Part shown: positions 1 to 64,000 of the stretch, piece by piece
Layout: each line of letters starts with the position of its first letter
Position numbering within the stretch: position 1 is the stretch's first letter
From: Leucoraja erinacea
Lineage: Eukaryota
Length of the DNA stretch: 64,000 bases
NCBI RefSeq assembly: GCF_028641065.1
Contig: NC_073381.1
Coordinates: 83,886,001-83,950,000, forward strand
Direction of reading: 5' to 3'
Translations under genes and position numbers: made by a program
The notes under the pieces: generated by a model
Seen by the model: only the letters and a program-made list of their open reading frames with translations
Databases searched by the model: none
Told to the model about the DNA's origin: nothing

Positions 1-4
1 TTTT

Positions 5-595
5 TAAAATCTCCATAATAAAAGGCCTATAAGGAAGGGTGGAACTTTTATAAAAAATCTCTATCGCTGGAGAACAATTACTTGGCAAACTAAAGACTGA
101 CAAGTCCTCTGGACCTGCTGCCCTACACAGTAGGGGTCTTGATGTGACTGCAAGGAAACTGGACATGTTAGTTGCATTCTTCCAAAATTCCAGAGATGTC
201 TCAGGACATTAGAAAAAAATTGAAACACAAGGGCATTATTTTTTTTAAAAGGAGGGAGACAGAACACCAAAAAAAACGATAGGGCAACTATCCCAATGTT
301 TATCATTGAGAAAATACTGGAATCATGGATGAAGAACAGAAGAACATTTAGAAAAATCATAAACAGTGCTGACAAGTTTGTTGAGCATGTAACAACGAGG
401 ATGAATAAAGGGAAAACCAGTAATTCTGGGTTTCCAGAAGGCATAAGATGTATGCTTGGGGTTGGAGGCAACCTACTGAATGTTATGGGGAGAGTAATAA
501 TTAGGAAAGAGAGTCAAGATAAACAGGTCATTTTCAGATTAGCAGTTAGTAAGAGTACCCCAGATAAGCGCAAGGCCTTCAACTGTTTATAATCT
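5..595 (+). mobile_element. Old, decayed CR1 LINE fragment
   Basis: Degenerate matches to CR1 ORF2 nucleotide motifs (gactgacaagtcctctggacctg, ttttttaaaaggagggagacag, tttccagaaggc). Confidence 0.5.
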
Positions 596-1078
596 GCAAA
601 TAGTTCTGTTGTAACACAACAGTAGGTTTCCTATGAAACCACAAGTTACAGAAAATTGCATTATACGAACAATTGTGTCAATGAGGTTAGGGGCGAGAGG
701 GGTACAGACACGCTCTAATAAAGTTATTTTTTCTTGCAAAAATAAAAGTTATTTTTAATAGCAAAGGTTTATTTTTTACCTGTAAATACGAACGGCTATA
801 GAGAACATTGTTTTACAGAGTATCACTGCACGTGTCAATAGAAGTGATTGATTGTTAATTTCAATCACTTCCCGCCCTGAAAGTAGCAGCTGTCTTCTGA
901 AGAGACAATGTGTCTGATTATGCTAGGAGACTATATAGAAACATTTTCCAAAACAGATTTTTTTCTCTCTTGCCAATTTCCAAAGTTACTTTTAAGCGGT
1001 TCTCTAGGTCTGAATAATACAATGGTATCATGTTCCCTAATTCATTGTTGTATCCAATTTGCACTGCAGAAACCCACA

Positions 1079-3531
1079 TTATAGAAACATAGAAATTAGG
1101 TGCAGGAGTAGGCCATTCGGCCCTTCGAGCCTGCACCGCCATTCAATATGATCATGGCTGATCATCCAACTCAGTATCCCGTACCTGCCTTCTCTCCATA
1201 CCCTCTGATCCCTTTAGCCACAAGGGCCACATCTAACTCCCTCTTAAATATAGTCAGTTAACTGGCCTCAACTACTCTCTGTGGCAGAGAATTCCAGAGA
1301 TTCACCACTCTCTGTGTGAAAAACGTTTTTCTCATCTCGGTTTCCCCCTTATCCTTAAGCTGTGACCCCTTGTTCTGGACTTCCCCAACATCGGGAACAA
1401 TCTTCCTGCATCTAGCCTGTCCAACCCCTTAAGAATTTTGTAAGTTTCTATAAGATCCCCTCTCAATCTCCGAAATTCTAGAGAGTATAAACCAAGTCTA
1501 TCCAGTCTTTCTTCATAAGACAGTCCTGACATCCCAGGAATCAGTCTGGTGAACCTTCTCTGCACTCCCTCTATGGCAATAATGTCCTTCCTCAGATTTG
1601 GAGACCAAAACTGTACGCAATACTCCAGGTGTGGTCTCACCAAGACCATGTACAACTGCAGTACAACTACAACGACATCCGGTAGGCGGCGCGGCTCTGG
1701 CCAGCAGCGGCCTCTGCAGCCTGTCCGCGTTTTTATTATTTTTTGTCTGTGTTTTTATGTAGTTTTTGTTATTTTATGTTGGGGTGTGTGTGTGGGGGGA
1801 TGTGTGGGGGGGGGGGGAAACTTTTGAATCTCTCCCTGCACTGGAGACCCGACCCTTTCTCGTCGGGTCTCAGGTGTCGTTGAGGCCGCAACGAGGAGCG
1901 GCCTCCAACAGGAAGAAGCCGGGGACTCTGGTGCCGACTCACCGTTGCCGTCGCGGAGCTGGCCGAGACCGGAGCGGGTGGTGGAGCGGTGGAGGAGCGC
2001 AGCTGCTGCTGCTGCCGCTGCTGATGCGAAGGCTGCTACTGCGGGTCTGCGGACGGCGGCACCGGGAGCCCGCGGGTCCCTGGAGGGAGACCGCTTTTCG
2101 GGGCTCCTGCAACGGCGAATTCTCCCGCCCGTGTTGCAGGGTTGAAGAGCTCCTGGAGCGGGGCCTGACACCACTGCCCCGCGCGGCTGGAATGGCCGCG
2201 GGACTTTGCGAGCGCACACCGGGGGCTCCAACACCAAGACCCGGTGTGCGACCTCGCACCACCCGGCGTGGCTTTAATGGCCGCGGGACAATCGCCATCG
2301 CCAGCCGGGGGCTTTGACTTTGACTCTGACATCGGGGGGGGGGGGGGGGGGGGGGGGGGGGAGTGCAGTGGAGAGATAAGTTTTTTTGGCCTTCCATCAC
2401 AGCTATGTGATGGATGTTTATGTAAAATGTAATTATGTTGTGTCTGGGGTCTATTTGTGTGTAATGTATGGCTGCAGAAACGGCATTTCGTTTGGACCTC
2501 CAGGGGTCCAAATGACAATTAAATTGACTCTTGACTCTTGACTCTTGAGTAGAACCTCCCTGCTCCTATACTCAAATCCTTTTGCTATGAAAGCTAACAT
2601 ACCATTCGCTTTCTTCACTGCCTGCTGCACCTGCATGCCTACTTTCAATGACTGGTGTACCATGACACCCAGGTCTCGCTGCATCTCCCCTTTTCCTAAT
2701 CGGCCACCATTTAGATAATAGTCTGCTTTCCTGTTTTTGCCACCAAAGTGGATAACCTCACATTTATCCACATTATACTGCATCTGCCAAACATTTGTCC
2801 ACTCACCCAGCCTATCCAAATCACCTTGCAGTCTCCTAGCATCCTCCTCACAGCTAACACTGCCCCCCAGCTTAGTGTCATCCGCAAAATTGGAGATATT
2901 GCCTTCAATTCCCTCATCCAGATCATTAATATATATTGTAAATAGCTGGGGTCCCAGCACTGAGCCTTGCGGTACCCCACTAGTCACTGCCCGCCATTGT
3001 GAAAAGGACCCGTTTACTCCTACTCTTTGCTTCCTGTTTGTCAGCCAGTTCTCTATCCACATCAATACTGAACCCCCAATGTCGTGTGCTTTAAGTTTGT
3101 CTACTAATCTCTTATGTGGGACCTTGTCGAAAGCCTTCTGGAAGTCCAGATACACCACATCCACTGGTTCTCCCCTATCCACGCTACTAGTTACATTCTC
3201 GAAAAATTCTATAAGATTCGTCAGACATGATTTACCTTTCATAAATCCATGCTGTCTTTGTCCAATGATTTCACCACTTTCCAAATGTGCTGCTATCCCA
3301 TCTTTAATAACTGACTCTAGCAGTTTCCCCACTACCGATGTTAGACTAACTGGTCTGTAATTCCCCGTTTTCTCTCTTCCTCCCTTCTTAAAAAGTGGGG
3401 TTACGTTTGCTACCCGCCAATCCTCAGGAACTACTCCAGTATCTAAAGAGTTTTATAAGATTATTACTAATGCATCCACTATTTCTGGAGCTACTTCCTT
3501 AAGTACTCTGGGTTGCAGCCTATCTGGCCCT
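1079..3531 (-). mobile_element. CR1-clade LINE (5'-truncated), split by an insertion at 1664-2547
   Basis: RT ORFs 2451-3332 and 1332-1655 (YLDFQKAFDKV, GVPQGSVLGP, FADD, RPHLEYCVQFW); (TTTCTATG)n tail at ~1080; near-identical to the 37826-40008 copy. Confidence 0.95.
1664..2547 (+). mobile_element. Non-autonomous GC-rich retroelement with Rex1-like 3' end, nested in CR1
   Basis: Interrupts the CR1 at GCAGTA^GAACC with AGTA duplicated; (GACTCTT)n tail; no RT ORF; its 3' 230 nt recur at 12214-12443. Confidence 0.85.
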
Positions 3532-3681
3532 ATATAGCAGATCTACCTGTATGTTAACAATTTGGATGAGGGGACAGTGTTCTGTAACCAGTTTTGCTGA
3601 TGATAGATAGGCAAGCGGATTGGCAAATTATGGGGAGGGCAGAGTGCCTGTGAAAGGATTATACAAAAATAATTGGATATA

Positions 3682-3876
3682 TAGACACAAAATGCTGGAG
3701 TAACTCAGCGGGACAGGCAGCATCTCTGGATAGAAGGAATGTAGTCTGAAGAAGGGTCTTGTCCCGAAACGTCATCCATTCCTTCTATCCAGAGATACTG
3801 CCTGTCCTGCTAAGTTATTCCAGCATTTTGTGTCTATCTTTGGTGTAAACCTGCATCTGCAGTTCCTTCCTACACA
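3682..3876 (+). mobile_element. Penelope-like pseudo-LTR in inverted arrangement
   Basis: ~58-bp inverted repeats (3683-3740 / 3778-3836) enclosing a hammerhead-like core. Confidence 0.75.
3746..3773 (+). ncRNA. Minimal type I hammerhead ribozyme motif
   Basis: CTGAAGA-A-GGG(tcttgt)CCC-GAAAC-GTC. Confidence 0.7.
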
Positions 3877-4175
3877 ATGATTGAATATAAAGTTGGCAAA
3901 TTGTGAATAATGGGGAAATTGTACTAGGTTATCCACTTTGGAAGAAAGAATGGAAAAAAAAAATATTTACATGGATCAGGACTATAACATGTTGTGGTAC
4001 AAAGGGACCTTAAAGTACAGGTACTAGCATGCGAAAAGGTTACACACACCAACCACAAGCAATTAAGGAGGCTAATGCAACATGGCCTTTACTGTAACGG
4101 ATTACAAATGTCGGGAAGTTCTAATGCTACTTTACAGAGTCCTGGTAAGCCTTTACCTAAAAAAAAAACAACATG

Positions 4176-4305
4176 CAGGTCTGAAGGGTCTCGACCCGAA
4201 ACGTCGCCTATTTCCTTCGCTCCATAGATGCTGCCTCATCTGCTGAGTTTCTCCAGCATTTTTGTCTACCTTCGATTTTCCAGCATCTGCAGTTCCTTCT
4301 TAAAC
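4176..4305 (+). mobile_element. Penelope-like pseudo-LTR fragment (hammerhead core with deletion)
   Basis: ctgaag-ggtctcgacccgaaacgtc followed by the conserved gatgctgcc...ccagcatctgcagttcc. Confidence 0.7.
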
Positions 4306-5125
4306 ATACAGGTCTTTGTGTTTTTGCATTGGAGGCATTATGGAGAAGGTTGATGTGCAAAAAAGGTTGATCTTACAGTCATTGGACTCAGCGAATGAGG
4401 GGTAATCATATTGAAACATACAAGATTCTGAAGGGGACTGACAAGGTGGTTGCTGAGTGGTACCTAATGGGGAAACCTAAAACTGCAGGGCTGAGTTTCA
4501 AAATAAGGGGTCACAAACAGTAGTTAAGATGGAGACGAGTATAACTTTAATTTGCTCAAAGGTTCCTGAATCCTTAGAAATCTTTATTTCAGAGTACTAA
4601 CTATGGAAAACTGACATTTAATCAACATCACAGATTATCATTGAAAGATACAGAATGGAACAGGCCCTTTGGCCCACACTTATCTATCCTACTTTCTCAT
4701 CCATTTCCTACATATGAGGTGCAATTGACCAATTAACCCACACACCCGCACGCCTTTGTCATGTTTTATCACGCCTCTGCACCTCAGAATGCTTACTATC
4801 AGGTTGTATCACAGCTTGATTTGGGAACCAATAAATGGCAGAGAGGTGTGGATGTAGCCCGGCCCATCACATAGACCAGGCTTCCCACCAATATCTCTAT
4901 CTACACCACCCTGCCTCAGAAAAGCAGGCAACCTGATCAAAGACTTGCCCCACCCCAGTAATTCCTTCTTCGCCCGGTTCCCATCCTGCAACAGGCACAA
5001 CAGCTTGAAAGCCTCCACCATCAGACTCAGGAACAACTTCTTCCCCACTGTTATTGGGCTTCTGAAAGGTCCTTCCATAAGCTGGGGTACTGTCCAATTC
5101 ACCTCTACCCCAAGTACCGACATTG

Positions 5126-5726
5126 GACTTTGAACTGCTCTCCCAGGACAAGAAGGCTCTGCAGAGAGTAGTGCGTTCGGCCGAACGCACTATGGGAACT
5201 ACACTCGCCCCTCTGCAGGAACTATACATCAGAAGGTGCAACTCCAGAGCCAACAAGACCATGGGGGACCCCTTCTACCCCAGCAAAGGACTGTTCCAGC
5301 TGCTACGTTCAGGCAAACGCCTCCGTTGCCATGCTGTGAGAACGGAGAGGATGAGAAGGAGTTTCTTCCCAGAGGCCATTAGAACTGTAAACTCCTATCT
5401 CTCCAGGGACTAACGTTACTGTGTTCAAGAAGGACGTCGCCCATTTCCTTCGCTCCATAGATGCTGCTGCACCCACTGAGTTTCACCAGCAATTTTGTGT
5501 ACCTACTAACTTTACTGTACCATTTTACTGTTGTGTGGTGTCTTTTTAAAATTGCTGTTTTTTCCCTTTTCTTCCCTCCCACAAATATGTAATATGTGAA
5601 TATGTATTTCTGTTCCATTCTGTTTTTAGTTTGTTTGTTTTTTTCGCCAAATCCACGAGCATTGCCACTTTTCATTTCACTGCACATCTCATATGTGTAT
5701 GTGACGAATAAACCTGACTTGACTTG
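5126..5726 (+). mobile_element. Rex1/Babar LINE 3' fragment
   Basis: ORF QDKKALQRVVRSAER...RRSFFPEAIR; 3' stem-loop, AATAAA and (GACTT)n tail; small pLTR piece inserted at ~5420-5505. Confidence 0.8.
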
Positions 5727-5911
5727 TCTAAGGAACTGATGCACTACAAAGCTAAGAACTATATTCTGCACTCTATCTTCAGATTCAGATTCAAACTTTA
5801 TTGTCATTGTGCAGTGTACAGTACAGAGAAAACGAAATGCAGAATCTTCCCCTTTGTTCTACTTTACATTGTAAGCGAGTTTGATTGTGTTTATGTAATG
5901 TATTATCCTAT

Positions 5912-6045
5912 CTGTAGGAAGGAACTACAGAGGCTAGATTATACCGAAGATAGACACGAAATGCTGGAGTAAATCAGCGGGACAGGCAGCATCGCTGAAG
6001 AGGAGGAATGGGTGACGTTTCAGTTCGGAACCCTTCTTCAGACTC
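5912..6045 (-). mobile_element. Penelope-like pseudo-LTR with hammerhead motif (6014-6041)
   Basis: Reverse complement reads ctgaagaagggttccgaactgaaacgtc. Confidence 0.7.
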
Positions 6046-6064
6046 CGATGAATATCCTCTGAGG

Positions 6065-6767
6065 AAGAGCACCGTGGGGAGAGGGGACACATTATGGGGA
6101 GAGGGGACATATTGTGGGGAGTGGGGACATATTGTGGGGAGGGGGACATATTGTGGGGAGGGGGGACACATTGTGGGGACACGTGGGGGGGGGGACACAT
6201 TGTGGGGAGGTGGGGGGGGGGGACACATTGTGGGGAGGGGGGACACATTGTGGGGGGGGGGGGGACACATTGTGGGGAGGGGGGGACACATTGTGGGGAG
6301 GGGGGGACACATTGTGGGGAGGGGGGACACACTGTGGGGGGGGGGGGACACATTGTGGGGGGGGGGGACACATTGTGGGGAGGGGGGGACACATTGTGGG
6401 GAGGGGGGGACACATTGTGGGGAGGGGGGGACATATTGTGGGGACACCGTGGGGGGGGGGACACATTGTGGGGAGCACCGTGGGGAGGGGGGGACACATT
6501 GTGGGGAGCACCGTGGGGGGGGGGGGACACATTGTGGGGAGCACCGTGGGGGGGGGGGGACACATTGTGGGGGAGCACCGTGGGGAGGGGGGACACATTG
6601 TGGGGAGCACCGTGGGGCGGGGGGGGACACATTGTGGGGAGGGGAGCATACCGTGGGGAGGGGGGACATATTGTGGGGAGGGGGGCACCGTGGGGCGTGG
6701 GGGGGGGGACACATTGTGGGGAGCACCGTGGGGAGGGGGGACATATTGTGGGGAGCACCGTGGGGGC
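6065..6767 (+). repeat. G-rich minisatellite in YIPF3 intron 1
   Basis: ~21-nt unit GGGGACACATTGTGGGGAGG(G), with a ~33-nt variant containing AGCACCGTGGGG. Confidence 0.95.
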
Positions 6768-6851
6768 TGCCGACAGACCAGGGGGATCTGCAGGGAGGGG
6801 AGATGTCAAGGGATCCACGGTGTACACTCTAAACGGCAGAGTTTCTTTAAC

Positions 6852-6947
6852 CTGCAGCATTGTCTCCTCGAAGGCTCCCCATTCGCCGTTCTTTGTCGCT
6901 CCGCTGCCGGTCCCCGCTGCCGCTGCCGCTGCCGCCGCCGCCGCCAT
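6852..6947 (-). CDS. YIPF3: YIPF3 (Golgi Yip1-domain family member 3), coding exon 1; remaining exons lie outside the window
   Basis: ATG at 6947 gives MAAAAAAAAAAGTGSGATKNGEWGAFEETMLQ followed by donor CAG|GTTAAA. This resembles the human YIPF3 N-terminus (..GPEWGGFEENIQ, exon 1 ends at Q). It is head-to-head with POLR1C, as in mammals. Confidence 0.85.
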
Positions 6948-7184
6948 CGCTGGTGCCACCACCGGTCTGGCCCCGCGGCGATCGCAGTAAACACCGACCG
7001 TCAACACCGGAGGCCGTGACGTGGACCACAAAGCCCCGCGCGACTACGCCGAGGACGTTGCGGGAGGTGTGGCGCACGTCATGCGGGAGACGTGTTATAC
7101 GTCATTCGGGACCCACGGTCCCTGGGAGGCGGGGCATGCGCTGTGCGTGCGGGTTTGAACTGCTGCTGCTGCTGCGGCTGCGCA
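6948..7184. promoter_or_regulatory. Bidirectional CpG-island promoter and 5'UTRs of YIPF3/POLR1C
   Basis: 237 bp between divergent ATGs, CpG-rich. TGACGTGG at 7017-7024, CACGTCA at 7075-7081, TACGTCA at 7098-7104, NRF1-like GCATGCGC at ~7134-7141, short (CTG)n at 7160-7174. Confidence 0.85.
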
Positions 7185-7262
7185 ATGGCAATGGCGGGCG
7201 GCCGGGAGCACGTCGAGCTGATTCGCAACCGAGTGGTTCTCAAGGAGTTCAGTGTCCACAAT
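7185..7262 (+). CDS. POLR1C: POLR1C (RNA polymerase I/III subunit RPAC1/RPA40) exon 1
   Basis: MAMAGGREHVELIRNRVVLKEFSVHN|gtgagt, homologous to human ..RSRVVLGEFGVRN. Alternative in-frame ATG at 7191. Confidence 0.93.
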
Positions 7263-7361
7263 GTGAGTGTGTCGCCCCGCGAACATGGTTCACATGTGAT
7301 CTCGGCTGCTGTCGCCACTGATTTGTCATGTAGCTGCTGTTAATTCTTTATAACCCCTCAG

Positions 7362-7433
7362 GTCCACACCACCGACTTTCCCGGGAACTACCCCGGCTAC
7401 GATGACACGTGGAGCCAGCGTCGCTTCGAGAAG
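7362..7433 (+). CDS. POLR1C: POLR1C exon 2
   Basis: cag|[24 protein letters not shown]|gtgggg; intron 1 is 99 nt. Confidence 0.96.
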
Positions 7434-8390
7434 GTGGGGACAGTGACAGGGTGGGGGTGGGGACAGTGGCAGGGTGGGGGTGGGGACAGTGGCAGGGTGG
7501 GGGGGGGACAGTGACAGGGGGGGGGGGGGGGACAGTGACAGGGTGGGGGTGGGGCCAGGGGTGGGGGTGGGGGACAGTGGGGACAGTGACAGGGTGGGGG
7601 TGGGGACAGTGGCAGGGGGGGGGGGGGGGACAGTGACAGGGTGGGGGACAGTGACAGGGTGGGGGGTGGGGACAGTGACAGGGTGGGGGTGGGGACAGTG
7701 ACAGGGTGGGGGTGGGGACAGTGACAGGGTGGGGGTGGGGACAGTGACAGGGTGGGGGTGGGGACAGTGACAGGGTGGGGGTGGGGACAGTGACAGGTGG
7801 GGGTGGGGGGTGGGGGTGGGGACAGTGACAGGGTGGGGGTGGGGGGACATTGGGGACAGTGACAGGGTGGGGGTGGGGACAGTGACAGGGTGGGGGTGGG
7901 GACAGTGACAGGGTGGGGGTGGGGACAGTGGCAGGGTGGGGGTGGGACATTGGGGGTGGGGACAGTGACAGGGTGGGGGTGGGGACAGTGACAGGTGGGG
8001 GTGGGGACAGTGACAGGATGGGGGTGGGGGACATTGACAGCCAGGGGTGGGGGGGGGGACAGGGTGACAGGGTGGGGGTGGGACATTGACAGTGACAGGG
8101 GGGGGGGGGACAGGGACAGGGTGGGGGTGGGGACATTGACAGCCAGGGGTGGGGGGGGACAGTGACAGGGTGGGGGCGGGGACAGGGTGGGGGGTGGGGA
8201 CAGTGACAGGGTGGGGGTGGGGGTGGGGACAGGGACAGGGTGGGGACAGTGACAGCCAGGGGTGGGGACAGTGACAACCAGGGGTGGGGACAGTGACAGG
8301 GTGGGGGTGGGGACAGTGACAGCCAGGGGTGGGGACAGTGGCAGGGTGGGGGTGGGGACAGTGACAGCCAGAGGGTGGGGGGGGGGGACG
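7434..8390 (+). repeat. G-rich minisatellite in POLR1C intron 2
   Basis: 23-nt unit GGGTGGGGGTGGGGACAGTGACA, beginning at the exon 2 donor. Confidence 0.95.
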
Positions 8391-8825
8391 GGGGCTGCCC
8401 GAAGGGTGGGGTATGGGGGTAGCCAGGGGGTGGGGGAATGGGGTGGGAAAACCAGGTATCCAGGGGGTGGAGTTAGGTATGGGGGCAAGGAGTCGCGCAC
8501 AGGTCTCTGTTGATACTCCCTCCTGCCTCTGCATCGAGCCCCTTAAACTTGTGCTCCCTCCTTCTTGGGTCATAAGAAATTGCAGATTCCAAACAGTACT
8601 TGAAATACCTTCATTAAATCGTACAGCACAGAACCGGGGTCCTTTCAGCTCACATCATCAATGCTGACTCTAATACTTATCTATACTAATTCCATTTGTC
8701 TACATCAGGCCAAATACATCTGCACCTTCCATGTCTTAAAGTATTTGTTCCAATGTCTTTTAAACTTTGTAATTATATCTGTCACCTACCACCTCTGGCA
8801 GCTTATTCCAGATAACTACCAATGC

Positions 8826-10205
8826 CAGCATTTAGTTCAAGAGGGCTAGAATACAAAAACAGGAATATAATGCTGAGGCTCTATAAGGTGCTGGTCAGGC
8901 TACATTTGGAGTATTGTGAGCAGTTTTGGGTACCATGTCAAGTCAAGTTTATTCGTCACATACACATATGAGATGTGCAGTGAAATGAAAAGTGGCAATG
9001 CTCGCAGACTTTGTGCAAAAAGACAAACAAACAAACAACCAAACAAACTACAAACAGAATGGAACAGAATCACATATTCTTTTACATATTAAATATTGTG
9101 GGTGGAAGGAAAAAGGGAAAAAAACAGCAATTAAAAAAAAAGCAGTAGAGTGGTACAGTAAAAGTTAGTCCCTGGTGAGATAGGAGTTTACAGTCCTAAT
9201 GGCCTCCGGGAAGAAACTCCTTCTCAACCTGTCCGTTCTCACAGCATGGCAACGGAGGCGTTCGCCTGACTGTTGCAGCTGAAACAGTCCGTTGCAGGGG
9301 TTGAAGCGGTCTCCCATGATTTTATTGGCTCTGGAGTTACACCTCCTGATGTATAGTTCCTGCAGGGGGGGGGGAGTGAAGTTCCCATAGTGCGTTCGAC
9401 TGAACGCACTACTCTCTGCAGAGCCTTCTTGTCCTGGGCAGAGCAATTCCCAAACCAGATTGTAATATTTCCGGACAAGATGCTTTCCACAGCCGCTGAG
9501 TAGAAGCACTGCAGGATCCTCGGAGACACTCTGAATTTCCTCAATTGCCTGAGGTGGTAAAGGCGCTGCCTTGCCTTACGAGTGCTGCAGCGTGTGATGT
9601 CCATGTCATATACTCAGAGATGTGGACTCCCTGATATTTAAAACAGCTCACCCTATCCACAGTATCCCCATTTATCCTCAATGGTGTGTACGTCCTCGGA
9701 TGATGTGCCCTCCTAAAGTCCACGGTCAGTTCCTTAGTTTTTCTGATGTTCAAGAGGAGGCTGTTGTCCTGACACCAGAGTGCCAGATCAGCCACCTCCT
9801 CCCGGTAGGCCTTCTCATCGTTGTCTGAGATCAGGCCCACCACCACAGCGTCATCAGCAAACTTGATTATCTGAGGAAGGATATGCTGGTCCTGGAGAGG
9901 GTCCAGAGGAGGTTTACAAGAATGATCCCAGGAATGAGTAGGTGAATATATGATGAGTGTTTGACGGCACTGGGCCTGTACTCGCTAAATGAGGGGGGAC
10001 CTCAGTGAAGGGCTTGTATAGAGTGGATGTGGAGAGGATATTTCCACTAGTGGGAGAGTCTAGGTCTAGAGGTCACAGCCCCAGAATTAAAGGACGTTCC
10101 TTTAGGAAGGAGAAGTGGAGGATCTGGAATTATTTGTCACAGAAGTCTGTGGAGGCCAAGTCAGTGGATATTTTCAAGGCAGAGATAGATAGTTGCTTGA
10201 TTGGT
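8826..10205 (+). mobile_element. CR1 3' fragment split by a Rex1 insertion (pieces 8826-8936 and 9869-10205)
   Basis: ttggagtattgtgagcagttttggg..ccat continues as atctgaggaagga after the insert; ORF KGLYRVDVERIFPLVGESRSRGHS. Confidence 0.75.
8937..9868 (-). mobile_element. Rex1/Babar LINE (5'-truncated)
   Basis: KFADD..VVGLISDNDEKAYREEV..WCQDNSLLLN..KTKEL.VDFRR and ARQRLYHLRQLRKF; same 3' end as 5126-5726. Confidence 0.88.
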
Positions 10206-10208
10206 ACA

Positions 10209-10466
10209 GTTTTAGTTTAGTTTAGAGATACAGCGCGGAAACAGGCCCACGGCCGGCCAAGTCCACATCGACCAGCGAGCTCCACACTATCCTACACACA
10301 CTAGGAACAATTTACACATACACCAAGCCAATTAACCCCCACGCGGTCATGGAGAGAACGTACATGCTCCATACATACAGCACCCGTAGTCGGGATCGAA
10401 CCCGAGTCTCCGGTGCTGCAAGCGCTGTAAAGCAGCAACTTTACCGCTGCGCCTCTGTAGCCACCC
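10209..10466 (-). mobile_element. tRNA-derived SINE (chondrichthyan HE1/V-SINE type)
   Basis: Pol III A/B boxes (GGCGCAGCGG; GGGTTCGATCCC), CR1-like 3' end gcctgtttccgcgctgtatctc, (TAAAC)n tail. Confidence 0.8.
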
Positions 10467-10784
10467 TGTGGGTGTCAGGAGTTATGGGGAGAAGGCAGGA
10501 GAATGTGGTTAGAAGGGGGAGATAAATCAGAGATGATTGCATGGCGAGTAGACTTCTTGGGCCGCATGGCCTAATTCTGCTCCTTTCATTTAAGACCTTA
10601 GAACCTCTGAAAAACAGTTTGCTTGCAGCATTACTCACTTTCAATTAATGGTTGTGGAGAAAATTGTTGCCTGGCTTTGCAAACTATGCATACACCAGAA
10701 TCAACTCTGTTTACCCAAGGGGTAGAAGTGAAAAATCACGAGTCCCTTGTAAAGTGAGAGGCATTTGACCTTTGTCTGCATTAG

Positions 10785-10892
10785 AATTTCAGGATTGACA
10801 TTTTACAAATGGAGGAAGACACTTTGGAGTTTGACATGATTGGAATTGATGCCGCTATTGCAAATGCCTTCCGCCGCATCTTGCTTGCTGAG
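10785..10892 (+). CDS. POLR1C: POLR1C exon 3
   Basis: tag|[36 protein letters not shown]|gtgatg; contains the alpha-like subunit motif ANAFRR. Confidence 0.97.
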
Positions 10893-11307
10893 GTGATGTA
10901 ATCTCAATATCCAGCTCTACTACGTTGCCTTCAACATAGGCAGTTTAGAACCGTATTTTGCAAAATAGAATTGATACCGCATTTTTTAATAGAGCCGTGA
11001 TACACGGAAATAGGCCCTTTGCCATAACTCATCCATGTTGATCAAGATGCCCATCTAAACTAGTTCAATTGATAGTCATGGTGTATATTGGAAATCAATA
11101 GTTTTTTGGGGGTAAATGTAGTCAAAGCTATACATTGGATCATAGATCACCCATGATCTCTGTTTAATAGGTTTGAGAGATTAACTGGCCTATGTGTGTT
11201 CATGTGTCAACCAGAATGGATACTTTGCATAATTTCCCATTTCCAGTAATTATAACAGGAGTTCTTATCTGCCTCCTCCATCCAGCGGTTCAGCTATAAG
11301 AACATTT

Positions 11308-11462
11308 TGTTTAGTTTAGAGATACAGCACGGAAACAGGCCCTTCGGCCCACCGGGTCCCCGCCGACCAGCGATCCCCGCTCATTAACACTATCCTACAC
11401 GCACTAGGGACCATTTTTCCATTTACCAAGCCAATTAACTTACAAGCCTGCACGTCTTTGGA
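11308..11462 (-). mobile_element. tRNA-SINE 3' fragment
   Basis: tttagtttagagatacagcacggaaacaggcccttcggccc... Confidence 0.75.
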
Positions 11463-12213
11463 AACCAAAACGTTGGCAGGAGTGTAAGTATTATACAAGG
11501 ATGGCTTCAACTAGATTGACAGGGGGACAGGATGTAATGCACATATGAAACAAGTGGGAGGCTGGATGTCGATACAGACATTTACGAGGATGTTTCCAGA
11601 ACTGGAGGGGCTAAACTAGGGAGAGTTGGGGCAAGCTGGGACCTTATTCCTTATAGGATATGAAAATGAAGAGTAATTTTACAGGTGTATCAAAATATGA
11701 GAGGACAGATGGGGTAAATGCACAAGAATACTACAAGAATTAAAAATGAGAGCACATAGGTGTAACGAGTTTAATACGAATCTGAGGAGTAGCCTTTTCT
11801 CACAGAGGATAGTAAGTGTATGGAACAACCTGCCAAATAGACAGGTACGTGGATAGGGAAAGGCTTTGGGGGTTATCGGCCATGTACAGGCAGATGGGGC
11901 TAGCTTAGCTGGGGCATCTTGGTCAAGTTGGGCCAAAGGGCCTGTTTCTGTGCTATTCCTATTTCCATTGTATAAGGTGAAATTTGAAACAAAGATACTA
12001 GACCAAAACTCCCTTCAAAGAAAATCCTAATGGAGGGAGCATACAAGATCCTAACTATGGCTCTTCATCAATTTAACAAGAGTAACCCATTCAGCACAGC
12101 TGTGAATGAGTGTTGAATCAGGACTGTGGCTCAACTACATTGAGCCTCTCAAGAACTACTAAGGCACAATTTGACATTGTTTGCTGTTGCATTTGATCCA
12201 TTAAACTTGCAAT

Positions 12214-12443
12214 GCAGCCGGGGGCTATGACTTTGACTCTGACATCGGGGGGGGGGGAGAGTGCAGTGGAGAGATGAGTTTATTTGGCCTTCCATCACAG
12301 CTATGTGATGGATGTTTATGTTAAATGTAATTATGTTGTGTCTGGGGTCTATTTGTGTGTAATGTATGGCTGCAGAAACGGCATTTCGTTTGGACCTCCA
12401 GGGGTCCAAATGACAATTAAATTGACTCTGACTCTGACTCTGA
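12214..12443 (+). mobile_element. 3' fragment of the GC-rich non-autonomous retroelement
   Basis: Near-identical to 2300-2547; its (GACTCT)n tail ends 17 nt before POLR1C exon 4. Confidence 0.9.
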
Positions 12444-12460
12444 TATTGACTGTTGTTTAG

Positions 12461-12593
12461 GTCCCAACCATGGCTGTGGAGAAGGCATTTATCTACAACA
12501 ACACCTCCATTGTTCAGGATGAAATCTTGGCGCACAGACTGGGCCTCATCCCCATCAAAGCAGACCCACGACTATTTGAGTACAGGAGCACAG
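12461..12593 (+). CDS. POLR1C: POLR1C exon 4
   Basis: tag|[44 protein letters not shown](G)|gtgagg; Rpb3/RpoD signature [14 protein letters not shown]. Confidence 0.97.
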
Positions 12594-13127
12594 GTGAGGA
12601 TGTTGTTTTGTGTCAGCCATGAAAAGATATGCTGGGGACTTCTCAAAAGCATGGTGCCCTATTTTCATTCAAATACCCACTAACTCTAGCAAGCTCTTAG
12701 AGCGGGCAGAATCAAGGGATATGGGGAGATGGCAGGATCGGGGTACTGATTGTGGATGATCAGCTATGAATACATTGAATGGCGGTGCTTGCTCGAAGGG
12801 TCGAATGGCCTACTCCTTCACCTATGGTCTATGTATCTGTGTAATTCCTCTTTAATTTTTGAAACTCATTACTCTGCTGGGGGTAATTTGTAGTACCCAA
12901 TTATCCTGTCAATGTTTTGGTATTGGAAGAAATAGAAGCCGCTGGAGGAAACCTGTGTTGTCACAGAAAGAATATGCAAACCTAAACGCGCAGCACTAAA
13001 TTGAATCGGGGTTAATGGAGTTATGAGTAAGAAAGAACGGCAGATGCTGGTTTAAAACTAAGATAGACAAAAACCTGGAGTAACTCAGTGGGACAGGCAG
13101 CATCTCTGGAGAGAAGGAATGGATGAC

Positions 13128-13503
13128 AACTTACAAAATTCTTAAGGGGTTGGACAGGCTAGATGCAGGAAGATTGTTCCCGATGTTGGGGAAGTCCAGG
13201 ACAAGGGGTCACAGCTTAAGGATAAGGGGGAAATCCTTTAAAACCGAGATGAGGAGAACTTTTTTCACACAGAGAGTGGTGAATCTCTGGAACTCTCTGC
13301 CACAGAGGGTAGTTGAGGCTAGTTCATTGGCTATATTTAAGAGGGAGTTAGATGTGGCCCTTGTGGCCAAGGGGATCAGAGGGTATGGAGAGAAGGCAGG
13401 TACGGGATACTGAGTTGGATGATCAGCCATGATCATATTGAATGGCGGTGCAGGCTCGAAGGGCCGAATGGCCTACTCCTGCATCTAATTTCTATGTTTC
13501 TAT
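13128..13503 (+). mobile_element. Young CR1 3' fragment inserted into a Penelope pseudo-LTR
   Basis: TYKILKGLDRLDAGRLFPM...GYGEKAGTGY, (TTTCTATG)n tail; flanks 13028-13127 and 13504-13745 rejoin as one pLTR. Confidence 0.9.
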
Positions 13504-13859
13504 GACGTTTTAGGTAGAGACCCTTCTTCAGACTTTTAAGGGATAAGGAAAACGAGATATATAGATGGTGATGTGGAGAGATGAAGAACAATGCATGAAA
13601 GATATGCAAAAAAAGTAATGATGATAAAGGAAACAGACAATTGTAAGCTGTTTTTAGGGTGAAAATGAGAAGCTAGTGCGACTTGGGTGGGGGAGGGATA
13701 GAGAGGGAATGCCGGGGCTACCTGAAGTGAGAGAAATCAATATTAGAGATTCAAGAGAGTTTATTGTCATGTGTCCCAGATAGGACAATGAAATTCTTGC
13801 GTTGCTTCAGAACAACAGAATATAGTAGGCATAAATAAATACAGAACAGGTCCGTGCGA

Positions 13860-14335
13860 CCATTGACAATGGACGAGACTGAGGACAGAAAGGCATGTGA
13901 AGGAATGGGAAGGAGAATTAAATTGTCCAGCAACCGGGAGATCAGGTTGGTTCACGCAGGCTGAGCAAAGGTGTTCCGCAAAACGATCGCCCAGTCGGCA
14001 TTTGGTCTCGCCGATGTATGTGTCCACATCTTGAACAACGGATGCAGTAGATGAGGTTGGAAGAGGTGCAAGTGAACCAGTGCCTAACCTGAGGGCTGTC
14101 AGGGTCCCTGGACAGAGTCGAGGGAGGAGGTATAGTAACAGGCGGTGCATCGTCTGCAGTTACTGGGGAATGTACCTGGGGAGGGGGTGGTTTGGGTGGG
14201 AAGGGATGAGTTAACCAGGGAGTTGCAGAGCGAAATGTCTGCGGAAGGCAGAAAGGGGTGGAGATGGGAAAATGTGGCTAATGGTGGGATCCCGTTGGTG
14301 GCGGCGGATATTTTGGAGGATTATGTGTTGTGCGT
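13860..14335 (-). mobile_element. Penelope-like element GIY-YIG endonuclease fragment
   Basis: YIGETKCRLGDRFAEHL..PDLPVAGQFNSPSH. Confidence 0.85.
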
Positions 14336-14599
14336 TATGGTGAGTTATGAAGTAATTGGTACACTGGTACACAAAACCCACTGTGTCGAATAGCTGTTAT
14401 ATGATTTAACATCCACGAGACACAAAGCAAAACTTGGTATTCAGGTATCCTTTCACTGAATGTTTATGTTTTGAGGGAGAATTTAAAAATCAGAAACTGG
14501 CACAGATGGAGGGAGAAGCAGTTAATATTTTTGAGTGGATTAACTTGAAGGGTCTTGTCCCAATATGTCGGCTGTCTATTTCATCACAGATGCTGCTTC

Positions 14600-15205
14600 A
14601 CCTGTGGAAACAAGGAACTGAGATGCTGGTTAATACACAAAAGTAACTCAGCAGGTCAGGCAGCATCTCTGGAGAACATGGATAGGTGACGTTTCGGATC
14701 AAGACTTTCTTCAGACTGATTGTCGATGGAGGGAGGCGAGAAGAAAGCTAGAAGAGGAGAGAGGCAGGACCGTGCATGACAGGTGGTTGGTAAAGCAGGT
14801 TTTTTGATATGCAGATGGTTGAAACAAAGGGCAGAGATAAAAGCAGACGGTGTGAGCCAGGTTTGAAGGATTGCGAATTGCGATGCGAGGGAGATGCAAG
14901 TTAGGGGCGAGGGGTTGTGGGACAAATAGGTGGGGTACGGGAGGAGGTGGGGTGGGGGGGGGGGGGAGTGAAAAATAAGGGAGGTTGGGTGAGTTTGTGG
15001 GAGGGTTTAGTAAGGGGTTACCTAAAGTTGGAGAGATCGATGTTCATAATGTTGGGTTGTAATCTACATATGAGGTGCTGTTCCTCCATTTGTGTGTGGC
15101 CTTATTCTGGTAATGGAAGGGGCCCAGGAGAGAAAGAGTAGGGGAATGGTGCGAGGAGTTAAATGGCTAGCAACCGGGAGATCCAGCAGGCCATGGCGGA
15201 CAGTG
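14600..15205 (-). mobile_element. Penelope-like 3' end with pseudo-LTR and hammerhead motif (14688-14714)
   Basis: DLPVASH remnant plus ctgaagaaagtcttgatccgaaacgtc on the - strand. Confidence 0.7.
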
Positions 15206-15731
15206 CCTGCCATGTTTGGTCCTGCCTCAGTCCTCTTTCTACCTTTCCCCTCCCTCGCCATTCAGTCTGAAGAAGAGTCTTGGTTCGAAATGTCACCTAT
15301 CTATCTTCTCCAGAGATGCTGCCTGATCTGAGTTATTCCAACACTTTGTATCCTGCTGCTTTACCTGTTGAGTTTGCTTTTTGCTCAAGACCAGAATCTG
15401 CTGTCTCTTGCATTTGTATTAACTCTTCTCTCTTCGTGGATGGTGTCAAACTTGCTGAGTATTTCCAGCATTTCCATTTCTCTTCCTGCCTGTAGTTAAA
15501 TGTGGGTACAGGAATAAAAAAAGTGCTTCACTGAAATGACCACGCTTTAACATGAAGCAGCTGAAATGCCCTAGCCTGACAAGAGATTGTCTGAAGAAGG
15601 ATTTTGGCCCGAAACGTTGCCTATTTCCTTTGCTCCTCACCCGCTGAGTTTCTCCAGCATTTTTGTCTCCCTTCGATTTTCCAGCATCTGTAGTTCTTTC
15701 TTAAAGAGATTGTGTGTTATTATTTCAATAG

Positions 15732-15851
15732 GGGATGAAGAGGGAACAGAGATTGACACACTACATTTCCACCTGAAGGTGAGGTGTACCAAAAACCCTA
15801 AAGCACTGAAAGACTCTTCAGACCCTGAAGAACTGTACTTAAATCATAAAG
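15732..15851 (+). CDS. POLR1C: POLR1C exon 5
   Basis: tag|(G)[39 protein letters not shown]|gtaaat; phase 1-1 consistent with neighbours. Confidence 0.97.
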
Positions 15852-16790
15852 GTAAATGAACTGAAATTCAGTTATGATATTTTGAATTTCTTCGCAATGT
15901 ATTTACTAAAGCTCGACCTGAGTTGGATTTGCTGAAATTTCAAATTCTCTGTTAATGCTCTCTCACAAAATCTTCTGAAGCAAAGTGATTAGTGCCTGTG
16001 GGCCCATGTCAGAGGAAAGTAAACTGCTAGAACCTGGGGAAAACAGAAGTTACTGGGAATTATGCACCAGTGAGGGGCAGTTGGCAGGCTGGCTGATCAA
16101 ATCCAGGGGCTGGATCTGGTTGGATGTAAATTTCTGATCCCCAACCCAGATGTGAAAAGGAGTGGAGGAGCCTTTTTCCTCCCTCCCCGCTTCGCTTTTC
16201 TGAGCTACTTGCTTAGTCTCGGGTCCATCTGAAAGAATAATGGCCAGCGGTTGAGGAAGGACTGCAACTGGTTCTCAACAGGAGCCAGACAATAACACAA
16301 TTGCCAACAGGTATAAAATGATTTTCAAAAATCATGTTGGTCCCCTATCCCCTCCCCAGTACAGATTCAGATTCAGATTCAGATTCAATTTTAATTGTCA
16401 TTGTCAGTGTACAGTACAGAGACAACAAAATGCATATACCTGTAGAAAATGCTGCAGTCGTAATGCTTCAAAGATTTTTGTAGATTGTAATCACAAAAAT
16501 ACACTCTGAGCCAAAGTGTGGTGTTGGCTGGAAGCATGTTATCGTCTTCTTCTTGCATTAGGCGTGCACAACCTAAAGTTTGAGGACAAATTGTTCCATT
16601 TGATCTTATTTGATTGTGCACAGCAGGTTGATTGCATTTGTCGAAACAGGGAAGGTTGCAATCTCCCACCCCCAGTATGTTATCTTGAAGACACTGCATT
16701 ATTTCTTCATAGCAAGGGAAATTATAAATTGGGTTTTTTAGGTTCTGAACATGACCACTAACTAGTGTGGTAATTTTGTTTTATATTGCA

Positions 16791-17093
16791 GTTTAGTTTA
16801 GAAATACAGCTTGAAAACGGGCCCATCGCCTCACTGACTCTGCACCAACCAACAATCCCCGCATATTAACACTATTCTACACACACTAGGGACAATTTAC
16901 AATTTTTTCCAAGCCAATTAACCTACAAACCTGTACGTCTTTGGAATGTGGGACGAAACCGGAGCTCCCGGTGAAAACCCATGCAGGTCACGTGAAGAAC
17001 GTTAAAACTCCTTACAGACAACACCCGTAGTCAGGATCGAACCCCGGTCTCTGGCAATGTAAGGGAGCAGTTCTACCGATGTGCCACTGTGCC
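16791..17093 (-). mobile_element. tRNA-derived SINE, full length
   Basis: B box GGGTTCGATCCTG, (TAAAC)n tail; same family as 10209-10466. Confidence 0.8.
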
Positions 17094-17193
17094 AGTTATT
17101 GATATACTGGTGTTTTGTGAATCATATTTGCTCCAGTATTTCAGTCCTGCCAAAGTTACAGGATAGTCTTGCTTTCTTCTATTTGTCCTGTAG

Positions 17194-17346
17194 TCTATTC
17201 CAAGCACTTGAAGTGGGTGCCCATTGGGAATCAGGCGGATCTCTTCGGGCAGGTTGAAATCCGACCTGTACACAATGATATCCTTATCGCTCAACTCCGC
17301 CCAGGGCAGGAAATCGATGTGGTCGTGCACTGTGTAAAAGGAATTG
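17194..17346 (+). CDS. POLR1C: POLR1C exon 6
   Basis: tag|(V)[50 protein letters not shown]|gtaagt. Confidence 0.97.
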
Positions 17347-17460
17347 GTAAGTCAAAAGGAGGGAGAATCGCACTGCTTGCAACACTCCCCATGGGTAAAT
17401 GGAACGAGCGCTAGAGGGCTGTTGGCTGCTTTGTTGGGAACACAAACAACCTCAGACCCT

Positions 17461-17565
17461 ACTTTCTAGCAAGCAGTAGAGAGTCGACCAACACATACCT
17501 TAATCAGTGGGAACTGGCAGAGAAACAACCAGTATATTTCACCTGGTGTCATTGAGGTTAAGATT
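17461..17565 (+). pseudogene. Decayed partial duplicate of POLR1C exon 7 in intron 6
   Basis: ggaactggcaga...cctggtgtcattgaggtt is shared with exon 7 (17850-17905); acceptor-like actttctagcaa vs acttcctagcaa. Confidence 0.65.
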
Positions 17566-17765
17566 TTTTTTGGATAATTTTTAGTCAGTGTATTAAAAAG
17601 AAAATGAGATTGGGTCATGTATAGAAAATAATTTCTCTTGATGAGTTTGAGTCTGGGAGACATAGCTATAAAAATGTCACAACCTGATAAGGAATGCAAA
17701 TGAAACTTTGGTGTGCACTGCAGCATTGTGCATGAATGTAATCTCCCTCGTATTTCACTTCCTAG

Positions 17766-17915
17766 CAAAAGACCATGCCAAGTTCTCTCCTGTTGCCACA
17801 GCAAGCTATCGACTTCTACCTGAAATAACTCTACTGGGTCCTGTAGAAGAGGAACTGGCAGATAAATTAAAGCAGTGCTTCTCTCCTGGTGTCATTGAGG
17901 TTGAGACTGTGAATG
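17766..17915 (+). CDS. POLR1C: POLR1C exon 7
   Basis: tag|(A)[49 protein letters not shown]|gtgagt. Confidence 0.97.
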
Positions 17916-18683
17916 GTGAGTCAATTCCACAGTTGAATATGAAATCTCTGATTTTTAGGGTAATGTACTTGATCCAAGAGCACTCTTTAGACCAGAGGAC
18001 AGTAAGGTTAGCCTCAATGGAAGTAAACGTTGGAAATGTTCAACAGAAAAGATGCCATCTGTGCACAAATGTTTTGCGTCAATAACTGCTTCTCTCTCTA
18101 CTTATGAGACCTAACCTGCTGAATATTTCCAGCTTTTTAAAATTATAGATATGTCGCATCTCTAATAATTTGATTTTAGTATAAGTTTGGAGAATTGGGG
18201 GGTTGTGTAAAGGAAGGATTTGTCCAGTGGGAGAAAGATCAGTACCTGACTCCATTTTAAAATAATGGGAGATATTAAGCTGTTATTATTTGATGTGCTG
18301 CCTGAAATTACGGTTGGAGATAATTCAAATTTATTGAGGTGATTTATATTTAGCTTTGTCTTACCAAATATAAATATATTCAGGATGAACCAGGTCTCCT
18401 TTAATGGGGGATAACTGTGATGGGCTGCAACTTTTTTACAGCATTAAGTAGGGCAAGAATAATATCTTGTTTACTCCTGATTTCTTTAGTGCAGGTTAAC
18501 CCCAAATAAAGTCACAAACTAAACATATTCACCAATCAAGACATGATATATACCACAATGAAATGCAGCAAAATTACAATACAGTATCTCATCTCTTTTT
18601 ACACGTTGCAATGAATGCAATTTCTATTCTTTCTTTCCACTTCCAAACAAAATTCTGGTTGGATTATTCAGCGTATGATCAAC

Positions 18684-19770
18684 CTCGGTGAGACCAAGTG
18701 CAGGCTTGTCGATCGCTTCACTTCAACTCCCCCTCCCATTCCGAATCTGACCTTTCTGTCCTGGGCCTCCTCCATGGCCAGAGTGAGGCCAACAGCAAAT
18801 TGGAGGAACAGCACCTCATATTTCGCTTGGGTAGATTACACCCCAGCGGTATGAACATTGACTTCTCCAATCTCAGGTAGTCCTTGCTTTCTCCCTCCTT
18901 CCCCTACTATTCCCAACTCTCCCACAGCCTACTGTCTCTGCCTCTTCCTTTCTTTTTCCCCCCCCCCCCCCCCCTCCCGACATCAGTCTGAAGAAGGGTC
19001 TCAGCCCGAAACATCGTCTATTCCTTCGCTGCATAGATGCTGCATCACCCGCTGATTTTCTCCAGCTTTGTCTACCAACGGGATCCCACCACTGGCCACA
19101 TCTTCCAATCTCCTCCCCTGACGGCTTTCTGCAGAGACTGCTCCCTTCGTAACTCCCTGGTCAATTCGTCCCTTCCCACCCAAACCGCCCCCTCTCCTGG
19201 CACTTTCCCTTGCAACCACAGGAAATGCTACACTTGTCGCTTTACCTCCCCCCTTGACTCCATTCAAGGACCCAAGCTGTCTTTCCAGGTGCGGCAGAGG
19301 TTCACCTACACCTCCTCCAACGTCATCTATTGCATCCTCTGCTCTGGGTGTCAGCTGCTCTACATCGGTGAGACCAAGCTTAGGCTTGGCGATCGCTTTG
19401 TCTAACACCTCCTCTCGGTTCGCAATAACCAACCTGATTTCCCGGTGGCTCAGCACTTCAACTCCGCCTCCCATTCCGAATCTGACCTTTCTGTCCTGGG
19501 CCTCCTCCATGGCCAGAGTGAGGCCCACCGTTTTGCTTGGGCAGTTTACACCCCAGCGGTATGAAAATTGGCTTCTTCAATGTCAGGTAGTCGCTGCTTT
19601 CTCCCCGCTTCCCAACTCTCCCTCAGTCTCCGCCTCTTCCTTTCTTCTTCCCACCCCCCCGCACCCTCACAGTCTGACGAAGGGTCTCGACCTGAAACGT
19701 CGCCTATTTCCTTCACTCCATAGATGCTGCCTCACCCGCTGAGTTTCTCCAGCATTTTTGTCTACCCATT
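18684..19770 (+). mobile_element. Tandem Penelope-like 3' fragments, each ending in a pseudo-LTR
   Basis: FTYTSSNVIYCILCSGCQLLYIGETKLRLGDRF (GIY-YIG) and EQHLIFRLG; hammerhead motifs at 18988-19015 and 19674-19701. Confidence 0.88.
19674..19701 (+). ncRNA. Minimal hammerhead ribozyme motif (CUGACGA variant)
   Basis: CTGACGA-A-GGG(tctcga)CCT-GAAAC-GTC. Confidence 0.7.
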
Positions 19771-19774
19771 CACA

Positions 19775-19991
19775 CAAGTTCGGTTATCCCACTTTCCTCA
19801 CCCACTCCGTACACATTAGGGGCAATTTTACAGAGACAAGTTAACCTACAAAGCCAATGCGTCTTTGGGATGTGGGAGGAAACCCACACGCTTGCAGGGA
19901 GAATGTGCAAATTCAACACAGACAGTGCCCGAGGACAGGATCGAACACAGATCCCTGGTGTGTGAGGCAGCAAGTCCACCAGCTGTGCCAC
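19775..19991 (-). mobile_element. tRNA-derived SINE (older subfamily)
   Basis: TGGCACAGCTGG A box and GTTCGATCC B box on the - strand. Confidence 0.65.
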
Positions 19992-21654
19992 TATATTTTA
20001 TTTTCCAACACACAAAAAATTACACGTTGATAACTTTGGTTACTAAAAATAGAAACTATCCATTTTCAGTCTTAAATCTCTAAGTGATGCAAAGTTCCCC
20101 TTTACAGGTACTGTATGTTTTAATTCAGTTCAAGTTAATTGGCCATAAAGTTGCTGCCTAAAATTGCCAGAGACCCAGAATTGATCCTGAATATGGGTGC
20201 TGTCTGTATGGAGCTTGCTCCTTTTCCCTTTGATCGCATGGGTTATCTCCGGGTGCTCTTGTTTCCTTCCAAATTCCAAAGGTGTGCAGGAACCTTTTTC
20301 AGACCCAACCCAAAATGTAATATTTTCCTTTTGTCCAGAGATTCTGTCTGACCTGTTGAGTTACTCCAGCTTTTTGTGTCTATCTTCAGTTTAAACCAGC
20401 ATCTGCAGTTCTTTCCTACACACACACGATACTATACGATAGAACTTTATTAATCCCAGGAGGGAAATTGTGTGTGTGTGTGTGTGTGTGTGTGTATAGT
20501 TATATATTCATATGTAATACACTGTTTTGTTTTCTCGTTTATAACAGTGTTTACAGAGTACTGTGTTTACATATTCTGTTGTGCTGCTGCAAGTAAGGAT
20601 TTCATTGTTCTGACTGGGACGTGAGAGAATAAAACACTCTTGACTCTTGACTTGCGTCGCTAATGTGTGGGATAGAACTAGTGTATGGGTGATCGGTGGT
20701 CGGCGTGGACTCAGTGGGCCGAAGGGCCTGTTTCCACGCTGTATCTTTAAATTAAACTAAAACTAAAAAGCCATCTCCATCATCAAAGACCCTTACCACC
20801 CATCGCATGACATTTTCTCCATCCTCCCATCTGGGAAGAGGTACAGGAGCATTAGCTGCAAAACCAGCAGGATGCTCCTCAGCTTCTTCCCACAGGCTAT
20901 AAGACTGTTAAATGGACTTTGCCCCCTTAAAGTAAACGCAAAAACACCCAAACCAGAGTAAATCTTGTGCCGAAGGGTCGGAACGGCTGTTGAAACGTTC
21001 ACCAATTTGTTAAATATCCATGACAGTATTTTTTAATTTAATTCCTATTTATTTTTTAATGCAAACTGAATGGACACTGGTTGAGCAACGTTTTTTTGTT
21101 TCCTCTGGGTATGCGAATACTCAGGAAATGACAATAAAGATTTACAATTACAATTACAATTACAAAAACACTAAAACCAGAGGAAATCTAAAGGAGGGTC
21201 ACTACCCGAAACGTCACACAATTTCTTCTATCCAGAGATGCCGGCTGCTCCATGGAGTTTCCCCGCACAATTAAAGCATGGAATAGTCTTCACCCTACTA
21301 TAGGTACCCAACCAGACGCAAGTAAATTTAAGGTAGCTCTTTTTTTTCCCCGAAGAACCCTTTTTTGCTTAAGTCCAAGTCAAGAGACAAGAGAGTTATA
21401 TTGTCATGTGTCCCACATAGGACAATGAAATTCTTGCTTGCTGCCAGCACAACAGAATATGTAAACATAATACAGAACAGGAGATAAAAGTTCAGTGCGT
21501 CTATATACCATAGACCATATATATATACACAATAAATAAACACATAAAATGCATTAGGCTGTTATTTTTCAGTGTTTGGTGGTGGTGGATCCACTCCTGT
21601 TTAAATTCCATGTTGAATATTTTTGGAGGACCAGGAAACCAAGAAGCAAGAGTT

Positions 21655-22241
21655 ACTCCAGGGAGTTACTCCAGCTCCAGCGAGTGATTCCAGCGTGGGT
21701 TTTCAGCGGTCGCAGCGAGGCTGCGACTGCACAGCAATGGCGGTCAAATCTCCCACAATGCAAGGCTCCAGCGAGTGATTCCAGCGTGGGTTTTCAGCGG
21801 TCGCAGCGAGGCTGCGACTGCACAGCAATGGCGGTCAAATCTCCCACAATGCAAAGGGAGGGAGAAAGTGGCCGACGCCGACCAGTGGCAGTGCGCATGT
21901 GCAGGGCGGCACATGCGCACAACCACGGCCAATGATGTGCTGGCCAAAGATCCTCGCTATAGGATGTTTGGTGCTGGCCACGGTTGTGCACATGTGTAAG
22001 GCGGCCTGCCGTGCTGGCGGATGAGGAGAGCGTGGAGACCCGGCGGCCCGGATACGGGTGGCGGGCAGAGACTGAGAATGACAGAGAGACAGAGAGCGAG
22101 AGATGGAGAGGCGGCCTGCTCAGAATTAAACGATAGGTATCCCGGGTGCTTGCCAAGCCGGGCAAAATGGCACGGCTTTTAGGTTGCCCAGCGGGACTAG
22201 GTTGCCATTGGCAACTGGGCAATGGCTAATTTCGAGCCCTG
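21655..22241. mobile_element. CpG-rich hAT-like non-autonomous DNA transposon end with internal 91-bp tandem duplication
   Basis: Terminus AATTTCGAGCCCTG (rc CAGGGCTCGAAATT), subterminal ggttgcc repeats; duplicated units 21674-21764 / 21765-21853. Confidence 0.55.
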
Positions 22242-22242
22242 C

Positions 22243-23197
22243 CAGTTATTTACAATATATATTAACGATTTAGACGAGAGAATTAAATATGACATCTCCA
22301 AGTTTGCAGATGACACAAAGCTGGGTGGCAGTGTGAACTATCAGGAGGATGCTACGAGGCTGCAGGGTGACTTGGATAGATTGGGTGAAGGAGAAGATGC
22401 AGTATAATGTGGATAAATGTGAGGTACAAAAGGCAGATTATTAGCTGAATGGTGTCAGATTAGGAAAATGGGAGGTACAACAAGACCTGGGTGTGCTTGT
22501 ACATCAGTCTCTGAAAGTAAGCATGCAGGTACAGCAGGCAGTGAAGAAAGGAAATGGCATGTTGGTCTTCATTGCGAGAGGATTTGAGTTTATAGGAGCA
22601 AGGAGGTCCTGCAGTTGTAGAGGGCCCTGATGAGACTGCACCTGGAATATTGTGTGCAATTTTAGTCTCCTAATTTGAGGAAGGACATTATTGCTATTGA
22701 GGAAGTGCAGCAAAGGTTCACCTGGTTAATTTTCGAGATGGCGGGACTGACATATCATGAAAGAATGGGTCAACTGGGCTTGTTTTCACTGGAATTTGGA
22801 AGGATGAGAGGAGATCTTATAGAAACATATAATTCTTAAAGGATTGGACAGGCTAGATGCAGGAAAAATGTTCCCGATGCTGGGTGAGTCCAGAACCAGG
22901 GGTCACAGTTTAAGAATAAGGGTAGGCCATTTAGGACTGAGATGAGGAAAATCATTTTTATCCAGAGATTGTGAATCTGTGGAATTCTTTGCCACAGAAG
23001 GCAGTGGAGGCCAATTCACTAGATGGTTTTTTTTTAAGACTTAACTCTTAGGGCTAACGGAATCAAGGGATATGGGGGGGGGGGGGAAGCAAGAATGGGT
23101 ACTGATTTTAGATGATCAGCCATGATCATATTGAATGGCAGTGCTGACTCGAAGGGCCGAATGGCCAATTCCTGCACATATTTTTCTATGTTTTTCT
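22243..23197 (+). mobile_element. CR1 LINE fragment (decayed)
   Basis: [22 protein letters not shown], frameshifted; tttctatg tail. Confidence 0.9.
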
Positions 23198-23552
23198 AAG
23201 TAGGATGCAAGACTGTTGGACTGACTGTCTTATTATAGGTTCTGCATAAAGTCTGAGATTTGTACTGAGTCATGAGTCAGCTCATTGATTTAAAAGAAAG
23301 TAACCATTCTGAGGTTTGAGTCTTGCCTCACCAAATTTACTGATTTCAATGTTCCCACATAGTGATATAAATTAGGGAAACCCTATTTTATCTATGCTAT
23401 ATTGATGCAATTTTCCAACTGGTACACTCTTAGCCAGGGCTTATTAACTTTTGAAACAAATAAACAGGAATAAGATTACATTGGTGTCTAGTCTGATATA
23501 TAATATTGTCTCTGACCGGGAATTGAGAACTCACTTGTCCCTCTGGCCTTAG

Positions 23553-23669
23553 GAAGAAAATTTGCCACAGTTGTGAACTCTCGTTTGGACACCTGCAGTC
23601 GGGAGATATTCCGGCATGATGACCTTAAAAACCTTGTCCGTCTTGGTAGAGTTCGAGATCATTACATCT
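23553..23669 (+). CDS. POLR1C: POLR1C exon 8
   Basis: tag|(G)[38 protein letters not shown]|gtaagt. Confidence 0.96.
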
Positions 23670-24871
23670 GTAAGTACATGCTGTGGTTTGAGGGAGGGTT
23701 ATTTTAGGAATGTCGAGCAATGAAAGGCAAGTATATTTTGGGTTTGGGAATATTTTGAGTTAATTGTGTAGCTGCTCTGTCTGTGGTGCACAGAATTGGT
23801 CTGGACACCCTACCCACCGTGTAGAGATTGAAACCGCATTGAGTTATCATCCCATTGTGGAGTCAACTGGATCTGGACTTGGTTCCATCGCACAATGTAG
23901 ATAATTGGATCTCTACTGGACTCTTCCCATAGTGTGGACAACAGGAATTGGACTGGGCTCCTTTTCTGTGGTGTAGACAACTGTTGGACTAGGCACCCTG
24001 TGGTGTATACAACTGTTGGACTGCTCACTGGCTGTAGAGTTCAGCTGGAGTAGATCGAGTTGTCGCCATCCCCCACCTCTTTCCATCCTCACCAAACCAC
24101 CTCCCCATGCCAAAGGGAACCCAATAAAACCAGATGCTGGACATATTCAACAAGTTTGGCAGAATCTATCGAGAGAGAGAGAAACAAATCCAATTTTGGG
24201 TCAAAGCCCTTTGTAATCAGTTGCACATTGATTTTGACTGTCTCTTCAAGTAATAAAGATTCTTATGGTACTTTTCAAGATCAATGTTACACCACTCAAT
24301 ACAAAGGACACAAATTGTTTGACATGGGCAGGTAGCGTCTGAGGAAAGGGAATTAATATTTTAGGTGGGAAGGAGAATGGTTGCAGAGGTGATCCAAGCT
24401 AATCAGATCCCTATGGCAACCCCATCAGATATATTCCCTTTACCTGATCCACCCTTACCCTACTTTCTCCACTACTTGAAACATAACACTTCATTCTCTA
24501 ACTGTTTCTAGAATTTTGTGTCTAATTTTAGAATTCCAGCATTTACAATTTTTATTTTAATACAAATGAGGGGTATGTAGCCAGCAACTTGGTTGAAAAA
24601 AGGTTTGTGTGAGTGCTGGAACAGAGGGAGATTCGTTGATTCTGTGGTGGGATGTTGTCCATCGGAACCCGGGGTGAGTGACTTTGGATGTAACAGCCTC
24701 CCTTCCATGTACAGTTATGTTTGTTCACACAGAATGGGGAAGGTTCGAGAAGTCGGCAAGTTCAACTTTTGGGCAATGGGAGCTAGGTTATCCTTTTAAA
24801 AACATCAGTTGCCTTGGCTTTTCCCAATTTCCTGGGATGTTGCTGTCCACTAAGCTTCTTTATCTTTAAAG

Positions 24872-24990
24872 TTTCAGTAGAATCAACTGGAATTCTTCCA
24901 CCAGACGTGTTAGTGTCTGAAGCCATGAAAGTCCTGATAACAAAATGTAGAAGATTTCTGAATGAACTGGATGCGGTACAAGTAGACTGA
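24872..24990 (+). CDS. POLR1C: POLR1C exon 9 (terminal coding exon)
   Basis: aag|(F)[41 protein letters not shown]. The nine exons total 1050 nt = 349 aa plus stop. Confidence 0.96.
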
Positions 24991-25424
24991 GCTTCACACT
25001 TGTTGACTGGCTTTGGTGGCTCTGGACAATGGGAATGGTGTGCTCCTTCCTGAGCACCCATTGAATCTGACAGAACTGGAGAGTCACTGACTTGGTTTAG
25101 CGATGATCTCCCTGCACTGCAAATTAATGGGAGGACAATGACAATTACACTGATTGTCTGATAATGGTCCATAATTTCAATACAAATAAAAATAATATGA
25201 TGGAAATATGCAGCAAATCGGGCAATATCCACGAGTTGTTTCGGATTGATGACCTTTCATCAGAACTCGTACATGTCATCACCAGGTTACAACAGTGTTC
25301 TGCTCTTGTGAACTGTTTGTAACCCATTCATATGTACAGACTGTACACGAGTCAGACGTTCATAAACTGGGATGGACTTGTGATTCCAAGGTATTGTTAT
25401 CTGTATGTGTAAATATATTGCAAG

Positions 25425-25430
25425 AATAAA
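25425..25430 (+). terminator. Likely POLR1C polyadenylation signal
   Basis: AATAAA followed by a GT/T-rich tract (gtgttttcgt); a more proximal AATAAA lies at 25185-25190. Confidence 0.55.
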
Positions 25431-25450
25431 GTGTTTTCGTATTGACTAAT

Positions 25451-26077
25451 CTCAAGAGTCAAGAGTGTTTTATTGTCAAATGTTCCAGATATTCTTATAC
25501 ATACATACTCAAAAAACAAACAAAACAGTGCAATAATAAATAGTCTATTGCAGTTCAGAGGTTGTAGTGTTTAAGAGCCTAATGGCTGTTAAGAGCCTAA
25601 TGGCTGTAGGGAAGAAGCTGTTCTTGAATCTGGACGTTACAGTTTTCAGGCTTCTGTATCTTCTTCCCGATAGCAGTGGTGAAATGAGTGTGAGTCCAGG
25701 ATGGTGTGGGTCTCTGATGATATTGGCTGCCTTTTTGAGGCAGCGACTCTGATAAACCCTTTGATGGTGGGGAGGTCAGCCGGTGATGGACTGGGCCGTG
25801 TTCACAACTTTTTGCAGTCTTTTCTGCTCTTGGATGTTCAAGTTGCTGAACCAGGCCATGATGCAATCAGTCAATATGCACTCTACTGTGCACCTGTAGA
25901 AGTTCAAGAGAACACTCTTTGACATACCAACTCTCCGTAATCTTCTCAGGAAGTAGAGGCGCTGATGTGCTTTCCTTATAATTGCATCAGTGTGCTGAGT
26001 CCAGGAAAGATCTTCGGAAATATGTACGCCCAGGAATTTGAAGTTTTTTACTTTCTCCACCATCGTCCCATTGATAT
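25451..26077 (-). mobile_element. Rex1/Babar LINE 3' fragment
   Basis: FKFLGVHISEDLSWTQHTDAIIRKAHQRLYFLRRLRR; (CTCTTGA)n tail. Confidence 0.85.
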
Positions 26078-26399
26078 AAAATTAACTTCATACAAAGTGG
26101 GTGATTATAACTTGCATTTCCATACGCTGGCAAAATCAATGACACTTTGACGGATTTGTGTCTCTCCAGATGTAGCTACAGATTCACATGCCTTAGCTTC
26201 TCTTCCTGCTCCTCCATTACCCCTGGTGGCACAGAAACTGGATATTGAAATCTTAAGTAAAAGTGAAACTGCTGGTGCAACTCGGCCTCTCAGGCAGCAT
26301 CTGGTGGGAAATGGACTGACAATGTTTCGAGTTGAAACCCTGCTTTGGACTGAATCAAGAGGGTTTTAAACAGAAATAGTGCAACGGTCCTTCTACAGA

Positions 26400-27690
26400 C
26401 TGAATTCAAGCAGGCAATTAGAAAGGCCAAAAGGAGGCATGAATGTCATTGGCAAGTAGAATTTTAAAGAAGTCCAAGGATTTTTATATGCAAATTTAAA
26501 AACAATAGGGACACTAGTGAGTATGTAGGACCATTTATGGATAGATGAAGGAATTTTTGCTTTTAGAAGAATGTAGGTGAGGTTCTAAGCGAGTACCTTG
26601 CTATTCACCAAGCATGTGGAGGGTAGTGAGATCAGTACAGAGAAGACTTGGGTAGCTTGTGATCAAGGAAGAGGTGGTGTTCGGTCTCTTGGAAAACCAT
26701 TAAGTTGGATAAAGCCCATGTTATTGAGTGGACTGAAGAGTAGCCAATGTTTTTCCTTTGTTCAGGGGAAGTAAAAATAATCTAGGAAATTATAGGCTTG
26801 GCTATGGGAGAGAAATTCTGTGGGATATGATTTACTTGAATTTGGAGGAGAATGGGCTAATTGGGGACAGCCAGCATAGCTTTGTCTGCGGTAGGCTATG
26901 TCTTACTAACCTGATCGAGTTTTTTGTGAAGTAGATAAAGGCGTTTGATGAGGATAGGGTTGTAGTCCTTCATGGTAGGCTGATCCAGAAGCTTAAGATG
27001 CATGGCATCCATGGTGACCTGGCGGCCTGGATTCAGAACTGGTTTATCAACAGAAGACATGTTTGTGATGGAAGGGTGTTATTCTGGCTGGAGGGTGTGA
27101 TCGGTGTTCCGCAAGGATCTGTGCTAAAACCGTTGTTGTTTGTTTGTGACATAAATAAATGTTTTGGATGTAAATGTCCGTGGTTTCACTGGTAATTTTG
27201 TAGACAACGCTATAATTGGTGGAGTTGCCAACAGTGAGGAAGGCTATCAAAAGATCCAGTGAGATTTAGATCAATAACAGGTATGGTCAGAGAGATGCAG
27301 GTGGAATTTATTCTGAGCTTGTGTGATGTGTTGCACTTTGGGAGGTTGAATGGAGAAAGTATACCGTTAGTGGCAAGACCCATAACAGCATTGATGTTGG
27401 AAGGGATCTTGGTGTCCAAGTCTATTGCTCCCTGAAATGGCAAGACAAGTAGATGGAGTGGTAAAGAAAGTGTCAAGTGTATACTATAGGAAGAGTTTGG
27501 CACAAACATGGATTGCTTCTGGAATGTCAGAAGTTGAGGGGAGACCTGATAGAAGTATATAAAATTGTGAGTTGCAGTTAGGGTAGACACTACAATCTTT
27601 TTTTCCTAGGTTGGGAATGTAAATGACAGAGCGTGGCTTTCAGGTCAGAAGGGAAACGTTTGAAGGTGGTATGCGGGGCAAGATTTTTAC
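26400..27690 (+). mobile_element. Old CR1 LINE fragment
   Basis: HGIHGDLAAWIQNW..GVPQGSVL remnants with many stops. Confidence 0.7.
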
Positions 27691-30121
27691 GAAGAATGGA
27701 AACTGTTCGTAGATAAATCAGGGTGGTTGAAGTGAAAACTATGGAACACGTAAAAACTGAACGCAAAGACCGTAGCGACCAGGCAGTGAGGAAAGAAAAA
27801 CTATGTTACTGTAATTATATAATGACTGACCTAGTGCAGAATTGGCTAGTACTGAGAACACCTTTTACTGGAGAGATCAGGTAAGTCCTTGCTTGACACG
27901 TGGAGCCTTTGTTTCCTGTGACTAAGGCAAAACAGGCTTCCCAGAAGAATTCAGGAAGTCCTGGGGGACTTTCTTTTAAACTGCACTGACTGAATGCAGA
28001 ACATGTTCATTCCTGCAAGCTTAGGACCACAAGGCAGGCTTTTATATAGCATGGTAAAGAGATAACCGGGACAGGAGCCCTGTACTTCCCCTGCCCGGTC
28101 ACGCATGGATATATCCACAGATCTACCCCCGAGTTTGTATCCCCTCTCCCCGCCCCCTACAATAAACTAAACTATCCAGGTCCTTTGTGTGAATTATGCT
28201 TCCCGCTCCTGCAGTTCCCGCTCTGAAGCCCTGTCTTTGCCCCTCCCCCCACTCCATGCTTGGCCGAGGACTCCAACCGCCCAATCCCAGCCGCCTCTCC
28301 CCTCCCCCTGCAGCAGCGCACAGCAAACCAAAGATCAAAGAAGGCTCTTGCTCTAGTATTTTTGCAGCAAACCTCGCTCTCCTCCGTCTCACTGCGGCTT
28401 CACTCCCTCTTGCGGAGCAGCAGCGAGAACAATGTGTGTTTGCCGCTTCCGAGGCAATGGGGGGGGAAGGGAAATGCCGGGCTGGGTGGGGAATCTTGAA
28501 ACAGACTGAGGTGCATGACTTGTTTAAGAAAGACCTGCGGATGCTGGAAAAATCGAAGATAGACAAAAAAAAGCTGGAGAAACTCAGCGGGTGAGGCAGC
28601 ATCTATGGAGGGAAGGAATAGGTGACGTTTAGGGTTGAGACCATGAGTTGCTGCGAGCTTGAAATGCAGGCTCCTTTACTGTAATCTAATCCTGCTGGGA
28701 TACTTCTGATTTCCACACCTCATAAAGGGTGGGGCAGCACAGAAACTGGTCATTCGGCAATTTTATTGCCGATCTGCTCTAATCCCATTTCCCCGCACTG
28801 TAGCCTTCCATGCCATGCCAATTTCAGTGCAAGCCTAAGTGTCTTTGAAACACGATGATCGCAATTGATTTCATTTCTGAGAACGAGTTCCGATTATCAA
28901 TTTATATCTGAGTTTAAAAAAGCGTGTCTCGGATCTCTTTTGAAACTCATTCCCCTCGCCTGATACCTGCCCCATGGGGAAATATATCTGCTCTATCTAT
29001 GCCTCATATAACGTTGCCTATTCCATCAGGTCCCCCTCCCCCCCCCCCCCCCCCCCGTGTCCTTCCCTCCCGGGAAAAAAAAGTCCAGCCCATGCAATCT
29101 CTCCCCATAACTAAAATCCTCCAATCCAGGGCAGGTATTCACACCCTTGTGAACAAAGATTGTGAACCTCACCTGCACTCTCCAGCGCATTCACATCCAT
29201 CCTGCAGACAATGTAGGGAACTCCCCATTTACTCTGAAACAACTAGTTTGCTAGATGTTTGCATTTCTGTAGTGCCTTTTACACCTGGGGTATATCCCAG
29301 GGCCTTTCACAGTCCATGAGGTATTTGAGAAACATTGCCACTGTTATAGTGAATCATGCAAATTAGAAACAGATCACCCAGCTCCTCAAGGTTGCCCTGC
29401 CATTTAATAAAGTCACAGTTGATCTTACTGTACGATCCACTTCCCATTGCTGCCTGTCCCCAGTAATCCATCTTACTCTGCCCTAAAAATAAGCAGACTC
29501 CCAATAACCCTTTCTGGCTTAAGTCCTCCCTCCACCACCTCCAGTTTAAATTCCATTTGGAATATTTTGGAGGACCAAGAAACCAAGACTCGGCTTCCCC
29601 TTCAAGGGCGAGATTTCAATATTGTGCCTCATCTCCACTTTAATGACCTTTGTGTGCATGTATCTTTGCGTAAATAATTTTGCTAATGCAATAATTATAA
29701 TTTTGTGAAAAGGAGCAATGCAGTTGTATTGCCGAAGCTGCAGTCAGACTACAGGCTGTCCGGCCGGTGCACTGTGCTCCCCCTGGTGGAGGAGAAGCTT
29801 ACTTCAGGCCCAGTAGCTGTGGGGCCACCGGCCTCCATTTTGTGCCTCACTTTTCTTCCTGTGGCCATTTCGTGGGTTGATTCGCGTGTGTCGTTGTCAA
29901 TGCAGCAGAGCCCTTTCCCTCAGAGCTCCCACATTCATTGCAAACCGTGCGGGAGAGCAGGGATTTTAATCCAGGAACACAAATCCTGCATTTTCTGGAC
30001 ATCAGGAAGCCCCAATATTGTCAGAATCCCAGTTTCAGGGGGAGATTTACTGGGGCTGCTCATTAATTTAATTCAGAGCAACATCTCAAACCTGTGTCGC
30101 ATCAGAGTGGAGAGTGGGGTT

Positions 30122-30568
30122 TAGAGTGGCAGCTATCCCGTATTTGGGGCTAAATTGGTCTGTCCTGTGCGGGACCGACCTTGTCCCGTATTTGAGTGCT
30201 GTAACTCGGGTCGAGGAGGAGGGGAGGGGAGGCGTTGGGTCGGAGCAAAGGGCTGTTGCGGCCCCGCCTCACCCGTCCCGACCTAGTGGAGCAGGAGGAG
30301 CAGCAGCGCCTCACCCGGCCCTCGCTTACCGCTGACACCACCACCACCCCCTCCCCTTCTCATGGCTGATCATCGGTTCATGACTTGTATGGGGATGCTG
30401 GACTTTGCCGAAACTCCCCAGCTGTCCCACCGGCTGGGCTTTGTGTGCAGTCCAGCACCCGGGCCCACTAACTCATCATTCACCCAGCCACGGCCGAGTC
30501 TGTCAACGATTTGTCCCGTATTTTGACCTTTTGTCCCTTATTTGGGAGTGAGAAAGTTGGCAACCCAA
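30122..30568. mobile_element. Non-autonomous hAT (Blackjack-like) DNA transposon
   Basis: Degenerate TIRs TAGAGTGGCAGCT / AGTTGGCAACCCAA (consensus-like TAGGGTTGCCAACT); subterminal GTCCCGTATTT repeats at both ends. Confidence 0.6.
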
Positions 30569-30611
30569 CCGTTGGGTGTCTTCTTGCAAGACATGCTGTG
30601 TAAATACAAAA

Positions 30612-30815
30612 TGTAGAAATAAGGAACTACAGATGTTTGTTTATATTTAAAAAAAAGACAAAAGTGCTGGAGTAACTCAGCAGGTCAGGCAGCATCTCTG
30701 GGGTACATGGAGAGGTGGAGAAGGGTCCCATCCCGAAACGTCACCTGTCCATATTCTCCACAGATGCTGCCTGACCCGCTGAGTTATTCCAGCACTTGTG
30801 TCTTGGTGTAAATAC
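30612..30815. mobile_element. Inverted Penelope pseudo-LTR pair
   Basis: Inverted repeat 30657-30717 / 30742-30802 around gggtcccatcccgaaacgtc. Confidence 0.7.
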
Positions 30816-31864
30816 AACATTGTTGTTGACCTCAATCAATTCGACAGCGCCAGTCCCTGACACACAGTGGGCAGAGCTCATACACATGGATGACGGTCCA
30901 CACTTGATGACAGTCCACACACTTCGAACCAGGATTGTCTCCTGCACGGTAAGTTGTTGCTCTATATCCAGTCTTCTCATGGCCCGAGGAGGAGGTCCCC
31001 ATGTACAGGAGCGCTGGGAGGATTTCTTACATTCGCCCCATTCGGGGCAAGATGGTGCCAGAGCGTGACCCTCTGTGGGCCCAGTTCATTTCCTTATACC
31101 TATTGCATTGTCCATGGTCCCAACCCATCTCCTTACACCTACTATAATTATTCTATTCTAAGACCGTCAGAATTACTGACTCGATAGCACGCAAAACATA
31201 TTGTTTTCACTGTGTCTCAGTACCTGTGTCATTAATAATCCAATACCATAGGATAGCGCTGTGGGTTAATTGGCTGCTGTAAATTGCCCCCAGTGTGTGG
31301 GCGAGTGGTGGTGGCATCTGGGAGCAAGTTGAGGGGACTGTGGGGAGAATAGTCACAAGGAATGGGATTAATGTGATGATTCGCATGCAATCAGAAAACC
31401 AAATTTCTTCGACAGAATCTACAAAAACCAAATCTATTATAAAATGGAGCATCTTTGAGAAAACTAAGCCAAGAAAGACAAAAAAAGTTCTGCATGTCTC
31501 CAAAGACTCTTGGATGCACTGTAGTAAGCATTTTATCGAGATGCATCATAGAAACATCGAAAATAGGTGCAGGAGGAGCCCATTCGGCCCTTCGAGCCAG
31601 CACCGCCATTCATTGTGATCATGGCTGATCGTCCCCAATCAAGAACCCGTGCCTGTCTTCTCCCCATATCCCTTGATTCCACTAGCCGCTAGATCACAGC
31701 TTGGTTTGGGAACATTTCTACCCATAACGACAGGAAATTGCAGAGTTGTGGATGCAGTCCACTCCCATCACACAACCAGTGTCCCCTCACCCGACATCGA
31801 CTCCATTTACACTTCATGCTGCCTCGGGAGAGCAGCCAACATAATCGAGGATCCTTTAGAGGAC

Positions 31865-33587
31865 AATAGATAAAGGTGCTGGAGTAGGCCATTTGGCCCT
31901 TCGAGCCAGCACCGCCATTCAATGTGATCATGGCTGATCATCCCCAATCAGTACCCCATTCCTGCCTTCTCCCCATATCCCCTGACCGCTATTTTTAAGA
32001 GCCCTATCTAGGTCTCTCTTCAAAGCATCCAGAGAACCTGCCTTCACCGCCTTCTGAGGCAGAGAATTCCACAGACTCACCACTCTCTGTGAGAAAAAGT
32101 GTTTCCTCTTCTCCATTCTAAATGGCTTACTCCTTATTTTTAAACTGTGGCCCCTGGTTCTGGACTCCCCCAACATCAGGAACATGTTTCCTGCCTCTAG
32201 TGTGTCCAAGCCCTTAACAATCTTATATGTTTCAATGAGATACCCTCTCATCCTTCTAAACTCCAGAGTGTACAAGCCCAGCTGCTCCGTTCTCTCAGCA
32301 TATGACAGTCCGCCATCCCGGGAATTAACCTTGTAAACCTACGCTGCACTCCCTCAATAGCAAAAATGTCCTTCCTCAAATTAGGGGTCCAAAACTGCAC
32401 ACAATACTAGGGCTCTGTACAACTGCAGAAGGACCTCTTTGCTCCTATATTCGATTCCTCTTGTTATAAAGGCAAACATGCCATTCGCTTTCTTCACGGC
32501 CTGCTGTACCTGCATGCTTACTTTCATAGACTGATGTACAAGGACCCCCAGATCCCGTTGTACTTCCCCTTTTGCCAACTTGACGCCATTTAGATAGTAA
32601 TCTGCCTTCCTGTTTTTGCTACCAAAGTGGATAACCTCACATTTATCCGCATTAAACCCATCTGCCACTCTCCCCAACCTGTCCAAGTCACCCAGCATTC
32701 TCATAGCATCCTTCTCACAGTTCACACTGCCACCCAGCTTTGTGTCATCTGCAAATTTGCTAATGTTACTTTGAATCCCTTCATCCAAATCATTGATGTA
32801 TTTTGTAAATAGCTGCAGTCGCACTGAGCCTTGCGGTACCCCACTAGTCACTGCCTGCCACTCTGAAAGGGACCCGTTAATCCCTACTCTTTGTTTCCTG
32901 TCTGCTAACCACTTCTCTATCCATGTCAGCACTCTACCCCCAATACCATGTGCCCTAATTTTGCCCACTAATCTCTTATGTGGAACCTTATCAAATGCTT
33001 TCTGAAAGTCCAGGTACACTACATCCACTGGCTCTCCCTTGTCCATTATCCCAGTTACATCTTCAAAAAATTCCAGAAGATTAGTCAAGCATGATTTCCC
33101 CTTCGTAAATCCATGCTGACTCGGACCGATTCTGTTACTGCTATCTAAATGTGCGGCTATCTCATTATTTATAATTGACGCCAGCATCTTCCCCACCACC
33201 GATGTCAGGCTAACTGGTCTATAATTCCCCGTTTTCTCTCTCCAGCCTTTCTTAAAAAGTGGGATAACATCCAATCCACAGGAACTGATCCTGAATCTAT
33301 AGAACATTGGAAAATTATCACCAATGTATCCACAATTTCTAGAGCCACATCCTTAAGCACCCTGGGATGCAGACCATCAGGCCCTGGGGATTTATCAGCC
33401 TTCAGTCCCATCAGTCTATCCAACACCATTTCCTGCCTAATGTGGATTTCCTTCAGTTCCTCTGTCACCCCAGATCCTCTGGCCACTACTACATCAGGAA
33501 GATTGTTTGTGTCCTCCTTAGTGAAGACAGATCCAAAGTACCTATTCAACTCATCTGCCATTTCCTTGTTCCCCATAATAAATTCAC
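31865..33587 (-). mobile_element. CR1 LINE (5'-truncated, frameshifted)
   Basis: ORFs 33205-33576, 32381-33307 and 31928-32275 carry RT motifs. Confidence 0.93.
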
Positions 33588-33948
33588 ATCATAATAAATT
33601 GAGAGGAGGTCATTCCCTCCTCTCAACTGTCAGACAGAGATACAGAAGTATGTGCCAATTCAGGAACAGCTACTTCCCTGCTGCTATCAGACGACTGAAT
33701 GGTCCTCTCATAAGCCAAGGGTGTAATACCGGTCTCCTGACCACATTGTGAACCTGACATTATAACATAATATTCTGCACTCTAGTATTTTTCTCCAGGC
33801 ACAACCTGTTGTATTTATGTATGGCTTGATTGTATACACGTATAGTATGGTTTGTCTGGATAGCAATCATACATTATTTTTCACTGTATCTCGCTGCCTA
33901 CAAGGGTAAATCAATACCAATGTCATTAGTGGAACTGAATTGACCCTC

Positions 33949-33967
33949 TGCCGCCATCTGGTGGCCG
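33949..33967 (-). promoter_or_regulatory. CTCF-binding motif
   Basis: rc GGCCACCAGATGGCGGCA matches the CCACYAGRKGGC core, in a short non-repeat island. Confidence 0.6.
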
Positions 33968-34014
33968 TGGGAAGAACCTGCGAGAGATTTATTTGAGGTG
34001 CAGATCACGAAGGG

Positions 34015-35447
34015 GTCAAGTCACGTCAATTTTATTTCTATAGCACATTTAACAACAACTCTCGTTGACCAAAGTGCTTAACAGTAGTGCAGGCACTAAC
34101 GTGCTACAAGACAGTGGTACATAAATCAACAATACATACATAAATACATACATACAGCGCTCCCTCAGAGGACATCAAGAAAGGTTTGAGAGTAGATATA
34201 AGTTTTAAGTCTAGGCTAAAAAGAGTTGATGGACGGGGCAGTTCTGATGGGAAGAGGCGATGCTGTTCCACAGTCTAGGTGCTGCAATCGCAAAAGCGCG
34301 GTTACCCCAGAGCTTATGCCTAGACAGTGGGATGGTCAGTAACCCCAAGTCGGCCGATCTGAGGGACCTGGAGGTGGTATGGTGGGTAAGCAGATTTGTG
34401 ATATATGTGGGGGCAAGCCCGTTAAGGGCTTTGTATACATAAAGAAGGTGCTTGAAATTGATTCAGAACCGCACTGAGAGCCAGTGCAGAGAGGCCAGAA
34501 TCGGGGTGATGTGATCCCTTTTTCGGGTGCCCGTCAGAAGTCTCGCAGCGGCGTTTTGGACCAATTGCAGGTGAGACAGGGATGATTGGCTGATGCCTGT
34601 GTAAAGAGAGTTGCAGTAATCAAGGTGGGACGAGATAAATGAGTGGATGATCTTTTCGACGTTGTTAAATTGGAGGAATTATTTTATTTTAGCTATCGTC
34701 CGAAGCTGGAAGAAGCTAGCTTTAACCACGGCATTGACTTGTTAATGACTGAGTAATGGGTGAGGCTTCCAAGGCTGCCTGCTATCGTTTTGATGGAGTC
34801 CGAGGGGCCGAGTAGGATGACCTCAGACTTACTCTTGTTTAGTTGGAGGAAGTTCTAGGCCACCCAACACTTTATATCCTCGAGGCAGTGGACAAGGCTG
34901 AGTAGATTTGATCGGTTGTTGGGTTTCAGGGGGATAGAGTTGTGAATCGTGTGCATAGCAATGGAAGGAAATGCTGTGCCTTTGAATGACTTGGCCTAAG
35001 GGGAGCATATACAGGGAGATGAGAATGGGGCAAGGATGGAACCTTGTGGAACCCCACAGCAGAGGCTAGCTGGGGAGGAGAAAGAGTTGCCTATGTTTGA
35101 AGAGAAACTCCTATCTTTGACGTAGGAGATGAACCAGCTCAGGGCAGTGCCATCAATACCCACCCCGTACCGGATTAGGATGGTGTAATCATCAAACAGC
35201 AACAGTATCAAAACAGTATCAAAAGCTGCGCTGAGGTCGAGAAGGAGCAGTATAGCACAGTCGCCGGAGTCAATGGTGAGAGGTAGGTCATTGTGTACCT
35301 TCAACAAGGCGGACTCTGTGCTGTGGTGGGCCCTGAAACCTGATTGGAAACTTTCCAGGATGGTATTTTGGTGTAGGTAAGGCATAAGTTGATTTAAAAT
35401 TACCTTTTCAATGACTTTTGAAAGGAAAGGGAGTTTGGAAATAGTCT
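34015..35447 (-). mobile_element. L2-clade LINE fragment
   Basis: [52 protein letters not shown]. Confidence 0.88.
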
Positions 35448-37269
35448 TAATCAGGAAAGGTCCAACATCCTTTCCTGCTCCTAGCAATCTGTGGTTCCAG
35501 ATTGTTCTCTGGAATTCTCTTCCCCCGAGGGTGGAGTAGGCTGGGTCATTTCATATATTTAAGGCAGAGATAGATAACACATTAAAACATCTAGGAACTG
35601 AGGGCTCTGGGGAATGGCACAGAAGAGGAGCTGAGAGCAGCAGGAATCAGTTCCCCATCACACTGCCAGTGGTGGGGCAGGTCCAGTGGGCCATGTGGCC
35701 TACTTTCCTGCGTGTTTGTTGTGTATGCATTCTATTTACCAGAGCAGAACTGATTTTCTTTGGATTATTGGGCTTGCTCATCTAACTATTCAGATCAAAA
35801 TCAGAACTGCAACAAGCTTGAACCTCCAGGCCAAGGGAGGTGCACCAACCTTTGCTTAATTCCAGCATGGAAATTGGGAGAGACGTAGGAAGACTAGATG
35901 CACACTCCATGTTCTTCCTGACATTACCCACTTCATAGAACCACTGTTGAGAACCAGGTTAACCTGGAATGTAGGAACATTTCCAATATTTCTGGGTCTG
36001 TTGGTGCTCAGCAAAAATTGTGGCCCCTCATTTGTTTGGTGGGATTTCCGTTCCTTCTAACACGATTCCAGAATGATATCCAGGCAAGGTCAACAGCGGT
36101 TCTGCGGTGGAGAAGCAACAGCGTTCGTGAGGCCTGCTTCCCCAGTGACTGTGCTATTTAAAGGGGCAGCACTCAAACAGGACCTGTCACCAAAACCACT
36201 GTCAAGAGGAACCCGAAACTGTCTGTGGAGAGTGGGGTCACGGACAATGTCTCTGCCGCGGGATCATTCTGTGGCTTCTCTCTGCTGCATTATGAAGGTC
36301 ATCTAAACCCATCCACAGGTGAAGGGACAGAATGTGCTGGCATTTGACTGCATTTAACACTGCCCCAAAAAGGCAATCATTCATAAACTGCCCTTAGGTC
36401 CTTTCAGAGATCTTCATAACAACTTCCTAACAGGACTCTGGCTGATCAATATGATCATATTGAATGGCGGTGCAGGCTCGAAGGGCCGAATGGCCTACTC
36501 CTGCACCTAATTTCTATGTTTCTATGATCTGCATCCATGGTAAATATACCTCCAGCAGTCACCATTCTTTACCAGCTTGTGTAGGTCACTCTAATACCCA
36601 GAAGCCCTCTCCCAACCCCCTTCCACCATCATATATTTATCCATTGCATTACTTCACAGTAACAGGAAGAGTGCTGCTTGTATACAGGTTGGTCCCCTGT
36701 AAACCTGGCTACAAGGTTTTCCTACAAGACATGTCTCAGCACTTGGGGCTCAGTCTCAAGTTCAACAAAGTTCAGATAGCCAGTCTTTTCAGTTTACATT
36801 GTTTTCATGAATGGTCTCCACAGATTTGCTTAAGTATTTCCAACCATCCCCAGTTAATGAAGGGCTTGAATTCCTGCAGAATCATTTGTACAGTGGGAGG
36901 TCTTTAAATCCATAACTTCTACAGGGAATATCAGTTGTGGTGGGCGGTGAGAAAAGCTGTCATAAGCTCATCGATTAATTCTTCCAGAGGAGAATGCAGT
37001 AAATCAAAATCAAACTGCTGGTTTTAGAGGTACAAGTGATTGCAGATGTTGGAATCTTCACCCAATAAAAACAATGTGCTGAAGGAACTCGGTAGATCAG
37101 GCAGCGTGTGTGCAGGAAATAGACACATGGTGCGTTGGGTCAGAGTTCTTCAGACTGGCATTGGCAAGCTGAACTTACAAGTCATTCATCCAGTGGATAG
37201 TGTTGCCAGACCTGAGCGCACAGCTGCTCGAGTTTTTTTTAAATAGCTTGTTTATTTTACACCCATTAC

Positions 37270-40200
37270 TATTTCCTTACCCCCTCTCCCTCCCTTCCCT
37301 CTTCCCCCCCTCCTCTACCCCAACCCTCTCCCTCCCACTTCTCTCCACCCCTTTCCTCTCACTTCGCCCCCCCCTCTTCTACCCCCTACCCTAACCCTCT
37401 CCCTCCCGTCTCTTTTCCACCCCTCTTCCACTTCCCTTTCCCCCTAAACCTCTCCCTCCCTTTTCCCTCACCTCTCTTCACCCTCCTCTCCCCCAACCCT
37501 CTTCAACCCACTCTCTGCCCTAACCCTCTGAGTCCCTCCCACTTCAACTCCCTCTGATCCCCTCTCCCACCCCTTCTCCCTCGCTCACCCCCCTCTTCCA
37601 TCCTTCTCCCTCTCCTCTTCCCCAAACCCTCTCCCAACCCTCTCTCCACTCAACCCTCTCTCCACTCTAGCCCTCTCTCCACTCTAGCCCTCTCTCCACT
37701 CTAACCCTCTCTCCACTATAGCCCTCTCTCCAGTCTAACCCTCTCCCATCCCTCTCTCCATTCTAACCCTCTCTCCACTCTAGCCCTCTCTCCACTCTAG
37801 CCTTCTCTCCACTCTAGCCCTCTCTCATAGAAACATAGAAATTAGGTGTAGGAGTAGGCCATTCGGCCCTTCGAGCCTGCACCGCCATTCAATATGATCA
37901 TGGCTGATCATCCAACTCAGTATCCCGTACCTGCCTTCTCTCCATACCCTCTGATCCCCTTAGCCACAAGGGCCACATCTAACTCCCTCTTAAATATAGC
38001 CAATGAACTTGCCTCGACTACCCTCTGTGGCAGAGAGTTCCAGAGATTCACCACTCTCTGTGTGAAAAAAGTTCTCATCTCGGTTTTAAAGGATTTCCCC
38101 CTTATCCTTAAGCTGTGACCCCTTGTCCTGGACTTCCCCAACATCGGGAGCAATCTTCCTGCATCTAGCCTGTCCAACCCCTTAAGAATTTTGTAAGATT
38201 CTATAAGATCCCCTCTCAATCTCCTAAATTCTAGAGAGTATAAACCAAGTCTATCCAGTCTTTCTTCATAAGACAGTCCTGACATTCCAGGAATCAGTCT
38301 GGTGAACCTTCTCTGTACTCCCTCTATGGCAAGAATGTTCTTCCTCAGATTTGGAGACCAAAACTGTACGCAATACTCCAGGTGTGGTCTCACTAAGACC
38401 CTGTACAACTGCAGTAGAACCTCCCTGCTCCTATACTCAAATCCTTTTGCTATGAAAGCTAACATACCATTCGCTTTCTTCACTGCCTGCTGCACCTGCA
38501 TGCCTACTTTCAATGACTGGTGTACCATGACACCCAGGTCTCGCTGCATCTCCCCTTTTCCTAGTCGGCCACCATTTAGATAATAGTCTGCTTTCCTGTT
38601 TTTGCCACCAAAATGGATAACCTCACATTTATCCACATTATACTGCATCTGCCAAACATTTGCCCACTCACCCAGCCTATCCAAATCACCTTGCAGTCTC
38701 CTAGCATCCTCCTCACAGCTAACACTGCCCCCCAGCTTAGTGTCACCCGCAAACTTGGAGATATTGCCTTCAATTCCCTCATCCCGATCATTAATATATA
38801 TTGTAAATAGCTGGGGTCCCAGCACTGAGCCTTGCGGTACCCCACTAGTCACTGCCTGCCATTGTGAAAAGGACCCGTTTACTCCTACTCTTTGCTTCCT
38901 GTTTGCCAGCCAGTTCTCTATCCACATCAATACTGAACCCCCAATGCCGTGTACTTTAAGTTTGTATACTAATCTCTTATGTGGGACCTTGTCGAAAGCC
39001 TTCTGGAAGTCCAGATACACCACATCCACTGGTTCTCCCCTATCCACGCTACTAGTTACATCCTCGAAAAATTCTATAAGATTCGTCAGACATGATTTAC
39101 CTTTCGTAAATCCATGCTGACTTTGTCCAATGATTTCACCACTTTCCAAATGTGCTGCTATCCCATCTTTAATAACTGACTCTAGCAGTTTCCCCACTAC
39201 CGATGTTAGACTAACTGGTCTGTAATTCCCTGTTTTCTCTCTCCCTCCCTTCTTAAAAAGTGGGGTTACGTTTGCTACCAGCCAATCCTCAGGAACTACT
39301 CCAGAATCTAAAGAGTTTTGAAAGATTATTACCAATGTATCCACTATTTCTGGAGCTACTTCCTTAAGTACTCTGGGATGCAGCCTATCTGGCCCTGGGG
39401 ATTTATCGGCCTTTAATCCATTCAATTTACCCAACACCACTTCCCGGCTAACCTGGATTTCACTCAATTCCTCCAACTGCTTTGACCCGCGGTCCCCTGC
39501 TATTTCCGGCAAATTATTTATGTCTTCCTTAGTGAAGACGGAACCAAAGTAGTTATTCAATTGGTCCGCCATGTCCATGTTCCCCATGATCAACTCACCT
39601 TTTTCTGACTGCAAGGGACCTACATTTGTTTTAACTAATCTCTTTCTTTTCACATATCTATAAAAACTTTTGCAGTCAGTTTTTATGTTCCCTGCCAGTT
39701 TTCTTTCATAATCTATTTTTCCTTTCCTAATTAATCCCTTTGTACTCCTCTGCTGGTCTCTGAATTTCTCCCAGTCCTCCGGTATGCTGCTTTTTCTGGC
39801 TAATTTGTGCGCATCATCCTTCGCTTTGATACTATCCCTGATTTCCCTTGTTATCCACGGATGTACTACCTTCCCTGATTTATTCTTTTGCCAAACTGGG
39901 ATGAACAATTTTTGTAGTTCATCCATGCAGTCTTTAAATGTCTTCCATTGCATATCCACCGTCAACCCTTTTAGAATTAATTGCCAGTCAATCTTGGCCC
40001 ATTCACGCCTCTCCACTCTAGCCTTCTCTCCACTCTAGCCCTCTCCACTCTAACCTACTCTAACCATCTCTCCACTCTAACCCTCTCTCCACTCTAACCC
40101 TCTCTCCACTCTAGCCCTCTCTCCACTCTAGCCCTCTCTCCACTCTAGCCCTCTCTCCACTCTAGCCCTCTCTCCACACTAGCCCTCTCTCCACTCTCCA

Positions 40201-43200
40201 CTCTAGCCCTCTCTCCACTATAACCCTCTCTCCACAAACCCACTCTAGCCCTCTCTCCACTCTAGCCCTCTCTCCACTCTAGCCCTCTCTCCACTCTAGC
40301 CCTCTCTCCACTATCCCACTCTAACCCTCTCTCCACTCTATCCCTCTCTCCACACTAACCCTCTCTCCACTCTAGCCCTCTCTCCACGCTAGCCCTCTCT
40401 CCACTCTAGCCCTCTCTCCACTCTAGCCCTCTCTCCACTAGCCCTCTCTCCAATCTAATCCTCTCTCCACTCTAGCCCTCTCTCCACTAGCCCTCTCTCC
40501 ACTCTGGCCCTCTCTCCACTCTAGCCCTCTCTCCACTAGCCCTCTCTCCACGAGCCCTCTCTCCACTCTGGCCCTCTCTCCACTCTAGCCCTCTCTCCAC
40601 TCTAGCCCTCTCTCCACTCTAGCCCTCTCTCCACTCTAGCCCTCTCCCCACTAGCCCTCTCTCCAATCTAATCCTCTCTCCACTCTAGTCCTCTCTCCCC
40701 ACTAGCCCTCTCTCCACTCTAGTCCTCTCCCCTCTCTCTAACCCACTCTAGCCCTCTCTCCACTAGCCCTCTCTCCACTCTAGCCCTCTCTCCACTCTGG
40801 CCCTCTCTCCACTCTAGCCCTCTCTCCACTCTAGCCCTCTCTCCACTAGCCCTCTAACCCACTCTAGCCCCTCTCTCCACTAGCCCTCTCTCCACTCTCG
40901 CCCTCTCTCCACTCTAGCTCTCTCTCCTCTATATCTCTCTCCACTCTAGCCCTCTCTCCACTAGCCCTCTCTCCACTCTAGCCCTCTCTCCATTCTGCCC
41001 CTCTCTCCACTCTGGCCCTCTCTCCACTCTAGCCCCTCTCTCCACTAGCCCTCCTCTCCACTCTAGTCCTCTCTCCATCTAACCCACTCTAGCCCTCTCT
41101 CCACTAGCCCTCTCTCCACTCTAACCCTCTCCCCACTCTAGCCCTCTCTCCACTAGCCCTCTCTCCACTAGCCCTCTCTCTCCACTCTAGCCCTCTCTCC
41201 TCTAGCCCTCTCTCCACCCTAGACCTCTCTCTACTCTCGCCCTCTCTCCTCTCGCCCTCTCTCTCCACTAGCCCTCTCTCCACTAGCCCTCTCTCCACTC
41301 TAGCCCTCTCTCCACTCTCTCCCCCTCTCTCNNNNNNNNNNNNNNNNNNNNNNNNNNNNNNNNNNNNNNNNNNNNNNNNNNNNNNNNNNNNNNNNNNNNN
41401 NNNNNNNNNNNNNNNNNNNNNNNNNNNNNNNNNNNNNNNNNNNNNNNNNNNNNNNNNNNNNNNNNNNNTCTAGGCCCCTCTCTCCACTAGCCCTCTCTCC
41501 ACTAGCCCTCTCTCCACTAGCCCTCTCTCTCCACTCTAACCCTCTCTCCACACTAACCCTCTCTCCACTCTAGCCCTCTCTCCAATCTAATCCTCTCTCC
41601 ACTCTAACTCTCTCTCCACACTAGCCCTCTCTCCTCCACTAGCCCTCTCTCCACTAGCCCTCTCTCTCCACTCTGGCCCTCTCTACACTCTAGCCTCTCT
41701 CCCACTCTAGCCCCTCTCTCCACTCTAGCCCTCTCTCCACTCTAACCCACTTTAGCCCCTCTCTCCACTAGCCCACTCTAACCCACTCTAGCCCTCTCTC
41801 CACTCTGGCCCCCTCTCTCCACTCTAGCCCTCTCTCCACTCTAGCCCTCTCTCTCCATTCTGTCCCTCTCTCCACTCTAGTCCACTCTCCACTAGCCCTC
41901 TCTCCATTCTGGCCCTCTCTCCACTCTGGCCCTCTCTCCACTCTGGCCCTCTCTCCACTCTGGCCCTCTCTCCACTCTGGCCCTCTCTCCACCTCTCTCT
42001 CTCCACTAGCCCTCTCTCCACTCCACTCTGGCCCTCTCTCCACTCTGGCCCTCTCTCACTCTGGCCCTCTCTCCACTCTAACCCTCTCTCCACAATCTCC
42101 CTCTCTCTCTCACAACTCTAACCCTCTCTCCACTCTAGCCCTCTCTCCAATCTAATCCTCTCGCCCCTCTCGCCACTCTCCAACTAGCCCTCTCTCCACT
42201 CTGGCCCTCTCTCCACTCTAGCCTCTCTCCCTCTCTCCTCTCTCCACTCTAGCCCTCTCTCCACTCTAGCCCCTCTCTCCACTCTAACCCACTTCTAGCC
42301 CTCTCTCCACTAGCCCACTCTAACCCACTCTAGCCCTCTCTACACTAGCCCTCTCTCCACTAGCCCACTCTAACCCACTCTAGCCCCCTCTCTCCANNNN
42401 NNNNNNNNNNNNNNNNNNNNNNNNNNNNNNNNNNNNNNNNNNNNNNNNNNNNNNNNNNNNNNNNNNNNNNNNNNNNNNNNNNNNNNNNNNNNNNNNNNNN
42501 NNNNNNNNNNNNNNNNNNNNNNNNNNNNNNNNNNNNNNNNNNNNNNNNNNNNACTCTGGCCCTCTCTCCCACTCTGGCTCCCTCTCTCCTAGCCCTCTCT
42601 CCCTAGCCCTCTCTCCCCTCTAGCCCTCTCTCCACTCTAGCCTCCTCTCTCCACTCTGGCCCTCTCTCCACTCCCTAGCCCTCTCTCCACTCTAGCCCTC
42701 TCTCCACTAGCCCCTCTCTCCACTCTAGCCCTCTCTCCACTAGCCCTCTCTCCACTCTAGCCCTCTCTCCACTAGCCCTCTCTCCACTCTAGCCCTCTCT
42801 CCACTCTAGCCCTCTCTCTCCACTCTAAACCCACTCTAACCCTCTCTCCACTCTAGCCCTCTCTCCAATCTAATCCTCTCTCCACTCTAACTCTCTCCAC
42901 TCTAGCCCCTCTCTCTCCACTAACCCTCTCTCCCCCCTAGCCCTCTCTCTCCACTCTAACCCACTCTAACCCTCTCTCCACTCTAGCCCTCTCTCCAATC
43001 TAATCCTCTCTCCACTCTAACTCTCTCCACTCTAGCCCTCTATCTCTCCACTAACCCTCTCTCCCACTCTAGCCCTCTCTCTCCACTCTGGCCCTCTCTC
43101 CATACTGTGGCCCTCTCTCCACTAGCCCTCTCTCCACTAGCCCTCTCTCCACTCTAGCCCTCTCTCCACTCTACCCCTCTCTCCACTCTACCCCTCTCTA

Positions 43201-46200
43201 ACCCACTCTACCCCTCTCTAACCCACTCTAGCCCTCTCTCCACTCTAGCCCTCTCTCTCCCCCTCTCTCCACTCTACCCCTCTCTCCACTCTAACCCTCT
43301 CTCCACTCTAGCCCTCTCTCCACTCTAGCCCCTCTCTCCACTCTAGCCCACTCTAGCCCTCTCTCTCCACTCTAGCCCTCTCTCCACTCTAGCCCTCTCT
43401 CCACTCTAGCTCTCTCTCCCCTCTCTCCCCTCTCTAGCCCTCTCTCCACTCTAGCCCTCCTCCTCTCCCCCCTCTCTACCCCCTCTCTAGCCCTCTCTCC
43501 ACTCTAGCCCTCTNNNNNNNNNNNNNNNNNNNNNNNNNNNNNNNNNNNNNNNNNNNNNNNNNNNNNNNNNNNNNNNNNNNNNNNNNNNNNNNNNNNNNNN
43601 NNNNNNNNNNNNNNNNNNNNNNNNNNNNNNNNNNNNNNNNNNNNNNNNNNNNNNNNNNNNNNNNNNNNNNNNNNNNNNNNNNNNNNNNNNNNNNNNNNNN
43701 NACTCCTCCCCCTCTCTCCACTCTAGCCCTCCTCTCTCTCCACTCTAGCCCCTCTCTCCACTCTAGCCCCTCTCTCCACTCTAACCCTCTCTCCACTCTA
43801 GCCCTCTCTCCACTCTAGCCCTCTCTCCACTCTAGCTCTCTCTCCACTCTAGCCCCCCTCTCTCTCCACTCTAACCCTCTCTCCACTCTAGCCCCTCTCT
43901 CCCTCTAGCCCTCTCTCCTCNNNNNNNNNNNNNNNNNNNNNNNNNNNNNNNNNNNNNNNNNNNNNNNNNNNNNNNNNNNNNNNNNNNNNNNNNNNNNNNN
44001 NNNNNNNNNNNNNNNNNNNNNNNNNNNNNNNNNNNNNNNNNNNNNNNNNNNNNNNNNTCTACCCCACTCTCCACTCTAGCCCTCTCTCTCCTCCCTAACC
44101 CCCTCTAGTCCACTCTAGCCCTCTCTAACCCTCTCTCCACTCTAGCCCTCTCTCCACTCTAGCCCTCTCTCCACTCTAACCCTCTCTCCACTCTACCCCT
44201 CTCTCCACTCTAGCCCTCTCTCCACTCTAGCCCTCTCTCCACTCTACCCTCTCTCCACTCTACCCTCTCTCTCTCCACTCCTCCTCTCCCTCTCTCCCTC
44301 TCTAGCCCTCTCTCCACTCTAGCCCCTCTCTCCACTCTAGCCCCTCTCTCCTCTCTAACCCTCTCTCTACTCTACCCTCTCGCCCCTCTCTAACCCTCTC
44401 TCCACTCTAGCCCTCTCTCCACTCTCCTCCCTCTCTCTCCACTCTAGCCCTCTCTCCACTCTAGCCCTCTCCTCCACTCTAGCCCTCTCTCCCCCCTAGC
44501 CCTCTCTCCACTCTAGCCCTCTCTCCACTCTAACCCTCTCTCCACTCTAACCCTCTCTCCACTCTAGCCCTCTCTCCACTCTAGCCCCCTCTCTCTCACT
44601 CTCTCTCCCTCCTCTCCACTCTAACCCTCTCTCCACTCTAACCCCTCTCTCCACTCTAGCCCTCTCTCCACTCTAGCCCTCTCTCCACCCTCTAGCCCTC
44701 TAGCCCTCTCTCCACTCTAGCCCTCTCTCCACTCTAGCCCTCTCTCCACTCTAGCCCTCTCTCCTCTCTAACCCTCTCTCCACTCTAGCCCTCTCTCCAC
44801 TCTAGCTAGCCCTCTCTCCACTCTAACCCTCTCTCCACTCTAGCCCTCTCTCCACTCTACCCCTCTCTCCTCTCTAGCCCTCTCTCCACTCTAGCCCTCT
44901 CTCCCCTACAACCCTCTCCCCACTCCACCCCTCTCCCCCCTCCTCCCCTCTCGCCCCCACCCCTCTAGCCCTCTCTCCACTCTCTCTCTCCACTCTACCC
45001 CTCTCTCCACTCTAACCCTCTCTCTCCTNNNNNNNNNNNNNNNNNNNNNNNNNNNNNNNNNNNNNNNNNNNNNNNNNNNNNNNNNNNNNNNNNNNNNNNN
45101 NNNNNNNNNNNNNNNNNNNNNNNNNNNNNNNNNNNNNNNNNNNNNNNNNNNNNNNNNNNNNNNNNTCTAACCCTCTCTCCACTCTACCCCCTCTCTCCTC
45201 TCTAACCCTCTCTCCTCTCTAACCCTCTCTCACTCTAGCCCTCTAGCCCTCTCTCCACTCTTGCCCTCTCTCCACTCTGGCCCTCTCTCCCCTCTATCCC
45301 ACTCTAACCCTCTCTCCACTCTAGCCCTCTCTCCACTCTAGCCCTCTCTCCACTCTAACCCTCTCTCCACTCTAACCCTCTCTCCACTCTAACCCTCTCT
45401 CCACTCTAACCCTCTCTCCACTCTAACCCCTCTCTCCACTCTAGCCCTCTCCCCTCTAACCCCCCCTCCTCTCTACCCCTCACTCCACTCTACCCCTCTC
45501 TCCACTCTAACCCTCTCTCCACTCTTGCCCTCTCTAGCCCTCCCTAACCCTCTCTCCACTCTAGCCCTCTCTCTCCACTCTAACCCACTCTAGCCCCTCT
45601 CTCCACTAACCCACTCTAACCCTCTCCTCTCTAACCCACTCTACCCTCTCTCCACTAAGCCCTCTCTCTCCACTCTAGCCCTCTCTCTCCACTCTAACCC
45701 TCTCTCCACTCTAACCCTCTCTCCACTCTAGCCCTCTCTCCTCTCTAACCCCTCTCTCCTCTCTAACCCTCTCTCCACTCTACCCCTCTCTCCACTCTCC
45801 CCCTCTCCCCACTCGAGCCCTCTCTCCTCTCTCCCCCTCTCTCCTCTCCCGCCCTCTCCCCCTCTCCCCTCTCTCCCCCTCTCTCCTCTAGCCCTCTCTC
45901 CACTCTAACCCTCTCTCCACTCTAACCCTCTCTCCACTCTAACCCTCTCTCCACTCTAGCCCTCTCTCTCCTCTCTAACCCCTCGCCCTCTCCTCTCTAA
46001 CCCTCTCTCCACTCTAGCCCTCTCTCCACTCTAAACCCTCTCTCCACTCTATCCCCCTCTCTCCACTCTAACCCTCTCTCCACTCTAGCCCTCTCTCTCC
46101 TCTCTAGCCCCTCTCTCCACTCTACCCCCTCTCTCCTCTCTACCCCTCTCTCCACTCTACCCCACTCTAACCCACTCTAACCCCTCTCTCCTCTCTAACC

Positions 46201-47287
46201 CTCTCTCCACTCTAGCCCTCTCTCCACTCTCCTCCCCTCTCTCCACTCTACCCCTCTCTAACCCCCCACTCTACCCCTCTCTCCACTCTAACCCTCTCTC
46301 TCCACTCTAGCCCTCTCTCTACTCTAGCCCTCTCTCCACCCCCCTCTAACCCCACTCTAACCCCTCCCTACCCCTCTCTACCCCACTCTACCCCTCTCTA
46401 CCCCACTCTACCCCTCTCTACACCCCTCTCTACCCCTCTCTACCCCTCTCTACCCCTCTCTATCTACCCCACTCTACCCCACTCCCCCCCCTCTAACCCA
46501 CTCTACCCCACTCTACCCCTCTCTCTCCACTCTCCGCCTCTCTCTCCCCCCCTCTCTCTCCCCCTTCTCTCTCTCCCCCTTCTCTCTCTCTACCCCTCTC
46601 TCTCCACTCCCCCCTCTCTCCACTCTACCCCCTCTCTACCCCACTCTACCCTCTCTCTCCCCTCTAACCCTCTCTCCACTCTAACCCTCTCTCCACTCTA
46701 GCCTCCTCTCCACTCACCCTCTCTACCCCACTCTACCCCCTCTCTAACCCCACTCTAACCCTCTCTCTAACCCCTCTCTACCCCTCTCTCTACCCTCCCC
46801 ACTCTACCCCACTCTAACCCCTCTCTACCCCACTCTACCCCTCTCTAAACCCTCTCTAACCCCTCTCTACCCCACTCTACCCCCCTCTCTAACCCCTCTC
46901 TAACCCCTCTCTCTACCCCTCTCTACCCCTCTCTACCCCTCTCTAACCCCTCTCTACCCCCTCTCTAACCCCTCTCTCCACTCTACCCCTCTCTAACCCC
47001 ACTCTAAACCCCTCTCTAACCCCTCTCTACCCCTCTCTACCCCACTCTACCCCTCTCTACCCCACTCTAACCCTCTCTAACCCCTCTCTAACCCCTCTCT
47101 CTCCACTCTACCCCTCTCTACCCCACTCTAACCCCTCTCTAACCCCTCTCTACCCCTCTCGCCACTCTACCCCTCTCTACCCCTCTCTACCCCTCTCTAC
47201 CCCACTCTAACCCTCTCTCCACTCTACCCCTCTCTCCACTCTACCCCTCTCTACCCCTCTCTACCCCACTCTAACCCACTCTAACCC
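37270..47287 (+). repeat. Polypyrimidine satellite, ~17-nt unit CTCTCTCCACTCTAGCC (with AACC/ACCC variants), interrupted by a CR1 and 5 N-gaps
   Basis: Directly visible tandem units; gaps at 41332-41468, 42397-42552, 43514-43701, 43921-44057, 45029-45165. Confidence 0.97.
37826..40008 (-). mobile_element. Young CR1 LINE with an uninterrupted ~695-codon ORF2 segment (RT), 5'-truncated
   Basis: ORF 37917-40016 has complete RT motifs but FAGD in place of FADD; endonuclease domain absent; (TTTCTATG)n tail. Confidence 0.96.
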
Positions 47288-47289
47288 CT

Positions 47290-47363
47290 CCTCCATCTCC
47301 TCTCTGGTGCTGACGTGTCGCACCCGCCGCCCATCGCGCGTGCGCGTGCGCGGCGCCACCAAC
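47290..47363 (+). promoter_or_regulatory. MIA3 core promoter/5'UTR (start of CpG island)
   Basis: TGACGTGT at 47311-47318, NRF1-like GCGCGTGCGC repeats at ~47336-47352, CAACATGGC start context. Confidence 0.7.
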
Positions 47364-47487
47364 ATGGCTGCAGTGATGGGGAGGTTGTGTCTGTGGGCGC
47401 TGCTGGTCGCCGCCGCTACCGTCACTGCCAGCTCCGGACATAAACTCTTCTCTGACTTCAAACGCTGCCTGGACGAGGAATGCAGCT
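47364..47487 (+). CDS. MIA3: MIA3/TANGO1 exon 1 (signal peptide and start of SH3-like MIA domain)
   Basis: MAAVMGRLCLWALLVAAATVTASSGHKLFSDFKRCLDEECS|gtaagt; hydrophobic signal peptide plus K.C.DEECS motif. Confidence 0.9.
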
Positions 47488-49942
47488 GTAAGTACCCCCC
47501 TGTGTAACTGAGCGGTCGGTGTGTGCTTTAATTGAACTGTCCCGCGGGCAGCATTGATGCCCACAGCTCCGGCTCCGGCTCCGGCTCCTGACGTGTTGGC
47601 AGCTGCAGAGCCAGCGATGCCTCAGCTTCAGCTTCAGCTTCAGGCGGAAATGTATCTGCTGCGTGGATGGATGCTGCTCAATAAGGCCACAGATCGGTCG
47701 GCTCCCAACTCCACAAACTACGGGAGCCATCTCTGGCTACATGTTATCACCTCGCTACGAGTTAGTCTGGTGCATCAGAGGTGCAGATGCTTGTGGTCCT
47801 CGCACACGCAACATCAACTTTTACTTTGTTGCCATATTTTATAATCGGGAGCTCTCCCCTTCTGGTTGTTGCTTTGCAAAGATGCACTTATTGTTGACGG
47901 GATGTTGAATATTCACGCAGCTCCAAATCCTGGCTTGTTTGGGAAGATTCCAGAATATTAAATGATGATTTCATTCATTAACAGGATGTGGGCGTGTTGT
48001 CAATGTCAGCCTGTGGTGTTAGTCTGAACTGTCATTTCCAAGGGTAGTATGCGAGTCTGGGCTCATTTGTTGGTCTGAAATTGACAGGCCCAGTCAGAAT
48101 GTGGCATATTTTCTCCACTGATGAGTATTAAGCAACCAGATGGAATTTCGTGATTCTGTAGTTTGTTCCTCACCAGTATTGCTGTTAATCTTTTCTTTCA
48201 GATTTGTTTAATTCCTCAGCTGTTCTGGTAAGATTTGAGCTTGCATCAACAGGATACAGTCTGCTCATTTAACAGTTACCCTGCCAGTCAAAGAAACGAG
48301 CAAACTCCCATTCCATAACATCACAACGTGCTGGGTCTTTCCAGATGCTCCTTTTTCATTGCCATTTGGTGCCGGCTGTGGTTCAGTACGCAGTAGTCTC
48401 CCCTCTCAATCGCTAAGTTGTTGTTTCAAGACAAACTTTACTACCTTAACCACAAAGCTCTCAGGGTGCACTGCTCCCTGTCAGTGTTTCCATCTTTTGT
48501 TTGAGATGGTGAACCAAGGCTCAGTTATCAGAGGCAAAGTCATGGTGTTATTTTAGAAATGGGCGGGTTGTATCTCAAGAGTATCCTACATGAATATGCC
48601 TCAATATTTCCAAAACAGGATCACATTGTTGTTGTCTGTTGGAACTTGCTGTGGGCAAATTGACTGTTGAGTCCCGTATGTTAAATCTGTCAGCACTTTA
48701 TAATTATTTTGTTATTTGTACACCATTTTGCGATTTTGTAGGTGCCATACACATGCAAATTATATGGTTTTGCTTTGAAGTTTATCTATTTCTGTTTTAC
48801 TTGTTTAATCAGTATGGATTTCCTGGTTGTTTAATTATTATAGGTTTCCTTTGTAAATTGTGGTTCCTTTGATAACTCTGCAATTTAGTTTATCTGACAG
48901 AGTATCCTATTCTGATGCTCTGATTCTAACCTGGTAACGAGCTGGAAGCTTGATGCTTGGGAAGATGAGCCTGCTACTTCGAGTGCCTTTAATGTTTAAC
49001 TACGAGGTACTTTGCGCTTGCCATCTGGCCTTCCCCGTGGATGTTGTTTGCATCAGTTTTAATGCTGACGCTAATCTTAGCCCGTCCCCAAACTATTGCC
49101 GTTTTCCATGACAAAAATTAATACGCATTGAGATATTGCACTTATTTCTAATTTGCTGATATTAATTTCACATCTACGGTTGATAGTTGTCTCAGCACAA
49201 GAGAGCACTTGTGGAATACCTTGTGCAGAAATTGATACTGATGTATTTGGATTCAGAGAAGAACCAAGTTATTGTGTGTGTACATGTGGGAGGGGGTGTG
49301 AAAATGGGTGAAGTTTAGCAAAGAGCGCATTCGGGAGAAAACATTGGTTAAGGTTTGAAGTACTTACTTGTCAATTAGTGGGATTTAGAAGGTAATCAGT
49401 CCCTGCAGCCTGGAAGGCGGCCATTTGACCCATCGGTCCTGTGCTAACCTTTCACAAGTGTAATCTCAGTTGTCCCATTCCCTGATTCTTTCACCAGATC
49501 TCTGCAAGTTTATTTTCCTTCCATTCCGTTTGGAAACATGTGATTGAATCTGCTTGTTTTAGAGAATCTATTCCAAGACAAAACTAGTGTAGGAAGGAAC
49601 TGTAGATACTGGTTTAAACCGAAGATAGATACAAAATGCTGGAGTAACTAAGCGGCACAGGCAGTTTTGGGTCTCGACCCGAAACGTCACCCATTCCTTC
49701 TCTCCAGAGCTGCGGCCTGTCCCGCTGAGTTACCCCAGCACTTTGTGTCTATCTGAGACAAAACTACTTGCGCTGTGGAACATTTAGCCTTGGATTACCT
49801 ATTTTGTTTCTTTTTCCAGTCACTTTGAACCCGTGACCTATGCATCACAATCCTGCAGCCCAGGGGAACAGTTCTTCATCATTCATTTTCTCTGGCCCCT
49901 TCATGATTTTAAATTGCACAATCTATCGTATCAAGTAATGAC

Positions 49943-50605
49943 ATTTCGAGTTTATTGTCATATGAATAAATATGATGAGGTACAAGTATAATGAAAATCT
50001 TGCTTGCAACAGCATCTCTGGACATAGACTCAGCCAACACATAAACATGGTGGGAAGAGTATGTCCGTGATGGACAGCGCTCAGTCCACCATTCTCTGCA
50101 GCTTTTTACATTCCTGTGCGTTGGAATTGCTGCCATGATGTAATCAGTCAATATATTTTCTACAGTACATCTATAGAGGTTTTTTGGTGAATATTTGATG
50201 ACATGTCGAATCTCTTTAAAACCTTTAAGAAAATAGAGGTGCTGGTCATGCCTTCCTTGTGATTACATTGATGTTCTGGACCCAGGACAGGTCACTTGAG
50301 ATGTTAACGCCATTCATTTCAAACTACTAACTGGCTCCCCCACCGACCTAAGAATGAAATCGGGCAGGTGGTTTTCCAACTTCCCCGTTCTGAAGTCGAC
50401 GATTAGTTCCTTGGTCTTGTTGACATTGAGTGAAAGCGGGTTGCTGTGACATCACTCATCCAGGTGCTCTGTCTCTCACCTGTAATCTGGCTCATTTGAT
50501 ACGATAGAACTTTATTCATCCCCGGAAGGAAATTGCTCATCACCACTCGCTAATTTTAGAGCTGTGCTTAGCCTCATAGTCATGCCTGTAAAGGGAGTAG
50601 AGCTG
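49943..50605 (-). mobile_element. Rex1/Babar LINE fragment (decayed)
   Basis: Remnants ctttcactcaatgtcaacaagaccaaggaactaatcgtcgacttcag (LNVNKTKELIVDFR) on the - strand. Confidence 0.7.
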
Positions 50606-50756
50606 TAAGGAGATCAAATTCGGCTCTCCAATTTCTCCACGTAACCAAAGTCCCTCATCTCTGAGTAACTTCCAGAGAATTCTGTCACGTCCACCTGTAA
50701 GAATTGGCCAATAGCTGTGATGGCCTATTAGAGAAACTAGCCAACTTCATGATCAA

Positions 50757-51047
50757 TGTGTAAGAAGGAACTGCGGATGCTGGTTTAAACCAAAGATAGA
50801 CACAAAAATCTGGAGTAACTCAGCAGGGCAGGCAGCGTCTCTGGAGAGAAGGAATGGGTGACGTTTCGGGTTGAGCCTTCTTCAGACCGGTCATATAGCC
50901 ATGATCACAGTGAATGGTGGTGCTGGCCTGACGGGCCAAATGGCCTACTCCTGCACCTATTGTCTATTGAAACGTTCACCCATTCCTTCTATCCAGAGAT
51001 GTTGCCTGTCCCACTAAGTTACTCATGTTTTTTGTGTCCATCTTTAA
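50757..51047. mobile_element. Inverted Penelope pseudo-LTR pair (hammerhead motif 50860-50885, - strand) with a CR1 tail between
   Basis: gacgtttcgggttgagccttcttcag; CR1 3' end at 50893-50968. Confidence 0.65.
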
Positions 51048-53288
51048 CTTCATGGTCAATGTCCTCTTCCCTGAAAGGATGCTCCCAAGGACAAGTGCCA
51101 CAGATGCTCTTAACAGTAAAGTCCACTGGGAAGATGCACTCACTCATTGTCAGCACCCTCTCCAACATCCCCAGTATCGGGGCCCTAGTCAGAAGCAGAC
51201 TCTCTATTCTGAGAGAAAACGCAAAGTACTGGAGTAACTCAGTGGGTCAGGCAGCATTGGTTGAGGGGGTGAGTGCACAGATGCTGCTTTGGGTGGGGGC
51301 CCTCCAGGCTGATCATGGTTGGGGAGAGAAAACTGGAAAAGAGGTTGAGCCGGGACAAAGCCGGCCAAGTGATGCAGGTGAGGTGGCTATGATTTGATTA
51401 GATAGCACACATACAAATGCTTTCACTGTATCAGTACATGTAATAATAATAATGCAATATTAATACCTGATTCTCAGAACAAGCTGTTCCAAGCTCCTCG
51501 CTATTTAAAATATCTCCCTTCAATCTCTCCCTTAATCATGTGTTCTAATGAATCTGTTGGCTGATTTCTCCTGTTCTCTGGCACCACTTCCTCATTCCAG
51601 CCAGTGTCTTATGAAGTGTGCTGTACCTTTACCATTGGTTGATCATCCCAGCCGATGCTCTGAGCCCAAATATGATAATTCTTCAAGGGAGGGAAGTTTT
51701 CCTGAGGCTGGTTTATGAGATCATAAGTCGTGGAAGCAGAAATAAGCCATTCGGCCCATCAAATCTACTCTGCTATTCAATCATGGCTGCTCTATCTTTC
51801 CCTCTCAACCCCATTCTCCTGCCTTCTCCCCAAAACCCTTGACAACCTGACTACCTTACTGATCTTCAGTCCGAGTGGTGGGAGAGTTTGGGAGTGTGAT
51901 GAGGATGGGGGGAGGGGGAGGACAATGATACCTCAGAGTGTGAAGACATGGGGTTGTGGTGGGCTTTGGGTTATGGAGGTATAATGGGGGGGTGGGGAGG
52001 TTGTGTGGAAAGGGGTGACAGGCAGTGGAAGGGTATTGGGGTGAACAGCAGGAGGATGTGGGAGTGGGCTGGTATTGCAGGGGCCACAAGGTTGGTGTTT
52101 TGGACAGGCAATGTGGAGGAGAGGTTGATGAGAGTCGGTGGGGGTGATGGGCGATTGTGGTTAGGTGGGGGGGGCTTAGCTGTGAGGTGGGGATATCGTG
52201 GTGTTGGAGGGGACGGTCAGGGGAAAGGTCTGAGTGAGTGAAAACTGGACATGATATTGATGAAAGCTTTAAGGTCCGGACGGCTTTGTCTTTGTGACTT
52301 GACAGCAAAAATCCCTGCTTCCTAAAAACCCGGAATTGCACGAACATTCCTTCAAATAGCATCTACCCTCGTGGTGTTGCTCCGTGTGGCCTGTGAATGT
52401 GGCTACTTTCTGGGCTGTGAGCACGGGTCCCTAATCCCTGAACCGGAGCCTGAGCTGCAGGACCCAGGGAGGAAGCGCAGCACCACAGCTGCTGCTTTTT
52501 CCGGAGTCATTCAACTGCACAGAGTTAAACCAATCCCATGGCATTGTCTGAGGAGCAGCTGTGAATTCTCTGTCCCACAGTCATCCCTCCTTTGACCTCG
52601 CTGCATAAACATTACCTGCCCATTTATTTCAGGGCTGTTTCTGGGGCCTTGCTGTGTACAAACACAGAGGGTGAGGCGATTTTCCTATATCACCCTATTG
52701 CTGACACTTGGAAAGTATTTAATTCTGTGTACGTTGTTTCTGGATATGTAGAGCTGCCAAACAGTGTCGTGTAAATGGAAATGTACGAACACAAACAGGA
52801 GTGGCCCAAACAGGAGTGGCAGGAGTGGCCCATAAAAAATTGAAAAGCACCACCTGCTTCCAGATGAATGTACTCGTGGCCCTGCTGCTTCCAGTCTGGG
52901 ATGGTGCTTGACACTATGTTGGTGAATGCATTCACTTGTAACCAGGCTGTCCGACCAGTAACCCCACCCCTGTCCCAAGGATCCTTTCCCTCATCTCCCC
53001 CCTCCCTCATTCCGAGGAAACATGGCAGGTTTCCTCAAATTCCGATGAGAGATTGGGAATTGTTCCCTGCATTTCAAATGAACAGTAAATCAAAGGATAG
53101 AGAGGTTCTGTGTGCCTGTTTGGGGAGTGGGTAGTGGAGGCAGGTTGCGTCTGGACATGGGGTGGGGGGTGGGAGTGGGGGTTGGTTTTGTTGGTGCGGA
53201 GGGTGGTTGGGCAAGGGATTGGTTGGGTCTGCTAGAGGAGGAACATTGCGGAATTGCAGCTAAATTATCTTCTACGTTTTCCTTCCAG

Positions 53289-53422
53289 TGCTGATGTGCC
53301 GTGGTAAAGCTGTGAGGAATTTCGTGGGTCCCGACTGCCGCTTCCTCAAGTTCAAAACGGGGGAAACCATTTACGTTTATTATAAGTTGGCAGGGAAGAG
53401 GAATGACCTTTGGGCGGGAAGT
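53289..53422 (+). CDS. MIA3: MIA3 exon 2
   Basis: cag|(L)LMCRGKAVRNFVGPDCRFLKFKTGETIYVYYKLAGKRNDLWAGS|gtaagt. LM.RG and YVYYKLA favour MIA3 over MIA2/OTOR/MIA. Confidence 0.92.
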
Positions 53423-54537
53423 GTAAGTAGCGCTTTCAGGTATCCCACGCTCTCTCTGTCTTCCTCTCTGCACCTTCTCCAGTGTGAACATGTCTTTCCT
53501 ACAGTGTTGTGATCAGAACTGCACACAGTACTCCAGTGAAGTCTGACCATCATTTTATAAAGTTGGAGCACAACCTCCCTGCTCTTACAATCCCCTAATT
53601 AAAGGACAGTCTCTTCTATGGTTTCCATCATTATACCCTCAAGGATGTTTGACTTGTACACCAACATCCCACTGATTCTCAAAAACTTTCAAAGACAGTA
53701 TCATTCATGGTCAAAGTCTCAGCCTTGTTAGTGCTCCACACATGTATCCTCGCTTTTATCTGGATGATAATCCACCGGCTATTCCTCAGCCTATTTCACC
53801 ATCATGTAGATGCGACATGTTGGTTGGTGTGGGTAAGTTGGGCAGAAGGGCCTATTTCCATGCTGCATGTCTCCATGTCCCTGCATGTCTCCATGACTTT
53901 CTGTGACATTGATATCACTCTTGTCCAAGACTGTTGTCCACGCTGCCAGCAACTCCACCAATACTCATGCTATCTGCATTCTTGCTGATCATGTCTCCTA
54001 CATGCACATGTAAATTATTTACGCATATTACATTCATTCACAAAAACAACCCTCTGTTGGATCCAGTTTACCAACCTGCCCTGGATCCCACGTGTCCTAA
54101 CCTTTTTGATCAGTCTCCCATGTGGGATTTAGAGAAAAGCCCTACTGAAGTCCATGTAAACCACATCTACCACACTGCCCTTGTCAATACACTTTGTGAC
54201 TTCCTCGTAAAATTCACTCAGATTGGTCAGACACATTGTCATGTTCCCCATCCCAGCACCCTCTCAAACAGCTGGATCCAGTGGTTGGCATATTTTGTGA
54301 CACGGCTGGGTAGGTGGATCGACAGTGATTGCTCTCCATTCAGCCTGGATTTAATTGCCATTTATTACTAACATTTAAGTATTGTTCGTTATAGTGGGAA
54401 AAACAAACCAACGCCACTCATCCTAAAAATTCAATTGCAATATGGCCACAATCTGTAAAGACGTTTTGTAAAGCTGCAGTGTGGTTATAATAAAATTATA
54501 AAAGCACCAAGGATAGAACAATCATAAAGATATATAA

Positions 54538-54835
54538 GGATGGCACAGTGGCACAGTGATGGAGCTGCTACCAAACAGCGCCAGAGACCCGGGTTTGACC
54601 CCACTACAGATGCTGTCTAAACGGCATTTGTATGTTCTCCCCATGACCACATGGATTTTCTCTGGGAACCCCTGTTTCCTCCCACACTCCAAAGACGTTT
54701 GTAGGTAAATTGGCTTCAGTAAAAATTGTAAATTGCCCCTAGTGTGTAGAATAGTACTAGTGTACGAGGATCGCTGGCAGACGCGGATTTGAGGGCCGAA
54801 GTGTCTGTTTCTGTGCTGTATCTCTTAGGTCTAAA
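54538..54835 (+). mobile_element. tRNA-derived SINE
   Basis: TGGCACAGTGG head, GGGTTTGACCCC B box, CR1-like tail. Confidence 0.75.
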
Positions 54836-55167
54836 GTAAACATGGTGTACAGTGCCTTTCACTGTGCATAACATCAGTAAATAGACGTGTTCTAATCATA
54901 TTCTAAATATCTGTGACTAAACTAAAAATAGTTATATGGTGGCTCGTGCATGCATGTATGTATTTTGATACTTTAACATTGTAGAAGCTAAGAATACATC
55001 ACATTGCTATACATTTCTAATTGTTCACCCATAGCTTGTGTTGTGACCTGCCTATGTAAGTACTCCCAAGAAATCTGCACATTGAATTGTGTGCACTGTA
55101 GTCGGGGGTATATGCAACAAGCCACATGGGGAAGTGATAGAAACAGCTACAGGTGGTATGTGTCATG

Positions 55168-55462
55168 TGGCCCAGTGGTAGAGTTGCTGCCTTACAACGC
55201 CAGAGACCCAGGTTTGATCCTGACTACGGGTGCTGTCTGTACGGAGTTTGTACATTCTCCCCCGTGACCGCGTGGGCTTTCTCTGGGTGCTCTGGTTTCC
55301 TCCCACACTCCAAAGACCTGTGGGTTTGCAGGTTTATTGGCTTCTCTAAATTACAGATTGTCACCAGCCTGTAGGAAAGTGCTGGTATACAGGGTGATCG
55401 CTGGTCGGCACGGACTCGGTGGGCTGAAGGGCCTGTTTCTGCGCTGTATCTCTAAACTAAAT
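55168..55462 (+). mobile_element. tRNA-derived SINE
   Basis: tggcccagtggtagagttgctgcc..ggtttgatcctg..gggcctgtttctgcgctgtatctctaaactaaa. Confidence 0.8.
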
Positions 55463-57899
55463 AAAATACGAGATTTGAAAGCAATTTGGACAAGCACATG
55501 AATACGTAAGCTTTGAACCAATAAGTGGCAAGCAAGCAGAACTAGTTCAGTTAGCCAAATGGGACGATCTGGACGATTTGATTGGAAGGGCTCGTTTCTG
55601 GGCTGTATAGCTTTATGTCTATGACAAAGCCTATCTGTTGGAAGGAATTTTGTGTTTAACCTGTATCCTGAATCTGACTTTGCGTGGGGCCCAGTTACCC
55701 TCTCAATTATGACTCGGATAGGAACAGACACAAAGAATATCTCGCAGAGCAGTGATGAGTTTCTCAAACAAGTCGGTTTATTCAAGGAGTTAAAGTACAC
55801 ACTGGTAAACACTGGTAAACACTCTGGCATAGTTTCAAAGATCCACAGCACCCACAGCATTATTATGTTCTCACAACACAATGGTTACATGGTGATTTTA
55901 CACTTTTCAAACAATTCACCGTTAATCAAAATGTCTCTGTTGCCTTTCACCTTTGTTTTTCCTCAAAATTATCTTTAATGTCCAGTTTATAGAAAACCAT
56001 TCTACCATTTATCTAACAAATGGGCGCAATAAAAGGTACTATTTCCTGATGTTTTATCGCCCCCAAATTGGTTTACAACCCTCAAGGTTGATTTTAACTT
56101 TAAACTATGCCGTGGTATCTACACACCTGATAAATTTATTTATTGCCTCTCCTAACATTCGACAACGATAATGATGAAGTTCCTTCTCTTTGTTGTCTCT
56201 TTTCCCATCATGCTCCTCCAGTATGTAAGCTCTTGGGTTAAACATATTACAAACTCATCTTTCTTATAATTCTCAGAATTTCCTACATCACTATCTTTGA
56301 CTCTTTCCAAGTAATCTTTAATCCTGTCCCACAGATTTTATTTTTTGTAAGTTCCCTACTACTGATGTCCTCCTGACATTGGCACGGATGAGTTGCATGG
56401 CCAGTTTCCATGCTGTACGACTCTGTCTGGTACTTCACTTGCAGCCAGCGAAGATTTAAAATCTCAATCAGAGCTCCAGCAAGCACTCTGGCCCAGCAGG
56501 GTTTTGTGTGAAGCATCGTGAAATAAACTGACCCTCCTCTGTCTGTAGTAGTTTCTAGACATTACATATTTTGTTGTGCTGCAGCAAGTAAGAATTTCAT
56601 TGTTCTATCTGGGACACATGACAATAAAACACTCTTGACATTAAAGAAAAAGTTCATGTTTCATCAGTGATGGAGTTGGTGCTCTTGACCGTGACATCAT
56701 TCAGATTGAGCAGGAGACAGGAAACTTCAGATGCGATAAAACAATCTGCTAGAGGAACCCAGTAGGTCAAGCAACATCTGCAGAGGGTATTGGATAGTCA
56801 ACGGCTCAGGATGAACCCTTTGTCAGTGCAGTGGAAGGGACTTGATCCAAGATATCGATTGTCCACGTCTCTTCACTGATGTTGCCCAACCTGCTGAGTT
56901 CCTCCAGCAGATTGATTTTTTTTTTTCCCCCCAAAGTGACCAGGTGTTTAAATACATTATTAATCACAGGTTGCGTGAACCTCTACATGTGGGAGCTCAG
57001 TTGTAATATCCTGTTGGAAGCGACCCAACAGGAAGTATGGGGTTTCCACATCCTGAAATTAAAAAACGGAATCCTGAAACATAAACAGAAAATACTGGAA
57101 ACACTCAGCGAGTCAGGCAGTGTCTGCGGAGAGAGAAACAGATTTAAAGTAGTATTTCTGGTTGAAGACCCTTGATCAGAACTGGGAAAGGGGAGTGATG
57201 AAGAGACCTTGACCTTAATTGTTAACTATTTTTCTTTTTGCATCACACAGTGTTTTGGGGAGAGGGGGAACACACAAAATATTCTGGAAAAAAGAAGGGA
57301 AAAGGAGACAAATTTGTGTGTGCTATAAAAACAATATCCATTTTAGATACCAGGTTGCCAGTGAAACCTGGATCCTCTCCAGTAGATGCTGCCTGACCAA
57401 CTGTGTGTTTCTATTATTGACTGGTTAGAGGCATAGAGCACAGAAACGGCCTTTTGATCCATCACGTCCACACTGTCCTTTTTCTGCACTAATCTGCAGT
57501 TGTCCTTTCATCTGCACTAATCCCAGTTGTCTGCATTAGGTCCATTTCCTTCCATGTTTTTCATATTTAGGTGTCTGTCTAAATGTCTCTTTGGTGCAGT
57601 GATTGTATCTGATTCCGCAATCTCCTCTGGCAGTGCTCCAGAATTCAACCACTCTGTGTAAACAAACCATTTTACCTCAAATCACCTTTAAAACTCATTC
57701 TCTTCACCTTAAACCTATGCCCTCTTGTTTTTGATACCTGACCATGGGACATATATTCTACCTATCCTATCTATGGTTCTGATAATGTGGTGCAACTCTA
57801 TCAAGTCATCCCTCAGCTTCTTTCATTCCAGGGAAATCAAGCCCCGCCTGTCCAATCTCTCCCCACAAGTAAAGCCCTCAGATCCAGGCATTAATCTGA

Positions 57900-58778
57900 T
57901 GAACAGGGACAGAGTCCCCCTAGTCCTTACCTTTCATACCATCAGCCGTCGCATATAACACATAATCCTCTGAAATATCCACCACCTCCAGCGGGATCCC
58001 ACCACTAGCCACATTTTCCCATCTCCACCCCTTTCCGCCTTCCTCAGAGACCGTTCCCTCCGCAACTCCCTGGTTAACTCATCCCTTCCCACCCAAACTA
58101 CCTCCTCCCCAGGTACCTTCTCCTGCAACCGCAGAAGATGCAACACCTGTCACTATACCTCCTCCATCGATTCTGTCCAGGGACCCTGACAGTCCTTTCA
58201 GGTTAGGCAGAGATTCACTTGTACCTCCTCCAACCTCATCTACTGTGTCCGTTGTTCATCAGTGAGACCAAACACAGACTGGGCGATCGTTTCACAGAAC
58301 ACCTTCGCTCAGCTCGCCTGAACCTACCTGATCTCCCGGTTGCCGGACACTTTAATTCTCCTTCCCATTCCCACAGACCTTTCTGTTCTAGGTCTCCTCC
58401 ATTGCCAGAGTGAGGCTAAACGCAAATTGGAGGAACATCATCTCATACTTCGCTTGGGCAGCTTACAGCCCAGTGGCATGAATATTGATTTCTCTCACTT
58501 CAGGTAGCCCCAGCATTCCCTCTCTCTCTATCCCTCCCCCACCCAAGTTGCACTAGCTTTTCACTTTCACCCTACAAACAGCTCACCTGTTTCCTTTATC
58601 ATCGTTACTTTTTTGCATATCTTCCATTCATTGTTCTTTATCTCTCCACATCACCTTCTATATCTCTCGTGTCCCTTATCCATAACCAGTCTGAAGAAGA
58701 GTTTTGACCCGAAACATCACCCATTCCTTCTCGCCAGAGATGCTGCCTGTCCCGCTGAGTTACTCCAGCTTTTTGTGT
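57900..58778 (+). mobile_element. Penelope-like element 3' part (linker, GIY-YIG, pseudo-LTR)
   Basis: RDRVPLVLTFH and SETKHRLGDRFTEHLRS..PVAGHFNSPSH; hammerhead motif at 58691-58718. Confidence 0.88.
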
Positions 58779-59540
58779 GCAACAATCTGATGAATCTCCT
58801 CTGCACTCTCTCCAGCACAAACACATCCTTCCTATAGTGTGGTGACCAGAACTGCACACAATACTCTGTGGCTTAAATGTTTTGTGAAATTGTAACATAA
58901 CATCACAAATTTCAAATTCCATGCCCGAAATAACCCTGTATTGGGGAGGCAGTCGAGAATCTTGTGGGTCTGGAGTCATAAAGACCAGTTCAGGCAAATC
59001 GGGAGCCGTGAAGAATATTAGTAAACCAACAGGCTTTTGCTGTTCAACAAACAATCTGTTGGAGGATCTCGGCGAGTCAAGCAGCATCTGTGTGGTCGGG
59101 GTGGGGAGAGGAATTGTTGATGTTTCTGATCAAAGCCCTGCATCTGGATTAAGAGTGGAGAGGGAAGATAGCTGGTATGAAGAGGGAAGTGGGGAGGTGT
59201 GGGGGAGGAGGGGAGAAGAGATGGAGATACAGGGACCTGTGGGTGAGTGGTGGACTGGGGAAGGATGAAGAATGGCAGGTGTTGTAGGGAAAGGGGAAAC
59301 ATGGAGTTGGAACAGGCATGGTTTGGGTGACAGGTCAACAATTTTTTGAAACTCCAGATTCGGTCATGTCACATAATTACTTTTTGTGACATTTTATATG
59401 AAATAAACTGCTTTATTTAGTAAAGGAAGAGGAGTGGGTGGAGTGGAAGTTTTACACTGCTCTTGGCTCGTCTCATCGGGGAACATGTTTACACTCTTTA
59501 TTGTTGCAACGTTGCTTGATATGAATTTTTTCTGTTGCAG

Positions 59541-59627
59541 GTGGGGAGCCAGTTTGGATATTTTCCCAAAGAGCTGATTGATTTAAACCTAGTGTACTCG
59601 ACTACTGAGGTGGAGTTGCCAGCTGAG
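59541..59627 (+). CDS. MIA3: MIA3 exon 3
   Basis: cag|VGSQFGYFPKELIDLNLVYSTTEVELPAE|gtgagt; matches human VGRTFGYFPKDLI. Confidence 0.92.
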
Positions 59628-61967
59628 GTGAGTGCAGGTTCCCCGTCTGCCTGCATGCAAGTGTTGCGGTGTCGAAGGAAGGATTTGGTATTAGGATGCT
59701 TCTTGTGAAGCTGGGGTTCCAGACTAAGGTCCACGTGTCTGTGGTGCTTCCTCTCAGCAAACCCCTCACGTTTACTGCTGTTGTTGAATTAATTACTTCT
59801 GTTGCAGTTTACACATGGAGTACACAGTGATGTAGACGCACTGTTCTCCTTTAACAGGCTGCCTGTATGTATTTCAGGATTTAATAATGAAGAGTGGTGG
59901 ATGGGGAGGGGGCTGGAGGAGGGAGGAAAGCAAAAGCAGAAGAATGTATGAAATGGATCAGGCAACACCGCCTCTGAGCCTGCTCCACTGTTCAAAAGCA
60001 TGATGACTTTGGCGTTGTTTTCCTGCACGGTCCCCATATCCATCTTATCTTCTCACATCCAGGAATCTTTTGCTTTCTGCCTTGAACAGATATATATATA
60101 TATATAGAGCTTTATTTCAGACACAGGTCCATATAACACATCATACAGTATAAGGAGATACATTAAAAATTGCATATTAGCCTATAAGATATACAAGCTA
60201 TTGCACCAATGCCATCTTAGCCTAGAAGTGAATCTATAGCAGCTTTTCAGAGGGCTATAGATGTGCAGATTGAGTGCCTGAACCTCCACAGCCCTCAGGT
60301 GGAGAGTTCCATCCATTCACCACTCTCCCATTGCAGATATTTGTCCTCACTATTGTTAACATCCACAACCCAAGAACCTGAGCCTTGGTTCCAAACGGTC
60401 TTTCTTCATCCACCCTGGCATTTCTCTGCCTTTAACGTAGCAGATTGAAAAACTCTCCCCTTCCATAGATTACAGATTGAAAAAGTAGCAAGCCACTTCC
60501 TTGTAACACTGGAGCCTGCCACAGAGGATTTACAAAAACCTTTGTAAAAGCAAGTATTTTGGGAACATTTCCCCCTTGGAGAGGATGCTGGGGGTTGTTT
60601 GAACTAAGGACAGAGAAGAGCCCCATTTCCCCACCCTCCCCTCCCACACCAGCCCAATCTTAAGGAAAACAAAACAGATGTCTCTATTCTCCACCCCCCC
60701 CTCGGGCTGCCTCCTCTCCGGTTCACTCAGCTCTGCATTTTCTTTCAAACCCTGCCAAATCTCCCTTGCGGAATCTGCAAGGGTGTCCTTGAGGAAGTTG
60801 TTTGCTGATATTTCCAGAGGATCCTTGGTTGAGTTTGCAAAGGAATGTGGAGGCTGGTGAGATGGTGTTTGTAGAGGAAGAGTTGGGTAGGGGCACAGTG
60901 CCAGTATTTGTGGAGAATATTCCAAAGGTGGGGAACATTGCTACTTGCTGGGGATGCCCCAGGCTGGTGGGGGGTGGGGGTGTTTGAAGTGGGGGGAATT
61001 GTGCAATGCTGGCATTCCAGGGAGTTGCAGTATAGGTAGCTGTGCTGGTGTTGTGCAGGGTGGTCCCAGGCAGGAAGGGGTGTTGGATCTTCTGTGGGTT
61101 GTGTAGGTTATTCCCAGAGTGAGTAATGGAGGAGTTCTGTTGCTAGTCAGCTGGCCCACCAGATAATTTGGCCATGTGTTCATTCCCTGCTGTGATCCCC
61201 CCCCTTCCCCAGTGAATCCCAGCACAGCCTGTACATCACCTCAGCCCCCACACACTGGTGTTGTTTTATACTTTACTATCGCCACCTGTACTGAGATACA
61301 GTGAAAAGCTTTGTTAGTGTGCTATCCAGTTAAATCGTACTATACATGACCACAGTAAAGCCGTACACAAGTAAAATGAGTAGCGCAAAGAAAATAATCA
61401 GAGTGTAGAATATAGTGTTACAGCAGTAGATTGCTACAGTTTTTTTTAAAGTGCAAGGGCTACAATGAGGTAGGTTGGGAGCGCGGGATGGGGCGGATCG
61501 TAGTCTGATTACAGTGGGGAAGGAGCTGTTCTTGAATCTGCTGGAATGTGCTCTCAAGCTTTTGTATCTGCTGATTTACGGGAAAGGGGAAAAGATGGAA
61601 TGCCCGGGGTGCAAAGTGTCTTTGATTTTGTCGGGTGCTTTCCTGAGGCTGCGTGTAGATAGAGTGGGTAGGAATGGGGCGTGGATGGGGCAGGCTGGTT
61701 TGTGTGATGGACATGGAGATGAACACTCTGAGACGTGCTAAGCTTAGACCGAGAACAGAACTCCTCTGTGCACTCCCCTTGGCTGTTTGTCCCCACACCT
61801 TAGGAAGCACAAGGAAAATTGACCACATTTAAAGACTCAACATTTGTCTTTACCAAAACACGATAATCAAGAGCTAGTGAGAGTGTGGCAATCAACCCTG
61901 TAGCATGATCTGTTGGGTTCCTACCTGGCAGCTTTACAAGTGAAATCTGGTCATTTCATAGGGCAAA

Positions 61968-62685
61968 GGTTTCAAACTCTTTTATTATCACATATACCAA
62001 TCAAGGTACAGTGATATGTGAATCACCATACAGCCATACGAAGGGTAAAAAAAGACAAAGAAAGCACAAGACACACAACTACATAAAAGTGAACATAAAC
62101 ATCCACCTCAGCAGATTCCCCACATTTCTCTCTGGGTTTGAAGGCAAAAAAGTCCAACTTCTTCCTTATTCTGCGATCGAAGCTCCCGCAGCCGGCAGTC
62201 GAAGCGGCCGCATCGGGGAGATCGAAACTCCCACGTCGGGCGATTGAAACTCCCACGTCGGAGCAGTTGAAGTTCCTACGGATTGGAGTTCCCGAATTCG
62301 GTCTCTGACCAGAGACAGCGGGCTTTGTGATGTTAAGTCCGCAAGCACCCACGATTGGAGCTCCGAGGTCGATCCCTGGCAAAGGGATCACGGGCTCCGC
62401 GATGTTAAAGTCCCGTGGGCTCCCCGCGGTGGAGTTCTCAAAAGTTGGACTCCAGCAAAGGCTGTCAACTCCTCGATGTTAGGCCGCACTGTGGACGGAG
62501 ATACGACACGGGAAAAAATAGCGTCCCCGTTGAGGTAAGAGACTAGAAAAAGTTTCCCCCCCCCCACATAAAGTAATCTAAAGAACACTAAAACATACAT
62601 TTAACACATTCTATTCAAACACAAAGAAGGAAGGGACAGACAGACTGTTGGCGAGGTAGCCATTGCTGGCGCTACCCGGTGGATG
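61968..62685 (-). mobile_element. Second, divergent GC-rich non-autonomous retroelement
   Basis: Same architecture as 1664-2547: CATCC..GGTAG head, poly-G+AAACTTTT, CpG-rich middle, GGATGTTTATGT, TATGGCTG, 3' stem-loop plus AATAAA. Confidence 0.6.
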
Positions 62686-62909
62686 AAGTGCTACAAGTGC
62701 TGGGCTTTGGCACTAATGCACAAAAGGGACTGTTTGCATGCGGAGCTTGTTTTTAAACAGCATTGTTAATCAGTCAGCTGAACTGTTTAAGGATGGTGAA
62801 ACTGGAGCACTTGGAAGAGACACTTGGTGGGAAGAACATGCAAACTGGGATATATATGGACACAAAAGCGGACCTTGGGATGGGGTGGAGGAGAGCAACT
62901 TGAGATAGA

Positions 62910-63612
62910 GCACTCGGAGTGCTGGTGCAGGATTCCCAAAAGGTTACTTTGCAATTTGAATTGGTAGTGAGGAAGGCAAGTGCAATGTTAGCATTCATTT
63001 CGAGAGGACTAGAATATAAAGACGGGGATGTCATGCTGAGGCTTTATAAGGCATGTCATTTATAAGGCACATTTGGAGTATTGTGAAATGTTTTGGGCCC
63101 CATATCTGAAGAGAAATGTGCTGGCATTAGAGAGCGAGTTCAGAGGAGGTTGACTCAAAAGATTTCAAGGATGAATGGGTTAATATTTATGATGAGTATT
63201 TAATGGCTCTGGGCCTGTACTTGCTGGAGTTTGGAAGGATGAGGAGGAACCTCATCGAAACTTACCGAATAATGAAAGGCCTGGAGAGAGTGGATGTGGA
63301 GAGAATGTTTCCACTAGTGGGAGAATCTGGAATCACAGGGAAAAGCCTCAGAATAAAAGGACGTACCTTTAGAAAAGCGATGAAGAGGAATTTCTTTAGC
63401 CAGAGTGTAGTGAATGTGGAATTCATTGCTGTGAGACAGCTGTGGAAATCATTAAGTATTTTTAAAGTGGAGATTGACAGGGCCTTGATTAGTATGGCTG
63501 TCAAAGGTTATGGGGAGAAGGCAGAAGATTGTAGTTGAGAGGAAAAAATAGACCAGCCATAATTGAATGGCAGAGTAGACTTGTGCCGAATAGCCTACTT
63601 CAGCTCCTATGA
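62910..63612 (+). mobile_element. CR1 LINE 3' fragment
   Basis: LGLYLLEFGRMRRNLIETYRIMKGLERVDVERMFPLVGES. Confidence 0.85.
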
Positions 63613-63716
63613 CATGGCTTAGTGATCTCACTGACTGAGAGCAGGTGAGCGGCTCCTGCCTCATTCCTCGCGTGAAGCTAATCTTATTTTATCCTCTTCT
63701 TTTCTTACGTTCACAG

Positions 63717-64000
63717 GACACGGATTTTGGTTGTTTCGGGGAAGGCGGAGAAGAGTTTGATGACGTGGATCTTGATGAACTGGTCAGAGCCGCAGGGTCA
63801 AGTGAAGACGAGAGCAGAGAGCATGTCGTAGAAAGGGGCACAGGTCCGAGAGAGAAGAGGGAGGATGATACGGGCCAAGGTGCTCCAGATGATGAGTTAG
63901 GGAAGACTTCGACAGAGCCTGGAGATAAATCTGGGGACGATCAAGCAAGCGAAGAGGAAGATGCAGTTCAGTCTGCAGAGGAGGAAGTCAGTGACTCCCA
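63717..64000 (+). CDS. MIA3: MIA3 exon 4 (large acidic luminal exon, truncated by window end)
   Basis: Long polypyrimidine tract, then cag|DTDFGCFGEGGEEFDDVDLDELVRAAG...; open, D/E-rich frame to the window end (human ETDFVCFDGG). Confidence 0.9.

Follow-up and report, generated by a model that had tools for sequence, protein, structure and literature searches.

Hammerhead ribozymes are known from the pseudo-LTRs (pLTRs) of Penelope elements, and their role has been called unclear (PMC8557442). The arrangement of the motif within the pLTR was published in 2014: each of the two pLTRs of metazoan Penelope-like elements (PLEs) carries a minimal hammerhead (min-HHR), which occurs for the most part in single genomic copies; its monomers did not cleave and its dimers did so weakly (Cervera & De la Pena, 2014; PMC4209133). 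One Xenopus dimer among nine tested cleaved well. For PAc, a Poseidon element of Anolis carolinensis, an internal start of reverse transcription on uncut template RNA has been demonstrated, as has a hammerhead whose cleavage required the element's protein (PMC11167929). Non-LTR retrozymes, non-coding hammerhead-bearing derivatives of pLTRs, are defined as tandem arrays in which every unit holds a hammerhead, and are reported for one chondrichthyan (bioRxiv 10.64898/2026.07.22.740005; PMC7229834). In Adineta vaga, Penelope occurs as solo pLTRs, with 8-10-bp target-site duplications (TSDs) on whole inserts and inverted 5' arms with palindromes (PMC3846280).

The window studied here is a stretch of 64,000 nucleotides of the Leucoraja erinacea genome. 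It holds exon 1 and intron 1 of a gene that we take to be YIPF3 from its peptide motifs (1-6947, minus strand; intron 1 from ~6870 to beyond the window), POLR1C (RPAC1; 7187-24980, plus strand; exons near 7187, 7363, 10857, 12533, 15767, 17295, 17774, 23588, and 24877), and part of MIA3/TANGO1 (47380-64000, plus strand; exons near 47466, 53330, 59556, and 63720). The repeats in it derive from the ends of a very abundant Penelope-like retrotransposon and are decaying; each has a minimal hammerhead motif of the known kind. A sequence-only reading had listed eight best and seven degenerate copies; all eight were found at the same coordinates and strands, and all seven were located too. The recurrence it described is real, but its figure of about 15 copies is too low, as a profile search gave 33 fragments of the repeat in the window. 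It was also right that this is a minimal type I hammerhead of a Penelope-like pLTR in which a palindromic ACGU replaces helix III. Its description of the stem needs correction: stem II has 4 bp (GGGU/ACCC or GGGU/GCCC) and a YYCG tetraloop, rather than 3 bp and six nucleotides.

The motif agrees with the published consensus CUGANGAH G..C GAAAN NUH. The majority sequences of the main subfamilies, like the young full-length copies, have CUGANGA, the extra nucleotide, G10.1-C11.1, GAAA, and NUH. The subfamily majority also has the ACGU palindrome (15.2-16.2, which would allow a dimer helix III), and its CG is retained in 64 of 108 copies. An exact 32-mer had 8,447 genome matches (4,193 plus, 4,254 minus) and the profile 362 matches in 864 kb, each against 0 for the reversed control, which excludes chance. 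An Rfam scan returned no hammerhead family match, as is to be expected when helix III is absent. In most single copies the consensus is broken. Only seven copies in the window keep CUGANGA..GAAA..UH at standard spacing, and none of these is strictly intact (G10.1-C11.1, the ACGU palindrome, and a stem II paired at all four positions). The proposed density, taken as about one working ribozyme per 4 kb able to cut host pre-mRNA, is not supported; random sequence contained 7 strictly intact motifs per 400 kb.

Around YIPF3 intron 1 lie a solo pLTR end (3682-3870, +) with an inverted arm (3682-3741, -), a 10-nt flanking duplication with one mismatch, and a motif (3746-3773) with intact core and three of four stem II pairs, antisense to the gene; a solo end whose CUGANGA has a 3-nt deletion (4178-4306, +); a tail-only fragment (5434-5501, +); and a solo end in sense (5918-6044, -) whose motif (6014-6041) has a damaged stem II. 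Antisense in POLR1C are a 5'-truncated element (13066-14345, -; GIY-YIG remnant 13869-14345), in which another insertion splits a single copy between its motif (13503-13533) and its tail (13066-13127), and an element end (14639-15201, -) with a GIY-YIG C-terminal remnant (15068-15201) and a 1-nt deletion in its motif (14688-14714). In sense, POLR1C carries an old pLTR end (15264-15353, +) with its core present and AUGU in place of ACGU, and a solo end starting at G(-2) (15589-15705, +), which has a stem II mismatch in its motif (15591-15618) and an 11-nt TSD with one mismatch. A partial tandem (18672-19772, +) follows in a POLR1C intron, also in sense. Its upstream unit (18672-19072) runs from a GIY-YIG end through a pyrimidine tract and the motif (18988-19015; ACAU, 4-bp stem II) to the tail, and its downstream unit (19075-19772) comprises a Zn-finger linker and GIY-YIG remnant (19076-19575), motif (19674-19701; G-U at 10.1-11.1), and tail.

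Further copies are more decayed: a fragment without a core (20302-20411, +), a motif in a composite repeat (21187-21264, +) also found at loci L122 and L123, a fragment cut off within stem II (28521-28642, -), an inverted pair without CUGA (30656-30803, +; arm 30656-30717, -), another in MIA3 intron 1 without CUGANGA (49626-49751, +), an old inverted pair with decayed cores (56739-56917), and an old diverged fragment (59047-59146, -). MIA3 also has an antisense solo end (50797-50887, -; motif 50860-50885 with a 2-nt stem II deletion) and, in sense in intron 2, a 5'-truncated element (57842-58779, +) with an RT-thumb/linker/GIY-YIG remnant (57842-58501) and a motif (58691-58718) with a stem II mismatch and ACAU. 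The copies at 13504, 14688, 18988, 19674, and 58691 each have a GIY-YIG remnant on their 5' side; the earlier reading had noticed this for several copies.

Of 20 long loci, nine showed the order motif-ORF-motif over 3.8-4.1 kb, with seven of the nine mutually 97.9-99.7% identical and pLTR pairs identical up to 100%; in most of 20 loci the motif lies 340-380 nt 3' of YIGET. It stands ~120 nt past the stop of the RT-GIY-YIG ORF and ~165 nt ahead of the ATG of the next unit. The open frames of two loci (L077, 816 aa; L162, 1,193 aa) run from RT to GIY-YIG; their RVT_1 (E 5e-6) and GIY-YIG (E 0.005) scores are under the Pfam cut-off, and homologues carry both domains. The ORF begins at MPTLKK ~165 nt after CUGA, and the tail ATG (MLLHPL..) was rejected as its start. 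What looked like inverted hammerheads in young copies, 116 nt upstream, was rejected too; this is a stretch, CCCTTCCTCAG, complementary to the core, with no GAAA and not present in all subfamilies. Two variants account for ~31,000 exact copies in the genome, which holds roughly a million fragments and 53,294 GIY-YIG candidates. Metagenome relatives were limited to three weak matches with 29% identity, which were set aside. The near-intact young elements and a single 27-nt motif make the role of the hammerhead testable.

Compared with the min-HHRs of Cervera and De la Pena (2014; PMC4209133), the skate motif has the same type I core (CUGAAGA with an extra A, G10.1-C11.1, GAAA-CGU-C/U, and the palindromic 15.2-16.2), lies likewise in both pLTRs and mostly in single genomic copies, and has core letters identical to the ones given for fugu, cichlid, and Xenopus. 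Its stems are shorter, with 4 bp in helix II and 2 bp in helix I, and it is far more numerous, with ~31,000 exact two-variant matches against 4,000 reported for coelacanth and 9,000 for Xenopus; the available part of the published alignment text is without cartilaginous fish. By motifs alone, we assign the element to the Neptune clade of EN+ PLEs, with which it shares an RT followed by a C-terminal GIY-YIG with CCHH cysteines, a Neptune-type linker before GIY-YIG (CNRRRCNTC; CX3CxxC, within CX2-5CxxC, a type also found in Nematis), partial tandems, inverted 5' arms (25 of 137 copies), and an optional tail of ~36 nt. It differs in a long Pro-rich insert that extends the ORF to about 1,250 aa.

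Copy ends were analyzed in a set of 286, obtained by removing tail matches with E above 1e-3 (329 to 290) and then duplicates. The 5' ends cluster 2-5 nt before CUGA, at the initiator-like TCAGTC, which matches TCAKTY at 6/6 positions (a Drosophila consensus). Among 137 copies reaching C3, 84 stop there, where 16-36 are expected, but the peak is highest at G(-2), which lies one base internal to the +1 A of the predicted start and tells against it. Exact genome-wide counts for the young subfamily (n=23,620) gave a non-consensus base in 4.9% at +1, 8.9% at -1, 8.6% at -2, 20.5% at -3, and 15.9% at -4. Nor was there the G excess at -4 that a copied cap would leave (32/100 among the matches listed, counted by hand). 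No 5'-end peak occurs at the cleavage site, with 3, 2, and 3 starts at +28, +29, and +30 among the 286 copies, and one of 25 near-full-length copies (L142) starts there. The 3' ends fall at two sites, about +92 and +128 from CUGA, which fits the optional 30-40-nt tail of EN+ PLEs. Of 58 young solos, 38 are complete inserts of ~95 or ~130 nt with TSDs of 8-18 nt (24 ending at +88..100 and 14 at +119..133), compared with 34 of 3,306 (1%) in the control. This stringent call supersedes a looser one (48/60, control 10%), two continuing copies having been reclassified.

PAc is alike in that two RT start sites define its tail with the hammerhead just upstream, and its uncut RNA template is consistent with the absent 5'-end peak at the cleavage site here. 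The PAc ORF begins in stem II, whereas our ATG lies ~165 nt downstream, and TSD-flanked solos are not among the features described in the available part of that report (PMC11167929). Like retrozymes, these solos are non-coding pLTR derivatives that bear a hammerhead, but they are dispersed monomers; no tandem array with a hammerhead per unit occurs in the window, and one pair within 1.5 kb was seen among 51 intact cores. In Adineta vaga, several solos are without TSDs and were attributed to recombination or deletion (PMC3846280), whereas most young solos here are TSD-flanked and share one start site.

As a whole, we consider it probable that these repeats represent the minimal type I hammerhead of an abundant Penelope-like pLTR, that the window copies have decayed and likely do not cleave host RNA, and that the solos arise by an internal RT start. 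Transcription of the element likely begins at TCAGTC just ahead of CUGA; the copy ends point to a start 2-3 nt ahead of the core. The element's protein would then likely prime reverse transcription at an internal position, either +92 or +128. A start in the 3' pLTR would give long or 5'-truncated copies, and one in the 5' pLTR could copy back only to the RNA 5' end, giving the 95/130-nt solos, so that, judging from their sequences, these copies likely record both the RNA start and the start of reverse copying. The template would be mostly uncut RNA: at these very large copy numbers, the copy ends argue for it in vivo, in agreement with the single in vitro study. Cleavage would require two copies pairing via ACGU, probably together with the element's protein, and would for this reason act on element RNA and not on scattered intronic monomers. 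Against this reading, predicted MFE folds favor a GAAGG/CCUUC stem that masks the core, helix I has just 2 bp, and stem II is without double-sided covariation between subfamilies. More tentatively, the hammerhead may be the first ~30 nt of the element RNA and double as an internal DNA core promoter (Inr TCAGTC; stem II and GAAACGTC have MTE/DPE-like letters). Reverse transcription primed internally within the 5' pLTR might then mass-produce self-contained, TSD-flanked promoter-plus-ribozyme units of 95/130 nt, in hundreds of thousands, so that the genome would map the TSS and both RT start sites; it may even hold a self-copying, SINE-like Penelope derivative. We regard this extension as possible but doubtful.

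The same ends could be read otherwise. TCAG/T might serve as an acceptor for splicing, as it does in the Penelope of D. virilis, where the intron ends at helix I and the TSS lies 46 nt before the donor; the true TSS would be further upstream and the 5' pile-up would reflect RT stopping or template switching, aided by the TCAG-T-CTGA palindrome. A pyrimidine tract of ~120 nt ending in YAG in all subfamilies fits this, as does the inverted arm joined at TCAG/T in 25 of 137 copies. We nevertheless find it unlikely, since the solos share no common upstream exon, the genome contains the predicted spliced junction a single time, the subfamilies have no conserved donor, and snap-back accounts for the inverted copies and not for TSD-flanked solos. 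Splicing as a means to lengthen helix I was rejected likewise, as the junction was found in none of the loci examined. It is very improbable that the conserved letters are kept for promoter use or protein binding at the DNA level and that the motif is no longer a ribozyme even in active elements. The Inr match and an MTE-like CSARCSSA (7/8 at +18 in the CUCG subfamily) speak for such a use, and the downstream element of D. virilis Penelope contains ACGT; the MTE match is just 6/8 in the youngest subfamily, however, and the consensus motifs are those of Drosophila. Stem II and helix I positions are complementary and double-sided changes between subfamilies are absent, but the one-sided changes seen (U-A to U-G) preserve pair 4 of stem II and pair 1 of helix I. 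Other blocks of the tail match the core in invariance, yet the same core with varying stems is retained from flatworms to reptiles, and the anole motif cleaves when given protein (PMC11167929).

That dispersed intronic copies are working ribozymes, cutting nascent pre-mRNA or seeding small or circular RNAs as the sequence-only reading proposed, appears improbable. In its favor, the genome is estimated to hold ~38,000 strictly intact motifs (95% range 15,000-79,000), there are partial tandems (18988+19674 is one), the element's protein, where present, makes trans or dimer cleavage conceivable, and the efficient Xenopus dimer offers a precedent. Against it stand the lack of strictly intact cores in the window, the inactive published monomers, and the single same-strand pair of intact cores within 1.5 kb. 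The 18988+19674 tandem has the ACAU and G-U defects described above, and its dimer helices received a pairing probability of 0.000 in the predicted ensemble of 18960-19770. The named intronic copies are in sense as claimed, but about as many are antisense (sense:antisense 7:4 in POLR1C, 4:6 in MIA3, 2:3 in YIPF3). Sense copies were not depleted in introns either (77:82; intact cores 22:12; strict 7:3), a test in which 103 of 159 matches lie in one long gene whose span was inferred from spectrin exons. Catalytic G12 decays at the CpG rate, being mutated in 32/103 copies, with C11.1 in 31/104 and other CpG sites in 20-25%. Non-CpG core positions were mutated less than the tail (51/1,030 vs. 424/5,419; 83.8 expected, p=0.0009), which may reflect residual subfamily structure or profile bias and could also indicate some selection. 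The window copies are decayed insertions that likely do not cut host RNAs, and abundant intronic hammerhead look-alikes should not be taken for gene regulators.

The motif is almost certainly the hammerhead motif of the pseudo-LTR (pLTR) of a Penelope-like element. Among 108 copies spanning it, CUGAAGA is followed by an extra A (104/108), a GGGU/RCCC stem II with a YYCG loop, GAAA, and CGU, and the next base is C in 76 and U in 29; helix I has 2 bp. This agrees with the published consensus of minimal hammerhead ribozymes (min-HHRs), and the fugu, cichlid, and Xenopus min-HHRs reported there have identical core letters (PMC4209133). Penelope pLTR hammerheads have been known since 2014 (PMC4209133). 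The Rfam scan gave no hammerhead family matches. Stem pairs that differ between subfamilies have changed on one side only, from U-A to U-G. In structure prediction a GAAGG/CCUUC stem with the core hidden was favored, and in the predicted ensemble of the 18960-19770 tandem the dimer helices had a probability of 0.000; these predictions are weak evidence, since hammerhead cores are not captured by folding programs. Young full-length copies such as locus L141 carry CCCTTCCTCAG about 116 nt upstream of CUGA, with 10 of 11 positions complementary to CUGAAGAAGGG. In read-through RNA this pairing could hide the core; CCCTTCCTCAG is absent from some subfamilies.

The window ORF at 19037-19402, a Zn-finger linker plus a GIY-YIG remnant, had 53,294 candidates across the genome. 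In most of the 20 loci retrieved, the motif lay 340-380 nt downstream of YIGET and in the same orientation, and the GIY-YIG remnants that the sequence-only reading placed 5' of motif copies were seen at five copies in the window. Longer element copies have open frames of 816 aa (locus L077) and 1,193 aa (locus L162), both with RT and GIY-YIG. The nearest named proteins are from sharks and rays (64-73% identity), which makes a cartilaginous fish the likely host, and the linker sequence, CNRRRCNTC, suggests the Neptune clade. The stop codon precedes the motif by ~120 nt, and near-full-length copies have an additional motif ~165 nt upstream of the ATG. This motif-ORF-motif order occurred in 9 of 20 long loci (3.8-4.1 kb); the family is young, since seven of the nine share 97.9-99.7% mutual identity. 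A partial tandem of the element occupies 18672-19772. Counted from the C (C3) of CUGA, copies have their 3' ends near +92 and +128, in agreement with the optional tail that characterizes Penelope-like elements (PMC8557442). Directly before the +92 end, a conserved tail hairpin at +50..+81 (UGCUG/CAGCA outer stem, GAG/CUC inner stem) is a candidate protein-binding or RT start structure.

All eight named and seven degenerate copies listed in the sequence-only reading were found in place. The motif does recur, but the count of about 15 was too low, as a profile made from 140 pattern hits found 33 fragments in the window. The survey covered 864 kb, made up of 464 kb surrounding the window and 40 evenly spaced 10-kb stretches; this profile found 362 fragments in it and none in the reversed control. 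The spread stretches (400 kb) hold 178 of them, corresponding to about 975,000 repeat fragments genome-wide, and an exact 32-mer is present 8,447 times in the 2.19-Gb genome, against 0 for its reversed control. Just beyond the POLR1C stop, at 25238-25263 (-), a CTGATGA..GAAA variant that lacks the family tail was missed by the profile. A composite repeat joining a decayed motif to unrelated sequence was found at three loci (21187-21330, L122, and L123) and therefore spread as one unit.

Of the 137 copies reaching C3, 84 end within about 10 nt upstream, where 16-36 were expected: 54 plain copies, some of which may run on into unrecognized upstream sequence, 25 with an inverted arm, and five in tandem. 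Whole-genome exact counts in the young subfamily confirm this 5'-end pile-up just before CUGA, with a non-consensus base in 1,163/23,620 at +1, 2,008/22,457 at -1, 1,764/20,449 at -2, 3,830/18,685 at -3, and 2,361/14,855 at -4. In the full set of 286 copies, detected by the tail alone, 5' ends between +2 and +45 were even, at 1.5% per base, and the cleavage site had no peak (3, 2, and 3 at +28, +29, and +30). We fetched 90 young loci, all from one contig, by taking the first 30 in each of three classes; of these, 19 extend upstream, inverted arms are present in 13, and the other 58 are solos (lone pLTR ends). Target-site duplications of 8-18 nt were present in 38 of the 58 solos (control, 34/3,306 mismatched pairs); of these 38, 24 end at +88..100 and 14 at +119..133. 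Window copies 15591 and 3746 are also flanked by such duplications. The solos are thus whole insertions and not deletion remnants, whereas those of A. vaga were attributed to recombination (PMC3846280). Our literature search, with most subscription papers and repeat databases outside it, found no target-site-duplicated solos starting at a hammerhead, and on this family in cartilaginous fishes only one species in a 2026 retrozyme preprint. This family stands out for its high copy number, and its copies form a useful record, in the genome, of putative RNA start and RT start sites.

The element RNA would start at -3/-2; RT would start at an internal site (+92 or +128), as reported for the anole element, and an RT start within the 5' pLTR would yield solos. 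With A(-3) counted as +1, CGACCCGA at +18, the usual place of the CSARCSSA element, matches that element at 7/8 positions in one subfamily; the youngest subfamily has 6/8. The 5'-end boundary falls inside TCAGTC, which agrees with the initiator consensus TCAKTY at 6/6 positions (PMC6483594), and the 5' ends peak at G(-2), not A(-3). An internal promoter without TATA is reported for D. virilis Penelope (PMC2377424). That TCAG before CUGA is instead a splice acceptor is a real alternative: a pyrimidine tract and YAG are present and D. virilis offers a precedent, but no upstream exon is common to the solos, and the predicted junction is present once genome-wide. We regard the whole explanation, a Penelope-like pLTR hammerhead with this RNA start and internal RT start, and decayed window copies unlikely to cleave host RNA, as probable. 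UCA or YAG-like letters stand directly 5' of helix I in many min-HHRs of other phyla (PMC4209133, supplement alignment), and the choice between initiator and acceptor may therefore be a general question.

Motifs with the core, G10.1-C11.1, four stem II pairs, ACGU, and NUH were scored as strictly intact; there were seven in 400 kb, seven in 464 kb, and none among the seven window cores. G12, the hammerhead general base (PMC6155905), lies inside a CpG and was mutated in 32/103 copies, C11.1 in 31/104, and the remaining CpG sites in 20-25%. Non-CpG core sites were mutated less than the tail (51/1,030 vs. 424/5,419, p=0.0009; second count, 33/510 vs. 252/2,286), which speaks against pure neutrality yet equals only the best-kept tail blocks, as expected from invariance among source elements. 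Gene bodies of known strand covering 361 kb (five spectrin-repeat genes and the three window genes) held 77 motifs in sense and 82 in antisense orientation (intact cores 22:12, strictly intact 7:3), with no sign of purging of sense copies, at low power and with one gene holding 103/159 hits. Just one pair of intact cores, among 51 cores, lay within 1.5 kb. Published min-HHR monomers reportedly did not cleave and dimers did so weakly (PMC4209133); one of nine Xenopus dimers cleaved (bioRxiv 10.64898/2026.07.22.740005). The anole hammerhead depended on the element's protein, and insertion did not require the hammerhead (PMC11167929). With no strictly intact window core and no sign of purging of sense copies, the suggestion that potential self-cleaving copies cut host pre-mRNA was not borne out, and such cutting by intronic copies is very unlikely.

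The window also holds a 7-kb CT-rich minisatellite (40009-47290; 17-nt then 10-nt units, five N runs) just upstream of MIA3 exon 1. G-rich minisatellites with possible G-quadruplex tracts lie either side of the head-to-head YIPF3/POLR1C promoter, at 6074-6765 (YIPF3 intron 1, units of 20-33 nt) and 7433-8367 (POLR1C intron 2, 23 nt). MIA3/TANGO1 (47380-64000) adjoins POLR1C and YIPF3; in human these genes lie on different chromosomes. CR1/L2-like LINE remnants occur at 2454-3452, 32384-33588, 38413-39121, 13128-13502, 34999-35550, and 9168-9984, and the stretches 2548-2847 and 38413-38712 are 99% identical.
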